From positions 1 through 54,556 of IMG/VR virus record IMGVR_UViG_3300032250_000707: DNA of 54,556 nt; one strand, given 5' to 3'. Numbering within the stretch: the stretch's first letter is position 1; each line of letters begins with the position of its first letter. This document shows, piece by piece, positions 1 to 54,556 of the stretch. Below the pieces are notes generated by a model that was not told where the DNA came from, ran no database searches, and saw only the letters and a list, made by a program, of their open reading frames with translations. Origin of the DNA: a virus (taxonomy: Duplodnaviria; Caudoviricetes). The translations under genes and the position numbers were made by a program.

Positions 1-89
1 GGCGGCGCAGCGCGAACTTACGCTCCGGCCTACGGCCTGCGCTCCAGTTCACGCTGGTAATCCTGTCATGACCAACTAGAGAAATAATC

Positions 90-314
90 CTACCTGCAGA
101 CTCTCATCCCAATGTGTCCAGTACAAGGGGTCGGATCACCGGGGACGCGCTGGATCTCGATGTCGTTGTGGTCTGGGATTTGAAAGCCGCGAACAACGAC
201 AGGCAGGGCCGACTCCTTGCTGACAGGAACGGGATTCCCCTGGGCATCGAGAAAGACTTCTGCCGAAGCTTCGACGTGATGGCTAATGCCGCCGATTGAT
301 GTGATGTCGCTCAT
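90..314 (-). CDS. Small hypothetical late protein (74 aa, MSDITSIGG...)
   Basis: ORF 90..335; start moved to ATG 314, which lies 16 nt after a TTGAC box like other late genes. Confidence 0.5.
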   Translation of the reverse strand: MSDITSIGGISHHVEASAEVFLDAQGNPVPVSKESALPVVVRGFQIPDHNDIEIQRVPGDPTPCTGHIGMRVCR

Positions 315-511
315 GCCCCATTGCATGGGCGTCAACGCTATTTCTGAATAAGATTGATAAGGGCTTGGATTTCAGGGGTGCCGAGTATAAAAAGGCCTTG
401 GACTTTCAACTCGGTTATCCCGTCGATGGAACGGGCGCCCGGATGAAAGAATCCTCGACTCCAGGCCACCAAGGGAAAACCAGTTGCCGTTGTCCAAGAG
501 TTGCGAGGCCA

Positions 512-2080
512 TCACGCTCCCGGAGCGGGAATCCGGGGCCATCCTACTTGGTTGCCCTGAAACCGAAAAACAGGCGCAAAGGCGTCACCCTCAAAAACTC
601 CAGAAGCCAAGTTCCCTGAAACACCCACTACGGCCAATGGGAAAAAGTCTTCACCGAATGATTCAGATTCCCAGAAATAGGCGCGGTATTCTGCCCAAGG
701 ATAGTTTTTTATTGGATACTCATCAATCGAGGATTTTTGAAATGTCACGGTTCTTGTCTCGACGCCACCACTGTTACTCCACCCCAGAAATGAAATGCTT
801 CCAATGTCTTCCGGAAACGCATCAAAATATGGAAATTTCGGTGGTGTTTGATTTAGAAAACTAAATCCAGGAGAAACCGACAGGATCACTTTCCCAACAC
901 TAGAAATGGAGAGTTTTTCATAACTTATATTATAGGTATCCACATCAAAGATTTGTAACCAATAAGGATCGCCACCATGGTCAAACCACATTTCTGGGGA
1001 TTGATAGCGATGTAGGATGAAATCCCCACCGTCATAAAAGGTATCCCAAAGGTCGTTAGGAGCGGAGTATCCGCCCTCCACCGGCTGGTCCGCTAAAGCA
1101 TATTGCTGGTCTCTCCAGTCTTCAAAAAAAAACAGGTCCGTGAGCGTAATGGTAAAAGACTCGGAGGCCGTTTTTCTCCAAGTGCGGGAGGTAGCCGTCT
1201 GTTCGGTCAACGTGTACCCATCCGGGATCATGAGCGGATTGACAGGCCCGATGCCGTAAGACGAATCCGTGGTGACAGTGACCTCCGATGTTTTGTACCA
1301 GGATCCCGAGGATTCAAAATCCGAAAACAGCCCGAGATCTCTGGCTTTGTGAAGGGCGCTCGTTTGGCCAAACCAAGACCCAAGCTGCGCTCCTCGTTGC
1401 ACTCCTATTCCCGTAGGGAAAAAGATCCAATTATTCTCCCACGAATTAACCATCGCCAATGCTGCTGGGGATGCTTGCGAGAGATCATTGAGGAAAGGTC
1501 CAATCGAAATAGTGGACGGATACTTGATGCGGGTGTAATTGATTCCAGATTGTCCGGGGTCAATCATAACCTCGGTCAACGTCCAATATGAAGGATCCTC
1601 TTCTGGAGTGGGTGAGCTAAAGTAGTCCCAATAATTTCCATTAGCATCGACATAGAAGTATTCATAGGTAGGGGGAACACTATCCACCGATACCGTTTCG
1701 GTGTCTGAAGCACCTTCCATGGTCATCACAGGCCCCATCTTCCAAGAGGACAGGGTGGAATCCCACGACCACGACCCAGAAGAGAGGTCGATGACAACAG
1801 GCGTCTGCTTTATCGTGTTACTACCTGCATCGCCTTCATACTCAAAAGACGACGCAGGGTAGTCAGCATCAACTCGGTAATACCAAAGCTGCACCGACGC
1901 CCCCGCTGGGAATCCAGGAAAGGAACCATCAGGCCTCCCCCCCACCGTCAAGTAGACATCCCTTGCATAAATCGGGTTTGAGTCTTGAGGGATGCCTCCA
2001 TCAAATGTCCCGTCCAGAGGGTTTCCTTGCGTGGTGCTAAGGGCTATCGCAGTGATCGGTCGAGGAAAGAAATGCCACAT
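512..2080 (-). CDS. Putative distal tail / receptor-binding structural protein (522 aa)
   Basis: Long S/T/G/Y/W/D-rich ORF at the distal end of the tail operon; lower GC than head genes; function from position only. Confidence 0.5.
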   Translation of the reverse strand: MWHFFPRPITAIALSTTQGNPLDGTFDGGIPQDSNPIYARDVYLTVGGRPDGSFPGFPAGASVQLWYYRVDADYPASSFEYEGDAGSNTIKQTPVVIDLSSGSWSWDSTLSSWKMGPVMTMEGASDTETVSVDSVPPTYEYFYVDANGNYWDYFSSPTPEEDPSYWTLTEVMIDPGQSGINYTRIKYPSTISIGPFLNDLSQASPAALAMVNSWENNWIFFPTGIGVQRGAQLGSWFGQTSALHKARDLGLFSDFESSGSWYKTSEVTVTTDSSYGIGPVNPLMIPDGYTLTEQTATSRTWRKTASESFTITLTDLFFFEDWRDQQYALADQPVEGGYSAPNDLWDTFYDGGDFILHRYQSPEMWFDHGGDPYWLQIFDVDTYNISYEKLSISSVGKVILSVSPGFSFLNQTPPKFPYFDAFPEDIGSISFLGWSNSGGVETRTVTFQKSSIDEYPIKNYPWAEYRAYFWESESFGEDFFPLAVVGVSGNLASGVFEGDAFAPVFRFQGNQVGWPRIPAPGA

Positions 2081-2086
2081 GATCGA

Positions 2087-2659
2087 TCAAGGAGCATAGG
2101 TGAACGTGTGGCCGAATGGCTGCGAAGGAGAACCGTAAAGAAGGAAGACAAGCTGGTAAGCCAGCGGCCCGTAGGTCTGCTGGACAACGCTTCCATCGGG
2201 GCGAATGAACCCCAGCAAGACGTAGGCGTACTCGACGGTGTTCGTCGGGACTGTCCCTCCCGTCTCGCAGACCACCTCGACCACGACCCCCGCGAGGCAT
2301 CGGACCTTCAGCCAGACGTTCAAGATCGATCCCTCAGTCGGAAGCGTGATCGCCTGGCGCGGGTACTCAAGGAAGCCCCCATTTCCGTTGCTCGGCATCT
2401 CCCAGAGGAAATGCCCACTTACCTTGGGGTAAACACCGCCGACCGTGCCAGGGTATAGTGAGAGATAGATTGTCGTCGTGGGGCTTCCTCCACCCGTCGC
2501 CGGAGTTGTCTCACTGGTGAGAAAGATCTCCAGAGGGCGGTTATTGCCATCGATAAATCGTTGCTTTTTGGCAGCAGGAATCTGGAGTCCCGCCGATTTT
2601 TTCTCAAAGCCTGGAATGACGAGGATCATTGTGGTTTCTGGTAAATAATCTTGTTCCAT
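2087..2659 (-). CDS. Putative tail protein (190 aa)
   Basis: Tightly packed in the tail operon; beta-rich composition. Confidence 0.5.
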   Translation of the reverse strand: MEQDYLPETTMILVIPGFEKKSAGLQIPAAKKQRFIDGNNRPLEIFLTSETTPATGGGSPTTTIYLSLYPGTVGGVYPKVSGHFLWEMPSNGNGGFLEYPRQAITLPTEGSILNVWLKVRCLAGVVVEVVCETGGTVPTNTVEYAYVLLGFIRPDGSVVQQTYGPLAYQLVFLLYGSPSQPFGHTFTYAP

Positions 2660-3366
2660 TCACCGGACATCCACCCCTTGGATGTCTCTAATCCTTGTCC
2701 AAACTGGGAGATTGAGTTTTCGGTGAGGAGCCATGGGTCGTAGGCGGCGGGACCGGATCCGCCACCAGTGCTTTGAATGCCGAAGAAGTTGGTAACGTCT
2801 TGGGGCGGATAGTCGATATATCCATGAGATGAGTCAATGGACGGGGTGAGATAGTTTGCAGAGTCAATTTTTGTTAGCCTCAACGTAACGCTCGGAGCCA
2901 GGTATTCCTGGACTCCATAGAGCGGATTAACCGGAGAGCTGGATTGGCCGCTAGGATCTTTTTTGGGCCAGTCCCATTCTCCGTAAAGCAACTTTCCTCC
3001 ATACTTACTTAGAATTGCCGCGAAGTTTACGTGCATTCCGATAGGCTTCCTAATCAGTGAAACTGATGCCGAGCATGTGCATAAACGCATCGATTCAGGC
3101 CTGCTATCAGTTGGGGAAACCGGAGGGTTTAGGGTTACTCCTTCATAGGTATAATGATAGACTCCGATATGAGACTCCTGGCGGATCAGCTCCTTGCGGG
3201 TTAGCGCCCATGAAATCACGAAATTCGGCAAAAACGATTCATCCACCTGCGGGGAAGCGTTTTTGTATTCGTCGACTTCCAGAATACAAGTCCACTTACC
3301 GGGAGCCGCAAACTCGCAGGAATAAATCCTGGTTGGAATGACCCCTATTTTCTTTGAATCAAGCAT
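2626..3366 (-). CDS. Putative tail tip/baseplate protein, paralog of 3359..4060
   Basis: ATG 3366 overlaps the upstream gene end; SLIRKPIGMHVNF...NPLYGVQEYL aligns by eye with neighbour SLTTEPITSHPKI...NPFSNVDSYL. Confidence 0.55.
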   Translation of the reverse strand: MLDSKKIGVIPTRIYSCEFAAPGKWTCILEVDEYKNASPQVDESFLPNFVISWALTRKELIRQESHIGVYHYTYEGVTLNPPVSPTDSRPESMRLCTCSASVSLIRKPIGMHVNFAAILSKYGGKLLYGEWDWPKKDPSGQSSSPVNPLYGVQEYLAPSVTLRLTKIDSANYLTPSIDSSHGYIDYPPQDVTNFFGIQSTGGGSGPAAYDPWLLTENSISQFGQGLETSKGWMSGEWNKIIYQKPQ

Positions 3367-4060
3367 AAATATCAGTTTGCCATCCACCTTTTGCAGATTT
3401 CAGGTATTTCAGTGTGATTCGATACACGAAACCGTACTGCTCGATGTCGAAGCCTGCATAGAGCCAGCTAAAGTCTCCCGAAAGCTGCGGGAGATAGCCA
3501 AAAATGGGCTGCAGGGCTATTTTGCCGACACGACTGATCTGAAGCGGTGGCGGTGAGGAGAAGCTTTGGGTGATATTATAGGTGATTGCGGAGTAAAGGT
3601 AGGAGTCGACATTGCTAAAGGGGTTGATATTATTTACCGAGGCTCCCGATAAAGTGGTCCCGGATGATCCGGACCCCGACAGGAAATCCTTCCACAATAC
3701 CTGACCACTGCGGAGCCCGTTCGCATAATTAGCAACCAATTCGTTGATTTTGGGATGCGATGTGATTGGCTCGGTTGTCAGGCTTCCTTGGGCCGATTGT
3801 GTCAGATCGGTCTGAATTTCCTGAGATCGTGCGCCTTGGAAATAGTAGTCGATCAAAGCAAGCCCATCCTGGAATCTGGCTGTAATTCCAGTCAAACAAG
3901 CTGGAATTGAGGGCGTGGGAACAGTGGTAATATCCGGCATTTTCCCGCCGGATTCCATCGTTCGGACTCTCGTTATTTTAATTTCCCTGGCATAGATGGT
4001 GGATATGTCTTGGCTGACATATTCATTCAGGATGCCGGATGAACCGCTAATCGTTTGCAT
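3359..4060 (-). CDS. Putative distal tail (Dit-position) protein (233 aa)
   Basis: Immediately downstream of the tape measure gene. Confidence 0.55.
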   Translation of the reverse strand: MQTISGSSGILNEYVSQDISTIYAREIKITRVRTMESGGKMPDITTVPTPSIPACLTGITARFQDGLALIDYYFQGARSQEIQTDLTQSAQGSLTTEPITSHPKINELVANYANGLRSGQVLWKDFLSGSGSSGTTLSGASVNNINPFSNVDSYLYSAITYNITQSFSSPPPLQISRVGKIALQPIFGYLPQLSGDFSWLYAGFDIEQYGFVYRITLKYLKSAKGGWQTDIYA

Positions 4061-4061
4061 C

Positions 4062-7000
4062 TTACTTATTGTTGTTTAGCAAGGTGCGATAGAGGCTCAT
4101 TCCCTGCGTGGAATCCGAGGCAAGCACTCGCAGTAGTTGAACCATCTGTTGATTCAGGCTTTCCAGACGGGCCTGCTTATCCTGAGTTGCTCCACCGACC
4201 ATCCCCACCCATCCGGATGCCCCGCCGATGCGGGCCATGGAGGAAACTTCAGGGCGCCCCTCCTTTTCCATGTTGGAGAGAATGCGCGAGCGCTGCACCT
4301 CGATGTCGGCGACACGCTCGGCGTTCTCTCCCTTCATGCCTTGGCTCGTGAGTTCCTTGACCCGATCGGCTTTGGAAAGCTGGTCCTCGAGCTTGTCGGC
4401 GAGTTCCTTGGCGCTTTGGGAGGCCTGCGAATTGGGGGCGTATCGTTCCTGAATGCGCGCACCCTGAATCTGCATCTCGACTGAGGAGCGATTGTTCTGA
4501 TTGACCTGATTCACGGCGGTTTGAGCCCGCTGCTGCCGTAGCTCTTGTAGCTGGGCCTCCACGTCACGCGTATTGGTCGCGTCGGTCACACCCAGGGCGG
4601 CAGCCCTCTCCCTGGCCTCCTGGGCAGTCTTATTATTTTGCTCGGTGGGATTGGCCTTGGCGGCTGCATCCGCCGCGTCACGGGCCTTGGCGGCCGCGAG
4701 GGCTTGTTCCTTTTGGGCGATTTCCTTGTCCTGCCCCTCCCCCCGGATCTCGTTTTCACCCTTGCCTCCATAGCCTTCACCCATGAGTTGCTGGGCTTGG
4801 TTGGCCCTGAGTTCAACGATCTGACGCTCCAATGCCAGACGGCGGTTGGCGGCATCATATTCAGCCTTGGCGGCATTCTCAGCGATGCGGGCGGCACTCA
4901 GCTTAGTCTGAAGGATTTGTTTTTCAGCATTGAGTTCCTGGTCGATTTCCGCGGTGGTGCGCCCCTCCGTGCCAGCCTTGGCAGCGGCGACTTGAGCCTG
5001 CTCGACTTCTCTCTTCTTTTGATCCTGCTGGGGAGTGCCGATGCTCTCCTTGTATTCCTGAGTCTTTTTCTCGAGTTCCTCGGCAGCGGCACGGGCTTTC
5101 TCGAGCTGATCGATTCGCAGATTTCCCGAGGCACCGGCCTTAAATTCGGCATTGGCCCCGCTGTCGGAGAGGGAAGCAAGTTGCTGCTCAAGGTCGGCCC
5201 GTTCTTTTTCCTTTTGAAGGGCGGCCGCCTTGGCCCCGCTTGCCACACGAAACTGCTGATTCCGATCGGACTGGGCGGTGATCTGCTGGAGGATCTGATT
5301 GGGATCCATCTGCTTGATCTCATCATCGCGCTTGCGCTCGATCTCCTGAGTCTTGGCCGCGCTGATCTGCTCTACATCGCCGCCGAACTTCTCGGAAATA
5401 ACCTGGTTTATTTTTTCCAGGCGCTCTCGGGCCTCTTTCTTCTGTGCGTTCGTCGAGGTGGTGTTGGAGGAAATGTATTGCTGCTTGGCCCGTTCCTCGC
5501 GGAGGGTCGTTCGCAGGATGGCATCTTGATCAAGCTCTGCTGCCTTGGTCTCGGGTGCAAAGTTCTGCAGCTTGTCGAGCCCCTCAGAGAACTTCTGTGC
5601 GTTTTCGGACGCGGTGACATTCATCTCGAGCTGATTGAGTTCACGGCGCTCCACGGCAGCCTTGGGGGCCGCCTTCTCGGCCATGGCGTAGTTGCCCTGC
5701 AGGCGCTGTAGCTCTGACTGCCCGATTTCCAAGCCAAGCTCTGGAGAGAGCGAGGACTGCAGCGACTGGGTTGCCTCCTCGCGGATCTGCCGCTCGAGGA
5801 GCATCTTCTGTCGAAGCCGCTGATCCTCGGCGCTATCCACGCCGAGACCTTTTTGATTGATGGCCTGCAGTCGCTGCCGCTTGAGCATCCCTTCCTGGGC
5901 ATCCAGGCGAGCCGCCTCACCCTGAGCCGCCCCAAGGGCTGCCTGATCCTTGGCTTGTTCGGTGTATGCAAGTTTCCAATCATTCGTCAGCAAGGTTCCC
6001 CCAAGCCACCAAGGAACCATTCTTCCCTCCGTGGAATTCTTCTGAGTCGACTCCTGTGCCGCCTGGAGTTTTTTGTCATTCTCCGCGCGCTGCGCCTGCA
6101 GGTCCTCAAGCTGATTATCAAGATCCTGAACGACCCTCTGCCTTTCCTCAGGAGTCCTGATGGTGGCGATCTTTTTATTGTTCTCGGCGACCTGGTTTTG
6201 TTTCGCCTCGCTCGATTTTTGAGCTTCCTCGGTGAGCTTGTTGATTTTTTGGGTGGCCTCGAGGGCATCCATACCAACCTTGGCAATCGCCATGCCAAAG
6301 ATGGCCCATCCCGCAGCGGCAGAGGTCAGGATCCCAAGTCCACCCCGAACCACGGCAAGCGTAGCAGTGAGCGCGGTGCGGAAAACTCCGGTCGCCCCGG
6401 CGACGGTGAGCAAGGAGGGGATGATCTTCGCAGCTACAGTGCCCAAAAAGGCAAGCCCCTGGCCAAACGCAGAAATCGTCACCCCTCCCGCAATGACAAT
6501 GAGTGCCTGGATCGCAACTCCCAGCCCCTTGACGGTCGCGACGGCGCCCTCCGAGGAGATGATTTTTTCCTTCAGCTCGGCCCAGGCATTGCTGATGGGG
6601 GCAATGGAGTCGGCAATCCCACTCTGCAGCGATCCCTTTAGTTTTTCAAAGGCAAGGGCGGCGCGCAGCCCCGCCTTCTCTCCCTCAAGGAATTTATCGC
6701 CGATCTTGACGTTGTTTTCCTGCTCAAGGTTCTTGAGTTGCGCTTGCAGGCCAACAACCGAGGAGGCGAGCGCATCACTGGCCCCCCGCGCGGGATCCAT
6801 CGCCGACTGCAAGGCCCGGAGCATCTGCCCCGAGGAGGCCCCCGCGGCGGAAAGATCTCGGATTTTGGCGGCTGCATCCTGGGAAATCCCACCGAGATTG
6901 GCCATGTCCTGGGCGGCGGCCCCGGCATCGCCTCCTTGCTTGATGGCCTGGTAAAATTGAGCATACGCCGTCGCCACCGAGGCCACGGGCGCGCCGGAGG

Positions 7001-7382
7001 CCGCAAAGACATCACTGATGCGCCTGAGGTTTCCCTCCGTGTCCGCGGCAGCACCCCCGATCACACGCAGGATCTTGACCGCATTGCCAAGGGACTCAAA
7101 ACTGACGGCGCCACTGGCCGCCATCTTGGAGAGAGAGGCGATCTTGGTCTCCGCGGCTGCGGCGCTCATGCCGAGCGCCACAAGCTGGTTCTTGAGCGCC
7201 TCCGCACCCGCGCTGGCGCGCAATGCCTCTTGGATCTTGCGGGCCGAGAGGTAGGCCCCTACAAGCGCCGTGGTGAATCCGGCCACCTTCCCCAGCAGCA
7301 GATCGAAGGAAATGCTGGCGATGATGTCTTTGGTTTGCCTGAGGACGCTTGCCGGGGCAGCGCTATTACGCGGAGGAGCCAT
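4062..7382 (-). CDS. Tail tape measure protein (about 1106 aa)
   Basis: A/Q/E/K-rich helical protein with a central hydrophobic stretch in canonical position; ATG 7382 (MAPPRNS) lies 16 nt after TTGAC and avoids overlap with the upstream gene. Confidence 0.85.
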   Translation of the reverse strand: MAPPRNSAAPASVLRQTKDIIASISFDLLLGKVAGFTTALVGAYLSARKIQEALRASAGAEALKNQLVALGMSAAAAETKIASLSKMAASGAVSFESLGNAVKILRVIGGAAADTEGNLRRISDVFAASGAPVASVATAYAQFYQAIKQGGDAGAAAQDMANLGGISQDAAAKIRDLSAAGASSGQMLRALQSAMDPARGASDALASSVVGLQAQLKNLEQENNVKIGDKFLEGEKAGLRAALAFEKLKGSLQSGIADSIAPISNAWAELKEKIISSEGAVATVKGLGVAIQALIVIAGGVTISAFGQGLAFLGTVAAKIIPSLLTVAGATGVFRTALTATLAVVRGGLGILTSAAAGWAIFGMAIAKVGMDALEATQKINKLTEEAQKSSEAKQNQVAENNKKIATIRTPEERQRVVQDLDNQLEDLQAQRAENDKKLQAAQESTQKNSTEGRMVPWWLGGTLLTNDWKLAYTEQAKDQAALGAAQGEAARLDAQEGMLKRQRLQAINQKGLGVDSAEDQRLRQKMLLERQIREEATQSLQSSLSPELGLEIGQSELQRLQGNYAMAEKAAPKAAVERRELNQLEMNVTASENAQKFSEGLDKLQNFAPETKAAELDQDAILRTTLREERAKQQYISSNTTSTNAQKKEARERLEKINQVISEKFGGDVEQISAAKTQEIERKRDDEIKQMDPNQILQQITAQSDRNQQFRVASGAKAAALQKEKERADLEQQLASLSDSGANAEFKAGASGNLRIDQLEKARAAAEELEKKTQEYKESIGTPQQDQKKREVEQAQVAAAKAGTEGRTTAEIDQELNAEKQILQTKLSAARIAENAAKAEYDAANRRLALERQIVELRANQAQQLMGEGYGGKGENEIRGEGQDKEIAQKEQALAAAKARDAADAAAKANPTEQNNKTAQEARERAAALGVTDATNTRDVEAQLQELRQQRAQTAVNQVNQNNRSSVEMQIQGARIQERYAPNSQASQSAKELADKLEDQLSKADRVKELTSQGMKGENAERVADIEVQRSRILSNMEKEGRPEVSSMARIGGASGWVGMVGGATQDKQARLESLNQQMVQLLRVLASDSTQGMSLYRTLLNNNK

Positions 7383-7399
7383 ATCACCTCCGAGTCGGG

Positions 7400-8194
7400 T
7401 CAACTTTTTTGCCGCTCGATGACTTCCTGCCAGTATTTGACAGGAGCCAGGGCATTGACGAGATGCGGCGGCATCTCGGGATGCTCCTTGGCAATCTCCT
7501 CGGCCTTGGCGGCGATGCGCTCCTTGCGGGCCACGAGATTCTGCTGAAATAAGTGCTCGTCGGTCGGCGTCCAGATGTTCACCTCCGATCCCTCCATCTT
7601 GGCCAGCACGACGGTCATCCACGCCAACTCCCCCATGGCCATGTCCCAGGCCTCTTTGGGCGGTCTGCCCGTTTGCTTGACATAGGCCGCCACCGAGGAA
7701 AGCGTGTCGTCGATCTGCTTGTCCATCCCGGCTTCCAGGGCGACCTGATGGCGCACGCGCGCGGCGGCCTCGGCATGAGCCGGGTCCCTGGTCACGGCAT
7801 GGAGTTCCTCGAGCGCCTCGGCCAGCTTCTCTTTGGACGAGGATTTTCCACCCCAGAGCTTCGGCGGGGAGTAGTAGTCATCCAGGTAGTCGTAAAACTT
7901 CTTGGCTTCGCGCTTCCAAGGCGTGAAGAGATAGCGCAGCCTCCACCAGATGGCACGGATCCCGCGAGGCGTCGTCACATCGGCGGCGACGGGATATTCC
8001 GAGGAACAGATCCTGGCCGCCGCGTAGACATCCCACTTCCCCCCGCCACCCAGCAACATTTTGGAGTCAATCCACTCGAGTTGCAGCCGGTGCCAGGTGC
8101 TGAAAGGCTTGAGCCTGATGCCAAAAACACGATGAGATTTGTGGAGGAATCCCTCCGCAAATCTCTCGTCGAAGATGTAATGATGGTCCGACAA
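7400..8194 (-). CDS. Putative tail assembly chaperone (264 aa)
   Basis: Sits between tail-tube-like genes and the tape measure gene. Confidence 0.6.
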   Translation of the reverse strand: MSDHHYIFDERFAEGFLHKSHRVFGIRLKPFSTWHRLQLEWIDSKMLLGGGGKWDVYAAARICSSEYPVAADVTTPRGIRAIWWRLRYLFTPWKREAKKFYDYLDDYYSPPKLWGGKSSSKEKLAEALEELHAVTRDPAHAEAAARVRHQVALEAGMDKQIDDTLSSVAAYVKQTGRPPKEAWDMAMGELAWMTVVLAKMEGSEVNIWTPTDEHLFQQNLVARKERIAAKAEEIAKEHPEMPPHLVNALAPVKYWQEVIERQKS

Positions 8195-8203
8195 GGAGCC
8201 GGA

Positions 8204-8527
8204 TTACAGACCCTTGCCCGTGACGGTCACCTTGGCAAAGTCTTGATTGGATGCCTGGAGCTGCGACTGCATCACCTTCTGCGTGCCTCCAACGCCCGTG
8301 ATGGATTGTCCGAGAGCAGGCGCTGCGATGGCGCTGGTGTATCCGGTGACCTCCGAGGTGTAGGTCCCCTTGGACATGAAGATCGACTTAAGCTCGCCAT
8401 CGCTGTCTTTTGCTCGGGAAATCTGGCCGTATTCCTGGCCGTCAGAAACCTGAGTGACGACGCTGATTCCCGGGACGCTAACGCCCGAGACTCCTACTTG
8501 AGTGCCATTGAAAGATGAGAGGGCCAT
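8204..8527 (-). CDS. Small tail tube-like protein, copy 2 (107 aa)
   Basis: S/T/G-rich; C-terminus ASNQDFAKVTVTGKG resembles neighbour TSNEDVTKFQVEALG. Confidence 0.55.
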   Translation of the reverse strand: MALSSFNGTQVGVSGVSVPGISVVTQVSDGQEYGQISRAKDSDGELKSIFMSKGTYTSEVTGYTSAIAAPALGQSITGVGGTQKVMQSQLQASNQDFAKVTVTGKGL

Positions 8528-8546
8528 GGTAGTGGTGGGTTATCGA

Positions 8547-8894
8547 TTAGTTTTGTGAGTCGACCAAGCTGGGAGCCCCAAGGGCCTCAACCTGGAACTT
8601 GGTCACATCCTCGTTGCTGGTGAGAGTGGTGGCCTTGGTGACGTAGCCGGTGGCCCCCCCCGCAGTATAGGAATCACCAAGATCGGGGATGGAATTTCCG
8701 GCAGTAGCGAATTCGGTCGCCGAGATCTTGATCTCCTCGCCGCCGTAAACAATGTCCTGGAGAGCGCCGAGACCATCGACGATTTCGATCTGGGTCGTGT
8801 AAGAGCGGTCGACGGAGAGCTGCGCGATTTTTTCAGTTCCTGTTCCGAACTTATAGTCGGTTGAATTGCCGTTTTGTTTCGTTGCAATGCTCAT
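8547..8894 (-). CDS. Small tail tube-like protein, copy 1 (115 aa)
   Basis: Position after tail completion gene; own TTGAC box 18 nt upstream. Confidence 0.55.
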   Translation of the reverse strand: MSIATKQNGNSTDYKFGTGTEKIAQLSVDRSYTTQIEIVDGLGALQDIVYGGEEIKISATEFATAGNSIPDLGDSYTAGGATGYVTKATTLTSNEDVTKFQVEALGAPSLVDSQN

Positions 8895-8897
8895 ATA

Positions 8898-9314
8898 CTA
8901 TGACGATGGCGTGTCAACTGAAGCCATGGCTCCGACTTTGAACTCCAGGATCTCCGCCCTCTGCGAGTCCTTGACCGTGCTGGAAAGGTTGGCCGGAGAA
9001 TGCCCGAAGACATGCAGGCCGTTTGAGCAGTAGGATTTTAACGGGGAATCATCGGAGACGGCCCACTCATAGACGGCGCCAAGACGCTCCTGAAGCGTTT
9101 CGGCAGGGGCGGAAAAAACCGGCCCTACAATCCGAAACTCAAGGTCGATCAAGTGAGCGTTGCCCCGGTGCTCACCGCCAGTTGCCACGACCGAGACATA
9201 CTCATCAGGCCTCGTCCCATCTCCTTGGCCAGGCAGAACCGGCACTCCCGCCACACCCGAGGCATCCAGGGCTGCGGCAATCTCGATTTCCAGAAGCGGT
9301 AGGACGCCTTTCAT
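8898..9314 (-). CDS. Putative tail completion/terminator protein (138 aa)
   Basis: Position and size; start overlaps the upstream stop. Confidence 0.55.
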   Translation of the reverse strand: MKGVLPLLEIEIAAALDASGVAGVPVLPGQGDGTRPDEYVSVVATGGEHRGNAHLIDLEFRIVGPVFSAPAETLQERLGAVYEWAVSDDSPLKSYCSNGLHVFGHSPANLSSTVKDSQRAEILEFKVGAMASVDTPSS

Positions 9315-9652
9315 CAGAATTGGGCCGCTGTTCCCGAGGTGGAGGCCAGGATCAGCGTGGTCGTGAACCCGTTCTCCCGGATTTCGACAACGCGGTAATT
9401 TCGGTTGGAGATGCTGATCAAGTGGCCGGTCTTGATTGCGCCCCCCCCGGCGGCCAGGGCCGCGGAAGTCAGGATTTCAGCCTTGGCTCCCTCGAGCTTC
9501 TGGAAGCCCCCCGAGCCATCAGAGATCGTCTGGTAGCTCGAGAGGGGAGAAACCACCGCCGGGATCGGGGCTCCATTGATAAAGATCGTTGATCCCATTT
9601 CGGAGAAAAGGGTCGGGTCGGCCAGGGCCATGGCGTCATCGAAGCTGCTCAT
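9314..9652 (-). CDS. Head-tail joining protein (lambda gpFII-like, 112 aa)
   Basis: MSSFDDAMA...G.TIFING...KTGHLISISNRNYRV pattern typical of FII-like head closure proteins; follows the capsid gene. Confidence 0.7.
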   Translation of the reverse strand: MSSFDDAMALADPTLFSEMGSTIFINGAPIPAVVSPLSSYQTISDGSGGFQKLEGAKAEILTSAALAAGGGAIKTGHLISISNRNYRVVEIRENGFTTTLILASTSGTAAQF

Positions 9653-9691
9653 ATCTCAACTGAGTCGGGTCAACTTTTTGCCCCCAAAATG

Positions 9692-9738
9692 AAATCCCCC
9701 TCCATCCGGGAGGGCTTCTCCGGAGGAGGGGGATTTTT
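9692..9738. terminator. Intrinsic terminator-like hairpin downstream of capsid gene and tRNA
   Basis: Arms AAATCCCCCTCC (9692-9703) and GGAGGGGGATTT (9725-9736) with A/T runs on both sides. Confidence 0.65.
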
Positions 9739-9764
9739 GCGGTGGGAGTGCCGCAGGAGGAATC

Positions 9765-9841
9765 TGGTGTCGGGAGTAGGATTTGAACCTACGACCTTCA
9801 GGTTATGGGCCTGACGAGCTACCTGGCTGCTCTATCCCGAT
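9765..9841 (-). tRNA. tRNA-fMet (CAT), initiator type, CCA encoded
   Basis: Minus strand reads ATCGGGA TA GAGC AGCCAGGTA GCTC G TCAGG CCCATAA CCTGA AGGTC GTAGG TTCAAAT CCTAC TCCCGAC A CCA; 77 nt; 1:72 mismatch and fMet-type D arm. Confidence 0.93.
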
Positions 9842-9914
9842 ATGATTTGATGGAAACGGCCCAGGGATCCCCCACCCCGGAGGATTTTTCCCCGGGCCGT
9901 AATTCCGTGTTTGA

Positions 9915-10874
9915 TTAGTCGCGGGTCGTGGAGATCAGATACCCGGCGTTCGGGTTGATGATCTTCTCGGTGCGGTTGGAGCGGACGCGAACGATGTCGC
10001 CGCGGCGCTTCTCGTCGCGATAGGTGTCGGTGGTGAAGAGGCCACCCTCGCTGTCGGCGTCCCAGATCATGGTGCGCCCGACACCGCCGGCCTTGAAGTC
10101 ACCGCCCTGGATGTCCCCAAGGAAGAGGTAGTCGTTGCCCCACACCGGCTGGATGTTGGGGGCCTTGCCTGGCAGAGCGAGGTCGACCGTCTTGCGGGCG
10201 ATGATGATCTGCTGGAGGTTGAAGGCCTCGGCCACGATCTGGGTGGAGATATTGGATCCGCCCTGGGTGGTGTTGAGGAAGCCGTAGAGGAAGGTCTGCA
10301 TCTTCTGGCTCCTCTTGATGAGGTTCCAGAGGCGGAGCGAGAGAACGAGCGTGTTGGGCTGCTCTCCGACGTTGTTCATGGCCTCGATCGCGGCATTGAT
10401 GTCAGCGGGGACATCCATGGTGGCGAGGTTGGCATCCGAGTAGTCGGCAGCGGGATTACCCACGTTGAACGTGTCGGGGTCGAGGACCGTGCTCGCAACA
10501 GTCACCTCGTAATCGAGCATCACCTTTCGCATGCAATCCTTGGCCGTGATGACCTCGGCGTCGAAGAAGTGCTTCATCCGCTTGCGGATCACATCGTCGA
10601 TGCGCTCCTCGTGACCGAACTCCTCGGTCTGGTAGTTGTCCCACTCGAACGAGATGTTGCTCTCGTTGTAAGTGCCGGACTGATTGCGCTTCTGGCTCTG
10701 CTTTTTGAGCAGGCCGCCGGAGGCGATGCGGAACTTGGGATAGCGCCCATACTCCATCTCGCTCTCGTTGACGGGCAGCACAAGCTGTCCGATGAATTGC
10801 TCGTCCTGGTGAACCGCCTCCATAAGGACGGTGGAGAGGTCGATGCGGGGAACTGCGTCGGTCGTGTTATACAT
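9915..10874 (-). CDS. Major capsid protein (lambda gpE-like, 319 aa)
   Basis: Size and position after decoration protein; PNTLVLS...W...L and terminal DIVRVRS...EKIINPNAGYLI typical of gpE-like capsids. Confidence 0.85.
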   Translation of the reverse strand: MYNTTDAVPRIDLSTVLMEAVHQDEQFIGQLVLPVNESEMEYGRYPKFRIASGGLLKKQSQKRNQSGTYNESNISFEWDNYQTEEFGHEERIDDVIRKRMKHFFDAEVITAKDCMRKVMLDYEVTVASTVLDPDTFNVGNPAADYSDANLATMDVPADINAAIEAMNNVGEQPNTLVLSLRLWNLIKRSQKMQTFLYGFLNTTQGGSNISTQIVAEAFNLQQIIIARKTVDLALPGKAPNIQPVWGNDYLFLGDIQGGDFKAGGVGRTMIWDADSEGGLFTTDTYRDEKRRGDIVRVRSNRTEKIINPNAGYLISTTRD

Positions 10875-10905
10875 GGTCGTGTGTCAGTTGAGGGTTGGTC
10901 TTGAG

Positions 10906-11262
10906 TTAGAGCAGCACGACATGGATGCGGCCGCCGGTGGATCCGGCAGGGGCTGCGTCCCAGGCGATGGCGGCAGGCGTGCCGCCGTTGGCGTGTTCGA
11001 CGAAGGTGCCGCCCGCGTGGAGGTCGAGCAGGTCGCCGCTTGCGACGGCGGTATCGCTGCCCAGGACGACCTCATGGAGGCCGCCGCGCTTGAGGAAGAC
11101 ATCGACGGCCTTGCCGGCGGCGGCTCCGGTGACGAGCACCCCGATCGGGGTGTCGGTGGCCCCCGCCAGGTCAATGCCGGCGGAGGTGAGTTTGACGGCC
11201 TTGTATTCCTGGCCGGAGAGATCGGAGGCGGCGATGCCGCTGACAACATTATTGAAGTTCAT
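10906..11262 (-). CDS. Capsid decoration/cement protein (118 aa)
   Basis: A.SDLSG.EYKAVKL...PIGVL...A.G...G.I.V.L pattern; between scaffold and capsid genes. Confidence 0.75.
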   Translation of the reverse strand: MNFNNVVSGIAASDLSGQEYKAVKLTSAGIDLAGATDTPIGVLVTGAAAGKAVDVFLKRGGLHEVVLGSDTAVASGDLLDLHAGGTFVEHANGGTPAAIAWDAAPAGSTGGRIHVVLL

Positions 11263-11293
11263 GACTGTTGGTTCCTTGGTTGAGGTGAGGGGA

Positions 11294-12544
11294 TTAGGCG
11301 CCCTGGGCTTCGAGCCAATCGCGGTGAAGCTCGGGGTTGGTCTTGATCACGGCCTCGAAGGCCTTGGCGCGGGATTTGCCGCTCTTTTCGATCTCGGAGA
11401 CCTTCTGCTCGAACTCGTGGACCCTGCCGCCCTTGGAGGTGACAGGGGAGATGGTCCCGTCAGCCGAGAAGGAGAGGACGCGGGTGCCGGTCTTGATGGC
11501 GTGGAGAAGGGTCTCGTTGCGCGCCTTGAGAGCACTCACCTCATCCTTGAGGGCGCTGTTCTCGGCGCTGAAAGCCTTCAGGTTGGCCTCGATCGTGTCG
11601 AAGTGATGGGCGGTCTCGGCGGCCTCGGCGGCGGCGTCCTCCCGGGAGAGGCGGGCCTGCAGCATGCGAACCTCTCGGGTCAGCGAGGAGAGGGCGGTGC
11701 CAGCCTCGGCGGGCGCAGCAGCACCAGCCTCGGAGCCTTCACCCTCTCCGGCGGCATGTTCGGCCTGGAGGGCGACGATGCCGGCGGCATCCTCTTCGGT
11801 GATTTCGCCAGCGGCGACGAGATCGGAGATCTGCTCCTCGCTCAGGGAGAGAATCTCCTCGAGCGTGGGGCCTTCCTCGTCGTGGGCGGCTTCCTGGATT
11901 GCGGCGATCTGCTGCCCCTGGGCAGCGACCGTCTCTTGGAGTCCTGTGATCGCGGCAAGGACATCCTTCAGGGTCGGTTCCTGCGCGCCGGTGGGGTTGG
12001 TGTTGTTTTCCATAGAGGTTTCGTCTTCACCACGCCCGTCAACTAAGTCGGGCAATTTGGCCTGCAGGAGTCCCGACGGATTGGCCGCGGGAGTGGCCAC
12101 TAAATCGACGGAAATCAAATCGCTGCAACGGGCGGCCATGAGCTTCTTGCCCTCCTTCTCGATCGGCTCGTCATCCCCAAGGAATGCTGCGGAAAGGCCC
12201 ACGTTCTTGGGCATGCGCTCGGCAAGCTCCATCGCCTGCTCGTACTGCGAATGGCTCTTGAGAAGGTGCCAGTCGGCCTTGAGCTGATTGCCCTCAAGAT
12301 AGAAGTTCTTGAGGTAGCCATTGACCGCATCGGCGCCGGTCTTGTGGTTCCACTTGGTCGGGACGGTTCCCATCTTCTCGCCGCACTCCTTGATCTGGCG
12401 AAGCGTGGTCATGTCCACCTCCAGGTCATGGCCGCGTGCGGTCACTCCGGCCGTAATGACGGAAACGCCGCGAATGATGCCGTTTCCCCGATCCACCTGG
12501 ACTCCAGAGAGTCCCAATCCATTGTCGAAAAGATGCTGCTTCAT
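11294..12544 (-). CDS. Prohead protease with C-terminal scaffold (416 aa)
   Basis: N-terminal domain IRGVSVIT.G..RGH...NH...VGLS...SVDLVATPAAN.GL; acidic coiled-coil C-terminal half; probable internal scaffold start at 12013. Confidence 0.8.
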   Translation of the reverse strand: MKQHLFDNGLGLSGVQVDRGNGIIRGVSVITAGVTARGHDLEVDMTTLRQIKECGEKMGTVPTKWNHKTGADAVNGYLKNFYLEGNQLKADWHLLKSHSQYEQAMELAERMPKNVGLSAAFLGDDEPIEKEGKKLMAARCSDLISVDLVATPAANPSGLLQAKLPDLVDGRGEDETSMENNTNPTGAQEPTLKDVLAAITGLQETVAAQGQQIAAIQEAAHDEEGPTLEEILSLSEEQISDLVAAGEITEEDAAGIVALQAEHAAGEGEGSEAGAAAPAEAGTALSSLTREVRMLQARLSREDAAAEAAETAHHFDTIEANLKAFSAENSALKDEVSALKARNETLLHAIKTGTRVLSFSADGTISPVTSKGGRVHEFEQKVSEIEKSGKSRAKAFEAVIKTNPELHRDWLEAQGA

Positions 12545-12669
12545 GCCCCTATGGGGGACATGTCAACGAATCGCCGAAGCGGCGATTTAGGAGTTAGAAG
12601 CTAGTAGCCAGTAGATAGGGGGGGGGAGAGGCTCCCACCCCCCAACTGCCGCTGACGCGGCGGGATGGC

Positions 12670-13488
12670 TCAGAGCGTGGTGCCTCCGCTACCGACCCCG
12701 CCACCCGGGGCCTCCTCACCGGCGGGTGCCTTGATCGATTTGGCGCGATAGGCCTTGATCTTGCGCGAGAGCTGACTCTCCCCTCCCCCGACGCGCTCAT
12801 CGATGGCGGCTACGTTGCGCTCCGGTTCCTGCGTGCCGTAGGCGGCGCGCATGGCGTCAGGGGTGAGACCGCTCTCGATATTGGGCTCATACTGGCCGTT
12901 GGCATTGCGCGGACGGGAATCGAACTGACGGAGACGGGAGGAGTGCGCAGATAGCTCTCGCAGCCGATCGGAAAACGATTTGGTCTCCTCCGAGGCGCCG
13001 GTAACGCGGCGACCGATCTTATAGGACCGCGCCTTGGATTCCTCGGCAAGGGTTCCGACCGCCTGGATCAGGCCCTGATCGGTCTGCCCTCGGGAGAGTT
13101 CGTTGATGCGGTATTGGATTTCTTTTTCCCGGTCCAGAAGCTCGGGGAAGATCTCCGAGCGAGACATGCCCTGCATGAACGCCAGGGCGGAGGATTGGAT
13201 CTCGGGAAGCCCGAACGACAGCCCCTCGCCAATCATGAGTTCGATCAGTTTGTCGTAGGAAGCCTCGTAGGTTCCGTAGAGTTCTCCCAGAAACTCGTGA
13301 TCCTCGAAGAACGATTGTCCGGAGGTCAGATTGTGAGCGTTGTGCGCGTAGAGCTGTAGGCCCCGGAAGAGAGCAGCCAGATCGATCAGATCCTCCACCA
13401 GGGAAGTGCCGCCCTCGGGCTTTTCCAGTTCGGAAAAGGAGCGCAACAGGGCGCAACGGGCCGAAAGTTCGCGGAGACGCGTGATCAT
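12670..13488 (-). CDS. Putative head cargo protein with ferritin/Dps-like domain plus short C-terminal module (272 aa)
   Basis: LQLYAHNAHNLTSGQSFFEDHEFLGELY...YDKLIE matches the Dps/ferritin helix A-B pattern; two RLRELSA...F leaders. Confidence 0.65.
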   Translation of the reverse strand: MITRLRELSARCALLRSFSELEKPEGGTSLVEDLIDLAALFRGLQLYAHNAHNLTSGQSFFEDHEFLGELYGTYEASYDKLIELMIGEGLSFGLPEIQSSALAFMQGMSRSEIFPELLDREKEIQYRINELSRGQTDQGLIQAVGTLAEESKARSYKIGRRVTGASEETKSFSDRLRELSAHSSRLRQFDSRPRNANGQYEPNIESGLTPDAMRAAYGTQEPERNVAAIDERVGGGESQLSRKIKAYRAKSIKAPAGEEAPGGGVGSGGTTL

Positions 13489-13493
13489 GGCGC

Positions 13494-14348
13494 TTAGACA
13501 ACCTTGCGCAGCCCGGAGAGGAGCCCGCGGATCTTTGATCCCAAGCCACCGGCGGCAGCTCCCGCACGGTAGAGCGGAGATGCTTTCTTAAGATCATCGC
13601 CAGCCTCGACCACCTTGGCAGTCCCGCCCAAACCGTGAGCGGCATCGACCGAAGGGGCGACTCCGCCAACCCTGGCCGAGTCATGCGAGAGCGGGGAATT
13701 GGTGGCCGCCGTGGCGACCGATCCGGATCCAGCACTGGTGGAGGGAGGATTAAATCCCTTGGAAAAGCCTCCCTTGAAATCATTGATTGCGGCGCCATAG
13801 GCCTGACCGACACCGCCAGCGCCTGCGCCATACTTGCGCATCACGGCCTGGTGGCCGAGGACAGCCCCAGCACCGAGACCGGCACCGGCCGCGGCATCAA
13901 GGATCGGATGGCCATTCTCATCGACCTTCTGATCGAAGGACTTCAGCGTGGAGGATTTCTCAGCCAGCTCCTTGAGGCGGTCGGCGGCCGAGAAGCGCTT
14001 GCCGGCGAGGGAACGGATCTTGGCAATCACATCGCTTCCCGCCTTCTTGTAGGCCTGCCCCACGGGAACGGAAACCTGCTTGGGCTTGATGAAGCGCCCC
14101 TTCTCACGGCGCAGGGTCTCCGTGCCATACTTCTTCATGACACCCACATGAGCCGCTCCAAGTCCGGCTCCGGCGAGGGCTGCCCCACCGGCGGCCTCGG
14201 CAATCCCGGGGCCATTGTAATGGTTCTCGATGCCGGTGAAATGCCCGTCCTTGTCGTAGGAGGCTTCGTTTTTGGTCAGGAGACCGAATTCTTTGACGGT
14301 CGAAGTGGTTTTGGCCGAAAGTTCGCGGAGGCGGGAAAGGGCGTTCAT
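13494..14348 (-). CDS. Putative head cargo protein with two glycine-zipper modules
   Basis: Internal repeat GAALAGAGLGAAHVGVMKKYG / GAGLGAGAVLGHQAVMRKYG, each preceded by RL(R/K)EL.....K.F; start ATG 14348 or GTG 14354. Confidence 0.7.
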   Translation of the reverse strand: MNALSRLRELSAKTTSTVKEFGLLTKNEASYDKDGHFTGIENHYNGPGIAEAAGGAALAGAGLGAAHVGVMKKYGTETLRREKGRFIKPKQVSVPVGQAYKKAGSDVIAKIRSLAGKRFSAADRLKELAEKSSTLKSFDQKVDENGHPILDAAAGAGLGAGAVLGHQAVMRKYGAGAGGVGQAYGAAINDFKGGFSKGFNPPSTSAGSGSVATAATNSPLSHDSARVGGVAPSVDAAHGLGGTAKVVEAGDDLKKASPLYRAGAAAGGLGSKIRGLLSGLRKVV

Positions 14349-14370
14349 AGTCACCCCTACCAAAGGAACG

Positions 14371-14562
14371 TCAACTCGCCATGGGTGGCTGTTGGCGAGA
14401 CCGGATCTCCCTCTGAAATCCCCTCACCCGCGCCAGCAAAAGGCGCCAGTCTCCGGTGGTGGCCCTCAGTCGGAATGGAAGCCTGATCCCAGGAATCCAG
14501 ACAGCCAGAGAGAGTTCGTAGCGAGGCGGGCGATTCTTAGCAGAGGCAAGAGCAGCAGCCAT
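14371..14562 (-). CDS. Possible small hypothetical protein (63 aa)
   Basis: Starts 4 nt after the giant ORF stop and fills the gap; no motif. Confidence 0.3.
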   Translation of the reverse strand: MAAALASAKNRPPRYELSLAVWIPGIRLPFRLRATTGDWRLLLARVRGFQREIRSRQQPPMAS

Positions 14563-14565
14563 GGA

Positions 14566-17500
14566 CTACGCCTGCTTCGGAACCCAGCCCGCGAACTTCT
14601 TGGACATCGGAACGATCTTGGGTGCAGGGGCGGATGCCGCCTTCTTGGCCAACTTCGGAATGATCGGCAGGCCCGTCAGCTTGCGCGTGGCCGCGACTCC
14701 GGCCGCGGCACCGATCAGGCCGGTTCCGACAATCGCCCCTTTGAGAAGCGCTTCACGGTTTTCTTTTTTCTCGTGCCATTCCTTCTGGCGGCGGAATCGG
14801 GGGCGGGAACCAGGGGCAAAGACCCGCGCGCTCTTACCACGCGCATCGCGGACATCCCAGCCAGCCAGCGCGGCATCAAGGTCGAACTGTTTGAATTTGC
14901 GGAGCTTGGCGGCAAAGAGACTGATGCCATGCTTGCGGGCGGTGGCATCGATTTTGCGGACTTGGGGTAGAATGTGTTTTTGGCCGAGTCGGGTTTTGGC
15001 GGTGAGGGCGGCGCCTCCAAGCAAGGCAGCACCGGTGGCCGCAGTGCCCACGGCGCGGTGGAACCACGATTTTTCCCATTCGCGCCGTTGGGGTCTTCCA
15101 GCGAGATCGGTTCTCCGACCTCGGCCTGCCATGACATCTCCGGTATCACGGAGCAGGTTGGTGGCGCGGCCTCCCCACTTGTGAATTCCCTTGGCCTTGT
15201 TGTAAAAACCGCGGGCGGTCTGATAGGTCCCGAGAGTGGCCGCGTTCCCCGAAGCATCGACCAAATCTCCATGGAGGCCGAGGGCAGCCCGAGTCGGGCT
15301 CACATAGCGCTGGGAATCTCTTTCCCGAAGCTGAGAAGAATAACCGAATTCCTTCAGGGCACCCTTGATTCGCCGTCCTAGATTTTTCTTGGTCCTGTCA
15401 TCCTGACCGGCTGCGGCCAAGCGAGAATTGTTGATGGCATCGACCATCATTCCCTCGTCGGCCCCCTGGTGGGCTCCGTAAAGGGCTCCGGCACCGGCAC
15501 CGACCGCCGCGGCGACGGGAGCGCGCGAGCTTTCGATGGCATGTAGAGGGCGCCATGTCTTGGCTCCCTTGGAGAATCCTGCGGCGATCTTGGGTCCCAG
15601 CATGCCCTTCTTTAGGGCCACGGCGCCAAGCCCACCAATGGCTGCCCCAGCCAGGGCTCCACCCACGGCGGCCCGCTTGGTGAAAGCGGCGCGGTCCGAG
15701 GGATCCGGGTTTCCAAGAACCTTGTTGCCGAGCGCAGTCCCGCCACCAGCCAGGGCTCCCATGGCCCCGGCACCGATCCCCGCTGCTCGCAGGGCCGATT
15801 TGATCGATTTCCCTCGGGTCAGGAGGGCAGTTCCGCCGCCAAGCAGGGCACCGGAGGCAGCTCCGGAGATCCCGGCTTTGAGGACCTGATGAGATCCATC
15901 CTCGCGATCACGGATGGCAAATTCCTTGCTTGGGGAGGATGCCCGGAGGCGCTCCTTGATATGCTTGGCCAACACTTTTCTAAAAACAGGAACCTGACGG
16001 TGCGCCGCATCGATCGGGACGGGCAGAGCGGAGGAGTATCCGGGAATGTCTTTTTTGAGAACGGCCTCGTAGGCCTTATCCCCAATGACATGAATGCTGG
16101 GACGGGCCTTAGCGAGCTTGCGGACATAATCCCCTCGGGCGAACAGCTTGGCCTTCTTGGCCACAAGCGCACCGGCAAGTCCGACGCCAGCAACCGCGGG
16201 AAGAGCTTCCGCGCGTTTGGCCCACCGAGGGCGGTCTCCGTAGATGTCGCGCTTCTTGTTGGTCGCGGCACGGATGGCGAGGACTCCTCCCACACCGGCT
16301 CCGGCACCGAGACCGGCTCGGATGAGGCGTTGCTTGATGGTGGATCCTTTCCCGTGGGTGAGCCATCCGGCGGCGGTGCCGCCCCACGCGGCACGGTCCA
16401 TGTTGCGGTCGCGGCGATCCAGATCGCTCTCATTGACCTGCTTGACAAAGCGGTCGCGATTCACTCGGCCCGTGTAGGGGATACCATCCTCCTCGGTGCG
16501 AAGGGCAAAATTCTTTTGATTTAATGTTTTCATGGATCGGCCGTCAGCCATTAGGTGGCCAAGGATTGTTTTGGGTGCTTTCGATTTTGCGAAGCCGCGC
16601 ACGAAGCTGGGCACGCCTTTCATCGTTGCGCCGAGTTTGCCAAAAATAGTGTTCCCCTTTTTGGATCTCAGAACGTTGAGCTTTCTTAGCGCCACATCAC
16701 CTTCGGGAGTTCCCTTAGCAGCCCTGGCAAGGCGCGCGAGCTTGGTCTCCAGATCGCCGCCGATTTCATCGCCTGATTTTTTAGAAGCAATGGAGGCAAA
16801 CTTAGGCATCCGAGGAATGAAGGTCTCCCCTTCGAGACCTTGGGCACGCCTTGACTTGGCCTGAACCTTGGCCGCATATTGAGGATCAGCCTTTCCGGTC
16901 ATACTAATCTTGATTTGATTCACCATGTCATCAGTGCGGTCTTTTTGAGCTTTTATCCTCTGAGAGATGCCTGCAGCAGCTAGTCCGGCAAAAGCAGCAT
17001 CTTTTCCGATCTCACGAACACTGCGCCTGCTTTCATCGGTCACTTTCATACGATTGCCTCGGATTCCAGTCTTGGCAGAGGCGATGTGCTCGGAGGCGCC
17101 CTGAGCCAAGGCACCAAGACCGGCTCCGATCAAGGTTCCTCGATTCATTCTTCCTCCGTGAACCGGATGCCAAGCAGCAACACGACCCGCGAGGCCGCCG
17201 ATCGCGGTCGTGCGCGCCATCCTTCCAGCCTTGTGAAGAGTGGTATCCTCATCCTCAAGTCGGCCAAACATCTTTGGTTTACCGAAATAGGCTTTCAACG
17301 TGGGTAGTGCATGATTCTGCGGGTAGGACTCCGTATAGCCTGGCTTGCCTTGTTCCCCGATGCTCTTGGGGTATTTCTTCAGCCCATCACGGCGTCGTTT
17401 GAAGTGGAGATAATCCATGGGCGCCATGGCCATGGAAGGAGCCGCGGCAGCGGCAGCTCCGATCAGGGCATATTTGCCGCGTGAAGATTTTGCAGCATGA

Positions 17501-20436
17501 ATACGCCATTTTTCAGGAATTGATCCTGCAGATGCTTTGTCTCGAAAAAGCGCATGGCCGAGCGCGCCATAGCCAGCCCCCAGGACTCCAGGAATCGCTG
17601 AGTTAATGGCGGTTTGCCTTGCAGCGGGCCTGAGAGGTCCGTTCTTCAGAAGCTCCTCGTCTTTTTTTTGCAGCTTTGGGTTTTTTTCAAAATGTTTAGC
17701 CGTATTGAACTGAGCTGAGAGCCTCACCAGCCGACCGAGCCATCCCTTGCGGAAGTTTCCGGCAGCCTGCTCGCCATGGGCCAAGACGGCGCGGATCGCC
17801 TTGGCGGTGGGAGTGACCTCATCGGCAGCTTTTCCGACCTTGAGCCCAGCATGAAGGACCCCGCCACCGGCGGCGAGCGCCCCGGCCGCGATGGCCCCAT
17901 CGCGTAGCTTCTCGGAGCCGGAACGCTCGCGACGATCAGCGGAGAATTCCTTGCCGGGGTTGGCCTGCTTCCAGACCGCATGAGTGCGGCGGACGGCTTC
18001 CTTCTCCCCCTTGGTGAGGTTGGGATTGCGGGCGAGGTTCTGGAAGCTGGCATTGCCTGCGCGATAGCGATCCTTGGCAGCCACCTTGGCAGCCTTGGCC
18101 CCCTCCGCGGCGCGAGCCTCCCCTGCCACACGGGCGTTGCGGCGGGCGGTGGCGATCTTGCTGGCCGTGGAGCGCTTGATGGCGAGCTTTTCAGCTTCCC
18201 CTACCGTGCCGCGCAATCCGCGGGCGCCCAGAGCAAGACCCGCGGCGAGGCCCGTGGAGAGAATGCCGGTCTTGAGGAGTTCGTGACGCTCCTCCTCGGG
18301 AGTCCGGGAGAAGAGTTTGATGCCGCCCAGGAGAGCGGAGCAGTTCCAGCGCTTGAGAGCCGCACCCTTGGGGGTGAGTTTGCCATCCTTGGAAGTGGGG
18401 CCGTGGACGCCGCCCATGCGGGCACAAAAGGAATCGCGCCGCTTGGCCGCCTTGCTTCCCGGCTTCAGCTCGGAGGGTTTTTCGGTGACGGGGCGCTGCA
18501 GATGCGATCCGTTCTCCCTGTTGTATTTCTCGCGGAAAGAGTCGTTGAGGCCGCCGGTGCGGGCATGGCGCTTGGCAGAGTAGCGCAGGAAAGGTTTCTC
18601 GAACTGCTTCATGCCCTGTTCCCGGGCGGTCAACTCTTCAAACCATTTGGTGAGCCCGAGGTTCTTTTTACCTGCAACCGTACTCGCAATGGTGCCTTTG
18701 ACCAGCTTGGCGATCCGTCGAGAGGCAGGGAGATGCTTGGCGGGAGATTTTCGTCCAAAAAGCTGTTTCCGGTAGGCCACGAGTTCCTCACCGGCCAACT
18801 TGGAAACCGTATCAGGAGCACCCCCTCGGCGCTGCTGGAGGAGGCTATGGACTATTTCGTGTCGCCGCAGCGCTTTGCGCGCCACTTGGTAAGGATCGGG
18901 AACAACGTCTCGAGAACCTCCCCCCAGGTGGGATCGAAGTGTTCCATTTCCCCCGGAATACGAGCGGATAATTTTTCCAAGGCGAGACCACTCGGGAGGG
19001 CGGATTCCTTTGGAAGGAATGGTGATCCTGCCCCCACGCTCGAGCTTGGAAACGCCGACATCGGATTTTCCCTGGGATCGATATTGCCTTTCAACGGATT
19101 GCCCTCCGGACTGGGACTCTTTTTCATGTTTCTTGAGAAGACCTCCCGCAGAAGTGTGGTCAGCGAGGCGATTGGAGTCGTGATGAACGGCGACATAAGG
19201 CGTAGAATACCCCTCCGGTATCAGCCCTGCAAAATCTTTTGTTGCGGCGGGATTGTGGCCCAACGCTTTGAGCTGCTGGCCACGGAAAGGCTGTTTCATG
19301 TGACCCATGCGGCCCGGATGGGAGAGCGAGAGCCACTCCTTGAACTGCTCGATCGTGCAGGTGGAGACAGGGCCGAGCTTCCAGTCCTTGGGGTAATGGG
19401 AGAGGTAGAGCCTCTCCGCCTGCTCGCGCGTGTCGCACCCCAGGATGAACTTGGTCTCGTCAAAGGACTCTCCCTTGTGCTGATCGATGGCAACCACGAG
19501 CTGGCTGCGATGCGATGGACCCAGGAAGACATCGACCTGATCGCCATCCTTCCCCTTGGTGCGAGGGATGTAGCCGTAGTCGGCGTGCATCTCATTGCCC
19601 CAAGGCTTGCCGTCATCATCCACGCCGCGCCGGATGCTGCCCCGGGGATTTTCCAGGGTGACCGGGATGCCCTGAAAGCTCAGGGATCCCTTGCGGTAGT
19701 TGCCCGCCTTTTTCTGGCCCTCGGTCGGGTTGCGATCCGTGCGGTTGCGCGCCTCATCGAGCGCGGCCTGATAGTCTGCCCGCTCAAACCATTTGGTGAT
19801 GTATCCCTTGTCGACCTGATATTTGGTGCTGCGATAGGCGCCGCGGATCGCGCTTTTGATCCGGTCGGCAAGCGGACGGGATCTGTTTGGGGATTTTTTC
19901 CCGAGAAACTGATTTTTGTTTGCGGCTAACTCTTCGACAAAAGCCGAAGCAATACTCTTGGGAGGACCACCCCTTCTTTGCTGGAGAACGCTAGGGGTGA
20001 TCTCGTGCCTGCGGATGCCCTTCTGGGCATTGCGGACTAATACTCCATAGTCGGAACCCCCAGGCTCCGATCCCGCAGGTCGCGGGATGACATTTCGCAG
20101 GGAGCGCTCGGGCGGGAAGACAAGGAGCCCTCCGTCACGCAATCGCCGCTCGGCAAGCCCTCTTCTCTGCTCGAGAGTGGACGAGGGATGCTTAGGAACG
20201 ATGGCTGCTGCCCGCTCCTTGTAAATACTATCGACGGACTTGGGAGCATCCAATTCAGCATCCTTTTCATAAGCGGAACGAAGAGTGGTCGAGTGGGCAT
20301 AGGATCCAAGGGGTTCACCAGGGGGAGGAGGGCGGCGATCTACCGCCGGTCGAATGTATCCCTCGGGAATCATCCGGGCAAACTCTTTCAGCCACCCGAT
20401 CGCGTCGAGGGCATGCTCAAGACGGTCGGCACTCAT
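14566..20436 (-). CDS. Giant modular polyvalent/polyprotein-like virion protein (1956 aa): two zincin-like modules, InPase-like domain, DUF6321-like domain, many glycine-zipper modules
   Basis: ATGA-coupled to portal; NPTEGQKKAGNYRKG...ENPRG...DYGYI..T.G.DGD.VDVFLGP...FDE.K (InPase of polyvalent proteins); RRHEIVH...EE; GGLN...KAAKRRDSFCARM...ALKRWNC. Confidence 0.85.
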   Translation of the reverse strand: MSADRLEHALDAIGWLKEFARMIPEGYIRPAVDRRPPPPGEPLGSYAHSTTLRSAYEKDAELDAPKSVDSIYKERAAAIVPKHPSSTLEQRRGLAERRLRDGGLLVFPPERSLRNVIPRPAGSEPGGSDYGVLVRNAQKGIRRHEITPSVLQQRRGGPPKSIASAFVEELAANKNQFLGKKSPNRSRPLADRIKSAIRGAYRSTKYQVDKGYITKWFERADYQAALDEARNRTDRNPTEGQKKAGNYRKGSLSFQGIPVTLENPRGSIRRGVDDDGKPWGNEMHADYGYIPRTKGKDGDQVDVFLGPSHRSQLVVAIDQHKGESFDETKFILGCDTREQAERLYLSHYPKDWKLGPVSTCTIEQFKEWLSLSHPGRMGHMKQPFRGQQLKALGHNPAATKDFAGLIPEGYSTPYVAVHHDSNRLADHTSAGGLLKKHEKESQSGGQSVERQYRSQGKSDVGVSKLERGGRITIPSKGIRPPEWSRLGKIIRSYSGGNGTLRSHLGGGSRDVVPDPYQVARKALRRHEIVHSLLQQRRGGAPDTVSKLAGEELVAYRKQLFGRKSPAKHLPASRRIAKLVKGTIASTVAGKKNLGLTKWFEELTAREQGMKQFEKPFLRYSAKRHARTGGLNDSFREKYNRENGSHLQRPVTEKPSELKPGSKAAKRRDSFCARMGGVHGPTSKDGKLTPKGAALKRWNCSALLGGIKLFSRTPEEERHELLKTGILSTGLAAGLALGARGLRGTVGEAEKLAIKRSTASKIATARRNARVAGEARAAEGAKAAKVAAKDRYRAGNASFQNLARNPNLTKGEKEAVRRTHAVWKQANPGKEFSADRRERSGSEKLRDGAIAAGALAAGGGVLHAGLKVGKAADEVTPTAKAIRAVLAHGEQAAGNFRKGWLGRLVRLSAQFNTAKHFEKNPKLQKKDEELLKNGPLRPAARQTAINSAIPGVLGAGYGALGHALFRDKASAGSIPEKWRIHAAKSSRGKYALIGAAAAAAPSMAMAPMDYLHFKRRRDGLKKYPKSIGEQGKPGYTESYPQNHALPTLKAYFGKPKMFGRLEDEDTTLHKAGRMARTTAIGGLAGRVAAWHPVHGGRMNRGTLIGAGLGALAQGASEHIASAKTGIRGNRMKVTDESRRSVREIGKDAAFAGLAAAGISQRIKAQKDRTDDMVNQIKISMTGKADPQYAAKVQAKSRRAQGLEGETFIPRMPKFASIASKKSGDEIGGDLETKLARLARAAKGTPEGDVALRKLNVLRSKKGNTIFGKLGATMKGVPSFVRGFAKSKAPKTILGHLMADGRSMKTLNQKNFALRTEEDGIPYTGRVNRDRFVKQVNESDLDRRDRNMDRAAWGGTAAGWLTHGKGSTIKQRLIRAGLGAGAGVGGVLAIRAATNKKRDIYGDRPRWAKRAEALPAVAGVGLAGALVAKKAKLFARGDYVRKLAKARPSIHVIGDKAYEAVLKKDIPGYSSALPVPIDAAHRQVPVFRKVLAKHIKERLRASSPSKEFAIRDREDGSHQVLKAGISGAASGALLGGGTALLTRGKSIKSALRAAGIGAGAMGALAGGGTALGNKVLGNPDPSDRAAFTKRAAVGGALAGAAIGGLGAVALKKGMLGPKIAAGFSKGAKTWRPLHAIESSRAPVAAAVGAGAGALYGAHQGADEGMMVDAINNSRLAAAGQDDRTKKNLGRRIKGALKEFGYSSQLRERDSQRYVSPTRAALGLHGDLVDASGNAATLGTYQTARGFYNKAKGIHKWGGRATNLLRDTGDVMAGRGRRTDLAGRPQRREWEKSWFHRAVGTAATGAALLGGAALTAKTRLGQKHILPQVRKIDATARKHGISLFAAKLRKFKQFDLDAALAGWDVRDARGKSARVFAPGSRPRFRRQKEWHEKKENREALLKGAIVGTGLIGAAAGVAATRKLTGLPIIPKLAKKAASAPAPKIVPMSKKFAGWVPKQA

Positions 20437-22148
20437 TCCTCGGGAGGTTGCGGCACCGTGGTCTCCTCCGGCCTCGGAGCCGGGCGGGGCACCATCAGCT
20501 CGGCATCCTGCGGCGTGATGCCGTAGAGGGTCACCAAGGTGGCGATGGCTGCCTTGCGATCCATGGTCCCCTCCCCTGCCTGCTTGAGCACCTCGAGAAG
20601 CGGTTTGGTGTCCTCACCCGATGGGACGAGGCCCTGCGGCGGCGGCGAGGGTGGCGTATTCATGGCGGCGAGCGTCTGGGTCGGATTGGTCAGGCGGGAG
20701 GTAATCAGCTCGATAGGAACTCCGCTCTCGGCGGCCAGGCCCTGGTAGAACTTCACCTCGCTTGCAGCGCGGCGAGCCACGTCCTCGAAGTTGCCTCCGT
20801 TGTCGCTGATCAGGTCGCTCACGGTGATCACTCCGGCGTTGAGGAGCTGGAGCTTGGCCGTCACATCGTTGCCGTAGTCGCCGGTCAGGGTGGCTCCAAA
20901 TCCCCAACGGCCATTCCTCCAGTTGGGATGGAATGGGAGCTGACCCGTGGCGATGGCGCGCCCAAGGACGCGATCGCGCACGGGGCCAAGCGCCTGGGCG
21001 ACGAGCAGCTTCTGGAGACGGGCGATGGCGCGCGTAGCCTGGGCGATCTCCACACGGCCGGTATGGCCGGAGAGGGCGCTCATGTCGTAGAGGAAGCCGT
21101 AGGGCATGTTCAGAGGTTGGCAGATGGCCCGGACGGTCGCGCTGTAGAGCGCCATGAAGGCTCCGCTAGGGCGCATCGTTCCCGGGGCAAACTGCACTTT
21201 TTCCCCCTGGGTGAGGCGAAGCACCTTTCCGGCCTCCATGCTGATTTCCGAAGCACGGGAGGAGCTTGTGGAGGAGGCGGGCGCGTCGGTGGCATTCCAT
21301 GCGGAATCGCTTCCCGGCTTGTAGGGGTCGTCGGTGTAGATCATGCCCGCGTGGCCGACTTGCCACTTGGCAGCCATCATCTCGGCATCCGCGATCTCAT
21401 AAAGGTCCCGGGCTGGCGCCAGGGCGGCAGCCAGGGCGGTCACGCCGCGGTACTGATCCACCCTCCAGGGATCAAAGATGTGCAGGAAGCACTCCGCCGG
21501 GACATCGTGCTCGAAGGTCACGTTGGAGGTGATGCGGTCGCGCTTGTAGATCGAGTAGGAGAGAACGCGCCCCACCTCGTCGATATTGACGCCTCCAATG
21601 CAAAGCGGGTTGCCCGCGTCGGCCGGGTTGAGCACATTGCCGATGCGGTCCGACTCAATGGGCTGGATGCGGATCTGCCATTCCCCGTTCTCCTCGACAT
21701 CGACCATGTTCCATCCATGGTCGCCATCCACAAGGACGGCCGACTCAGCCATCCGAAGGAGCGCTCCGAGCTGATGGCGGCCCGTGACATCGGCCTTCTC
21801 GGCCCACTCCACCATGTAGTGGCTATACTCGCCGTCGGCCGTCTTATCCCCCGTGCTGGGAATGTAGAGGATGTCGTCGGTGGCGTACTGGACAATCCGC
21901 GCGACCATCCCCTGAAGAATGCCGAAATTACGGTGCAGGTCGCGTGCCTGCCACATCAGCTCGATGCGATCCCGACCGGCGCGCCAGCTCTCCGAGGAGG
22001 CATTTTTTTGACGGCCTCCGGATCCGCCGCGGCGGCGGCCGGGGGAGGCGGCATCGTAGGAGAAAAGCTTGAGGCGATCCCGGGCAATGGCGCGGTTAAG
22101 CGCCACGGAGGGGGCAACGGAGGCGATGGTTCGTTCCAGAAAATTCAT
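20433..22148 (-). CDS. Portal protein, lambda gpB family (571 aa)
   Basis: YDAA...ARDL.RN, VLVDGD, IESDRI, GV.ID..GR...Y, LHIFDP.R..QYRG motifs; follows gpW. Confidence 0.93.
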   Translation of the reverse strand: MNFLERTIASVAPSVALNRAIARDRLKLFSYDAASPGRRRGGSGGRQKNASSESWRAGRDRIELMWQARDLHRNFGILQGMVARIVQYATDDILYIPSTGDKTADGEYSHYMVEWAEKADVTGRHQLGALLRMAESAVLVDGDHGWNMVDVEENGEWQIRIQPIESDRIGNVLNPADAGNPLCIGGVNIDEVGRVLSYSIYKRDRITSNVTFEHDVPAECFLHIFDPWRVDQYRGVTALAAALAPARDLYEIADAEMMAAKWQVGHAGMIYTDDPYKPGSDSAWNATDAPASSTSSSRASEISMEAGKVLRLTQGEKVQFAPGTMRPSGAFMALYSATVRAICQPLNMPYGFLYDMSALSGHTGRVEIAQATRAIARLQKLLVAQALGPVRDRVLGRAIATGQLPFHPNWRNGRWGFGATLTGDYGNDVTAKLQLLNAGVITVSDLISDNGGNFEDVARRAASEVKFYQGLAAESGVPIELITSRLTNPTQTLAAMNTPPSPPPQGLVPSGEDTKPLLEVLKQAGEGTMDRKAAIATLVTLYGITPQDAELMVPRPAPRPEETTVPQPPEE

Positions 22149-22169
22149 GGGTTCAAAAAGGCAGGGGCG

Positions 22170-22424
22170 TTAGTTCCCGGGGCCAAAGTTGGAGAAATCA
22201 GGGAGCGCCACCGACGGACGCCTCGCCCCGATGGTGCGCTCGTTGCGGATGCGGATGGCCGCCTGGAGGCGGTCCTGCACCAGGCGCAGCTCCTTGGTGT
22301 AGCTCTTCTCCCCGCTGGTCTGCTGGGTGTAGAGTGTCGCCTCCCTCTTGAGGTTGGTGATCTCGGTTTCGATTTCCTCGGGCGTGTAGGCCCGGTAGAT
22401 TTCCATCCATTCGCTTGATGCCAT
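22170..22424 (-). CDS. Head-tail adaptor, gpW-like (84 aa)
   Basis: Helix-hairpin-helix pattern (YTQQTSGEKSYTKEL) directly upstream of portal; ATG 22424 is 16 nt after TTGAC. Confidence 0.75.
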   Translation of the reverse strand: MASSEWMEIYRAYTPEEIETEITNLKREATLYTQQTSGEKSYTKELRLVQDRLQAAIRIRNERTIGARRPSVALPDFSNFGPGN

Positions 22425-22713
22425 GACCCACTTGGCGACGGTCAACTCGCCTCCAGAGAGGCGAGTGGGAGCCGGGATCTAGGAGATCGGAGATGGGGAA
22501 AGCGGAGGAGGTTTAAGCCGTTGTTCGGCTGGGCTGTTAGCTCTCGACCATCGACTCTCGACCCTCGACCGATTGATTTAGCCTTGAGCCCTTCCTTGCA
22601 ATGTTAGTGCTTGCTTAAACGCAAAACCGACGGATGGTTAGTAGGCTCACCCATTTTTTTTACGGATGGATATTTAGTTATACATAACTATGTATATTAG
22701 CGTTTTTCCTGGG

Positions 22714-22843
22714 GGGTGAAGATTTCACGCTTAAACCCCTTATTATTAGAGATTGAAAAAAAAAGGGTTTGAAAGAGGGTTTGAAAGAGGGAATGAGGGT
22801 GAAGATTTCACGCTTAAACCCCTTATTATTAGAGATTGAAAAA
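22714..22843. repeat. 47-bp perfect direct repeat (22714-22760, 22797-22843) with tandem AGGGTTTGAAAG x2 in the spacer
   Basis: GGGTGAAGATTTCACGCTTAAACCCCTTATTATTAGAGATTGAAAAA read twice. Confidence 0.9.
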
Positions 22844-22891
22844 CGCTTTTTTGATTGATAAAAATCAAAAAAACGATCATTCTTTAATCCT

Positions 22892-23812
22892 ATGAAAAAC
22901 ACTACACAAGACACCGAAAATCAATCATTCATTCCCTTTTCCTCAGAGGTGGAAAGGCTTTTTATCATTGAAGGAAGGAAGCCAAAAAAGGAATGGATTA
23001 GAACACGGAAAAATCTTTTTTCCGTCAATGCTACATCCTCCCGCATCACTCATGCCGTCATTAGGAGGTTAAACGATGACGGCATGACGTGCGATCAACT
23101 GGAAACTTTAGGAAAAGCGGGGGCGCTTGGAGCAGGAGCAGGAAAGCGTCTTTCCATTCCCTCCCCTGCTAGCATTAAAAAAGCGAAGGCAAAGAAAAAG
23201 CTTACCCATGAAGAATTGCAGGATGTTGCGCAAACCGTGAATTTTCATTTTTTAAAGTACCCAAAAAGGGCACACCTGTTGGAAGTCTCCTTTCTTTCCG
23301 AAAAAGAAAGGGAAAGGGCCTCTGAAATCAAAAAGAAATTTGTATATAATATCTTTTCCGACGTTCGGAGAATGTTGGAAATTAACAACACAAAAGGCGA
23401 CGCCTCAAAGAGGATAAGCCTTGAAACGAAAATTTCAGAGGAGCAGAGCATTTCCGATATTCTCGACGCCTCAAAAAATGCGATGTTTTCAACAACTCAC
23501 CGAGACGACGGGAAGGAGGCAATTTCTAACCTTTACAAACTGGTTAGAGAAATGCGCGAAAGGGCATTCCTGGTTTACAGTAAAGACACTTCCCGGCAAA
23601 AGCTCCACAAACTGAAAAAGGCCCTATCAATGACAACTTGGATCTGGTGTAATGGATACACGGGAAGCAAGTTAAAATGTCCCGTGATTGACCGGAAAAG
23701 AGGCGATGACTCAACATTTCGCAAGGCAATGCAGCATTTCAGGGATTACATGCTTCATGGAAAGGAAATAAAATCTTTTCAGGATGCAGACTTTTTAGAG
23801 GCCCTTTCCTGA
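22892..23812 (+). CDS. AT-rich hypothetical protein, possibly a divergent sigma-factor-like/DNA-binding protein (306 aa)
   Basis: Clean ORF, K-rich; EELQDVAQTVNFHFLK and RISLETKISEEQSISDIL loosely resemble sigma regions 2 and 3.2 (weak). Confidence 0.6.
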   Translation: MKNTTQDTENQSFIPFSSEVERLFIIEGRKPKKEWIRTRKNLFSVNATSSRITHAVIRRLNDDGMTCDQLETLGKAGALGAGAGKRLSIPSPASIKKAKAKKKLTHEELQDVAQTVNFHFLKYPKRAHLLEVSFLSEKERERASEIKKKFVYNIFSDVRRMLEINNTKGDASKRISLETKISEEQSISDILDASKNAMFSTTHRDDGKEAISNLYKLVREMRERAFLVYSKDTSRQKLHKLKKALSMTTWIWCNGYTGSKLKCPVIDRKRGDDSTFRKAMQHFRDYMLHGKEIKSFQDADFLEALS

Positions 23813-23825
23813 TTTCATAGGAAGC

Positions 23826-23863
23826 AAAAAGCCCGCAAGGCGGAAACGCTTTGCGGGCTTTTT
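23826..23863. terminator. Bidirectional intrinsic terminator
   Basis: AAAAAGCCCGCAA-GGCGGAAACGCT-TTGCGGGCTTTTT just after the 22892..23812 stop. Confidence 0.85.
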
Positions 23864-24178
23864 CGTGGACGGATACGCCGTCCGCTAATTTCCCACCCCG
23901 GAAACCCCGGCACAGGGGAGGCCGATAAGTCCCAAGCCACCGGCACGCGCGTCACCTCAACCCCTGCACGGGGATTTTTTTTGCACGGGTCACGCCGTCC
24001 GCAATTTTCACCATGAGCACCAAGCAACTCTATCACCGCGTCCGAACGTCCCTCCTGGAGGGGCTCGCCCCATGCAGTGAGGAAGAGTTCCGACGCCGCT
24101 GCCGCATCCTGCATTACCTAACCCGCAGGATGGGCCGCCTAACAGCCTAACAGTCTTCAGCCTATCCACCTAACTCCC

Positions 24179-24613
24179 ATGACCAAACCGATCACCGTCA
24201 CTTTCGATGCAAAGAAGGTGAAGGGCGTCAATGGCAAGGCCCACCGCAAGGAGGGCAAGTGCCACTTCGAGTCCTTCTCCATCATTGATCCCGAACGACT
24301 CTGGGAGCGATCCGCGGGCATCTTCGAGGCCCCCGCCGCCATCGACCTTCGACTCTATGGCACCGGCTCCAGGAACTACGCCTGCATCTGGATCGCCAAG
24401 GAGCCGTGGGGATGGGCAAGCGGATCCGGTTGGGCGGGTGGCTGCGGCTACCACCGACCCAGCGCCGCCGCCGAGGAGGCCATCAACAATGCCGGATTCT
24501 CGATCAGCCAGAACATCGGCGGCGTCGGTGATGAGGCCGTCATCGAGACCCTCTTCGCCATCGCCAAGCTGATCGGCGTGAAGAAACCCATCCTCCACAA
24601 AGCCCACCCCTAA
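24179..24613 (+). CDS. Phage hypothetical protein (144 aa)
   Basis: GSG.AGG.GYH..SAA..EAI..AG motif familiar from phage early genes; first gene of a coupled chain. Confidence 0.75.
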   Translation: MTKPITVTFDAKKVKGVNGKAHRKEGKCHFESFSIIDPERLWERSAGIFEAPAAIDLRLYGTGSRNYACIWIAKEPWGWASGSGWAGGCGYHRPSAAAEEAINNAGFSISQNIGGVGDEAVIETLFAIAKLIGVKKPILHKAHP

Positions 24614-24816
24614 TGAGCGCCAGATACAAAATCATCCGTTTCTCCCACGGCCCCGCCGAGAACCGAGTCATCAAGACCGACCTAACCCTCGAAGAAGCCC
24701 AGGAGCATTGCGAGGATCCCGAGACCTCTTCACGAACCTGCTCCAAAGCAATGGCCGAGCAGGAAAAACGCGACCATGGATCCGACCTTTGGTTCGACGG
24801 CTACACCGAGCAATGA
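24613..24816 (+). CDS. Phage hypothetical protein (67 aa)
   Basis: YKIIRF...LTLEEAQEHC.DPETSS...WFDGY; TAATG coupling. Confidence 0.75.
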   Translation: MSARYKIIRFSHGPAENRVIKTDLTLEEAQEHCEDPETSSRTCSKAMAEQEKRDHGSDLWFDGYTEQ

Positions 24817-25007
24817 CCGCGCACCTCACCATCCCGGCTTCCCGCGAGGAGGCCGATCGGATCCGCACGGCCAGGGGATTTTGCTCCTTCAAGGACTGGG
24901 AGCGCAACATGCGCCAAGCCATCCAGACCAATAAAGCCCGAGGCCGAACCGAACTGGTCGAGGCCCTGGAACGGGAATTCTACCGCTACATCAAACCCAA
25001 CCTATGA
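24813..25007 (+). CDS. Hypothetical protein (64 aa, MTAHLTIP)
   Basis: ATGA overlaps at both ends. Confidence 0.6.
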   Translation: MTAHLTIPASREEADRIRTARGFCSFKDWERNMRQAIQTNKARGRTELVEALEREFYRYIKPNL

Positions 25008-25339
25008 CCGCCATGACTAAATCGCAGGAACTTTCGATCCTCGACGAGGCCATCAGCAAGCTCGGCACCGGGTCCTATCTCGGGCCATGGCTTCGCGAGG
25101 TGCGCGACGAGGTGGAGGGGATGATCCGCTCTGACATCTTTCCCACCGAGATTTCCATCGCGAGGACGAATGAACTCTGTGTCTCCAGGATCGAGACAGC
25201 CCATAAGCACTGCAAACAGCTCGGCGAGGATGCCCGCAAGGAAGCCGACCGCATCATTGAGACAGCCAACGATCAAGCAAGGTCCTCCCGAGCCTACGCC
25301 AGAAAATGCCTCAACGAAGCCATAGACCGAATCCAATGA
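25004..25339 (+). CDS. Hypothetical coiled-coil protein (111 aa)
   Basis: ATGA coupling. Confidence 0.7.
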   Translation: MTAMTKSQELSILDEAISKLGTGSYLGPWLREVRDEVEGMIRSDIFPTEISIARTNELCVSRIETAHKHCKQLGEDARKEADRIIETANDQARSSRAYARKCLNEAIDRIQ

Positions 25340-25560
25340 CCTGCCCGAGCTGCCAACTGATGGTGATCCAAGGGGTCATCTGTCACGAACACGGCTGCCC
25401 CGATAATCACCTCTTCACCACCCAGGAATGCAAGTGGTGCGGGACAGAATTCCGACCCACAGAGAAGCGCCGTGATTACTTCTGCAGCGCATCCTGCGCG
25501 GCGGCCTACCACGGCCATCCCGAGCCCGAATTTGACGAATCCTACGCCCTTCCATCATGA
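25336..25560 (+). CDS. Small zinc-binding protein (74 aa)
   Basis: CPSC...CHEHGCP and CKWCG.EF...FCS.SC motifs; ATGA coupling. Confidence 0.7.
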   Translation: MTCPSCQLMVIQGVICHEHGCPDNHLFTTQECKWCGTEFRPTEKRRDYFCSASCAAAYHGHPEPEFDESYALPS

Positions 25561-26270
25561 ATGACCTCGAAACCATTCCCTATCGGGGATGCACGATCCG
25601 CGTCGTATCCGACGATCATCCCGGCAATCCTCGCAAGGAATTTGACCACCTTGCCACGATGGTCTGCTGGCATGGCCGGTATGACCTCGGCGACGAGCAA
25701 CCCAAGGAGAATGCGGGCGACTATCTCTGCCGCATGGCCGCCGAGAAGGACGAGGGCTTTTCAAGGCTCAACGACCTGTATGATGAGGCCCTCAGACGCG
25801 GAAGCGACCGCGCCTGCCAGCGCATCAATCGTCGTCTCGCCCGCGAGCGCGAGCGCGTGCTCGCCGAGCATTACGTCATCCAGCCGCTCTATCTCTACGA
25901 GCACTCCGGGATCACCATCAGCACGGGATCCTTTTCCTGTCCGTGGGACAGCGGCCAGGTCGGCTTCATCTTCATCCCGCTGGAGACCATTCGCAAGGAA
26001 TGGCCCGTCATCCCAGATGGCCTGACGATCCAGCAATGGGCCGAGAAGATCATCGAGGGCGAGGTGAACGAGTATGACGCCTACCTGACCGGCGATGTCG
26101 TCGGCGTGATCGCCGAGGACGAGGAGGGCGAAGAGATCGACTCCTGCTGGGGATACTACCCCGACGAGAAGGGATCCCACGACTACGCCGTGGAGGATGT
26201 CAAATCCGCGATCGACCACCACCTTGAGCGCCAGGCCGAACTGGCCACCGACCTCTGCTGCAACATCTAA
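25557..26270 (+). CDS. Acidic phage early protein (237 aa)
   Basis: NPR.E.D...H.RYDLGD...PLYLYEHSG...WDSGQVGFI...DSCWGYY motif series. Confidence 0.8.
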   Translation: MNDLETIPYRGCTIRVVSDDHPGNPRKEFDHLATMVCWHGRYDLGDEQPKENAGDYLCRMAAEKDEGFSRLNDLYDEALRRGSDRACQRINRRLARERERVLAEHYVIQPLYLYEHSGITISTGSFSCPWDSGQVGFIFIPLETIRKEWPVIPDGLTIQQWAEKIIEGEVNEYDAYLTGDVVGVIAEDEEGEEIDSCWGYYPDEKGSHDYAVEDVKSAIDHHLERQAELATDLCCNI

Positions 26271-26303
26271 CATTCCCACTTTCCCACTTTTCCACCTTTC
26301 CCC

Positions 26304-26912
26304 ATGAGCGCCACCACCCCCGATACCGTCCTGGCCGCCCTCCCGTGGTTCCCAGGATTTTACAACTCCATCCTCGACGATCTCATGGATCGCACCATCG
26401 AGATGGAGATGGAGGACACCGGCGAGACCTATGACCAAATCATGGATCGCTATTCCGCGCACCTCGCCATGCAGGCCATAGCCAAGGCCTGGGTCAAGGG
26501 ATTCGCCAAGGAGACCGGCATCCCCGTGGAGCTGGAGGAGGTGCAGTCTCCGAAGTTCTATAACTTCACAACCGACCGCCTCTTTGTGCGAGTCCCCATC
26601 GATACGATCGAGAAGATCGCGAGCCAGATGGACGACAAGCCCCTCCGCGAGACGATCCGCAAGAATCATTCGAGCAGGTCGGGCTTCATCAGCTTCTACT
26701 CCAACGATCTCGACGATCCCGAGTGGCAAAAGCCCGTCCGCGACTGGGATCTCAATCAGCTCGGCACCCTGCTCGAGGCCAAGCTCCTCCAGGATGACTA
26801 CGACCAGGAGTATCTTGAGGACTCCTGCTACAGCGAGGCCGCCTTCATGGGCGCGGAAGATGCAGGATGGATCAAGGATCGTCCCGAGAAGGAGGCCCCA
26901 TGCGCGAGCTGA
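26304..26912 (+). CDS. Acidic phage early protein (202 aa)
   Basis: FPGFYNS...SPKFYNFTTDR...SRSGFISFYSND motif series; D/E-rich. Confidence 0.8.
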   Translation: MSATTPDTVLAALPWFPGFYNSILDDLMDRTIEMEMEDTGETYDQIMDRYSAHLAMQAIAKAWVKGFAKETGIPVELEEVQSPKFYNFTTDRLFVRVPIDTIEKIASQMDDKPLRETIRKNHSSRSGFISFYSNDLDDPEWQKPVRDWDLNQLGTLLEAKLLQDDYDQEYLEDSCYSEAAFMGAEDAGWIKDRPEKEAPCAS

Positions 26913-26973
26913 TCGAAGACACCCTCGGGGCCATCGGCCTCTTCGCCCTCATCTACCTGATGTTTCTGCTGAC

Positions 26974-27258
26974 ATGAGCACACCCATCCTACCTTGGTAT
27001 TTCAAGACTGCGTTTAACAAAGCCGATCAAGGACTCATCATCGAGGAGCAAACCGGCAGGACCGTCGCCGTGAGCTACGACGGCAAGGATGCACCACTCC
27101 TCGCCGCAGCTCCCGAGATGCTCGCAACCCTGCAAGCCTGCCTGGAGGCCATGGGGGACTACTACGACGCCAAGGATGCCGCAGGCGACGAGGGGGCACG
27201 CCTTCACGATCTCATCACCTCCACCATCTACAAGGCCACCCAATCAGCCATCCCATGA
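26974..27258 (+). CDS. Phage protein of the LxAAAPEL type (94 aa)
   Basis: PW...DAPLLAAAPEMLATL; start refined to ATG 26974. Confidence 0.7.
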   Translation: MSTPILPWYFKTAFNKADQGLIIEEQTGRTVAVSYDGKDAPLLAAAPEMLATLQACLEAMGDYYDAKDAAGDEGARLHDLITSTIYKATQSAIP

Positions 27259-27635
27259 CCACCAACGCCATAGAAACCAAGCTCAAGGAAGCCTCCGCCA
27301 AAGAAGCCGAGAATAATTGGGAAACCACCTGGAAAAGCCAGACCAGCTCCTTCATGGCGATGCTCTCGGAGAGATGCTCGACGAGTTGCTACAACACGGG
27401 CAACACAACCGCCCCGTTCCTCGTTCTGCCGCACAGATCCATCCATTACTGCTACCAAGTTTATCAGGAAGTAAATGGTGCAAACGGTCGCCGAGAGGAA
27501 AAGCTTACAAACAAATTGATGATCGAGGTCTCCTATCTGGAGGAGCAGGTAAAGAAGACATGGATTGCTCACGAGACTGACCGCATCTTCAAGATCAAGC
27601 TCGAGCACTTGCTCTCGGTAGCGGGAGTCGCATGA
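27255..27635 (+). CDS. Hypothetical protein (126 aa)
   Basis: ATGA coupling. Confidence 0.6.
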   Translation: MTTNAIETKLKEASAKEAENNWETTWKSQTSSFMAMLSERCSTSCYNTGNTTAPFLVLPHRSIHYCYQVYQEVNGANGRREEKLTNKLMIEVSYLEEQVKKTWIAHETDRIFKIKLEHLLSVAGVA

Positions 27636-27835
27636 AACTCATTCACCTAAAGCCAACCCGAGGAGATGCCTCAGAACGCCTCAAACTCTACTGCCCCGTC
27701 CTCAATCGGTCGCTCCTCTGGAACGAAGCCGCACAAGCCGGATGGATGGTCGACATCGAGGGAAAGCCGTTCCACATCGAGTCCTACTACTCCCCGGAAC
27801 GCCTCAAGGCCGAGGGGATCAATCCCAATAGTTAA
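27632..27835 (+). CDS. Hypothetical protein (67 aa)
   Basis: ATGA coupling. Confidence 0.6.
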   Translation: MKLIHLKPTRGDASERLKLYCPVLNRSLLWNEAAQAGWMVDIEGKPFHIESYYSPERLKAEGINPNS

Positions 27836-27838
27836 AGC

Positions 27839-28006
27839 ATGAAAACCTACGAAGTCGGCATCCGTGCCACCATCTGCAAGCGCCTCACCGTATTGGCCGA
27901 GAACGAACAGGACGCCATCGAGGCCGCCCATGAGCAGTTCAGCGTGCTCAACGACGACATCCCCGAGAACTACGAAGAGGAGACCGATTTCTGCCGAGTC
28001 AAATGA
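27839..28006 (+). CDS. Small DpnD/PcfM-like protein (55 aa; not in the ORF track)
   Basis: Manual translation MKTYEVGIRATICKRLTVLAENEQDAIEAAHEQF...FCRVK*; fills the gap with ATGA overlap. Confidence 0.65.
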   Translation: MKTYEVGIRATICKRLTVLAENEQDAIEAAHEQFSVLNDDIPENYEEETDFCRVK

Positions 28007-28287
28007 TCCTCTTCATCCCCAACACCAATCCCAAGTCGGAGTTCTCTCACTTTGAGATTAGCCCGAAACGTCAGGATCCCGAGAGCAACGCGGATAATAT
28101 CCGCGAAATCTGGACCGACGAGGAGAACCCCGAGTTCTGGAGCGTCTATGGCCGCGAACGTCTCAAAGATGAACCTGACTCCGAGTGCGGAGGCCCAGCG
28201 ACATGGATTGCAGACTTTGAAACCGAAGGCCTTGCTCTCGAGTTCATCCGCCAGCTCAACGGATCAATTCAAGACCATGAGCTTTAA
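28003..28287 (+). CDS. Hypothetical acidic protein (94 aa)
   Basis: Coupled ORF; FWSVYG...WIADF. Confidence 0.65.
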   Translation: MILFIPNTNPKSEFSHFEISPKRQDPESNADNIREIWTDEENPEFWSVYGRERLKDEPDSECGGPATWIADFETEGLALEFIRQLNGSIQDHEL

Positions 28288-28486
28288 GATCCAGACGATC
28301 GGCGTCCACGGATGGGGCGATGTCAAAGTCGCATACGACGAGAGCGAGGACTACCAGGACTGGCACTTCAAGACCCGCAAGGAGGCCATCGCCGAGCTGG
28401 AGGACTTCCGCGATCTCGACCCCAAGCTGACCTCTTACCGAGTCGTCCCCACCACCACCCCCTCTCAAGAAGACTTTTATTCATGA
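28277..28486 (+). CDS. Hypothetical protein (69 aa, MSFKIQT)
   Basis: Start refined; GW...F.TR.EA.AEL..F...YRVV. Confidence 0.65.
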   Translation: MSFKIQTIGVHGWGDVKVAYDESEDYQDWHFKTRKEAIAELEDFRDLDPKLTSYRVVPTTTPSQEDFYS

Positions 28487-28686
28487 TCACAAAATCCACT
28501 TACCAAGTCAGCGTGACGGTTAATGTACCGGCCTATGCCACGGTCGAGATCGAGGCCACTAGCCAGGAAGAAGCGGAGAAGATCGCCGCGCGCGAGATCC
28601 GCGGTGACGAATGGGAAAGCGACATCTGGCAAAATCTGGTCTTCACCCCTGCATGGGAGGAGGCCGAGGGATTGTGCGTCTCATGA
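28483..28686 (+). CDS. DpnD/PcfM-like small protein (67 aa)
   Basis: YQVSVTV...TVEIEATSQEEAEKIA; ATGA coupling. Confidence 0.65.
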   Translation: MITKSTYQVSVTVNVPAYATVEIEATSQEEAEKIAAREIRGDEWESDIWQNLVFTPAWEEAEGLCVS

Positions 28687-28979
28687 AAACCGCCGAATCA
28701 GCCCTCAAGGCCGACGTGGAGATCACCGCGCGCGAGTTCAACAAGCGCCACGAGTGGGACATCAACGCCGCCATCGATCTCGCCAAGGAAGTCCTGACCG
28801 ACGCAAACGCCCACCAAGAGGTGCGCTACCTCACCCACGGGGAGGAACTAGCCGATGCCCTGCGCCAACTCCTGGAGCGTAGCCACAGCCTCGACCAATC
28901 CCCAACCCATGACGGCCTCCTCAACTGCGAGGCCATCGCCCGCGCCAGGGAAGCCCTCCGCAACATCGCACGACCATGA
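28683..28979 (+). CDS. Hypothetical protein (98 aa, MKTAESAL)
   Basis: ATGA coupling at both ends. Confidence 0.65.
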   Translation: MKTAESALKADVEITAREFNKRHEWDINAAIDLAKEVLTDANAHQEVRYLTHGEELADALRQLLERSHSLDQSPTHDGLLNCEAIARAREALRNIARP

Positions 28980-29224
28980 GCACCAAGCGAAAGATGCCCG
29001 ACGATCTCACCGAGATGCAGGATGAGATCACCGATATGCTTCTAAAGATCCACAAAACCGAAGGAGCAGAAGGGGTGCGTAATATCTTGCGCATGGCGGT
29101 CGTTAACTACATTTACGAGACACCAGTTCCAGGACGCCACAAAGGCCTGCAGCGTATCCAACTCCTCAATCAGCTCGCCGAGGCCATCACCATCCCCTGC
29201 CACGCGCATGATACCATCTCATGA
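28976..29224 (+). CDS. Hypothetical protein (82 aa)
   Basis: ATGA coupling. Confidence 0.6.
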   Translation: MSTKRKMPDDLTEMQDEITDMLLKIHKTEGAEGVRNILRMAVVNYIYETPVPGRHKGLQRIQLLNQLAEAITIPCHAHDTIS

Positions 29225-29241
29225 TCACCCAGCCCCAGCCA

Positions 29242-29289
29242 CCGATTGCGAATCGGAGCCCCTCTGCTACAGTGGGATCCATGAACTCA
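29242..29289 (+). promoter_or_regulatory. Repeat R1 copy a: sigma70-like promoter for a probable leaderless transcript
   Basis: TTGCGA-16 nt-TACAGT with extended TG, ATG 7 nt downstream; CCGATT/AATCGG palindrome over the -35; 47/48 identical to 31111-31158. Confidence 0.7.
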
Positions 29290-29634
29290 ATTTTCTCGAT
29301 TGTCCCTCGCAAGATGATCAAGGGTCCGCTCTGGGTGTTTGACGATCCGGATCGCGGGCTCCAGGCAGAACCTTTTCTTGAGGACGCATCCGCAGCACTC
29401 GATAAGATCGCCGAAAAGATCGGAGCAGTCGGGGAAATGGTGCTCGCTTTTTCAGCTACCGAGATACCCGACGCAACCATGGTCATCGAGCGCATCGGAT
29501 CAGGAGACCATGCGGATCTCCATGGCGTGCTCTATCTTTTCGAGAAAAAGAGGGTCTGGCTTTGCCCGGCGACCACCAAGTATTTCCCGAAGCCACCAGA
29601 AAAAATCTGGCTCAAGGCTTATCGCTACGCATAA
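29281..29634 (+). CDS. DUF6717-like protein (117 aa)
   Basis: MNSI..I.P....WVFDD...GL..EPF...FSA...WLCPA..KYF..PP..I pattern. Confidence 0.75.
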   Translation: MNSIFSIVPRKMIKGPLWVFDDPDRGLQAEPFLEDASAALDKIAEKIGAVGEMVLAFSATEIPDATMVIERIGSGDHADLHGVLYLFEKKRVWLCPATTKYFPKPPEKIWLKAYRYA

Positions 29635-29707
29635 TGTGTTTTTATGATCGGAACCGTCCTTGATCTTTTTGTGAAATCGATGGCAGAGCAAGCTGCTTTG
29701 GCCGCCG

Positions 29708-30865
29708 TCAAGGCCGCAAAAGAAAAGGCCGGAGAACTCGCGGATTATCTCCAATATCCTGCGCCGCATTCAAACTCGGAGTCGCAAGATAGTCCTCGAT
29801 GTGACGACCAATCCCCGTCTTAGCTCCTGAGGCAGCCCCTTTTGCAAATCGGTCTTTGAGGATTTTGGTTCCGTATTTTGAATGCGCAACAGCCGTGCGG
29901 ACTACATTGTATGCCGGATAGATCGGTTCCACGGCGGCCATGGCGCCACCTACGATTCCAGCTCCCATGTAATCAGATTTCTTGGGGGCCCTATTCATCG
30001 GCACCTGCGGGAGCTTTGAGATGATTTTTTCAGTAATCTTGGATCGCGGTCCAGCCACAATCCCGGCAGCGGCTTTTGTTGCCTGGTTGGCCCCAGGGAT
30101 CTTTGAAGCAATAATGGTCCCTCCCTTTCTTAAAAAACGCCTGCTACCCAGGCCCTGATGGTAGATTTCCGCAAGTTCAGGGCCCGCCACAATGTCCGCC
30201 GTTTTTGTAATCGCAGGGTGGATCATTTTACCGGATTTCGCATGACGAACACCTGTCTGGTAAATAGCCGCTCCAACCCTGTTCATCAGCGTATTGGGCT
30301 TGAGCATCCTTTTGTAGAGAACATTCATCCCGACATGTAATCCACCAGCAATTCCCGCGCCAGCCAGCAGGGAGAATTCTTTCTTCTTGAGGATGACGTT
30401 AGGAGCCCCGGAGACATGATCAGCCTGATAGCCAGCACGCCGAGCCATCCTTTCATAATGGCTACCCAGCTTCTCATTGGTCGTAATTCCAGAGGTCTCG
30501 GGAGAGAGCGTTTCTGGACGATAGACAATTTCTTTCCTGTTCTTGCTGAGATTGGCAAGCATCGGCTTCATAATCCCTCCGACTCGGGCACCATTGCGGT
30601 AAGTTCTGTGGTCGTCTTCCGGTGAGTCCACAATGTCCCAAGAGACGCGATCTTTACTTTTGCGATTCAAGATCTGAGAAACCTCCGGGTTGTCCTTATG
30701 CCGGATCGTCACCGTCCTGGGATACCGAGCCCCGGAATCAGGTGTGATAAGACTCCACCTGGTCCCAGGAGCCCACTTGCCGCCAAGTCGACCAGTGAAC
30801 ACGCCGGTTTTGTATCCAAACTCAGACAGGGCCGCCAGACCCCTAAGCCTTTCCATGAAATTCAT
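29708..30865 (-). CDS. Putative head cargo protein, two modules (385 aa), antisense within the early island
   Basis: Leader MNFMERLRGLAALSEF|G; internal KKKEF|S followed by glycine zipper; TTGAC 15 nt upstream. Confidence 0.75.
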   Translation of the reverse strand: MNFMERLRGLAALSEFGYKTGVFTGRLGGKWAPGTRWSLITPDSGARYPRTVTIRHKDNPEVSQILNRKSKDRVSWDIVDSPEDDHRTYRNGARVGGIMKPMLANLSKNRKEIVYRPETLSPETSGITTNEKLGSHYERMARRAGYQADHVSGAPNVILKKKEFSLLAGAGIAGGLHVGMNVLYKRMLKPNTLMNRVGAAIYQTGVRHAKSGKMIHPAITKTADIVAGPELAEIYHQGLGSRRFLRKGGTIIASKIPGANQATKAAAGIVAGPRSKITEKIISKLPQVPMNRAPKKSDYMGAGIVGGAMAAVEPIYPAYNVVRTAVAHSKYGTKILKDRFAKGAASGAKTGIGRHIEDYLATPSLNAAQDIGDNPRVLRPFLLRP

Positions 30866-30885
30866 CACCCACCACCAAACGTCAA
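30852..30885. repeat. Repeat R2 copy a (34 bp): TTGAC box plus start of the antisense gene
   Basis: TCCATGAAATTCATCACCCACCACCAAACGTCAA, identical at 31848-31881. Confidence 0.9.
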
Positions 30886-30886
30886 C

Positions 30887-31087
30887 ATGACTCCACAAGA
30901 TTTCATCGAGTGCGCGAGTAAAAGAGGGTTTCACCTTTCAGAAGCCGACGCTCTCGACATTCGAGACAGGTGGGCCATGCCAGGAGAATCCGCGGAAAGC
31001 GCGATCTGCGGATGGTTGCTTTGTTTTGAAACGTGCGATCCTAATCTCGAGGTAAAATTCGGACTTCCGGCCAGCATCTTTGCATGA
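30887..31087 (+). CDS. Hypothetical protein (66 aa, MTPQDFIE)
   Basis: Start refined; A/C-rich leader supplied by R2. Confidence 0.55.
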   Translation: MTPQDFIECASKRGFHLSEADALDIRDRWAMPGESAESAICGWLLCFETCDPNLEVKFGLPASIFA

Positions 31088-31110
31088 ACACCCAAACACT
31101 TACCCCGCCT

Positions 31111-31158
31111 CCGATTGCGAATCGGAGCCCCTCTGCTACAGTGAGATCCATGAACTCA
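31111..31158 (+). promoter_or_regulatory. Repeat R1 copy b: sigma70-like promoter
   Basis: CCGATTGCGAATCGGAGCCCCTCTGCTACAGTGAGATCCATGAACTCA. Confidence 0.7.
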
Positions 31159-31512
31159 GTCAATACCCCCATCCAGAAAGCAGTTATTAACTTTCTCATC
31201 GAGACTAAGAGAAGGGTTGCCTGGAATGGAAATCCATGCACGCCGATCCAGATGTTCCGAAAAGGAGAACGCCTCGGAGGCATAAATCAACCATGCGATG
31301 TCGTTGCGTTTTTCCCGACACCGAAGGAGTTCTCTACGATGCCACTGCCGGAATTTTGCCGGATCTACGGAATCAAGGTTCCTGAAGTCCCTGCAGGTCC
31401 TGCGAATGAAGTCCAGGGCGCGCCTTCTTGCGCCACTCTTCCGATCCCGGAGCCCATTTATTCCTCCGGTTGGCCAGGCGCGAAGCCTCTGCCGCTGGAA
31501 CATGCGGTCTGA
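31150..31512 (+). CDS. Hypothetical protein (120 aa, MNSVNTP)
   Basis: Starts at the R1b ATG; 3' end overlaps the convergent gene. Confidence 0.55.
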   Translation: MNSVNTPIQKAVINFLIETKRRVAWNGNPCTPIQMFRKGERLGGINQPCDVVAFFPTPKEFSTMPLPEFCRIYGIKVPEVPAGPANEVQGAPSCATLPIPEPIYSSGWPGAKPLPLEHAV

Positions 31513-31861
31513 GGTTGGTGGCAAATCCACTCGCCTTTTCAGAGCGGTGATGATTTGCCGTCAGCCATAGGAAGTCATCCGGCCTCTCCTCGGCAAGCTG
31601 CAGAGCCGCCATGGGGTGCATCGGGCCGGTGTAGATTTTCCCGTTGGAGGCCTGCACGGTCACATGGGTCTTTAGGATTTTTTCATCCACAGGGGATTTC
31701 TTCCGAGCCGAAGAAAATCTCTCCCGCCAGACGCTTCGCGGGGCACGACCTTTAGCAAGCGCAGAACGCGCCGCCTCGTAATTTGGATACCCAAGCTCTT
31801 TGTAACTGAATAAGAGTTCCGAAAATTCCGACACTTTCCTCAATCGCTCCATGAAATTCAT
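31373..31861 (-). CDS. Putative head cargo protein (162 aa), antisense within the early island
   Basis: Leader MNFMERLRKVSEF|SELLF|S; TG..H...GF.TN...V...EA...LHSQDL small phage domain; TTGAC 15 nt upstream. Confidence 0.7.
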   Translation of the reverse strand: MNFMERLRKVSEFSELLFSYKELGYPNYEAARSALAKGRAPRSVWRERFSSARKKSPVDEKILKTHVTVQASNGKIYTGPMHPMAALQLAEERPDDFLWLTANHHRSEKASGFATNLRPHVPAAEASRLANRRNKWAPGSEEWRKKARPGLHSQDLQGLQEP

Positions 31862-31881
31862 CACCCACCACCAAACGTCAA
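31848..31881. repeat. Repeat R2 copy b (34 bp)
   Basis: Identical to 30852-30885. Confidence 0.9.
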
Positions 31882-31885
31882 TTCC

Positions 31886-32152
31886 ATGACCACCACCTAC
31901 ACCACTAAGGCAGCCGGGCTTCTCATGGCATCCCTGCCCGAGGAGGCCTGGAGGAACGGTCAGCTAGACAAGCATCTCCTCATCGTCCACCTCGACGACG
32001 AGGACACCCTCACCGTCACCCGCGCGGAGGCCGACGGCATCATCTACCCCGACACCAACATCGACCTGGCTGAATATGAGGATGGGATCCTCGATCGCGA
32101 TGACTCGATCGATCTCATGCACTATCTCCGCCGCAACGACATGATCGAATGA
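31886..32152 (+). CDS. Hypothetical acidic protein (88 aa)
   Basis: ORF resumes the plus-strand chain. Confidence 0.65.
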   Translation: MTTTYTTKAAGLLMASLPEEAWRNGQLDKHLLIVHLDDEDTLTVTRAEADGIIYPDTNIDLAEYEDGILDRDDSIDLMHYLRRNDMIE

Positions 32153-32364
32153 GCACAAAAACCAACTCAGAACCCGCAGGACGGATTGCTTTCAGCTTCC
32201 GCGTCACCCTGGAGGCCATCCCGTGCACCCCAGGAATCCCGACGGTCCAACTCAAGAAAAGCGCCCGCGCCGCCGTCGAGAACGCCCTGCGAAAGTCCTA
32301 CGAGGAAGGTTTCATCCATCCCCTTGAGGACGAAACAGGGCTCGAAATCGTCTCCATCAAATAA
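32149..32364 (+). CDS. Hypothetical protein (71 aa)
   Basis: ATGA coupling. Confidence 0.65.
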   Translation: MSTKTNSEPAGRIAFSFRVTLEAIPCTPGIPTVQLKKSARAAVENALRKSYEEGFIHPLEDETGLEIVSIK

Positions 32365-32366
32365 TC

Positions 32367-32678
32367 ATGAACACCGAATCAGATGCCTACGAGCCCGAGA
32401 TCCTCTCCTTTCAGGAACTCGGCTATCCGGCCATCGAGTCTCTGGAGTCATGGATCGTCGATAATGTCGACGGAGGCTCCGAGATCTTTTTTGAGGAGAG
32501 AGAGGACGGATCCCGCGTCCAGTCTCTCGATGTCCACGAGGAACTTACTTTCCTTCAGAAATCCTACTCCAAGATGCTCGATTTCATCGAGACGGTCGCC
32601 TCCGGAAATACCGAGATCGAGGACCTCGAAAGACAAGCGCAGAAGATCCTCGACGGCCTCACAAAATCGGAGTCATAA
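32367..32678 (+). CDS. Hypothetical acidic protein (103 aa)
   Basis: Very E/D-rich; tight spacing. Confidence 0.65.
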   Translation: MNTESDAYEPEILSFQELGYPAIESLESWIVDNVDGGSEIFFEEREDGSRVQSLDVHEELTFLQKSYSKMLDFIETVASGNTEIEDLERQAQKILDGLTKSES

Positions 32679-32732
32679 ATCATCTCAAATAGACACCTCC
32701 TGTCCACCCCACCCAGCTACCATTACCACCCC

Positions 32733-33032
32733 ATGAAAGCACTCATCGCCATCGTTCGTCACTTTTACGGCCCAGAATCCACCGTGGAACTCCTCAAGTC
32801 AGAGCACGACGGCGGAAATACCCCCCGCGTTTTTCAGAGTCCAGAGGAGGCCCAGAAATGGTGCCGCGAGAAGAATGCGGAAATCTACCACCTCCGTCAC
32901 AATGAATCATGCCGGCCTGATTTCGTCGTCATCACCGTGAACGACATGGACGGGGAAGAAGCGAGGTCCCTTTACAACGAGGGTGCCTACGACGATCTCC
33001 TGTCCCACCGCGGAACCATGCTTTCAGCCTAA
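32733..33032 (+). CDS. Hypothetical protein (99 aa)
   Basis: A/C-rich leader; FYGP...F...EEA..W...Y.L.HNE..RP. Confidence 0.7.
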   Translation: MKALIAIVRHFYGPESTVELLKSEHDGGNTPRVFQSPEEAQKWCREKNAEIYHLRHNESCRPDFVVITVNDMDGEEARSLYNEGAYDDLLSHRGTMLSA

Positions 33033-33044
33033 CAATACACCCCA

Positions 33045-33269
33045 ATGAACATCACACTGAAGGAAATTCAAAATCGACTGGATTCTATCCATAGAAATAA
33101 AGCAAATAACACCCTCACCAAAATCCGAGACGAGGCCTCCACGGCCATCAAGATAGGGGATTCAGAGAGGGCCGAAGGTGCCGTCGAAGAACTCTACGCA
33201 ATTGCACTGTGCTATGAGTCGTATTTCTTTGACGGAACGGTAAAAATACCCACCGAATCCACCCCATGA
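33045..33269 (+). CDS. Hypothetical protein (74 aa)
   Basis: A/C-rich leader; coupled to next gene. Confidence 0.55.
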   Translation: MNITLKEIQNRLDSIHRNKANNTLTKIRDEASTAIKIGDSERAEGAVEELYAIALCYESYFFDGTVKIPTESTP

Positions 33270-33448
33270 AAATCCTACTACCCCTCCTGATGACACTCCT
33301 GATGGGTCTCGCCATCGGTGTCTCTGCTGCCGAGGGCCGCGACGGGATCCGATACCAGTGCCCCCGCTGCGGCCAGGTCGAATATCACCCTCGTCCCGGC
33401 TACTGGTATTGCAGCTCCTGCAAGACCAGGATGATCTATAATCCGTGA
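33266..33448 (+). CDS. Small zinc-ribbon protein with hydrophobic N-terminus (60 aa)
   Basis: Signal-like N-terminus; CPRCG...CSSC. Confidence 0.6.
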   Translation: MKILLPLLMTLLMGLAIGVSAAEGRDGIRYQCPRCGQVEYHPRPGYWYCSSCKTRMIYNP

Positions 33449-33465
33449 TATAAACCACCCAAGCC

Positions 33466-33810
33466 ATGCCCATCCTCAGAATCCTGATTGCCTGGTGGTG
33501 CGCCAAGTACCCGCCAGAAGGTAACTTTATCCCCCAACGCTATAAGGATCACTCCATGCTGGCCGTGGCGTCCGTCAAGATCCTTTGCGTGGTCGGTTTT
33601 TTTGCCACGGGATCCAACATCTGGACCTGGCTGATCTGGCTTCCGATTTTCATGATCTTTAACACCGACGACTTCTACAAGGTGTATGAGGAATACTGGG
33701 AGATCAGGCTCAAGAAGAAGCTGACCCTCACCGGGGCCATGGGCCGCATCATCAATCTCTGGGTCGACGACAAGCTGAAGAAAATCGAGGAGCGAGGCCG
33801 CAAGAAATAA
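33466..33810 (+). CDS. Putative membrane protein (114 aa)
   Basis: Two hydrophobic segments. Confidence 0.65.
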   Translation: MPILRILIAWWCAKYPPEGNFIPQRYKDHSMLAVASVKILCVVGFFATGSNIWTWLIWLPIFMIFNTDDFYKVYEEYWEIRLKKKLTLTGAMGRIINLWVDDKLKKIEERGRKK

Positions 33811-33863
33811 CCGCCGCGAAGATGTCGGGCCTTATTCCCATTTCACACAACCACCCCAACACC

Positions 33864-34049
33864 ATGTCCACGCAATACAAAATCGAAGAGCATTAGGATC
33901 CTTCTGGAGTCATCACTGCCGAAAGCAACCCGGTTCATGAGTTCAATCTATGGAAAGACGCTGCGAAAAATGATCCAAAATCATGGTCAGGACATGAGTT
34001 TTCCTTGGCGGATTTTGAATCGTTTATTGAGAAGCTTAAAGAAAACTAA
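33864..34049 (+). pseudogene. Small ORF interrupted by in-frame TAG at 33894-33896
   Basis: MSTQYKIEEH*DPSGVIT...FIEKLKEN*; typical A/C leader; fills the gap exactly. Confidence 0.45.
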
Positions 34050-34065
34050 CCACACAACACACCCC

Positions 34066-34482
34066 ATGACCAAACCCACCCCACTAGAAAGCGAAGAGAA
34101 CCTAGATGTCCGCATCATGATCAATGAGCTGACAGGCCATACCAACAAGTCCCCAGAGCAGCTCCGCCTCGAGCTGGAGCGCGAGCTGGCAGCAGAACCT
34201 CCAGCCACCAAGCTCGATCCCGCCAATCTCCCCAAGGATCAGTGCTGGGTCGAGGTTCCAGGCAAGGTCAAGGTCGCCCTAGGCCGCATCATCGCCGACA
34301 ACGACCTCCCAATCGACGATCTCACCCGCGACTGGCTGGAGGCCGAGGTCGCCTTTCACAACGGCGTCCCCGCCGAGCACATCGCCGCCGATGGCTGCAT
34401 CATCACTACCGGAAAGTCCTGGATCTATGTCCCCGAGAGCGCCCGCGCCAATACCGGCTTCACCTTCTATCCCCAACCGTAA
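34066..34482 (+). CDS. Hypothetical protein (138 aa, MTKPTPL)
   Basis: Start refined by CACACAACACACCCC leader. Confidence 0.65.
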   Translation: MTKPTPLESEENLDVRIMINELTGHTNKSPEQLRLELERELAAEPPATKLDPANLPKDQCWVEVPGKVKVALGRIIADNDLPIDDLTRDWLEAEVAFHNGVPAEHIAADGCIITTGKSWIYVPESARANTGFTFYPQP

Positions 34483-34503
34483 CCACCAACCCACCACCAC
34501 CCC

Positions 34504-34722
34504 ATGAAAACAGAGCCACTATTCGACAAGGAAACCCACCAGCTCATCATCGCCGTGATCCTGATCGGCGTCGGAATCGCCATGATCACCCGCGGATCAC
34601 GTCAGGGCAATATCCTGCTCGGACTCGGCGTGACGCTGATCTCCCGCTATTTCTCGCTGGAGCAGCGCATTGAGGAGTTTACCGAGGGGGTCTTTTCAAT
34701 CATCACCCCGAAGCAGGTGTAG
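34504..34722 (+). CDS. Small membrane protein (72 aa)
   Basis: Two hydrophobic helices; A/C leader. Confidence 0.65.
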   Translation: MKTEPLFDKETHQLIIAVILIGVGIAMITRGSRQGNILLGLGVTLISRYFSLEQRIEEFTEGVFSIITPKQV

Positions 34723-34742
34723 GATCGCCACCCATCACCTCG

Positions 34743-35021
34743 ATGAAGACCTGTATCTTCAGGGGGCATCGCATGCCAAACCCCTTCACACTCCAGTGTC
34801 CTCAGCACCACTGGAATGATCTTTTGGGAAAATCGATCGACGGGGAATTTCTTATCACGATAGGAGTATGGAGACCCCAATCCGAAAATGTCTTGGAACG
34901 GATCGGATATGTGGAAGTCCATCACATGGGACCCCTGGACCAAATCCTCTACCCACCCTACACGGGTCCGGCGCCGATCGCCTCCCCCTCCATAGAGGAC
35001 CCTAGCTTCAAGATCTGCTGA
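34743..35021 (+). CDS. Hypothetical protein; 3' end overlaps the terminase 3' end
   Basis: Last plus-strand ORF of the island. Confidence 0.4.
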   Translation: MKTCIFRGHRMPNPFTLQCPQHHWNDLLGKSIDGEFLITIGVWRPQSENVLERIGYVEVHHMGPLDQILYPPYTGPAPIASPSIEDPSFKIC

Positions 35022-36835
35022 TCGTTGTTGAGTGATCGCATCGTCTCGTCCTCAAGCACTCCTCCACTGAGGGCCATCACGATCTGCATGCACTCGCAAT
35101 CCCACAAGTGGTTGGCGCGGCGGAAGGCCTTCCAGTAGTAGATGAGCCGTCCGGTTCGGGTTTCTTTGGGAACGCGCCGCTCGGCATTCATTTGGTGGAC
35201 GTAATCCTTGGTGACTTGTGCATGCACATGCCATCGGGGCGGATTGGCACCGCGGAGCGCCGTCAGGCGGTCTTTGATCCGGTCGGTACACCAGTAGCGG
35301 TATTTGGCCCGGGTGTTGTTCTCGTTCTGGTGAATCGTTCCCAGATGAGGATCCCTGAACTGCACCGGCGAGTATTCCCTGACAACCCGCAGGCCCGGCC
35401 CCAGGGTGTGCGGGTATCCGTTGCGATCCTGTCCCCAGAGTCCTCGCCAGCCGTATTTGACCAGCAGCGCGGCCACCATGTTCGGCCGGTGCGCCATATC
35501 AAGGCCGACCCTCTGCGGATCCACTCCATAGTCTTTCTGCAGCTTTTCGAGTTCCTCCGGGGTATCGACCCGATCTGCAAAGAGGAGCCAGCTTTCCTGC
35601 CCATTGGGGCCATTGGGATGCCCCCAGCTCCGCACAACAGCCCAGAAGTGGCCTTCCTGCACGTCGACCGTCATGATCGGGATCTTCTTATCGGGTAGAT
35701 CGGAGACCGTGTAGATGGTGGTCGGGATCGGCTCGTCGTCGACGGCCTGCTCGGAGTCAAATGGCTCGGCCAGCGTCGAGTTGATGAAGTTCTGCCTCAG
35801 GGTCATGCTCCCTTTGGTCTGGAGCCACTTGGCAGCCAAGAGTCCCCAATGGCATTCCTTCAAGGGGGCGTAGAGCGAATTGAGGTGGTAGCTTCGGAAT
35901 CCGCGGAGCGGATTGGGGTTGGTAGCGCGCCATTCGCCACCTAGGAGCATAACCTCCTTCTGATGGTTGTAGATTTTCTGGTCGCACACCTGGCAGCGGT
36001 AAAACGTATTACGGATGACTTTTTCCAGATCCCAATCACCGGCGGCATTTTTGCTCTCAAACTCGTCTTTGTCCCACCACCGGACTTGCTTCCAGTTGAG
36101 CCGGATCTTTTCCCCACAACAGGGGCAAGGCGTGTGGAAGTATCTCTGATCCCCTTTCAGAAACTCCCCCCAAATCACGCCGTCCGTTGTCGTAGGAGTG
36201 CTGGTTTTGACGCGCAGCGGGTAGTGGAAGCTCTTGGAGCGCTCTTCCGCGTTCTGAAGCGCACCCGCCTCTCGCTCGGTCCTCAGTTTGAATTTGTCGG
36301 TCTCATCCATGACGATGAAGCCGGCGGGGTGGGATGCCAGGTTGGCCGGAGAGTTACTGCCTACGAACTTCAACGATGCCCTGGCAAAGGTCTGTCCGCA
36401 GGTCGTGTAGAGATGCCGGTCCTCGGGTTTTTGAGCGCGAAGCGGAGGGCAATCCTCCACGTATGGCCGCCAACGATTGGTGGAGAACGTCCTGGCCAGA
36501 TCCAGGTTAGGCATGACCCACAGGAGGTTCATCGGATCGTTACAGAGCTTCCAGGCTGCCCCACCCATGATCGTCATGGTTTTGGCTGTCTGAGTGCCGA
36601 AACAGAGCACCAGATCGGTGACCGACTTGTCTCGGAAGCATTCCAGAGGCTCACGGACATAGGGCCTGGAATCCGTGCGAAAGGCCCCAGGCGTGGCCGT
36701 TTCCCGCTCCGTCAAAACAACATGACGCTCCAGCCACTGCCAGACAGGAATATCTTCCGGCTGCGACAGCATATCCCACATGGCCGCTTCAACGGCCGCG
36801 GATGCCTCAGGGCTACTTTGAATCCGGTGGGCCAT
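34958..36835 (-). CDS. terL: Terminase large subunit, lambda GpA family (625 aa)
   Basis: RPYVREPL, GTQTAKT (Walker A variant), MDETDK (Walker B), TSTPT, GDQR...CPCC, TVDVQ, NHLWDCE. Confidence 0.95.
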   Translation of the reverse strand: MAHRIQSSPEASAAVEAAMWDMLSQPEDIPVWQWLERHVVLTERETATPGAFRTDSRPYVREPLECFRDKSVTDLVLCFGTQTAKTMTIMGGAAWKLCNDPMNLLWVMPNLDLARTFSTNRWRPYVEDCPPLRAQKPEDRHLYTTCGQTFARASLKFVGSNSPANLASHPAGFIVMDETDKFKLRTEREAGALQNAEERSKSFHYPLRVKTSTPTTTDGVIWGEFLKGDQRYFHTPCPCCGEKIRLNWKQVRWWDKDEFESKNAAGDWDLEKVIRNTFYRCQVCDQKIYNHQKEVMLLGGEWRATNPNPLRGFRSYHLNSLYAPLKECHWGLLAAKWLQTKGSMTLRQNFINSTLAEPFDSEQAVDDEPIPTTIYTVSDLPDKKIPIMTVDVQEGHFWAVVRSWGHPNGPNGQESWLLFADRVDTPEELEKLQKDYGVDPQRVGLDMAHRPNMVAALLVKYGWRGLWGQDRNGYPHTLGPGLRVVREYSPVQFRDPHLGTIHQNENNTRAKYRYWCTDRIKDRLTALRGANPPRWHVHAQVTKDYVHQMNAERRVPKETRTGRLIYYWKAFRRANHLWDCECMQIVMALSGGVLEDETMRSLNNDQQILKLGSSMEGEAIGAGPV

Positions 36836-37517
36836 GAGTCAGAGCTTTTTGGTAGCTCGTTTGGCCCTCTAAAATTGCTGCTTCGACCTCCTCCGAGATC
36901 ACTTTTTCCGCTAAAACGTCATCGAGTGGGTTAGCCTTGGATGCACACCGCTTCCCAACGGCCCTAAGGCGAGTCAGGAGAGGCCCCCAGGCCCTCCGAA
37001 TGATCTCTTTGGAGTCTTCTATCGAAAGTAACTGCCCGCGCTTTTTCTGAAGCTCCAGGACCGCCTCCTCCATCTCGATACGGTTGGCGCTGGCCTTGTT
37101 GTAGGCATTGATGGCCGTCACGAGCTTGTCGGCATGCTTTCCGGAACGGCACTCCTGGACAACTTCAGCCGCCTGCTCCTCCACCTCAATCGCCTGCTTT
37201 AGCGCCTTCTCAATCGTGTTGAGCCGAGGCCTCTTCCTCGGATACCCCCCGAACCCCGGTTGTTGGTTTGTTTGAAAATTTACCCCTGCACCTTGGCTTT
37301 CCGGGTTTTCAGGATCGGCTTGGAATGATTCGGGGCGAGACCGACCCGAGCGATACCCCACCCCCAACTTGGCATTCGCATTCCTCCACTCGGTTGCCGA
37401 CTCGAGCGAATCCACGGGACACCCCCGGGTTATGAGCTTGTAAACGTAGGCCCTGGACGTTCCCCATGCCTGGGCAATGACTGGAACTAGACTTCTTGAA
37501 TGGGAACCTGATGTCAC
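36813..37517 (-). CDS. terS: Terminase small subunit (Nu1-like, N-terminal HTH)
   Basis: IAQAWGTSRAYVYKLITRGCP...A..W; LEL.K.RGQL; overlaps terL start; GTG 16 nt after TTGAC. Confidence 0.8.
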   Translation of the reverse strand: MTSGSHSRSLVPVIAQAWGTSRAYVYKLITRGCPVDSLESATEWRNANAKLGVGYRSGRSRPESFQADPENPESQGAGVNFQTNQQPGFGGYPRKRPRLNTIEKALKQAIEVEEQAAEVVQECRSGKHADKLVTAINAYNKASANRIEMEEAVLELQKKRGQLLSIEDSKEIIRRAWGPLLTRLRAVGKRCASKANPLDDVLAEKVISEEVEAAILEGQTSYQKALTHGPPDSK

Positions 37518-37818
37518 AACCTAACTGCAACTTGTCAACTAATCAGTCACACACAAAGCAACTTGACAATGGCTAAGGCCTAACCTGTTGAAACCTATTG
37601 TAAATAGATTCCTTTACCACCATGGTGGTGACACTTCTATGCAGAGGTGATGCTCAGGTATCGGCTCGGACCATGACATTCGGCAGGCGAGATGGCGCCA
37701 AGGTCGGCGATCGATGAGCAATGGTAGCAGCGGTGGCTCAGGTCATCCCCAAGATTCTCCAGGAGAAATACACGCTTTTTGATTTCCGCACCTTTTTCAC
37801 CCAAACAAACACCATACT

Positions 37819-37847
37819 ACCTATGCAACCTATGCAACCTTTGCAAG
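37819..37847. repeat. 9-bp tandem repeat ACCTATGCA x2 plus ACCTTTGCA
   Basis: Read directly; non-coding gap between helicase and terS. Confidence 0.7.
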
Positions 37848-38159
37848 GGGGGATACAAATCCAGCATTGAAAGCGACTTCCGACGAGCACAGGTTGGGCA
37901 ACGACCTTCACATGACCTGTGCAAAATAGCCATAAAATGCACGTTCTGAGCCATAGTGACTCGGAAAACAGCGTGATCGGGCCAATGACGACCCATCCAG
38001 TCGAACGTACTGTTTTTCACCATCGTCGCACCGCGACGACTATTCTCATTAAAGATAACGTCCACATATTTAACATAGGTTCGCAAGGTAGTTAGACCCA
38101 GAAAATGGGTCGCAGGGAAAGCTTGGAAAAGCGTGAGATCTCCGCGTGATTCGGCGGAT

Positions 38160-38327
38160 TTATTGCCTTGAAGCGGGAAGCGTAATGACTGCGGCTCCTG
38201 AGTGGGCAGCCTTGATGCCGTCCACATAGCCCCGGGAGTACGAGGCCAGATCGCGATCATGTTGATCAGAGAGATGGCTGCAGCCGGAAGCCAGCAAAGC
38301 CATGGAAACGAGAAAGAGCCTGCGCAT
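38160..38327 (-). CDS. Small lipoprotein (55 aa)
   Basis: MRRLFLVSMALLASG|C lipobox. Confidence 0.55.
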   Translation of the reverse strand: MRRLFLVSMALLASGCSHLSDQHDRDLASYSRGYVDGIKAAHSGAAVITLPASRQ

Positions 38328-38364
38328 GGAATAACCCATGACACAGGCTCTCGTGACTCGCAAC

Positions 38365-39615
38365 CTAGCCTACGGATGCCTCAACAGGTGCGGCTACTGC
38401 TTCTGTATCGACAGGCTCCTCGATAAAGTAACGCTTCTGGCGCCCCTTCCCTGATGATCCAAAGAGGATTGATGCCCCCGAGGCCATTCGGAACGACCTG
38501 GGACGAGCCCTCAGATCCACATTGGGGCCATAGCGCCCCAGTAGCAGGCCGAATGAAGACTTTGCCTTGGCTAAGAGCATGAAGTCGCCATCCGACATAC
38601 GGCCATCGAGCAGCCAGGAGAAAAGGTCATTCTCGTGGGCGGCATTGACCACCTCCTGGAAGGTGAACTCACGGCGCGAGGTGAACATCCCCTCCATCAG
38701 CACCGAGAGAAGCTCCCGGAGCTGGCGATCCTCATTGTTACCGCCAACGGCTAACTGAGGAGCCTCCAAGCAGTTGCCGAAGCCTGCATGAGCAACGATC
38801 CCACCGATCAGCTCCCCCCATTGCTCGAAGCCCAGCTTCGGCTTAAAGCCAAACGAAGAGGCCGTAGGGCGACCGGCCGCATGCCACGAGCGGACACAGC
38901 CCCAGATAGCCGAGAGAATATCGATCCGATTCTCCCGCTGCATCAGCCAGGCATCGTCGATCACGAACGGCGGCTTACGATCCTGCACATCGCCCTCCGA
39001 GACCTGCAGATCACAGAAGAGAAAGCGATGAGACAAATCCGGCGAAACCATGAGATCATTCCCCGTGACAAAGAGAGAAATCTTATTGGGAGCGACGACG
39101 ATCTCCGAGCTGCCGAGCACACGGGCCTCCCAGAAGGGAGTCGTCAGCAGGGCCTCCAGAGCCTGGGACGAAAGATAACCCCGCACATTATCGAAGCAGA
39201 CATAGTTCGAGGCCGAGATCACGGCCGCATCGATACGCTTCACCAGCTCCTCCTCCTTGGCATGCCACGACTGGGCGACAAAGCGACCATAGATCGGAAC
39301 GATCGCCACCTTGGCTAGAAGGGACTTACCACTGCGCTGGGAGTTAGCGTTGAAGATAAATCCCATACGCGAAGCCCCATCGGGAAGGAGGCCGACACAG
39401 AACTGGGCAACCATCGCGGCAACCTGGACAGCCATCGAGCGACAATTCTCATCCGGCCGCAGCCGCTCGCCCTTACGCTCCGCAAAGGGGAACTCGCGCA
39501 GCAGGGCACGGAGATAGACAGTGGAGGTATCCAGATCCCAGTCATGGTAGAACTGGTTAGCTCCACCATCCTTTGGGGGTTCGGGGGAGACAGAGGGTGA
39601 ATCAGAGGTAGTCAT
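38365..39615 (-). CDS. Primase-associated P-loop helicase, C-terminal ATPase part (416 aa)
   Basis: LLREFPF, ANSQRSGKSLL (Walker A), VCFDN (Walker B), VTGN, DLSHR. Confidence 0.8.
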   Translation of the reverse strand: MTTSDSPSVSPEPPKDGGANQFYHDWDLDTSTVYLRALLREFPFAERKGERLRPDENCRSMAVQVAAMVAQFCVGLLPDGASRMGFIFNANSQRSGKSLLAKVAIVPIYGRFVAQSWHAKEEELVKRIDAAVISASNYVCFDNVRGYLSSQALEALLTTPFWEARVLGSSEIVVAPNKISLFVTGNDLMVSPDLSHRFLFCDLQVSEGDVQDRKPPFVIDDAWLMQRENRIDILSAIWGCVRSWHAAGRPTASSFGFKPKLGFEQWGELIGGIVAHAGFGNCLEAPQLAVGGNNEDRQLRELLSVLMEGMFTSRREFTFQEVVNAAHENDLFSWLLDGRMSDGDFMLLAKAKSSFGLLLGRYGPNVDLRARPRSFRMASGASILFGSSGKGRQKRYFIEEPVDTEAVAAPVEASVG

Positions 39616-39830
39616 TGTTTTTGATGGAGTTGTGAAATTGGGCGCCGGCAGAACCAGCAGATCTTCTTTTGAACGGCGAGCTTCAGGGCTTTTTGATTAT
39701 CGACTTTGACCTCGAAACGGCCGCATGAGGGGAAGAGGGATCCTGATCTTGGAACTATCTCTTCCCGCCAGTCGCATTCGCCTATCCCATCGCGGGCTTG
39801 CCACGACATATATCGAGCATAAACAGTCAT
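39612..39830 (-). CDS. Hypothetical Cys-containing protein (72 aa)
   Basis: ATGA-coupled chain. Confidence 0.55.
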   Translation of the reverse strand: MTVYARYMSWQARDGIGECDWREEIVPRSGSLFPSCGRFEVKVDNQKALKLAVQKKICWFCRRPISQLHQKQ

Positions 39831-40096
39831 TGTTTTGTTGGAGTTAGGAATTCTAATTGGGCGCGGATTAACTTTTGTTTTTCCTGCCCTGATAGCCAGT
39901 GAGGTTCGATACTTAATGATTCCACCAGCAGCTCGCGGAGCTTCTGGTTTTCCGCCGCCTCCTTCTGCCGTAGCTCGCGCTCGCGGCAGAGAGGGAATTG
40001 GGTTGCTCCCTCCTCAGTTCCAAACCCGCACGCATACTCTTGCAGGTTGTCCATTAATTTAGCCCCGCAGTGAGGGCATTTGTCGAGATTGTTCAT
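39827..40096 (-). CDS. Zinc-finger protein, paralog of 41966..42217 (89 aa)
   Basis: CPHCGA...YACG...LCRERELRQK. Confidence 0.65.
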   Translation of the reverse strand: MNNLDKCPHCGAKLMDNLQEYACGFGTEEGATQFPLCRERELRQKEAAENQKLRELLVESLSIEPHWLSGQEKQKLIRAQLEFLTPTKQ

Positions 40097-40410
40097 TTGA
40101 TTAGTTTAGGTGGAAGGTTGGAGTCTGTGATCTTTGCCCACCACGACCATGATTCTGGTCCCCAAGCGTCGTAGGCATCTCCTGTTGTGACATCCGTTAC
40201 GGAGAAATAATCTTCGTCACACGAGATGTGAACCAGAGCTACTTCTCGGTCATTGTTGCTAAGATCTACAACGATCAGAAGCATTTCGCTGTCCCACCAT
40301 AGGGCGGTTCCGTCATCACTGCATCCAGCGGTTCCGACGCCCCCAAGAGCAGGGCCTTTGTGCCATTCCAAAGCAGAGGTCATAAGAAAAGGCGTGGTTT
40401 CAGCACTCAT
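40093..40410 (-). CDS. Hypothetical protein (105 aa, MSAETTP)
   Basis: SD AGGAGG plus ATGA overlap. Confidence 0.6.
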   Translation of the reverse strand: MSAETTPFLMTSALEWHKGPALGGVGTAGCSDDGTALWWDSEMLLIVVDLSNNDREVALVHISCDEDYFSVTDVTTGDAYDAWGPESWSWWAKITDSNLPPKLIK

Positions 40411-40760
40411 GCAGCCTCCTTTCTGAACTTTTGTATCTTCAACCATTCACCAAAGCTCTCCGCGCAATCTTGCTTTAAATACTCACGATAGCGCATTGCA
40501 GATCGGGAACGCTTTGGAGGCAACGGACTGGAAAAGATCATGGCATCAATTCCTTTAGGAGTGACACAAAAGCAGTGCATTCCAGAGCACATTGGCTGCA
40601 CTCCGAAATCTTCCATCAACCCCATTCCAACAAGCTCATTGCAGTCGTTGAAATCCTTAGATCCTGGGCCAGTAACAAATCGGTTTCTGTATTGCTCCCC
40701 ATGACCGTACTTATCAACACCAAGGGAGTGTTGCAGGATGTGTAGCAGATCCGGCTTCAT
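40407..40760 (-). CDS. Phage hypothetical protein (117 aa)
   Basis: LHILQHSLG.D.YG...YRN.FV...LV..GLM...VT..G. Confidence 0.7.
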   Translation of the reverse strand: MKPDLLHILQHSLGVDKYGHGEQYRNRFVTGPGSKDFNDCNELVGMGLMEDFGVQPMCSGMHCFCVTPKGIDAMIFSSPLPPKRSRSAMRYREYLKQDCAESFGEWLKIQKFRKEAA

Positions 40761-40969
40761 TTACCCTCCTTTCTGGCTGCAATCTTTTCCCTGATTGATT
40801 CAGGCATATCGTATTGCAGCGCCAGAGACACCGGGAGCGCTTGGTCTTCAAATTCCCCATCCTTGACTTGGCGGAGAGTTACCCAGTTGTGAGCGGCATT
40901 CCTGTAATGCAACCACCCCGCATGCACGAGGTAGGGGCGGTGACAATGATCTATGAAAATGAAGCTCAT
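40757..40969 (-). CDS. Hypothetical protein (70 aa)
   Basis: Coupled chain. Confidence 0.6.
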   Translation of the reverse strand: MSFIFIDHCHRPYLVHAGWLHYRNAAHNWVTLRQVKDGEFEDQALPVSLALQYDMPESIREKIAARKEGK

Positions 40970-41295
40970 TCCCCCTCCTCCTCGCGGCCAGCGATTAGAT
41001 CTACGATCCGATCCAACTTTTTAAAAATGATCTGACGCGACCCCCTGCATTCCAGGGCAATGTCCCCTTTAAGCTCCCAGATGAGTTCTGTGATCTCCTC
41101 GCCTGTTTCATTGAAGAGGCTTTTCTCAATCCTTCTCTTGATTTCTTCCGTGGCGATAGCCATGGCCCCTGGGGCACGCATATCAGCAATAACGGAGGCT
41201 CCGAACGTGATTTCCCCGATTACAGTCTGATGATCATGGTAATTGCGTGGAGTTGTGCGAATCCGGATTGCATTCCTGACTTCTTTTCGTTTCAT
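40966..41295 (-). CDS. Hypothetical protein (109 aa)
   Basis: Coupled chain. Confidence 0.6.
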   Translation of the reverse strand: MKRKEVRNAIRIRTTPRNYHDHQTVIGEITFGASVIADMRAPGAMAIATEEIKRRIEKSLFNETGEEITELIWELKGDIALECRGSRQIIFKKLDRIVDLIAGREEEGE

Positions 41296-41302
41296 AGTTT
41301 TA

Positions 41303-41566
41303 TTAGTTATTCGTATTCACAGGCCTTGAACTGGCGATGGGGGTTAGCCTAATGGTTTCACCGAGAGTCTTGTCCTCCTTCAGTTTCGCGATTTCATTGA
41401 GCAAGTAGCGATTGATCTCCTCTTGGATTCGCATCCATGAGTGGAGGTCATCGGGAGCTTTGCGTGATGGCCTCACGCAATGACAGATTGGGCCGCCCCA
41501 TGACGTAACCCCCTTGAGGATGGCGCCCCCGCATTCAGGGCAGCAGTCGATGCTTGAGTTAATCAC
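41303..41566 (-). CDS. Hypothetical zinc-binding protein (87 aa)
   Basis: CPECGG...CHC; GTGA overlap. Confidence 0.55.
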   Translation of the reverse strand: MINSSIDCCPECGGAILKGVTSWGGPICHCVRPSRKAPDDLHSWMRIQEEINRYLLNEIAKLKEDKTLGETIRLTPIASSRPVNTNN

Positions 41567-41766
41567 TTCAGCCTCCTCCCTGTGTAGTAGTGATAGAGGA
41601 GCTGGAAAGCCTTATTGAGGGCCTGTTGATCCTCGATGTGGGCATGCTCGTCGGGAGTGGATTTGAGCCTCTTATAGGACTCGGCAATCGAGACAGCGAC
41701 GATCTGATCTTCCTGATAGCCATCGATCTCGAATTCTAAGTAGAGCGGTTTTCTAGGTTTTTTCAT
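41563..41766 (-). CDS. Hypothetical protein (67 aa, MKKPRK)
   Basis: Start refined to ATGA overlap. Confidence 0.6.
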   Translation of the reverse strand: MKKPRKPLYLEFEIDGYQEDQIVAVSIAESYKRLKSTPDEHAHIEDQQALNKAFQLLYHYYTGRRLK

Positions 41767-41969
41767 GATTTGGGGGTTGGTTTCTTGCGGCGATTCCAGT
41801 CGCGGATCGCTTGAGACTTGGTTTTGACCGGGGCAGTTTTCACCCCACACTCACACCAGACGGCGAAGGAGTAATAGGAGGCGTCATAGCCTGCGCCGGA
41901 TTCGTAAATATCGTCCTTGCTCGGCTGGGATCCGCAGAAAGGACATGGCTTGAGTTGCACGTCGCTCAT
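41763..41969 (-). CDS. Lar-family restriction alleviation protein (68 aa)
   Basis: LKPCPFCG...V.CECG..T......AI..WNRR signature. Confidence 0.85.
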   Translation of the reverse strand: MSDVQLKPCPFCGSQPSKDDIYESGAGYDASYYSFAVWCECGVKTAPVKTKSQAIRDWNRRKKPTPKS

Positions 41970-42217
41970 TTCATTAGTTCTTCTTCTATGAGCTTGATGG
42001 TTTCTGGAAATCGCTCAGTGACTGCAACTAACAGGGTCGCAGCTCGCTCAAGCTCGACTTCAAGCTTCTGTCTAGCTTCCCGCTCGCGGCAGAGAATTGA
42101 ACGCGAATTGTGGACAGGATCGAGATCGTGCTTAACCGAGAAGCACGCGTAAGTCCGACCCCACGAGCCAACGTTTTCCACTTCAGCCCCGCAGTGGGGG
42201 CAGTTGTCAGCACTCAT
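41966..42217 (-). CDS. Zinc-finger protein, paralog of 39827..40096 (83 aa)
   Basis: CPHCGA...YACF...LCREREARQK. Confidence 0.65.
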   Translation of the reverse strand: MSADNCPHCGAEVENVGSWGRTYACFSVKHDLDPVHNSRSILCREREARQKLEVELERAATLLVAVTERFPETIKLIEEELMK

Positions 42218-42540
42218 TTTCCATTCCTCCCTGCGTAGACATGGAGCTGGATCATCTTTTTCATTCCGAGCTTCAGTCGGATATTATTCCGATGGACTTG
42301 GATCGTCCGAGGGCTAATCCCGAGACGGTCCGCACTCTGCTGGGTTGTGTAGCCGCTGGAGATATGGCTAAGGATCTCCTGCTCGCGCTCCGTAAGCTTG
42401 GATTCCCTGGTCTTGGAGTTCTTGATCGTGAACTCGCATCCATCCGGCTGACGGCGAGCAAAAGCAGACAGCAGAGCCAGATAAGCAGTGCCCCTGCTTC
42501 CATCGGTTTTGACGGCGATCTGGAATTGATACTGCTTCAC
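42214..42540 (-). CDS. LuxR-type HTH protein (108 aa)
   Basis: LTEREQEILSHISSGYTTQQSADRLGISPRTIQVHRNNIRLKLG; GTG start with SD. Confidence 0.85.
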   Translation of the reverse strand: MKQYQFQIAVKTDGSRGTAYLALLSAFARRQPDGCEFTIKNSKTRESKLTEREQEILSHISSGYTTQQSADRLGISPRTIQVHRNNIRLKLGMKKMIQLHVYAGRNGK

Positions 42541-42788
42541 AGGGCACCTCCTGCGCTTTCGCGATGGCCCGGACATCCGGTATCGTAGCAAAACCCATCG
42601 CAAGGCTCACCCACGGGGAGCACTTTTTTCCCATTGTGAAGTTGAAGACGGAGCCAATCGCGGACATAGCGACCGCTCTGCTTGTTTCCATTTTCGTCTC
42701 GGAAAAGGTTTCGGAGATCTCTATCCGGCCAGCGAAGCACGCCTTCGATGCACACGCACATGTGGAATGTTCTGGTAACGACGCTCAT
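42537..42788 (-). CDS. Phage hypothetical protein (83 aa)
   Basis: HMC..I.G.L...G.KVLP.G.PCDGF.Y.TGCPGH. Confidence 0.7.
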   Translation of the reverse strand: MSVVTRTFHMCVCIEGVLRWPDRDLRNLFRDENGNKQSGRYVRDWLRLQLHNGKKVLPVGEPCDGFCYDTGCPGHRESAGGAL

Positions 42789-43438
42789 TTGCCCTCCTCT
42801 ACCTTGCGGAACTCGATCACCCAGACCCACGGATTTGCAAACGAGGATCCAGCCCCGTTGATCGACTCCCAAAGGTCGAAGAACCACTCGCGAGGATCAG
42901 GACCATCAGCCATATTGGGGAAGGGGCATCCCTCCGCCATGGCATCGCCGCGAGTGATCTCATTCAGCCTCTCCACGCGGATGTTGGTGATCTCCAGCGT
43001 GATCCGGGATGCCCAGCGGGGCATGAATCGCGCATGACGATACCGACCCCAGAAAACATCATCACGGGGGCTTGCAAGGTAATTTACACAGCCATAAGTA
43101 TCACCCCCCATGGCGGACGCCACGAGTCGAGGATGGAGGCGATCATAGTCTTTATGAACCTTCCACGCCTCCTTCACCCAGAGCCGGTCACCCGGATGAC
43201 CGAAAGGGCAAGCGAGACGGTGATCCTCACTCTTCGCGGTTGGCGGAACCCATATCTCCGATCCGGCAACAGGGCTTCCAGCCGTCGCAAAACAAAGCGC
43301 GTGAGAGCGATTGCCATTTATCGCGTAGGCACAACCAAATGGAGGCTGATGCTTAATGACCCGCCTCGTCTGAGTCTTTTGACCTTCAAGGATGGCGCGG
43401 ACCATCTCACCTTTGAAAAGGATGGGAGACTCTTTCAC
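42785..43438 (-). CDS. ASCH/PUA-like phage protein (217 aa)
   Basis: PILF..EMVRAILEG.KTQTRR...CPFG.PGDRLWV.E...FMPRWASRITLEIT..RVERL...NPWVWVIEF. Confidence 0.85.
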   Translation of the reverse strand: MKESPILFKGEMVRAILEGQKTQTRRVIKHQPPFGCAYAINGNRSHALCFATAGSPVAGSEIWVPPTAKSEDHRLACPFGHPGDRLWVKEAWKVHKDYDRLHPRLVASAMGGDTYGCVNYLASPRDDVFWGRYRHARFMPRWASRITLEITNIRVERLNEITRGDAMAEGCPFPNMADGPDPREWFFDLWESINGAGSSFANPWVWVIEFRKVEEGK

Positions 43439-43623
43439 AGGCCACCTCCTTCGCAGTTTTCCTCAGCCTCGTAGAACGAGACACATTCGCATTTGGGACA
43501 ACCCGTTACCCACGTCGGAGTGATATAGGGTTTATCTACGCGCTTTCTTAGCCTGTCTTCTTCGCGGTGAAGGTAACCGCAGTCGAAACATTCAAGGATG
43601 CTGTTTGGATCAGGTTCCTTCAC
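43435..43623 (-). CDS. Small zinc-ribbon protein (62 aa)
   Basis: CFDCG...CPKC; SD plus GTGA overlap. Confidence 0.65.
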   Translation of the reverse strand: MKEPDPNSILECFDCGYLHREEDRLRKRVDKPYITPTWVTGCPKCECVSFYEAEENCEGGGL

Positions 43624-43979
43624 AGCCCACCTCCTTCGCAGAGATGAAGTTCCTGCATGCAGAGAAGGCGGAATCGCTGAAGCTCCTCACGCTCCAGTTC
43701 CTCGCCCTTGGCGGCACGCTCGGCGATGCGATGCTCCGTCCAGGTAAAGCGATTCCAGCACTGCTGGACATGCTTCCAGAGTTGATGGGCAGCGCTCTCT
43801 TCGCCGGCAACGGGAGCCGGAGTTCTCTCAAACCGCTCGATTTCCTCCTCAAGCTGCTCCTGCTCACTATGGAGATCACCGATTTCATCCTCGAGATCCA
43901 TGATCTCTCCCTCGATACGCTCGAGGCGCTTCTTGGCACGCTCCAGTTCGGCCTTGGAGGTAATAAGGGCTTCCTTCAC
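43620..43979 (-). CDS. Coiled-coil hypothetical protein (119 aa)
   Basis: GTG start in AGGTGCCAAGTGA junction. Confidence 0.65.
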   Translation of the reverse strand: MKEALITSKAELERAKKRLERIEGEIMDLEDEIGDLHSEQEQLEEEIERFERTPAPVAGEESAAHQLWKHVQQCWNRFTWTEHRIAERAAKGEELEREELQRFRLLCMQELHLCEGGGL

Positions 43980-44194
43980 TTGGCACCTCCCTTCATGGAA
44001 TCCGCGATCGTGGATCCGATGAGACCACCGGCGGCTCCTAGCGCCACACTGATGCACAACGTCAGCACAAAGAGTTCAGCGAGGCTATGGCAACGATGGA
44101 AATCCGCGCCAGATAGCCAGTATGCAAACGGAGCGCCGATAGCCGGGATCAAGGCGCCAAGCAGGCCACCAATGACGATGAGAGCAATCCTCAC
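43976..44194 (-). CDS. Small membrane protein (72 aa)
   Basis: Two hydrophobic helices; ends KGGAK. Confidence 0.65.
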   Translation of the reverse strand: MRIALIVIGGLLGALIPAIGAPFAYWLSGADFHRCHSLAELFVLTLCISVALGAAGGLIGSTIADSMKGGAK

Positions 44195-44472
44195 TTGGCA
44201 CCTCCTTCAGTGTCATCTATGAGGTTGCTGAGGTCTCGCCTGACAGCATTAAATACCGGCTCTTCGATCGGACTTCCTTTAACTGCAACCATCAGCAGTA
44301 AAATGATCCTTAGAGCTTTATTCCGCTGCGCTTCAGCCTCGGGAAATCCGCACTCAAATCCATGCTGGAATCGTTCCATCGCATCGGCATGGCCATCACC
44401 ACGAGGCCCGAGCCACCGGATGCCAGTCGTCTTCCAGATGCGTTTCCAGAGCGGGTCGATGTCAGCGCTCAC
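44191..44472 (-). CDS. Hypothetical protein (93 aa)
   Basis: Junction repeats at both ends; ends EGGAK. Confidence 0.6.
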   Translation of the reverse strand: MSADIDPLWKRIWKTTGIRWLGPRGDGHADAMERFQHGFECGFPEAEAQRNKALRIILLLMVAVKGSPIEEPVFNAVRRDLSNLIDDTEGGAK

Positions 44473-44848
44473 TTGGCACCTCCTTGAGTTGTGGCTCGCG
44501 GACTTTAATCGCCCCCAGCCAGGCGGCTTTCATCGCTTCCCGTTTTGCCAGGCATTCGATGGCATACAGAACCGAGAACATAGCGGATCTCGTGATAGCG
44601 CTGACTTCAGAATCAGCGATGACCTGTGATTCAGCACGATTGATCTCAGCGAAAGCCTTCCTGAGCTGCTTTAGGGCTCGGTGTGATGATGGGATGCGCT
44701 TCACTGGGATATCTTCTTCAATACTCATTTTTTCTTTCTCCTTTTGGGTTGGGTTCGATTGGTGCCGGTAGTCTGGATTGCGGTTGGCCAGAGCCGCCGC
44801 CTTCAGCTCCTTCAAAAGACGCCGGGAGCACTTTTCTGGGATGCTCAC
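44462..44848 (-). CDS. Hypothetical protein (up to 128 aa; alternative start 44728)
   Basis: Junction repeat at the start. Confidence 0.5.
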   Translation of the reverse strand: MSIPEKCSRRLLKELKAAALANRNPDYRHQSNPTQKEKEKMSIEEDIPVKRIPSSHRALKQLRKAFAEINRAESQVIADSEVSAITRSAMFSVLYAIECLAKREAMKAAWLGAIKVREPQLKEVPSER

Positions 44849-45096
44849 TCGGCACCTCCTTTGGTAAGGGGAAGAACTTTCCCATCACCGACTTCGATGA
44901 CAGATATTTCAGGAAGCGTTCTTTTGGTGGTACTCGCCGCCGAGAGATCAGAGGTCCTGAAGCGGAAAACCACGATTCCATCGTACTCTTCTCCATAGGA
45001 ATGCGTGCGATTGACCTCCCAGCGCTCACACCAGAGAGCGCCACCTGGGATTTGCATCGCATCACCGACACGGGGTAGGAAATTGAGGGGATTCAC
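44845..45096 (-). CDS. Hypothetical protein (83 aa)
   Basis: Junction repeats; ends KGGAE. Confidence 0.6.
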   Translation of the reverse strand: MNPLNFLPRVGDAMQIPGGALWCERWEVNRTHSYGEEYDGIVVFRFRTSDLSAASTTKRTLPEISVIEVGDGKVLPLTKGGAE

Positions 45097-45269
45097 TTGG
45101 CACCTCCTTTCTGCTGGAGACGGCGTGTGGCCACCTCGACGCGGTAGAGCTGGGCGACGAGTTCGCGGATCTGATCGCGCGAGGCCACCTTCTGCCCCGG
45201 GGAGGCCAGCACCTTCAGATCCTTACGCGAGACCGGGATCTCGACCTTGATGATGTCGTAGTCGCTCAT
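45093..45269 (-). CDS. Hypothetical protein (58 aa; not in the ORF track)
   Basis: Manual translation MSDYDIIKVEIPVSRKDL...QQKGGAK*; overlaps at both ends. Confidence 0.6.
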   Translation of the reverse strand: MSDYDIIKVEIPVSRKDLKVLASPGQKVASRDQIRELVAQLYRVEVATRRLQQKGGAK

Positions 45270-45712
45270 GCGAGATCCTCCGCGGCGATGACAATGCCGA
45301 TGCAGAACAGCTCCCCATCCTCGTAAATGTTGAACGAGGCATGAGGGACATCGATCGAGTAGGTCCAGGGAGGCAGATCATCCGTATCGCACCAGATCGC
45401 CCGGAGTTCATGGGCGAGATCCTTGCGCTTCAGGAAATCACGCACCTCCTCCTCGCTCTCGGCATCGAGATCTTCCAAGCGATTGGCTGGGAGAATCCCT
45501 TGCTCATCGATAAGGAAAGTTCCTCCGTTATAGCAGCCGATCTCATCACAATGAAGCCCACGGATCTCGAGATTGTCATCCGAGTATCCGAAGATCACGA
45601 AGAGGCCGTTCTCCTTTGCCAGCTTCTCCTCCTCGCGGGTGATTTCGTTGCCATATTCACGGCCGCCGAGCAGGGCAGCCATCTCTTCTTTGGTGATTTT
45701 GCTAATAGTCAT
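45266..45712 (-). CDS. Acidic phage protein (148 aa)
   Basis: GREYG.E...AK..GL.V.FG.SDD..E.RG...PH..F.I.EDG...C.GIV. Confidence 0.75.
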   Translation of the reverse strand: MTISKITKEEMAALLGGREYGNEITREEEKLAKENGLFVIFGYSDDNLEIRGLHCDEIGCYNGGTFLIDEQGILPANRLEDLDAESEEEVRDFLKRKDLAHELRAIWCDTDDLPPWTYSIDVPHASFNIYEDGELFCIGIVIAAEDLA

Positions 45713-45748
45713 TGTGAAAAAGTCAAATGGTCGGACGATGGGCCTCAT

Positions 45749-46201
45749 TCAGAGAACCAAGCGGGTAAGGACATCATCCACGCGGGTCTGCAGCCCTCGA
45801 ATCATCCGATCCGCTTCCGAAATCGGATAGATGATGGGAATATGGGGAACCTCCTGAGTCGCCACGTCAGAGACAGACGCCCGCTCTGGAACCGGGGGGA
45901 CCAACGCGCCGTCGAGACGACCGATCAAGAGATCCACCGAGGTGTTGAGATTGGCGATGCTAATGGCAAGCTGCTCACAGGCCCTGTAGTAGCATTCGCT
46001 GTTTGGAATCGGAGCGCCGAGGTGCCCCTGGGAGCTGTCTCCCAAATTTGTGACATCATAGCGTCCCGGGATTGGTCGCTCAGACTTCGGAAGCAAATAA
46101 GAGAGATTATTTGCCACGGTTTTTAGTTCATTTAAGAGTTCCTCTTCGGATTTCGATCTCTTAGCGGTGGGAATCGAGGTGTTTTTTTTCACGGGTTTCA
46201 T
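45749..46201 (-). CDS. Hypothetical protein (150 aa, MKPVKKN)
   Basis: Start refined by long A/C-rich leader. Confidence 0.55.
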   Translation of the reverse strand: MKPVKKNTSIPTAKRSKSEEELLNELKTVANNLSYLLPKSERPIPGRYDVTNLGDSSQGHLGAPIPNSECYYRACEQLAISIANLNTSVDLLIGRLDGALVPPVPERASVSDVATQEVPHIPIIYPISEADRMIRGLQTRVDDVLTRLVL

Positions 46202-46265
46202 GGTGGGTTTTGGTGTGGTGTGTTGGGGTTGGGGTTGGTGGTTAAAAGTGATCTGGCGAGAGTCG

Positions 46266-46634
46266 TTAATCGGGGAAAACGGCGATCTCTTCCTTCTCGC
46301 ATTCATCCCAATCCCTGATGACAATCCCGCCGCAATAACAGCAGGACGCGCCGACATGGCCCCTCGGAGTGGAGCAGCATTCCAGTGCAAGGTATTCCAT
46401 AGCGCTGATTCCTCGTTTTTTGAGGATCTCCAAAGCATTACTAAATTGTTTTTTCCTGCGATCGCTTGAGTTCATGAATTCTTCCAAAACGTCTCTTGTA
46501 ACGCATAGTTCAGCTCGATTTTGAGGTGAGGCACCAAGGGGAGTTCCGCATGAGTATTTGCGGGAATTCTTTTTGCGGGGAGAGTTACAGAACTGACAAT
46601 TAGCTAGATATTTTTTTGTGGTTTTCTTTGGCAT
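46266..46634 (-). CDS. Cys-rich zinc-binding protein (122 aa)
   Basis: CQFC...YSCGT...CCYCGG; AT-rich. Confidence 0.6.
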   Translation of the reverse strand: MPKKTTKKYLANCQFCNSPRKKNSRKYSCGTPLGASPQNRAELCVTRDVLEEFMNSSDRRKKQFSNALEILKKRGISAMEYLALECCSTPRGHVGASCCYCGGIVIRDWDECEKEEIAVFPD

Positions 46635-46693
46635 TTGGGCGGTGGGTTGGGGTTTTAGCTTTCAGCTTTTAGCCTTCAGCTTTTCTTTTTGGG

Positions 46694-47221
46694 TTACGGG
46701 GCGAAGGTGTAGGTGCGCGTCTCAGCGTCATAGCCAGGCATCATCAGCTCAAGGGATCCGCCGGCGCAGAGCTTCGGCATTGGGACGGGATTAACCTGAT
46801 CCACGCGCGGGATGTGCGGGACAAAATGGGTCGAGCAGAGCGTCTTCTCGGCGACATCACTCGGCATATCGCGCAGGACGGGATAGGGATCGCCGTCACG
46901 GGGCGACTTCATCTTGTAGGGGGCGAAGTAATCGAGAGCCCAGGAGCAGAACATGGGAGCCGACATCGGCAGCATCGAGTGCTTCTCGGGGTCGGGGATG
47001 ACCATGAGACGATCGCGGCGCAGGAGCGGCGAGCCCTGCAGATGGAAGGCGACGGTCTTCATCCACGAAGTCAGGATCTCGTCGTCCTGGGGGAGCGGCA
47101 CCATCGGCAGGGCGCCATACTTCTTGCCGAGCTTGCCGCAGAGCACCTCATGGACAGGCTGAGGCAGCAGTGGCGCGGAGGGCACTGGTTCCTTGGATGG
47201 TTGGGCGGATTCATGACTCAT
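46694..47221 (-). CDS. Probable N-terminal part of the primase-associated helicase (175 aa)
   Basis: ATGA-coupled to primase; F.SW...F...P.P....G.LEL..PGYD motif recalled as preceding LL.EFPF in such helicases. Confidence 0.6.
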   Translation of the reverse strand: MSHESAQPSKEPVPSAPLLPQPVHEVLCGKLGKKYGALPMVPLPQDDEILTSWMKTVAFHLQGSPLLRRDRLMVIPDPEKHSMLPMSAPMFCSWALDYFAPYKMKSPRDGDPYPVLRDMPSDVAEKTLCSTHFVPHIPRVDQVNPVPMPKLCAGGSLELMMPGYDAETRTYTFAP

Positions 47222-48651
47222 TCGGGCTGTTCCTCAGGGGTGTCAGAAGGTGGTTGAGAGGGTGAGATCTGTTCGGCATCGGGCTTTGAGAGAGCACTCC
47301 AGGCCTCCCACGCCTCGTAGAAGACGGCCATCAGGTCATGGGTGACGCCGGTGGAGTCGACCACATCGGGCCAGCCGCACTTCTTGAGGAACTGCTCCCA
47401 CTTCCAGAGAGGAGCCTTCCCCTTGGGGGCGGCGCCACCACGGACGAGCGCCTTGGCGGCAAAGGCGGCGATAGGGGTTCCTCGCGAGCGCTGCGAGGCG
47501 AGCCACTTACGGAAGGGAGGCAGGACCTTCTTCCGGCGGGCGGGGATCTTAGAGCGCAGGAGATCGCGGAAGGCCTCGCGCTCCTCGGGAGAGAACCCCT
47601 TGATGGCATCATTGAGATCCTTGATGCCCAACGAGGGCCAAAAGCCATGGACGCGATGCCCATCCTCCTCGAGCTGGAGGGAGAAGGATTTGCCTCCCGA
47701 GAACCACCCGGCGCCGGCACGGTCATGGTCGGCGATCAGGAAGAACGTGCGCTTCTCGATCCCCTCTGTGCCATCGGGGAACCTCACACGCGGGAACGAC
47801 TCCAGAAGCTTCACAAACGAGGTGGCGCCCCTGAGGCCAAAGACCGCGGCATTCGCAGGGAAGGATGCCTCCCAGCCCATGACATCGACCAGAGCGAGGG
47901 CATCCCACTGACCCTCGCAGACAAAGACATAGCGGATCGTGTGCATGAGATCCTCATGCGACATATTGAGCGGGCTCTTGGGGAGGATCCGGAACGGCCA
48001 GGCCCCGATGCCACCCGGTCGATAGCGCCACGAGGCACGGGCCGAGTCATTGCCACGCGTCTTGGGGGCTAGACGGACATGCTCCCCCATCTGGGCTCCA
48101 TCGGCTCGGATGATGGCAAATGCCTCACGCCACTGATTCTGGTAGATCACGCGGCCGCAGAGCCCGTGACGGGCAGCCCAGTCGATCACCTCACGACGGA
48201 TCCCGCGCCACGAGGCCCAGCGATCCAGCTCCTCGCCTTCCGTATAGAGACGGGCACAGGAAGCCTCCCAGGCACGCAGGGCAGCCTCACCGAGCGGTTC
48301 CACGACAGGAGCTGGAGCGACCTCCTTGCGGGGAGCCTGCACAGGCAGATGCGTGACGGGACGATTGCCGGTGAGACGCTCCAGGGCATCCTTGACGCTG
48401 CCTCCATGACGAAGCCGCAGGTAGGTGATGGCATCGCCCTTGGCATCACAGCCAAAGCACTTGAACCACCCTCCCCCCGCCTCGTCATGGACGTGCATCG
48501 AGGGCGTATCCTCGATGTGGAACGGGCAGCAGCAGACCAGGGCGGCTCCGGAGCGCTGCAACTCGATCCCCTCGCGCTCGAGCACGACCCTGAGAGGGAC
48601 GCGCTCCTTGGCGAGACGGATCTGTTCCTTGATGTCGAGGGAATCAACCAC
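47218..48651 (-). CDS. DNA primase (CHC2 zinc finger plus TOPRIM)
   Basis: CCPFH.EDTPS...FKCFGC...GDAI; FVCEGQWD; IADHDRAG; KDLND; GTG 48651 avoids overlap with upstream ORF. Confidence 0.85.
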   Translation of the reverse strand: MVDSLDIKEQIRLAKERVPLRVVLEREGIELQRSGAALVCCCPFHIEDTPSMHVHDEAGGGWFKCFGCDAKGDAITYLRLRHGGSVKDALERLTGNRPVTHLPVQAPRKEVAPAPVVEPLGEAALRAWEASCARLYTEGEELDRWASWRGIRREVIDWAARHGLCGRVIYQNQWREAFAIIRADGAQMGEHVRLAPKTRGNDSARASWRYRPGGIGAWPFRILPKSPLNMSHEDLMHTIRYVFVCEGQWDALALVDVMGWEASFPANAAVFGLRGATSFVKLLESFPRVRFPDGTEGIEKRTFFLIADHDRAGAGWFSGGKSFSLQLEEDGHRVHGFWPSLGIKDLNDAIKGFSPEEREAFRDLLRSKIPARRKKVLPPFRKWLASQRSRGTPIAAFAAKALVRGGAAPKGKAPLWKWEQFLKKCGWPDVVDSTGVTHDLMAVFYEAWEAWSALSKPDAEQISPSQPPSDTPEEQPE

Positions 48652-48661
48652 GGGATCCAGA

Positions 48662-49141
48662 TCAGAGGACCGGCGACTTGGATGGGGATCGGCGCTTGCG
48701 AGGATTCTCCTTGGGAGGAAGCAACTCGATGATCGCGTCGAAAAAATGCTCATTACCGGAAACGATTGAGGAATCGCCCGTGGTAACGATATAAAGCCCC
48801 GACCAGAGGGCCACGCGATGCTCCCTGGTTCCAAGTCGGCGCTGGCGAAAGAGGCGCTGGAGTGTGGGGATCTTTTTTACGTTGTCATAGACCACGCACA
48901 TCCCGGTTGGGAAAAAGCCCTTTTCATGAAAGACGCGATCGCTAGGCGAGATTAGGAATCGGGGCGTCAGTAGATTCGACTCGGCGATGATTTTTGCCAG
49001 TCGCGTCTTCCCAGAAGCTGCTGGGCCATGAATCAGGATGGCCCCCGGAAGATTTGCCCACCTTGCATACAGCATGTCACCGCATAACCCGGCCGGATTA
49101 TTGGCAAATCGGAACGAACGAAGAAGCTGATTGGTAGTCAT
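48662..49141 (-). CDS. Small P-loop NTPase (159 aa)
   Basis: IHGPAASGKTRLA (Walker A), VVYDN (Walker B), IVTTG. Confidence 0.65.
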   Translation of the reverse strand: MTTNQLLRSFRFANNPAGLCGDMLYARWANLPGAILIHGPAASGKTRLAKIIAESNLLTPRFLISPSDRVFHEKGFFPTGMCVVYDNVKKIPTLQRLFRQRRLGTREHRVALWSGLYIVTTGDSSIVSGNEHFFDAIIELLPPKENPRKRRSPSKSPVL

Positions 49142-49326
49142 TGGGGTGGTTGGTTTGGGGTGGATTGGGGTGGTTTGGGGTGCCGGTCTTTCCCGGCTTG
49201 TCACCTAGTTGATGAGCGCTATAGCGGCTGGTTCCGCGCAGTTGCGAAAACGCTCTTTCGGGCCGTGCCTTCCTGCACAGTTGCGGCCATCCCTTCTATT
49301 TCGGTGCAGCGGGAGAAGGTCATGGT

Positions 49327-49581
49327 TCAGAGCTTGAGCCCGTCGGCGCAGGGCCCGACGACCGTATTGGTTGGGTTGTAGCTCTCCGGGTAGCAGGTAC
49401 GGCCCTCATTGAGCCGCTTGAGGTCCATTCCGAACCACATGATGGCTTCCTGTAGTTTCGTGATGGCCAAGGCCCTCTCGCGACTTTGGGGCAAGCTCTT
49501 TGCTTTCTGGAGCAGAGCGTCGATCCCGACGCGAAGCTCTTTGTTGGCAATGATGCCTTTTTCGATGAAGTCTTCTTCCAT
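49327..49581 (-). CDS. Acb2/Tad1-like helical hairpin protein (84 aa)
   Basis: SRERALAITKLQEAIMW resembles the Tad1/Acb2-type RE..A.TKL.EA.MW helix. Confidence 0.6.
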   Translation of the reverse strand: MEEDFIEKGIIANKELRVGIDALLQKAKSLPQSRERALAITKLQEAIMWFGMDLKRLNEGRTCYPESYNPTNTVVGPCADGLKL

Positions 49582-49612
49582 GGTGTGCTGTTGGTTTTGG
49601 GTTGTTGTCCGG

Positions 49613-49936
49613 CTATCGGCTCATTCTGTGAAGCGAGGTGGCACGGGGATCTTTTTCGATGAAGTGCTTGAGTTCTTCGGGTTGTTTTCGGAGGCGATTC
49701 ACCTCCTTCTTGCCGTAGGTGCGCCTCAGATACCTCTCCAGTGGTCGGTTTTTATCGAGATTGACGACAGATCCGGTCAGGGTGATCCCAAGGCGTGTTC
49801 CACTGTCGCACTGGATAAACTTCCCACGGTGCTCCAAAGGGATCTGCCCGTGAGCCAGGACGCGACCGCGCAGGGGCTTCTTCGTTTTTTCGGGCTTCGG
49901 ATCTTCCGAGGCAGTGATGGTGTTGCACTCGCTCAT
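49613..49936 (-). CDS. Basic hypothetical protein (107 aa, MSECNT)
   Basis: Start refined to follow the upstream stop. Confidence 0.55.
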   Translation of the reverse strand: MSECNTITASEDPKPEKTKKPLRGRVLAHGQIPLEHRGKFIQCDSGTRLGITLTGSVVNLDKNRPLERYLRRTYGKKEVNRLRKQPEELKHFIEKDPRATSLHRMSR

Positions 49937-49940
49937 GGGG

Positions 49941-50618
49941 TTACTCTCCGGAGCGCTTTTCGAGTTCCTCTTCTGCGGCGGCGATCGTGTCGCGGATGGG
50001 GCCGACATCGGTGAGGAACTTTTCAAGGTGAGCGGTGGGCCAGGTGGTGAGGTTCTCACTACCGCCGATCTGCGAGGTCCAGCGCTTCCAGTCGAGGATG
50101 GCGGCCTGGTAGTTGGGGATACCGCTGCCGCGGCCCGAGAGATCCTCGAGATCCTTCTTCTTGAGGACCTTTCCGGCTTCGATCGAGCGCTTCAGCTCGA
50201 AGCCCGTGAGGTGGTGATCGATGGCTGCCTTGAGCCAACGGGTCTGCTCGGCCAATTCAAGGCCGCTCACGACAAAGTAATGCTCGTCGGTGAGCTTGCG
50301 GGAGCGCAGGCCACGGGGAACCTTCGCGATCGCCATGGCGCGCGAGACATCGGCTTCGAGCAGGTGGCTCTCCTCAAGGGCGAGCTGGAGCTGCTTCTCC
50401 CAGCCCTGGCGCATGGCATAGGCCAGCGAATCGCTCAGGACGAGGACCATGTTGCTCTTGAAGAAGGCCACCCCCTTGAGCAGGGAAGCGATCTCCTCCA
50501 TCGTGGTCCCTTCGGGGATCACGAGCCCATCTCCATCCCAGGAGACCGGCTTGCCTCCAAGGGCGAGAAGTTCCCCGTTGAGGGTCGGTGATGCGACCTC
50601 GGTTTCAGTTGTTTCCAT
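49941..50618 (-). CDS. LmbU-like DNA-binding protein (225 aa)
   Basis: VP..LR..KL...H..V..L...EQ..WL..A.......EL..SI pattern. Confidence 0.55.
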   Translation of the reverse strand: METTETEVASPTLNGELLALGGKPVSWDGDGLVIPEGTTMEEIASLLKGVAFFKSNMVLVLSDSLAYAMRQGWEKQLQLALEESHLLEADVSRAMAIAKVPRGLRSRKLTDEHYFVVSGLELAEQTRWLKAAIDHHLTGFELKRSIEAGKVLKKKDLEDLSGRGSGIPNYQAAILDWKRWTSQIGGSENLTTWPTAHLEKFLTDVGPIRDTIAAAEEELEKRSGE

Positions 50619-51372
50619 ATCGGCTATTCCTCCAATGTTTGTCTGATTGAGCGCGGCTATAAGACGCGCAGGTTTCTTCGTCTCTCATGTGACTGCCACC
50701 CGGCAGCCCCAAAGCTTTCTTCCACCACTTGGCGGACTTACTGATGGCCTGTTTGGACAGGCCGGTTTTTAATGCCCAGGCCCGCATCGTCCCCATGCCG
50801 CTGGTGATGGCCAGATCGGTGGCGTAGGCGAGGCCGGCGGCGAGAAGTTTCACATTGCTGCGGCCGAGGAAGGCCCCGGCGATCGTGATGATCACCCCGG
50901 CCTTGCGCTTCTCGGATTCCCGGATGAGTCGCTCCTCGTGCCAGACCGCGATCTCGCGGGCGAGCTTCGGGGAGAGAGGCAGGAAGCGCTCGCGGATCTC
51001 ATCGGCGGCACTATCGATGGCCCCGGGGAAATCCTCGGTAAACGAGGCCATCGAGGACTCCGCGGCATCGCGGCTGATTCCGATCACCTCACGGCGACCA
51101 CGCCCACGGGATTGGAAGTTGGGCAGCTCCGGCACGGAAGCGGATCCCAGGGCTCTCCGCTGCTCCGGCGTGAGGGATCTTTCAAATTCCTCGTACTGCA
51201 TCAGGTAGTCCATGTTCATGCGGGTCACATGGGAGTCGTAGGTGCTTTCCGAGGACACCTCCTCCTCCTCATCCTCATCGGAAGAGGGCTCGTCATCGAT
51301 GGGGGCCGGAGCAGCGGGAACGCGAAGGAGTGCCTCCGGGTCATCGTCGTGGATCTCTTCGTCGGGATTCAT
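50605..51372 (-). CDS. Putative transcription regulator with C-terminal HTH (255 aa)
   Basis: TMRAWALKTGLSKQAISKSAKWWKKALG HTH; acidic N-terminus. Confidence 0.6.
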   Translation of the reverse strand: MNPDEEIHDDDPEALLRVPAAPAPIDDEPSSDEDEEEEVSSESTYDSHVTRMNMDYLMQYEEFERSLTPEQRRALGSASVPELPNFQSRGRGRREVIGISRDAAESSMASFTEDFPGAIDSAADEIRERFLPLSPKLAREIAVWHEERLIRESEKRKAGVIITIAGAFLGRSNVKLLAAGLAYATDLAITSGMGTMRAWALKTGLSKQAISKSAKWWKKALGLPGGSHMRDEETCASYSRAQSDKHWRNSRYGNN

Positions 51373-51674
51373 AGGTAGGTGTTGATCTGGGTGAAGATTT
51401 TGGTTTCGAGACGATGCGTGCGACCGCAGCGGGGACACAGAGCGCGGATGTCAAAGACCTCGACCTGCCAGGGCATGCCCATCGAGTACGTCTGATAGCT
51501 CTGCAAAAGCTCCTTGCGGCGGACATTCAGAGGCAACGGGCAACCCCTTCGGTGCAGCACCCGCCAAACAGCGCGGATGGCGATGTCTAAAAATCCTCGG
51601 GTGTAGAGGAGATCGACGGCACCCCACCCCGCAAGCATGCCCAACAAGAGGGATAGGATCGGGGCGGCGCTCAC
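51369..51674 (-). CDS. Membrane-anchored zinc-ribbon protein (101 aa)
   Basis: N-terminal hydrophobic helix; CPRCG; SD plus GTGA overlap. Confidence 0.55.
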   Translation of the reverse strand: MSAAPILSLLLGMLAGWGAVDLLYTRGFLDIAIRAVWRVLHRRGCPLPLNVRRKELLQSYQTYSMGMPWQVEVFDIRALCPRCGRTHRLETKIFTQINTYL

Positions 51675-51880
51675 TTGAGGCCTCCTTCCGCGTCAACCCG
51701 AGCGGCGTCAGCAGGCGCGAGTTTCTCGATCAGGTAATCGGCAACATGCTCGGCGTAAGACTGGGGATCCGACTGGCGGAACCCCTCACTGATCAGAAAT
51801 TGATTAGGAGAGAGATCCCACTCCTCGCGCCACTCGCGCAGAACGGAGACCAGGCGCTCCCGGGAGAAATAGACGATCAT
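51671..51880 (-). CDS. Hypothetical protein (69 aa, MIVYFSRE)
   Basis: Start refined; SD GGAGG; ends EGGLK. Confidence 0.55.
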   Translation of the reverse strand: MIVYFSRERLVSVLREWREEWDLSPNQFLISEGFRQSDPQSYAEHVADYLIEKLAPADAARVDAEGGLK

Positions 51881-52019
51881 GACACCCTCCCTGCATTTGC
51901 TTCTGCTTGAACCCTGCAGAAATGAACGCTTTTCCTTTCCTGACCGCGCTTTCCCACGCATGGCTCCCATGATCCAGCGCCGCATTTTCTGCAGGGATGA
52001 AACAACCGAAGGAATTTTT

Positions 52020-52307
52020 TCATTTCCCACTCCTTTTCCATGAGGGGTCCTTCTTCGACCTAACAAAGCAGACGCGACGGCCGCCGACAAACAGCTCAAA
52101 GGGCTCAGGATTCCCATCAAAGGCAACCCACAAACAATCGGGAATCTGCAGATCCGGATCTCCGACAACTGAACATGTGACCTCGCCGAAAACCCCTAAA
52201 AAATAGACCGTCCCACCCTCCGGAGGCAGCTCATGGAGATGCACCTGATGGACCGGATTGCGGCCAAGATTGGCCAGCCATAGAAGCGCGTTGCGGAGAG
52301 CCTTCAT
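52020..52307 (-). CDS. Hypothetical protein (95 aa, MKALRNAL)
   Basis: SD plus ATGA overlap. Confidence 0.55.
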   Translation of the reverse strand: MKALRNALLWLANLGRNPVHQVHLHELPPEGGTVYFLGVFGEVTCSVVGDPDLQIPDCLWVAFDGNPEPFELFVGGRRVCFVRSKKDPSWKRSGK

Positions 52308-52669
52308 GCGTGCCTCCCGCAGTAGAGCCCCTTGGTTCCCTTGCCGTTCTTGTGCCCGCACTGCCAATGACTCATCAAGCCGACAATCGCCCTGATACAG
52401 CGGGAGGGATCGAAGTCGGATCCATAGAGCGCAGCAGCCGCCTTGCGCGACTTTGGCTGGGCTATTGGCAGCGCAAGCGGCCTGACCACATGGGCGGGCT
52501 CATAGCACTTCATGGCATGGGGGGCGGAGTAGAGCCGCACCTCCTCACGCACCACTTCGGCAAAAAGACGCACCTCGGGCCGCAGGGCCACCGGACACGT
52601 CGAAAACTTGCGGCACTCCTCGGCATCGCAATAGCAACGCCGCAGAAGGGGTGTTGCGGAGCCGCTCAT
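52304..52669 (-). CDS. Cys-rich hypothetical protein (121 aa)
   Basis: C.C...C...C and RC...QC......LYC..H motifs. Confidence 0.6.
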   Translation of the reverse strand: MSGSATPLLRRCYCDAEECRKFSTCPVALRPEVRLFAEVVREEVRLYSAPHAMKCYEPAHVVRPLALPIAQPKSRKAAAALYGSDFDPSRCIRAIVGLMSHWQCGHKNGKGTKGLYCGRHA

Positions 52670-52914
52670 CGGGCACCTCCTTCAGTCGCCGGGATGATCT
52701 CGTCATCACGGTCACGGTTGAGGGATTCAATCCGGCGGATTTCCTCACGCTTGGCGGAGGAGACAAAGGGCCAGAAGCTCGAGCACCGAGAGGCACCCGA
52801 GGGCAGATCGAAGAGCGAATAGCTCTGGAAGAGATCGCTTGAAGGAGCCTGCTTCCTCCAGCAGAGGACTTCGGAGGGGCACCCCTCCGTGGCGCATTTG
52901 GTAAGATCGCTCAT
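52666..52914 (-). CDS. Cys-containing phage protein (82 aa)
   Basis: MSDLTKC....CP....C.R......QSY..F......C..FWP. Confidence 0.65.
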   Translation of the reverse strand: MSDLTKCATEGCPSEVLCWRKQAPSSDLFQSYSLFDLPSGASRCSSFWPFVSSAKREEIRRIESLNRDRDDEIIPATEGGAR

Positions 52915-52917
52915 GGT

Positions 52918-53094
52918 TCAAATGATCCCGTCGAGGAGATCGTTCCTTTTTCTGGGTGCTGATGACTCATCGGGCGGCAGAGCGGTAGACCGGATCCGTA
53001 GACCCGTCTGGCGCTTCAGGCTGGCTTGCTCATATCCCGTAAAGCGGAGATACCAGTTCCAGCAGCGGCGCAGGAGAGAGGGGCGGGTGCTCAT
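52918..53094 (-). CDS. Hypothetical protein (58 aa, MSTRPS)
   Basis: Start refined to ATGA overlap. Confidence 0.45.
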   Translation of the reverse strand: MSTRPSLLRRCWNWYLRFTGYEQASLKRQTGLRIRSTALPPDESSAPRKRNDLLDGII

Positions 53095-53187
53095 TTCTTG
53101 AGAGCCCTCCAGGCAAATGCCGAGACGAGGACAATCCATGTTCCCGCAACGATTGCGGCAAGGCGGCGTTCGTGAGTGCTCATGGGG

Positions 53188-53499
53188 TCATGCAACGGCT
53201 GTTTGGATCGCGGCGACCGACTTGCGCATCTCGGCAAATCCGGCGAGGGCCTCTTCCTCCGAAAGGATCTCCGATGGGCGGATGTCGCTTTCGTGCAGGG
53301 CGAGCTGGAGCTGGGGAACCTTCCAGTTCCAGAGATCCTTGATGCTGTAGATGCGGCGCGTGCGGCATCCATTGAGGCGAATCGCAAGCTGGCCTCGGGT
53401 GGTGTCGACCTCCAGAACCACCGAACGGTCAGCGCCACGATGGGCGACAGTGACCTTCGGCATCCGGACGGATCGGCGAGTGCGGCGGCGGGGTGACAT
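53188..53499 (-). CDS. Hypothetical protein (about 103 aa; alternative start 53463)
   Basis: R.VV.E......L..RL.G.RT...Y.I..L pattern; A/C leader. Confidence 0.55.
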   Translation of the reverse strand: MSPRRRTRRSVRMPKVTVAHRGADRSVVLEVDTTRGQLAIRLNGCRTRRIYSIKDLWNWKVPQLQLALHESDIRPSEILSEEEALAGFAEMRKSVAAIQTAVA

Positions 53500-53555
53500 G
53501 GCGGGGTGTCTGGGGTGGCGGGGAGGCCCCTTGAAGGGAGCCTCCCCAGAGTGGA

Positions 53556-53900
53556 TTAGGAGACGGCTTGATCGTGGGAATCCACGGATGAGGAGGCCGG
53601 GGTATCGCCCTGAGGCGTGGGGTTGGCGGTTTCCTTCTGCCACCTGGCTCGATTGATGAGGAACTCATGCACATCGTTCACGACGGCGTACTCACCCCTG
53701 TTGAAGGAATCGACGAGATGCTTCCAGATCGTGTTTAGACGGCTTTCCGCCTCTTGAATTCCAGGTTCAAGCCTCTTGATCTCCTGATTGGCGTAGTCAC
53801 GGATGGACTGCAGCTTTTCGATGGGAAGAAGCTCGATTAGTTTGGAAATCTCGACTCGGACGGAGGCAAGATTGGGTTCGACGGATGGGGTGTCACTCAT
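53556..53900 (-). CDS. Hypothetical helical protein (114 aa)
   Basis: ATGA coupling; followed by GC hairpin 53520-53547. Confidence 0.6.
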   Translation of the reverse strand: MSDTPSVEPNLASVRVEISKLIELLPIEKLQSIRDYANQEIKRLEPGIQEAESRLNTIWKHLVDSFNRGEYAVVNDVHEFLINRARWQKETANPTPQGDTPASSSVDSHDQAVS

Positions 53901-54205
53901 GGGATGTGGTTCGGGTTCACCAAGGGGGGGATTCCCCTTGGAAATTCAGTCACAGGGCGAGAGCCATGGGTGCCCTCAGAAGCACACGGCGGCACTGCCC
54001 GGGAGAAAATCCGCAGCCGCAGAGACGAGCGCTCCCTGCGAAGCTTTTTGACGTAAGCCAAGGCCGCATCCAGACACGGATCAGCGGCCACCTTCCTGCG
54101 ACGGTTCCTGAAGAAAAATTCCAGCCAAGAGGCCAAAAACGACGCCAGATCGCGCCTGCCCCAAACAAGAACCAGGGTCAGAGCCCCTAAAAGGAGGGCA
54201 ATCAC
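53897..54205 (-). CDS. Hypothetical membrane-anchored protein (102 aa)
   Basis: N-terminal hydrophobic helix; GTG start with G-rich SD. Confidence 0.45.
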   Translation of the reverse strand: MIALLLGALTLVLVWGRRDLASFLASWLEFFFRNRRRKVAADPCLDAALAYVKKLRRERSSLRLRIFSRAVPPCASEGTHGSRPVTEFPRGIPPLVNPNHIP

Positions 54206-54556
54206 AGGGCACCCCCCTTCACTGTTACCCAGGGCACACTCTGGGGCACACTAGCCGCTACACCCTGATAAACAGAGGAGCTGCCCCGCATGGATTTGAA
54301 CCATGAAACTCGCCTCCAAAGGGCGATGTGTTACCGTTACACCACAGGGCACCGATAGCTCTTTTCTAAACAGCGAGCCAATCATCGGCAACGAGAAATC
54401 TCCATGGGAAGGAATGAGCAGGGTTCCAGCGATCCCAATTAACCTTCTCATCCGCCCCGCTCTCTAGTTGATTGGTGTCTTGGCATCATGACAATGAAAC
54501 TCCGCAACAGGCTGATCGCGCTGCTCTGCCTCATCATCTTTATCATCCTGGGCGCA

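Follow-up and report, generated by a model that had tools for sequence, protein, structure and literature searches.

The window, the whole 54,556-nt stretch that was analysed, belongs to an uncultured phage of Verrucomicrobia-type bacteria, and the genes described here lie on its minus strand. A large terminase (34958..36835; phrog_15, E 3.1e-101), a lambda-family portal (20433..22148; PF05136, E 1.6e-43), a major capsid protein (MCP; 9915-10874; phrog_1005, E 8.4e-36) and a decoration/cement-like protein (10906-11262; phrog_673/122) were recognised; PF09956 scored below the cut-off in the MCP/decoration region (9915..11262). The phage is probably a siphophage, as a 1186-aa ORF occupies the tape-measure position; this ORF gave no family hit. 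A preliminary description of the DNA had proposed a lambda-like head. The portal is of the lambda family, but the capsid protein, 21-24% identical to those of B3 and KS10, is better called Mu-like, and the protease has the fold of T4 gp21.

The protease-scaffold fusion (11294..12544; 416 aa) has three parts. The N-peptide (12527-12544) is disordered and ends at F6, the protease domain occupies aa 14-161 (12062-12505), and aa 166-416 (11297-12049) make up the scaffold part, which is acidic (pI 4.5). The protease matched no Pfam or PHROG family, and tblastn against 50,697 phage records gave no match. In structure model A2 (pLDDT 84.9), the top PDB match of the N-domain was T4 gp21 (5jbl_A, Z 11.9 over 132 aa; Foldseek E 5.8e-4), and the herpes assemblins were the next matches; comparison of the predicted structure with the PDB thus confirmed the earlier assignment of a prohead-protease fold to this gene. 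H39, H67, D91 and S118 were invariant in 30 sequences, and F6 in 26 of 26. In 108 of 113 homologues, the first strand was preceded by a Phe at a distance of 8-16 residues; the segment concerned had pLDDT <50. The residue following this N-terminal Phe (P1') was H in 22, Y in 21 and D in 19 of 110 sequences, unlike the cargo sites, so that this Phe may be structural. The scaffold part has F sites at F315, F325, F359, F378 and F396, and the next residue is always D, S or E; F396 had not been listed before, and F378 was kept in at least 90% of sequences. The family is large and uncultured; among MAGs, it occurs only in those of Verrucomicrobiota and Planctomycetota and in a single one of Sumerlaeota.

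Five genes encode candidate cargo proteins, with pI 9.9-10.6 versus 4.5 for the scaffold part. The two-module protein g272 (12670..13488) comprises a leader (aa 1-18; 13435-13488), a ferritin/Dps-like domain (12973-13434), an internal leader copy (aa 173-189; 12922-12972) and a DSRPRN domain (12673-12921). Its ferritin-like homologues (E 1e-20) carry PF00210, and the domain matched the Dps family protein NapA in the PDB weakly (E 0.047). g284 (13494..14348; pI 9.9) is built of two leader plus Gly/Ala-rich modules, with leaders at aa 1-21 (14286-14348) and aa 120-138 (13935-13991). The giant cargo polyprotein (14566..20436; 1956 aa, pI 10.6) begins with a leader (aa 1-19; 20380-20436) and contains an InPase domain (19330-19719; PF18823, E 1.7e-43), DUF6321 (18346-18564; PF19846, E 5.9e-13), 12 Gly/Ala-rich hydrophobic stretches and two paralogous domains (19786-20379 and 18601-19230), the second of which carries HEIVH (18847-18861). 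g385 (29708..30865; pI 10.3) has a leader at aa 1-16 (30818-30865), KKKEF|S at aa 164 (30374-30388) and a C-terminal domain (29711-30373). g162 (31373..31861; pI 10.1) has a short leader (aa 1-13; 31823-31861), and no relatives of it were found among the related loci compared. Both g162 and g385 lie between the large terminase and the portal on the same strand, amid small genes mostly on the opposite strand.

The same short Phe-ending helix precedes and separates these otherwise unrelated, very basic proteins, and all the leader strings quoted in the preliminary description were found at the genes named there, on the minus strand. The leader is an amphipathic helix of 13-21 residues with the core L-x-E-L-(S/D/N/A)-A, ending 3-11 residues after the core in (L/V/I)-(K/R)-x-(F/L), and the next residue is mostly S, A, G, D or E. 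It occurs at cargo N-termini and between polyprotein modules, where each internal copy has a site at either end ([F/L]|SAxDRL...F|). P1 had been described as Phe; Phe was found, but P1 is also Leu, and the rule is not confined to Phe. The sequences after the leaders are unrelated between proteins, as had been claimed, but the two modules within g284 are paralogous. We compared motif counts with those in shuffled sequences. [KR]xF[SAGDE] occurred 24 times in the five cargo proteins against 5.51 expected (0 of 20000 shuffles reached 24), 17 times in the giant ORF alone against 3.60 (0 of 5000 shuffles reached 17) and twice in the protease-scaffold against 0.35. It was absent from the MCP plus five tail proteins (3.49 expected), and neither the MCP nor the decoration/cement-like protein has such a site. 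F[SAGDE] alone was barely enriched (41 versus 32.8 expected; 810 of 20000 shuffles reached 41), and basic residues were enriched at P3 of the F sites. The enrichment of [KR]xF[SAGDE] is confined to cargo and scaffold.

The portal start (MNFLER) had been counted as a further leader copy. The N-terminal 29 aa of the portal, which end in LKLF|S (F29; 22062-22148), aligned with portals from Bordetella phage PY223 and Providencia phage PSTCR8lys; in place of this clade's F, those portals carry V or L. The segment is therefore a general lambda-family portal feature, homologous in cultured phages with other protease types, and not a leader copy.

The leader-HMM search suggested earlier was run on relatives, with an HMM seeded only on five window leaders and unique hits counted at >=10 bits against reversed decoys. 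Round 1 gave 13 unique hits versus 0 decoys, and iteration gave 34 versus 0, of which 32 were on the gene strand. For the pattern L.[EQKRD]L[SDNAE]A.{3,11}F[SAGDE], unique hits numbered 40 on the gene strand, compared with 7 on the opposite strand and 4 in reversed sequences; requiring a Met no more than 12 aa upstream left 22, 1 and 1. Leaders recurred in relatives whose proteases are only 30-55% identical and in independently fetched MAG loci, and leader-bearing genes lay only in head modules, between portal and protease or directly after the MCP. The association of leader and protease is seen from the protease side, as all relatives' loci were chosen for carrying the protease. Short starts of other kinds were MSSLREF|S in L007 and MKKLHEF|Y in L004. 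Our impression is that within one genome the helices of non-homologous proteins have a recognisable flavour in common and that this flavour varies among lineages. The recurrence of the leader bears out the view that it is a conserved module, portable between head-module proteins that are not homologous.

Several gene borders and limits of homology coincided exactly with F sites. The DSRPRN domain follows RQF| in the window, is an ORF of its own (Met plus 0-2 residues) in 7 of 11 contexts (L003, L005, L009, L011, L015, L016 and L017), and is preceded in L084 by a lineage-specific leader ending in F; several relatives have it without any leader. An insert in the giant ORF relative to L001 (aa 917-1307) is flanked by F916 and F1310, and both paralogous giant-ORF domains come right after an F site, beginning F|A-x-x-IPEGY. 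The homology of g385 to a head-module ORF of L043 (37% identity over aa 163-372) begins at the KKKEF|S site, and the L043 counterpart is preceded by KKKEL|S-leader-F|S. In L001, the g284 modules are part of a 598-aa protein with further [F/L]|SAKDRL(R/K)EL units.

At the DNA level, an exact 34-nt direct repeat (30852..30885 and 31848-31881) comprises TTGACGTTTGGTGGTGGGTG and the first 14 nt of g385 and g162. The identical MNFME starts of the two proteins result from this repeat, which includes 20 nt upstream of the ATG. The element TTGACGTT-N(3-12)-GGTRG occurred three times in the window, in each case just upstream of g284, g385 or g162, against 0 expected from shuffles.

By analogy with T4, we give about even chances to the leader being an 'address and cut here' tag that works under a different protease rule and serves to load and process head cargo. 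During procapsid assembly, the tag would tie the very basic cargo to the acidic protease-scaffold fusion, and the gp21-fold serine protease would then cut after Phe/Leu. Cutting would remove the leaders, split the 1956-aa polyprotein into ~15 pieces and break up the scaffold wherever it has F sites. The products, among them InPase, ferritin/Dps-like and Gly/Ala-rich membrane-type segments, would remain inside the head and exit together with the DNA. The motif, its enrichment, conservation and portability, the module borders at F sites and the protease fold are present; from them we infer the loading into heads, the cutting, the enzyme responsible and a partner that binds the helix.

In T4, a capsid targeting sequence (CTS) on the internal proteins IPI-III and Alt is removed by the prohead protease gp21, whose rule is P1 = Glu; giant phages such as SPN3US have comparable propeptides. 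As with the T4 CTS, unrelated, basic, predictedly head-internal proteins begin here with a common short peptide. The rule at which this peptide ends is found in scaffold proteins too, the protease encoded next door has a predicted gp21 fold, and among the cargo are enzymes that would be expected to work inside the host. The differences from T4 are Phe/Leu at P1 and Lys/Arg at P3, a tag in the form of an amphipathic helix of 13-21 residues that also punctuates polyproteins, and a protease fused to the scaffold. The setting differs as well: a Mu/lambda-type head in a probable siphophage of PVC bacteria.

An alternative that we consider unlikely is that the F/L motif serves solely as a prohead-protease cut site, with the helix acting in substrate recognition or being excised as a spacer, of the kind found in retroviral polyproteins, rather than as an address. 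Cargo would then enter the head by other means, e.g. charge attraction to the acidic scaffold, or DNA or portal binding; the strongly basic cargo facing an acidic scaffold suits this, and internal leaders are flanked by a site at each end, as excised spacers would be. In 6 of 15 rows in A3, ferritin-like homologues begin with only a 5-residue M-E-L-D-F|S start and no helix. Cut site and helix can thus occur separately, the helix is unnecessary for whatever F|S does, and targeting is a weaker claim than cutting. The short starts in L007 and L004 and the leaderless DSRPRN genes point the same way. However, the genome-specific flavour of the helix, impression though it is, exceeds the needs of a P4-P1 site, and the T4 precedent couples both functions.

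Cutting by another enzyme, either a metallopeptidase embedded in the cargo or a host protease, appears improbable. Candidates are the giant-ORF (R/K)HE(I/V)(V/T)HS..QQRRGG domain, whose structure model was poor (pLDDT 53.2), and xHExGH domains of relatives. HE..H was found in 12 of 12 representative clusters sharing the giant-ORF domain, with E51/E52, twenty residues downstream, invariant, and xHExGH in cargo-position ORFs of 8 of the 19 loci examined; however, HE..H[SA]..Q was present in only 6 of 105 loci, and examined head-module ORFs of 8 of the 19 loci, including the leader-rich L003, L005, L021, L084 and L090, had no HExxH. The protease-scaffold fusion, too, is studded with F sites in its scaffold part. 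Iyer et al. (PMC5512222) have proposed that polyvalent proteins undergo autoproteolysis by peptidases embedded in them, and in 80alpha the CP and SP leader is cut between F and A by the host protease Prp (PMC5744158). Prp and the L27 extension, as that paper describes them, belong to Firmicutes-type bacteria, whereas the MAG hosts here are PVC bacteria. Improbable too, if anything slightly more so, is a reading with no cleavage, in which the helix would be a shared assembly or oligomerisation element, pairing with scaffold helices or inserting in membranes after ejection, the terminal Phe would be a hydrophobic anchor, and spread would occur through duplication and recombination of 5' cassettes. 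The 34-nt repeat common to g385 and g162 includes upstream DNA, and the TTGACGTT...GGTRG element common to three cargo genes suggests that the whole 5' cassette moves; scaffolds carry the RELSAR and LKEF|A idioms separately, at only 1-5 bits against the leader HMM. On the other hand, gene fission exactly after F, domain gain and loss bounded by F sites, basic enrichment at P3 and the lack of the motif in capsid and tail proteins are better explained by a protease site than by an anchor.

The address-and-cut reading also has parallels outside T4. Encapsulin cargo-loading peptides send cargo, typically ferritin-like, into an HK97-fold shell, and a ferritin/Dps-like protein is tagged here. In encapsulins, the tag is usually at the C-terminus, binds the shell protein and stays uncleaved; here the leader is N-terminal and the element has portal, terminase and tail genes. 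The parallel is an analogy only. In 80alpha, a shared 13-14-residue N-terminal leader on non-homologous head proteins is cut after Phe, and the same leader motif is reported on non-homologous proteins of other, related phages (PMC5744158). There, the cutting is done by Prp, a host cysteine protease that matures ribosomal protein L27 as well, and the tags are on capsid and scaffold proteins rather than on cargo; here the capsid protein lacks such a leader, a phage protease adjoins and the hosts are not Firmicutes. The giant ORF, a head-module protein of several domains, resembles the polyvalent proteins of Iyer, Burroughs, Anand, de Souza and Aravind (2017; PMC5512222) and has the InPase domain that their work defined. 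These authors predict that polyvalent proteins, including those with InPase, are packaged and processed, but propose processing by embedded peptidase domains; their account is not known to include a shared leader, a Phe rule or prohead-protease processing, and the supplements may list such architectures (PMC5512222). The PHROGs that matched the InPase region of the giant ORF are annotated 'virion structural protein' and 'minor head protein'.

The window, an IMG/VR virus record of 54,556 bp with an estimated completeness of 68%, carries its late genes on the minus strand in the order terminase, portal, giant ORF, g284 and g272, protease-scaffold, decoration-like and capsid proteins, and tail-side genes. 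The large terminase (34958-36835, minus strand) matched phrog_15 (E 3.1e-101), and the lambda-family portal (20433-22148, minus strand) matched PF05136 (E 1.6e-43; 149.7 bits, cut-off 32.9). Between portal and protease lies the giant ORF of 1956 aa (14566-20436, minus strand), followed on the same strand by the cargo genes g284 (13494-14348) and g272 (12670-13488) and by the 416-aa protease-scaffold fusion (11294-12544). A decoration-like protein and the major capsid protein (phrog_1005, E 8.4e-36), both minus-strand, come after the fusion. A PHROGs search with the five tail-side ORFs, including one of 1186 aa, returned no family. Terminase and portal are separated by ~12.8 kb of mostly plus-strand small ORFs (22000-34900), an unusual split of the packaging/head operon; GC content falls to 0.49 at 22-24 kb. 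The other two cargo genes, g385 (29708-30865) and g162 (31373-31861), are on the minus strand within this block.

The 416-aa fusion protein matched no Pfam or PHROG family and none of 50,697 deposited phage genomes, and has no cultured relative. Its family is large, with 289 proteins at E 0.001 or better (8000 candidates scored); in IMG/VR, 339 stretches were confirmed. Residues 1-170 were modelled with AlphaFold from 30 sequences, and the mean pLDDT was 84.9. The best structural match of this model was T4 prohead protease gp21 (5jbl_A; VIA Z 11.9, rmsd 3.1, 132 residues; Foldseek E 5.8e-4, probability 1.00), followed by the herpesvirus assemblins of VZV (Z 8.0) and HCMV (Z 6.6); unrelated MCE domains scored below Z 6. 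The gene next to the cargo had been proposed to encode a prohead protease, and the modelled gp21/assemblin fold supports this assignment. When the protease-domain profile was searched against PDB sequences, no protease was matched, so the relation to gp21 was revealed by fold comparison only. H39, D44, H67, D91, E106, S118, R139, and S145 were invariant in the 30 sequences; H39, H67, and S118 are candidate catalytic residues.

Residues 166-416 are acidic (pI 4.5) and have five F sites in their final 100 residues; the next residue is always D, S, or E, an arrangement that would fit a scaffold that gets degraded. In the scaffold parts of 120 homologues (redundant sequences), F was followed by E, S, A, or D in 80% of 723 contexts. 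Some family members bear the JGI automatic names "primosomal protein N''", "PopZ", "TolA-binding protein", or "YcfJ", which seem to be misannotations caused by low complexity in the scaffold part. At the opposite end of the fusion, the sequence of residues 1-13 varies and the model shows them as disordered. F6 was invariant in 26 of 26 aligned sequences, and 108 of 113 homologues had an F positioned 8-16 residues ahead of the first strand (two of the exceptions have Leu). The residue after this N-terminal F is mostly H, Y, or D, unlike cargo sites; self-cleavage there is therefore treated as possible.

All leaders quoted in the preliminary description were found in the window sequence. The motif [KR]-x-F-[SAGDE] occurred 24 times in the five cargo proteins (5.51 expected), a count reached by 0 of 20000 shuffles, and 17 times in the giant ORF by itself (3.60 expected; 0 of 5000 shuffles). 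The capsid and five tail proteins had 0 occurrences vs. 3.49 expected. A Phe with a small or acidic residue after it was, by itself, hardly enriched (41 vs. 32.8 expected), indicating that the signal consists of a basic residue at P3 plus Phe at P1.

Among the cargo proteins, the giant ORF contains PF18823 (InPase; aa 240-369, E 1.7e-43), DUF6321 (E 5.9e-13), and 12 Gly/Ala-rich hydrophobic stretches. As a multi-domain head-module protein with the signature domain InPase, it falls among the polyvalent proteins described by Iyer et al. 2017 (PMC5512222), who predicted packaging of such proteins. The giant ORF, g284, g385, and g162 all have pI 9.9-10.6. Pfam scans at permissive settings, covering segments of the giant ORF, g284, g385, g162, and the DSRPRN domain (C-terminal module of g272), matched DUF6321 only. 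g272 itself had no Pfam match at E 0.01 or better, and phmmer against PDB gave a weak match to NapA (E 0.047). PF00210 is precomputed for 5 of 14 g272 homologues (E 1e-19 to 1e-21), and aa 19-172 are therefore predicted to form a ferritin/Dps-like domain.

The preliminary description had proposed an HMM search for the leader. We seeded the HMM with the five window leaders only and applied it, at a threshold of at least 10 bits, to six-frame translations of the window and 80 related loci having a homologous protease. The first round gave 13 unique matches vs. 0 in reversed decoys. After iteration there were 34 unique matches (32 on the gene strand), again with 0 in decoys, and these were situated between portal and protease or immediately after the capsid gene. 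The domains following the leaders differ (ferritin-like, DSRPRN, Gly/Ala-rich, IPEGY/HExxH). The idea of one short N-terminal peptide shared by otherwise unrelated head-module proteins was thus borne out. We also considered the leader as a copy of a scaffold helix; the HMM gave only partial matches of 1-5 bits to scaffold proteins, and this origin is not supported statistically.

The HMM had no match in the divergent clades (L021 onward). Reading of N-termini in these clades revealed leaders of the same construction in other wording, e.g., L-x-E-L-S-A-K-L-D-G-x-L-x-x-F↓ (arrow, putative cut), and the same construction was present in five MAG loci outside the training set (L084, L085, L090, L093, and L097). 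A loose regex matched 134 times on the gene strand, 80 times on the opposite strand, and 82 times in reversed sequences; it was uninformative, and a strict form was therefore used. The strict pattern, which spans dialects, gave 40, 7, and 4 unique matches, respectively, and 22, 1, and 1 when a Met was required no more than 12 residues upstream. Leader similarity, calculated on the loose-regex matches and hence contaminated by false positives, was 1.07 identities over 7 positions within genomes vs. 0.85 between genomes, and this comparison was discarded. A lineage-specific leader dialect is an impression gained from inspecting the leaders by eye. P1 was sometimes Leu instead of the proposed Phe, as in 3 of 6 internal leaders of the g272 family and several leaders of L001 and L043. 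In the ferritin-like family alignment, 6 of 15 rows begin with merely M-(E/S/T)-(L/I)-D-F↓S, indicating that the cut motif occurs without the helix.

The portal, also listed in the preliminary description as a leader carrier, has to be removed from that list. The alignment of its N-terminus (MNFLER...) with portals of cultured phages having ClpP-type or lambda C-type proteases begins at residue 1, and those portals have V or L at the position equivalent to F29 of the window clade. The N-terminus is thus a feature of lambda-family portals and is not a portable leader. Lambda gpB loses its N-terminus, and cutting at portal F29 is conceivable.

Three related loci showed further leader arrangements. 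L004 and L007, a clade with ~53% identical proteases, have 3-4 leader-bearing Gly/Ala-rich genes directly 3' of the capsid gene (~12.7-15 kb); in L007, these are followed by an SSB-like gene with the usual acidic-Pro-Phe tail. An ORF of L043 (5486-6028) has one leader at its start and another at its end, the latter with just three residues after it (...MEF↓GAR-stop). This could reflect tagging of the C-terminus, a frameshift that fuses the ORF with the next one, or faulty assembly.

Module borders coincided with F sites. In g272, the DSRPRN domain comes after RQF↓; in 7 of 11 distinct contexts it opened an ORF of its own (Met plus 0-2 residues), and in L084 it was preceded by a lineage-specific leader ending in F. 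Relative to its L001 orthologue, the window giant ORF has extra residues 917-1307, bounded by F916 and F1310; the InPase block is also absent from the orthologue. Two paralogous giant-ORF domains both start with F↓A-x-x-IPEGY. Homology of g385 to a head-module ORF of L043 began at the KKKEF↓S site (residue 163), and the L043 counterpart was preceded by KKKEL↓S, a leader, and then F↓S. These borders indicate that the unit of evolution is leader plus module and that the motif delimits modules.

At the sequence level the leader system has good support; its mechanism is unproven. We give a low probability to a reading in which the cargo receptor would be the protease-scaffold fusion itself. The still-inactive protease would hold the Phe-ending helix in its substrate groove, and the scaffold half would carry the helix-held cargo into the procapsid. 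A single peptide would then act as address, tether, and release switch, and each phage lineage would co-evolve its own dialect with its protease-scaffold. Complex prediction for the fusion and g272 aa 1-45, run without controls, scored 0.00 in both runs, which speaks neither for nor against binding.

Cutting might instead be performed by another enzyme. A host protease is one candidate: in phage 80alpha, leaders common to capsid and scaffold are cut at F↓A by host Prp (PMC5744158). Another is an HExxH peptidase embedded in the cargo. The giant ORF (aa 526-530, 18847-18861) has a conserved (R/K)HE(I/V)(V/T)HS..QQRRGG with an invariant Glu-Glu located 20 residues further on; this domain, for which Pfam has no family, is rare, and HE..H was kept in all 12 representative clusters having it among 1.84 billion proteins. 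It may be a new minimal zinc peptidase; its model (7 sequences, pLDDT 53.2) was too poor to classify. A degenerate copy of the motif is present at 19993-20007. Cargo-position ORFs of relatives had a zincin-type xHExGH in 8 of 19 loci (L007 4492-7074, L009, L016, L017 8806-9978, L037, L043 7483-8928, L055, and L085). However, in 8 of 19 loci, leader-rich ones included, the head-module ORFs examined had no HExxH, and the specific giant-ORF motif was found in just 6 of 105 loci. Several xHExGH proteins begin with the DSRPRN domain; the motif is absent from window g272.

All 27 loci found in species-representative genomes came from MAGs, which by their titles belong to Verrucomicrobiota (21) and Planctomycetota (5), both PVC bacteria, and to Sumerlaeota (1). 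Detailed knowledge of protein cargo that travels with phage DNA is, as far as we know, confined to T4-like, giant, P1, N4, and P22/T7-type phages. In the accessible portions of the open-access literature, capsid-targeting sequences were found only for T4, SPN3US-type giant phages, and P1, and no Phe-ending leader was found on cargo of Mu/lambda-type phages; the accessible part of the JBD30 paper (PMC11445458) had nothing on cleavage rules. If leader-directed packaging and cutting is true, it would extend "address and cut" logic to a large uncultured Mu/lambda-type phage group of Verrucomicrobiota and Planctomycetota, which would use a Phe/Leu-specific gp21-fold protease family unnamed in current libraries (no Pfam/PHROG match). 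Injected cargo would be predictable from sequence alone, among it ~2500 residues per genome in basic, membrane-type, and enzyme modules, and metaproteomics should detect peptides beginning right after K-x-F. Protein loading of HK97-fold capsids would also gain a second, orthogonal tag. If the fusion is the receptor, protein loading of HK97-fold shells would be naturally modular and re-addressable, and the ferritin/Dps-like load would link phage cargo loading to encapsulin-type ferritin loading.

Similarity among leader genes was also found at the DNA level. An exact 34-nt repeat (30852-30885 and 31848-31881) takes in the 20 nt preceding g385 and g162 as well as 14 nt at the start of each gene. 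The element TTGACGTT-N(3-12)-GGTRG occurred three times in the window (0 expected by shuffling), only before g284 (14357-14374), g385, and g162, each copy being 12-19 nt upstream of the leader-gene ATG. The three genes thus share a 5' cassette and not merely a peptide; the element could be a shared promoter or translation element of cargo genes. A 56-nt direct repeat (95% identical; 29234-29289 and 31103-31158) is located in plus-strand ORFs tail-to-tail with g385 and g162, so that both leader genes seem to be part of a duplicated two-gene unit.

Follow-up and report, generated by a model that had tools for sequence, protein, structure and literature searches.

The window analysed here, a stretch of 54,556 nt that makes up the entire virus record (54.6 kb), contains two neighbouring cassettes, each with a convergent pair of genes, A on the plus strand and B on the minus strand, between the same two repeats, R1 and R2. 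On balance, we favour the view that this locus is a hypervariable accessory-gene slot, in which two frames bracket a convergent pair and whole pairs are exchanged at the frames. The host group of this uncultured phage is Verrucomicrobiota. The closest relatives of the window are G001 and L029 (a Verrucomicrobiia MAG contig), with terminase identities of 88-89% (88% for L029), and terminase identity to any GenBank phage is 27% or lower. G001 is collinear with the window at approximately 70-80% nucleotide identity.

The twin cassettes and their frames

R1 lies on the plus strand at 29234..29289 (copy a) and 31103..31158 (copy b); the copies are 95% identical over 56 nt and exactly alike in a 33-nt core (29242-29274 and 31111-31143). 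R2 lies on the minus strand at 30852..30885 (copy a) and 31848..31881 (copy b), and the two copies are identical at 34 of 34 positions. Patterns for R1 and R2, with up to three mismatches allowed, gave two matches each in the window and matches in 0 of 100 shuffles; since the window is the full record, no other copy of either repeat exists in it. The first-pass annotation had described twin cassettes framed by these repeats and had read start codons and leader codons in them. Both descriptions were confirmed: the 3′ end of R1 reads ATG-AAC-TCA (MNS), and the minus strand of R2 reads TTGAC, 15 nt and ATG-AAT-TTC-ATG-GA (MNFME).

The cassettes sit in a plus-strand gene block that is otherwise tightly packed. 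On the left they are flanked by gene X (28976..29224, plus strand, 82 aa, from the ORF list), which is kept adjoining or near the slot in relatives (tblastn identity of 55% in L029 and 41% in G001). Gene C (30887..31087, plus strand, 66 aa) lies between the cassettes; tblastn found homologs in L029 (two copies, 77% and 58%) and in a further relative, L012 (70%), and none in G001. Gene Y (31886..32152, plus strand, 88 aa) starts 24 nt away from the start of B2 and is conserved on the right-hand side of R2 in both G001 and L029.

In copy a of R1, TTGCGA (29246-29251) is followed by a 16-nt spacer, TACAGT, 7 nt and the ATG of A1. Four R1 copies were compared, two from the window and one each from G001 and L029, all of them 5′ of an A gene and R1 being found only there. 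The -35-like TTGCGA is unchanged in all four, and the -10-like hexamer, TACAGT or TAAAAT, stands at a constant 7 nt from the ATG. R1 would serve gene A, on the plus strand, as its 5′ unit and is most likely a sigma-70-type promoter, and the position of the -10 hexamer 7 nt from the ATG would imply a leaderless or near-leaderless mRNA. The case for a sigma-70-like R1 is weaker than in the earlier description: the hexamers, conserved in 4 of 4 copies, match the consensus at only 8 of 12 positions, and a simple sigma-70 scan called neither R1 nor R2 as a promoter. No further instance of the promoter-plus-start pattern of R1 was found in the four sequences scanned, and the idea of a genome-wide repeated promoter was dropped. 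The 6+3+6 palindrome, which had been listed as part of the element, had to be given up: it is perfect in the window only, has one mismatch in G001 and is missing from L029. The folding of R1 was no better than that of shuffles (z-scores of -0.5, -0.9, -1.6 and -0.3), and a candidate RNA hairpin was rejected on both grounds. In L012 the nucleotide motif of R1 is gone. Exact scans of IMG/VR with a 24-nt core of R1 and a 22-nt core of R2 gave no match.

A tentative alternative is that R1 is no promoter and represents the coding 5′ end of A. Gene A would then start at an upstream ATG (29221 or 31084), would have its translation coupled to that of the gene before it by an ATGA overlap, and would bear a conserved N-terminal extension of its own, of about 20 residues, as a mirror of the B leader. 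An upstream in-frame ATG with an open frame is present in five of five cassettes (both window copies, G001, L029 and L012), so the first-pass view of R1 as a regulatory repeat has to allow for coding; in copy a, looser similarity extends back to the in-frame ATG at 29221. The upstream ATG overlaps the preceding stop codon as ATGA in both window copies and in L029, other plus-strand genes have a similar start context (ATGACCACC), and the tight packing of the remaining plus-strand block points the same way. However, a second frame is likewise open in four of the five cassettes, which makes frame openness weak evidence. Codon changes among the four R1 copies, counted by eye, comprise about 8 non-synonymous and 2 synonymous ones with no clear third-position pattern, and the putative R1 peptide is poorly conserved in L012. 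The Pfam profile of DUF6717, the family of A1, starts at about the MNS start. The A2 relatives P0007 and P0008 and the A2 copy of L029 begin with MN(E)TP and lack the extension, and in the L029 copy a stop codon lies 8 nt upstream of the start.

Copy a of R2 consists of the TTGAC box, the purine-rich GGTGGTGGGTG, the ATG and the first 4 2/3 leader codons. R2 would be the corresponding 5′ unit for gene B on the minus strand, combining a GTTGAC box like that before structural genes with a purine run resembling a Shine-Dalgarno sequence, the start codon and the opening codons of the leader. TTGAC was found 20-26 nt before the start codon of 8 of 18 minus-strand genes versus 1 of 21 plus-strand genes; when B1 and B2 are left out, the minus-strand count is 6 of 16 (binomial P ~1e-10). 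The box is kept in G001 in five of six orthologous upstream regions that were aligned. That the box of R2 is common to the upstream regions of structural genes fits late-type control of B, and late timing of B may be proposed from it. The distance from TTGAC to the ATG is too short for a classical -35 element. A second pair in L029, A2′ and B2′, lacks both frames, A2′ being without R1 and B2′ without the R2 box, and R2 is therefore not obligatory for a B gene.

Cargo genes and the common leader of the B proteins

A1 (29281..29634, plus strand, 117 aa; the long form would start at 29221) belongs to the DUF6717 family. It matched Pfam PF20475 with an E-value of 4.4e-7 and 30.8 bits, above the gathering cut-off of 27, in an alignment that pairs profile positions 12-113 with residues 34-132 of the long form. 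Its identity to the relatives in L029, G001 and L012 is 31-32%. Foldseek gave no match for A1, and the literature consulted gave none for DUF6717. The four top VIA rows for A1 were Rpb8/Rpo8 proteins (Z 6.3-5.3, 100-103 of 117 residues aligned), Z values that lie below the reliable level of the tool, with the next row at Z 4.0 and a model pLDDT of 68.6; this was kept as a lead only. B1 (29708..30865, minus strand, 385 aa) comprises the leader, an N-module (residues 1-161, the 'BN' family) and an all-helical C-module (residues 162-385), the AF2 model of which has a pLDDT of 85-97. A phmmer search with B1 against 1.84 billion representatives gave 42 matches, split into stand-alone N-module and C-module proteins, and among the C-module relatives are fusions with enzyme domains characteristic of polyvalent phage proteins. 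Foldseek of B1 against the PDB gave no match at E ≤ 1e-3. An R3H domain was considered for B1 and rejected, the best VIA Z being 5.5 over a low-confidence part of the model.

A2 (31150..31512, plus strand, 120 aa) is unrelated to A1, and its last 140 nt are antisense to B2. Its relatives P0007 (73% identity) and P0008 (68%) both start with MNTPIQ, without the MNSV prefix, and the L029 copy is 38% identical. B2 (31373..31861, minus strand, 162 aa) consists of the leader and a conserved body. Conservation runs over the full length in its relatives P0004 (83%), P0005 (62%) and P0006 (58%), and identity to the L029 copy is 58%. The structural likeness of B2 to T4 Y16D in the ESM Atlas was weak (TM 0.46/0.63), and this candidate was set aside. 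Scans of viral contigs guided by P0002 and by the B2 and A2 protein families gave no match; two metagenome loci from one scan were dismissed as bacterial chance matches to 'KELGYPNY'.

The enclosed genes had been called unrelated between the cassettes, and the comparisons bear this out. BLASTP of A1 against A2 gave an E-value of 0.65 (the A2 query carried two extra residues, its true MNS start being 31150). B1 and B2 have in common an N-terminal leader, MNFMERLR...SEF, and BLASTP between them aligned the first 21 residues only, 13 of them identical (E 5e-5). In profile-profile comparisons by hhalign of the three B families, only 12-17 leader residues aligned. The consensus of about 17 residues is M-x-F-M/L-E/D-R-L-x-x-L-A/S-x-x-EF. 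An HMM of the leader, run on the window, G001 and L029 (1121 ORFs in all), recovered the five B genes and nothing else (E 3e-15 to 2e-6), and on 22 other terminase-related loci (2442 ORFs) it found three more (E 9e-5, 0.017 and 0.2). Collectively, the B genes carry a real common leader on otherwise unrelated bodies.

Such a leader would send the B proteins to a common destination, either the prohead or virion or a common partner; this targeting is proposed from the sequences. Indirect pointers to a place of the B proteins in the prohead or virion are their strand and upstream box, both as in the structural genes, and the enzyme-domain fusions among the C-module relatives. A link to the head proteins was sought in the by-eye likeness of RLRELSA...EF at the N-termini encoded by the genes at 13494-14348 and 12670-13488. 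The leader HMM found one internal copy in head proteins (E 0.015) and missed the N-terminal look-alikes, and the link was dropped. No prohead protease was identified in the head module.

The slot in related phages and a proposed origin of the twin layout

As the first-pass annotation had expected, the gene content of the slot is not invariant: G001 and L029 carry different cargo in the same frames. In G001 a single cassette encloses the pair A3/B3; its R1 differs from the window at 3 of 46 nt and its R2 at 6 of 34. A3 is 31% identical to A1 (E 1e-10) and scores 17.7 bits with the DUF6717 profile, under the cut-off, and B3 has only the leader in common with B1 and B2; G001 thus places a DUF6717-like A beside a different B body. 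The order in the L029 slot is C′-R1′-A4-B4-R2′-Y′, and its A2′/B2′ pair lies at another locus. By blastn, homology between the window and L029 covers 30887-31155 and 31819-32165 and ends at the inner edges of the frames, and the breakpoints against G001 are 29242-29287 and 31823-31891. Homology is lost at the ATG-AAC of A and about 14 codons into B. Within the window genome the frames (R1 core 33/33, R2 34/34) are closer to each other than are frames between genomes. L012, in which the order is A-B-R2-like-C, was also compared.

We propose that the frames stay near-identical among co-infecting relatives while the bodies differ, so that homologous recombination in or beside the frames would swap whole A/B pairs. 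The claim that the repeats capture new ORFs is supported in that the breakpoints fall on the inner edges of both frames, but needs amending in its unit: the cargo recurs as A/B pair types, and pairs, not single ORFs, are therefore the unit. The twin layout most plausibly arose when an 'A-B-R2-C' genome (L012-like) and a 'C-R1-A-B-R2-Y' genome (L029-like) crossed over within gene C. Gene C lies after B in L012 and before R1 in L029, and it is the probable site of the crossover joining the two arrangements; the frames would have been alike beforehand or homogenised afterwards. This recombination route is drawn from sequence comparison. Frames were found in only three genomes, and 'exchange' consequently rests on few events. 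Fast ortholog divergence under selection could mimic part of it, the DUF6717/BN pairs being 26-32% homologous.

That one cassette was tandemly duplicated and the enclosed genes then diverged would account for two tandem copies and for the leader common to the B genes, but it is very improbable. The frames are 95-100% identical while the bodies have no detectable similarity; orthologs of A2 and B2 (38% and 58%) occupy a separate locus in L029, and orthologs of A1 and of the N-module of B1 lie inside the L029 frame. Moreover, synonymous codons are already scrambled directly inside R2, where three of the four ERLR codons differ between the window copies. A simple tandem duplication is contradicted by these observations, and the first-pass annotation, which had held the enclosed genes to be unrelated, stands on this point.

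A possible though doubtful explanation is that A and B are cognate functional pairs, either an effector with its regulator or antidote or an antisense-coupled early/late switch. The units would then move and evolve together, and the frames would be kept for expression and targeting, not as recombination handles. A DUF6717-like A accompanies a BN-body B three times (window, L029 and L012), and A2 accompanies B2 two to three times (window, L029 and probably one 4009-nt contig with P0004 and P0007); this co-variation of A and B types suggests cognate pairs. Convergent 3′ ends overlap in five of six pairs, by 17-158 nt, and the A2′/B2′ pair persists in L029 without R1 or R2. Against this, two independent comparisons place the nucleotide breakpoints at the edges of the frames, the DUF6717-like A of G001 has another B body, and no known toxin or antitoxin family was found among the cargo in Pfam or PHROGs.

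It is improbable that the locus is a mobile mini-element, in which recombination of R2 with R2 (or of R1 with R1) excises or amplifies a 996-nt unit [C-R1-A2-B2-R2], giving circles or tandem copies comparable to the mini-circles of promoter-early stem-loop (PeSL) cassettes in T4-type phages. In the single run that contains the stretch, probably its source sample, the mean word depth of unitigs was 20.1 for gene C and 18.2 for cassette 2, compared with 13.1 and 13.7 for the flanks and 13.6 for cassette 1, and about the summed depth for R1 and R2; depths of this kind cannot be read as copy numbers. However, the unitigs of higher depth are short (285 and 764 nt), and a co-occurring strain with only this part in common would give the same depths. 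No deletion or circle joints were listed among the contigs of this run, and the stretch was not found in two further runs of the same study.

Likeness to known systems and biological meaning

Exchange at the frames, the reading that we favour, resembles several known systems. PeSL cassettes of T4-type phages number about 50 per genome and carry a stem-loop terminator (Arbiol et al. 2010, PMC2839356; Comeau et al. 2014, PMC4122927). They are dispersed, concentrate in hyperplastic regions and can form mini-circles when neighbouring cassettes recombine; the stem-loop may also act as an attenuator. The slot is like PeSLs in having a short conserved unit with a putative sigma-70-like promoter that ends in the downstream start codon, in its position where close relatives differ by insertions or replacements (here, blastn breakpoints at the frames), and in being a proposed substrate for homologous exchange of unrelated ORFs. 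It differs in that R1 occurs twice here and once per relative, only before A and not dispersed, has no conserved stem-loop or palindrome, and is faced by a second frame on the opposite strand, R2, which closes the slot and includes leader coding sequence.

The capsid targeting sequence (CTS) of T4 internal proteins, with its polymorphic IP loci, offers a second comparison (Rao and Black 2010, PMC3012670, citing Repoila et al. 1994). In both cases a short conserved N-terminal peptide stands on highly diverse accessory proteins that differ between related phages, and the orientation and apparent control of the genes are those of late genes. Packaging into the head, removal of the leader by the prohead protease at a defined site and an anti-defence role would be putative for the B proteins, whose leader is known here from its sequence; phage lineage and host phylum are unrelated, and each leader gene here has a convergent partner.

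Mosaicism in lambdoid and other tailed phages involves the exchange of gene modules at short conserved boundary or linker sequences. The slot is alike in that exchange would take place at short conserved sequences at gene borders, and it differs in that both borders are facing, functional-looking 5′ units and the module is a convergent pair.

A bolder and rather unlikely extension treats the slot as a dock of Verrucomicrobia phages into which injected or virion-borne effectors can be plugged. Any body placed behind the 17-residue leader and the GTTGAC late box would be made late and loaded into the particle, A would be its cognate regulator or antidote on the early strand, expressed from a leaderless-type promoter and acting via overlapping antisense transcription, and pairs would be traded at the frames. 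If true, this would give the T4 internal-protein/CTS system a counterpart with two frames and two strands, in a phage lineage unrelated to T4.

Next to nothing is known of accessory-gene expression and diversification in Verrucomicrobiota phages. The locus offers candidate early and late control elements, a portable leader that marks a fast-changing protein family, and a defined site of difference between close phages. Should the leader prove to be a virion-targeting signal, candidates for injected effectors or anti-defence proteins would be recognisable by it in this uncultured phage group, and foreign proteins would become loadable with the leader as their tag. Should the frames be substrates of recombination, the 'regulatory cassette shuffling' model would reach beyond T4-type phages.

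Layout of the twin cassettes

The window comprises the entire linear IMG/VR record (54,556 nt; CheckV completeness, 68). The large terminase (34958-36835), the lambda-type portal (20433-22148), the major head protein (9915-10874) and further late genes are encoded on the minus strand, as is a polyvalent virion-type protein of 1956 aa that adjoins the portal (14566-20436) and carries InPase (PF18823) and DUF6321 domains, with PHROG matches to DarB-like and minor head proteins. Small plus-strand genes form a block at ~24.1-34.5 kb, with the portal on one side and the terminase on the other, and the twin cassettes sit within it. From the sequence and the ORF list, the locus order is X-R1a-A1-B1-R2a-C-R1b-A2-B2-R2b-Y, in which the left flank gene X (28976-29224), A1 (29281-29634), the intervening gene C (30887-31087), A2 (31150-31512) and the right flank gene Y (31886-32152) are on the plus strand, and B1 (29708-30865) and B2 (31373-31861) are on the minus strand.

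The first-pass annotation described two cassettes of unrelated genes framed by the same repeats. The R1 copies are 95% identical over 56 nt, with an exact 33-nt core, and the 34-nt R2 copies are 100% identical. When up to 3 mismatches were allowed, each repeat had exactly two matches in the window and none in 100 shuffles, confirming the twin frames. The enclosed genes were also found to be unrelated: A1 and A2 show no relationship, and B1 and B2 can be aligned over the first 21 residues only. The observation itself was therefore confirmed, and the overall reading placed on it was partly supported.

Other features were recorded in the window. A perfect 47-nt direct repeat (22714-22760 and 22797-22843; separation, 83 nt) lies in an AT-richer stretch (GC ~0.47-0.51) that separates the portal side from the beginning of the plus-strand block and may have a regulatory or origin function. 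Short AGCCTAA/CCTAAC-type repeats (24110-24178 in the window; 10170-10225 and 9130-9165 in locus L008) occupy the block's few intergenic spacers, in the window and in its relative G001 alike. An 84-aa protein (49327-49581, minus strand) in which the Acb2/Tad1 hairpin domain was identified (PF24729, 34.4 bits vs a cut-off of 27) may serve as a signal sponge against CBASS or Thoeris.

Cargo genes and their relatives

The terminase search returned 18 viral loci and 6 genome loci, the nearest being G001 (a 55,444-nt record), L007 (short) and L029 (a Verrucomicrobiia MAG contig); no GenBank phage exceeded 27% terminase identity. Given that 52-53% relatives were found in Chthoniobacter MAGs, the host phylum is Verrucomicrobiota.

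A1 is a DUF6717 protein that exceeds the Pfam cut-off, the profile starting at about the MNS codon. Its AF2 model (pLDDT 68.6) shows a beta-rich domain whose top four VIA rows all belong to the RNA polymerase subunit Rpb8/Rpo8 (Z 6.3-5.3), which hints weakly at a link between DUF6717 and transcription. B1 is composite, its 42 phmmer matches (1.84 billion representatives) falling into two classes: residues 1-161 (the BN family) are matched by stand-alone proteins of 150-162 aa (P0009, 57%), and residues 162-385 (the C-module) by stand-alone proteins of ~230-260 aa (P0002, 66%). B1 joins two modules that every relative found encodes as separate proteins. The C-module, not found in G001 or in the examined parts of L029 and L012, is confidently predicted as a helical bundle (pLDDT 85-97) with no PDB match, and certain of its relatives are fused to C39 peptidase, SNF2 helicase or DUF5661. 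B2 has three relatives, with conservation from end to end. The two relatives of A2 begin with MNTPIQ and lack the MNSV prefix, which in the window comes from R1. At their 3' ends, A2 and B2 share 140 nt; A2's conserved tail faces the best-conserved stretch of B2, so conservation of the tail may be a by-product of constraint on B2.

G001 is collinear with the window (~70-80% nt identity) and has a single cassette between X, with an extra zinc-ribbon gene, and Y. Its R1 and R2 differ from those of the window at 3/46 and 6/34 nt, its A3 is DUF6717-like (31% identical to A1), its B3 has the leader peptide alone in common, and C, A2 and B2 are absent. In L029 the order is X', three unique genes and C'-R1'-A4-B4-R2'-Y', A4 being DUF6717-like (32%) and B4 a BN member (26%); homology with the window ends at 31155 and restarts at 31819. 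A second L029 pair, A2'/B2' (38% and 58%), lies closer to the terminase and lacks both R1 and R2; B2' and its divergent neighbour have overlapping start codons. L012 (terminase, 63%) carries a DUF6717-like A, a BN-type B with a TTGAC box and then a C homolog, the gene order of cassette 1, and lacks the R1 nucleotide motif.

The leader (M-x-F-M/L-E/D-R-L-x-x-L-A/S-(0-10 residues)-E/K-F-G/A) opens all BN-family and B2-family proteins and the relatives' B genes, and only its 12-17 residues align in profile-profile comparison of the B families. The B1/B2 protein similarity extends beyond the nucleotide identity, the ERLR codons differing at 3/4. Across the window, G001 and L029 (1121 ORFs), the leader HMM found just the five B genes; 22 more terminase-related loci yielded three more, in L012 (E 9e-5), L011 (0.017) and L009 (0.2), all encoded on the same strand as the terminase gene and 3.8-5.3 kb downstream of it, with TTGAC 15-16 nt before the ATG. 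An N-terminal RLRELSA...(K/S)EF motif occurs in two head-module proteins (12670-13488 and 13494-14348, minus strand), repeated internally at ~residue 172 in the former; its HMM likeness to the leader is just marginal (E 0.015).

Candidate control signals in R1 and R2

In all four R1 copies TTGCGA is unchanged, and a second hexamer, TACAGT or TAAAAT, stands constantly 7 nt 5' of the ATG; a -10 hexamer at this distance would imply a leaderless or nearly leaderless A-gene mRNA. R1 may instead be translated as part of the A coding region, as an in-frame ATG ~60 nt upstream with an open frame is present in all five cassettes and often overlaps the preceding stop as ATGA; however, another reading frame is also open in 4/5 cassettes, R1 substitutions are largely non-synonymous, and the N-terminal extension is missing from relatives of both A families. 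No other instance of the R1-type pattern, a promoter-like unit followed by a start and ORF, was found in the four sequences scanned, so promoter-like R1 is specific to A genes and is no dispersed cassette. The palindrome reported in R1 is lost in L029, and folding is no better than in shuffles. Gene starts in the plus-strand block lack Shine-Dalgarno motifs, have C-rich contexts (e.g. CCCATGACCACC) and frequently overlap the stop codon of the gene before as ATGA, and sites of the GGAGG/GGGG type are found at the minus-strand late genes. The difference points to two ways of initiating translation within a single phage.

Each B start lies only 21-24 nt from its divergent neighbour's start, so R2 occupies the entire intergenic space. 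TTGAC was found 20-26 nt before 8/18 minus-strand starts vs 1/21 plus-strand starts and, without B1 and B2, at 6/16 minus-strand starts (P ~1e-10), with starts taken from ORF maps and the range picked after looking. G001 keeps the box at 5/6 orthologous upstream regions with a variable spacer. A -35 element was ruled out, TTGAC being too near the ATG; we read it as a putative phage late-gene control box. A conserved upstream element of the AAAAAGTTGACCCGACTC type precedes late genes (7380-7427, 9650-9697, and also 12566, 8917, 14374 and 37538); the GTTGAC box is retained in G001, and the element may serve late control in this phage group. Speculatively, the TTGAC box could be read by a 129-aa protein (42214-42603, minus strand) with a GerE/LuxR-type HTH resembling sigma-70 region 4 (PF00196, E 2.6e-15).

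Origin of the two-frame slot

Simple duplication and divergence is excluded because L029 carries orthologs of both cargo pairs. The pairing of a DUF6717-like A with a BN-type B was seen three times, and that of A2 with B2 two to three times, the cargo relatives P0004 and P0007 each lying on a 4009-nt contig, probably the same one. The relatives show two arrangements, A-B-R2-C (L012) and C-R1-A-B-R2-Y (L029), and a single crossover in gene C between L012-like and L029-like genomes would give exactly the window order. The frames are more alike within a genome than between genomes, for which such a crossover would require either very similar parents or later homogenisation.

The region is present in one sequencing run, probably the source sample; no joints were listed in this contig-level data. 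Its unitigs break at R1 and R2; depth is 13.1 and 13.7 in the two flanks and 13.6 in cassette 1, and rises to 20.1 in gene C and 18.2 in cassette 2. The excess spans exactly the R2-to-R2 unit and is a lead only, such contig depths not being copy numbers.

Two systems of T4-type phages are the nearest models: PeSL regulatory cassettes, and the capsid targeting sequence (CTS) carried by diverse T4 internal proteins. PeSLs (PMC2839356, PMC4122927), like this locus, lie at replacement breakpoints; they run from promoter to start codon, a make-up that R1 may share, and their stem-loop and many copies are lacking here. The CTS (PMC3012670) is likewise a short leader on unrelated, fast-changing proteins. 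Modular exchange at conserved 5' units is known already; what is new here, in an uncultured Verrucomicrobia phage group, is a slot that has two frames on opposite strands and carries a leader.
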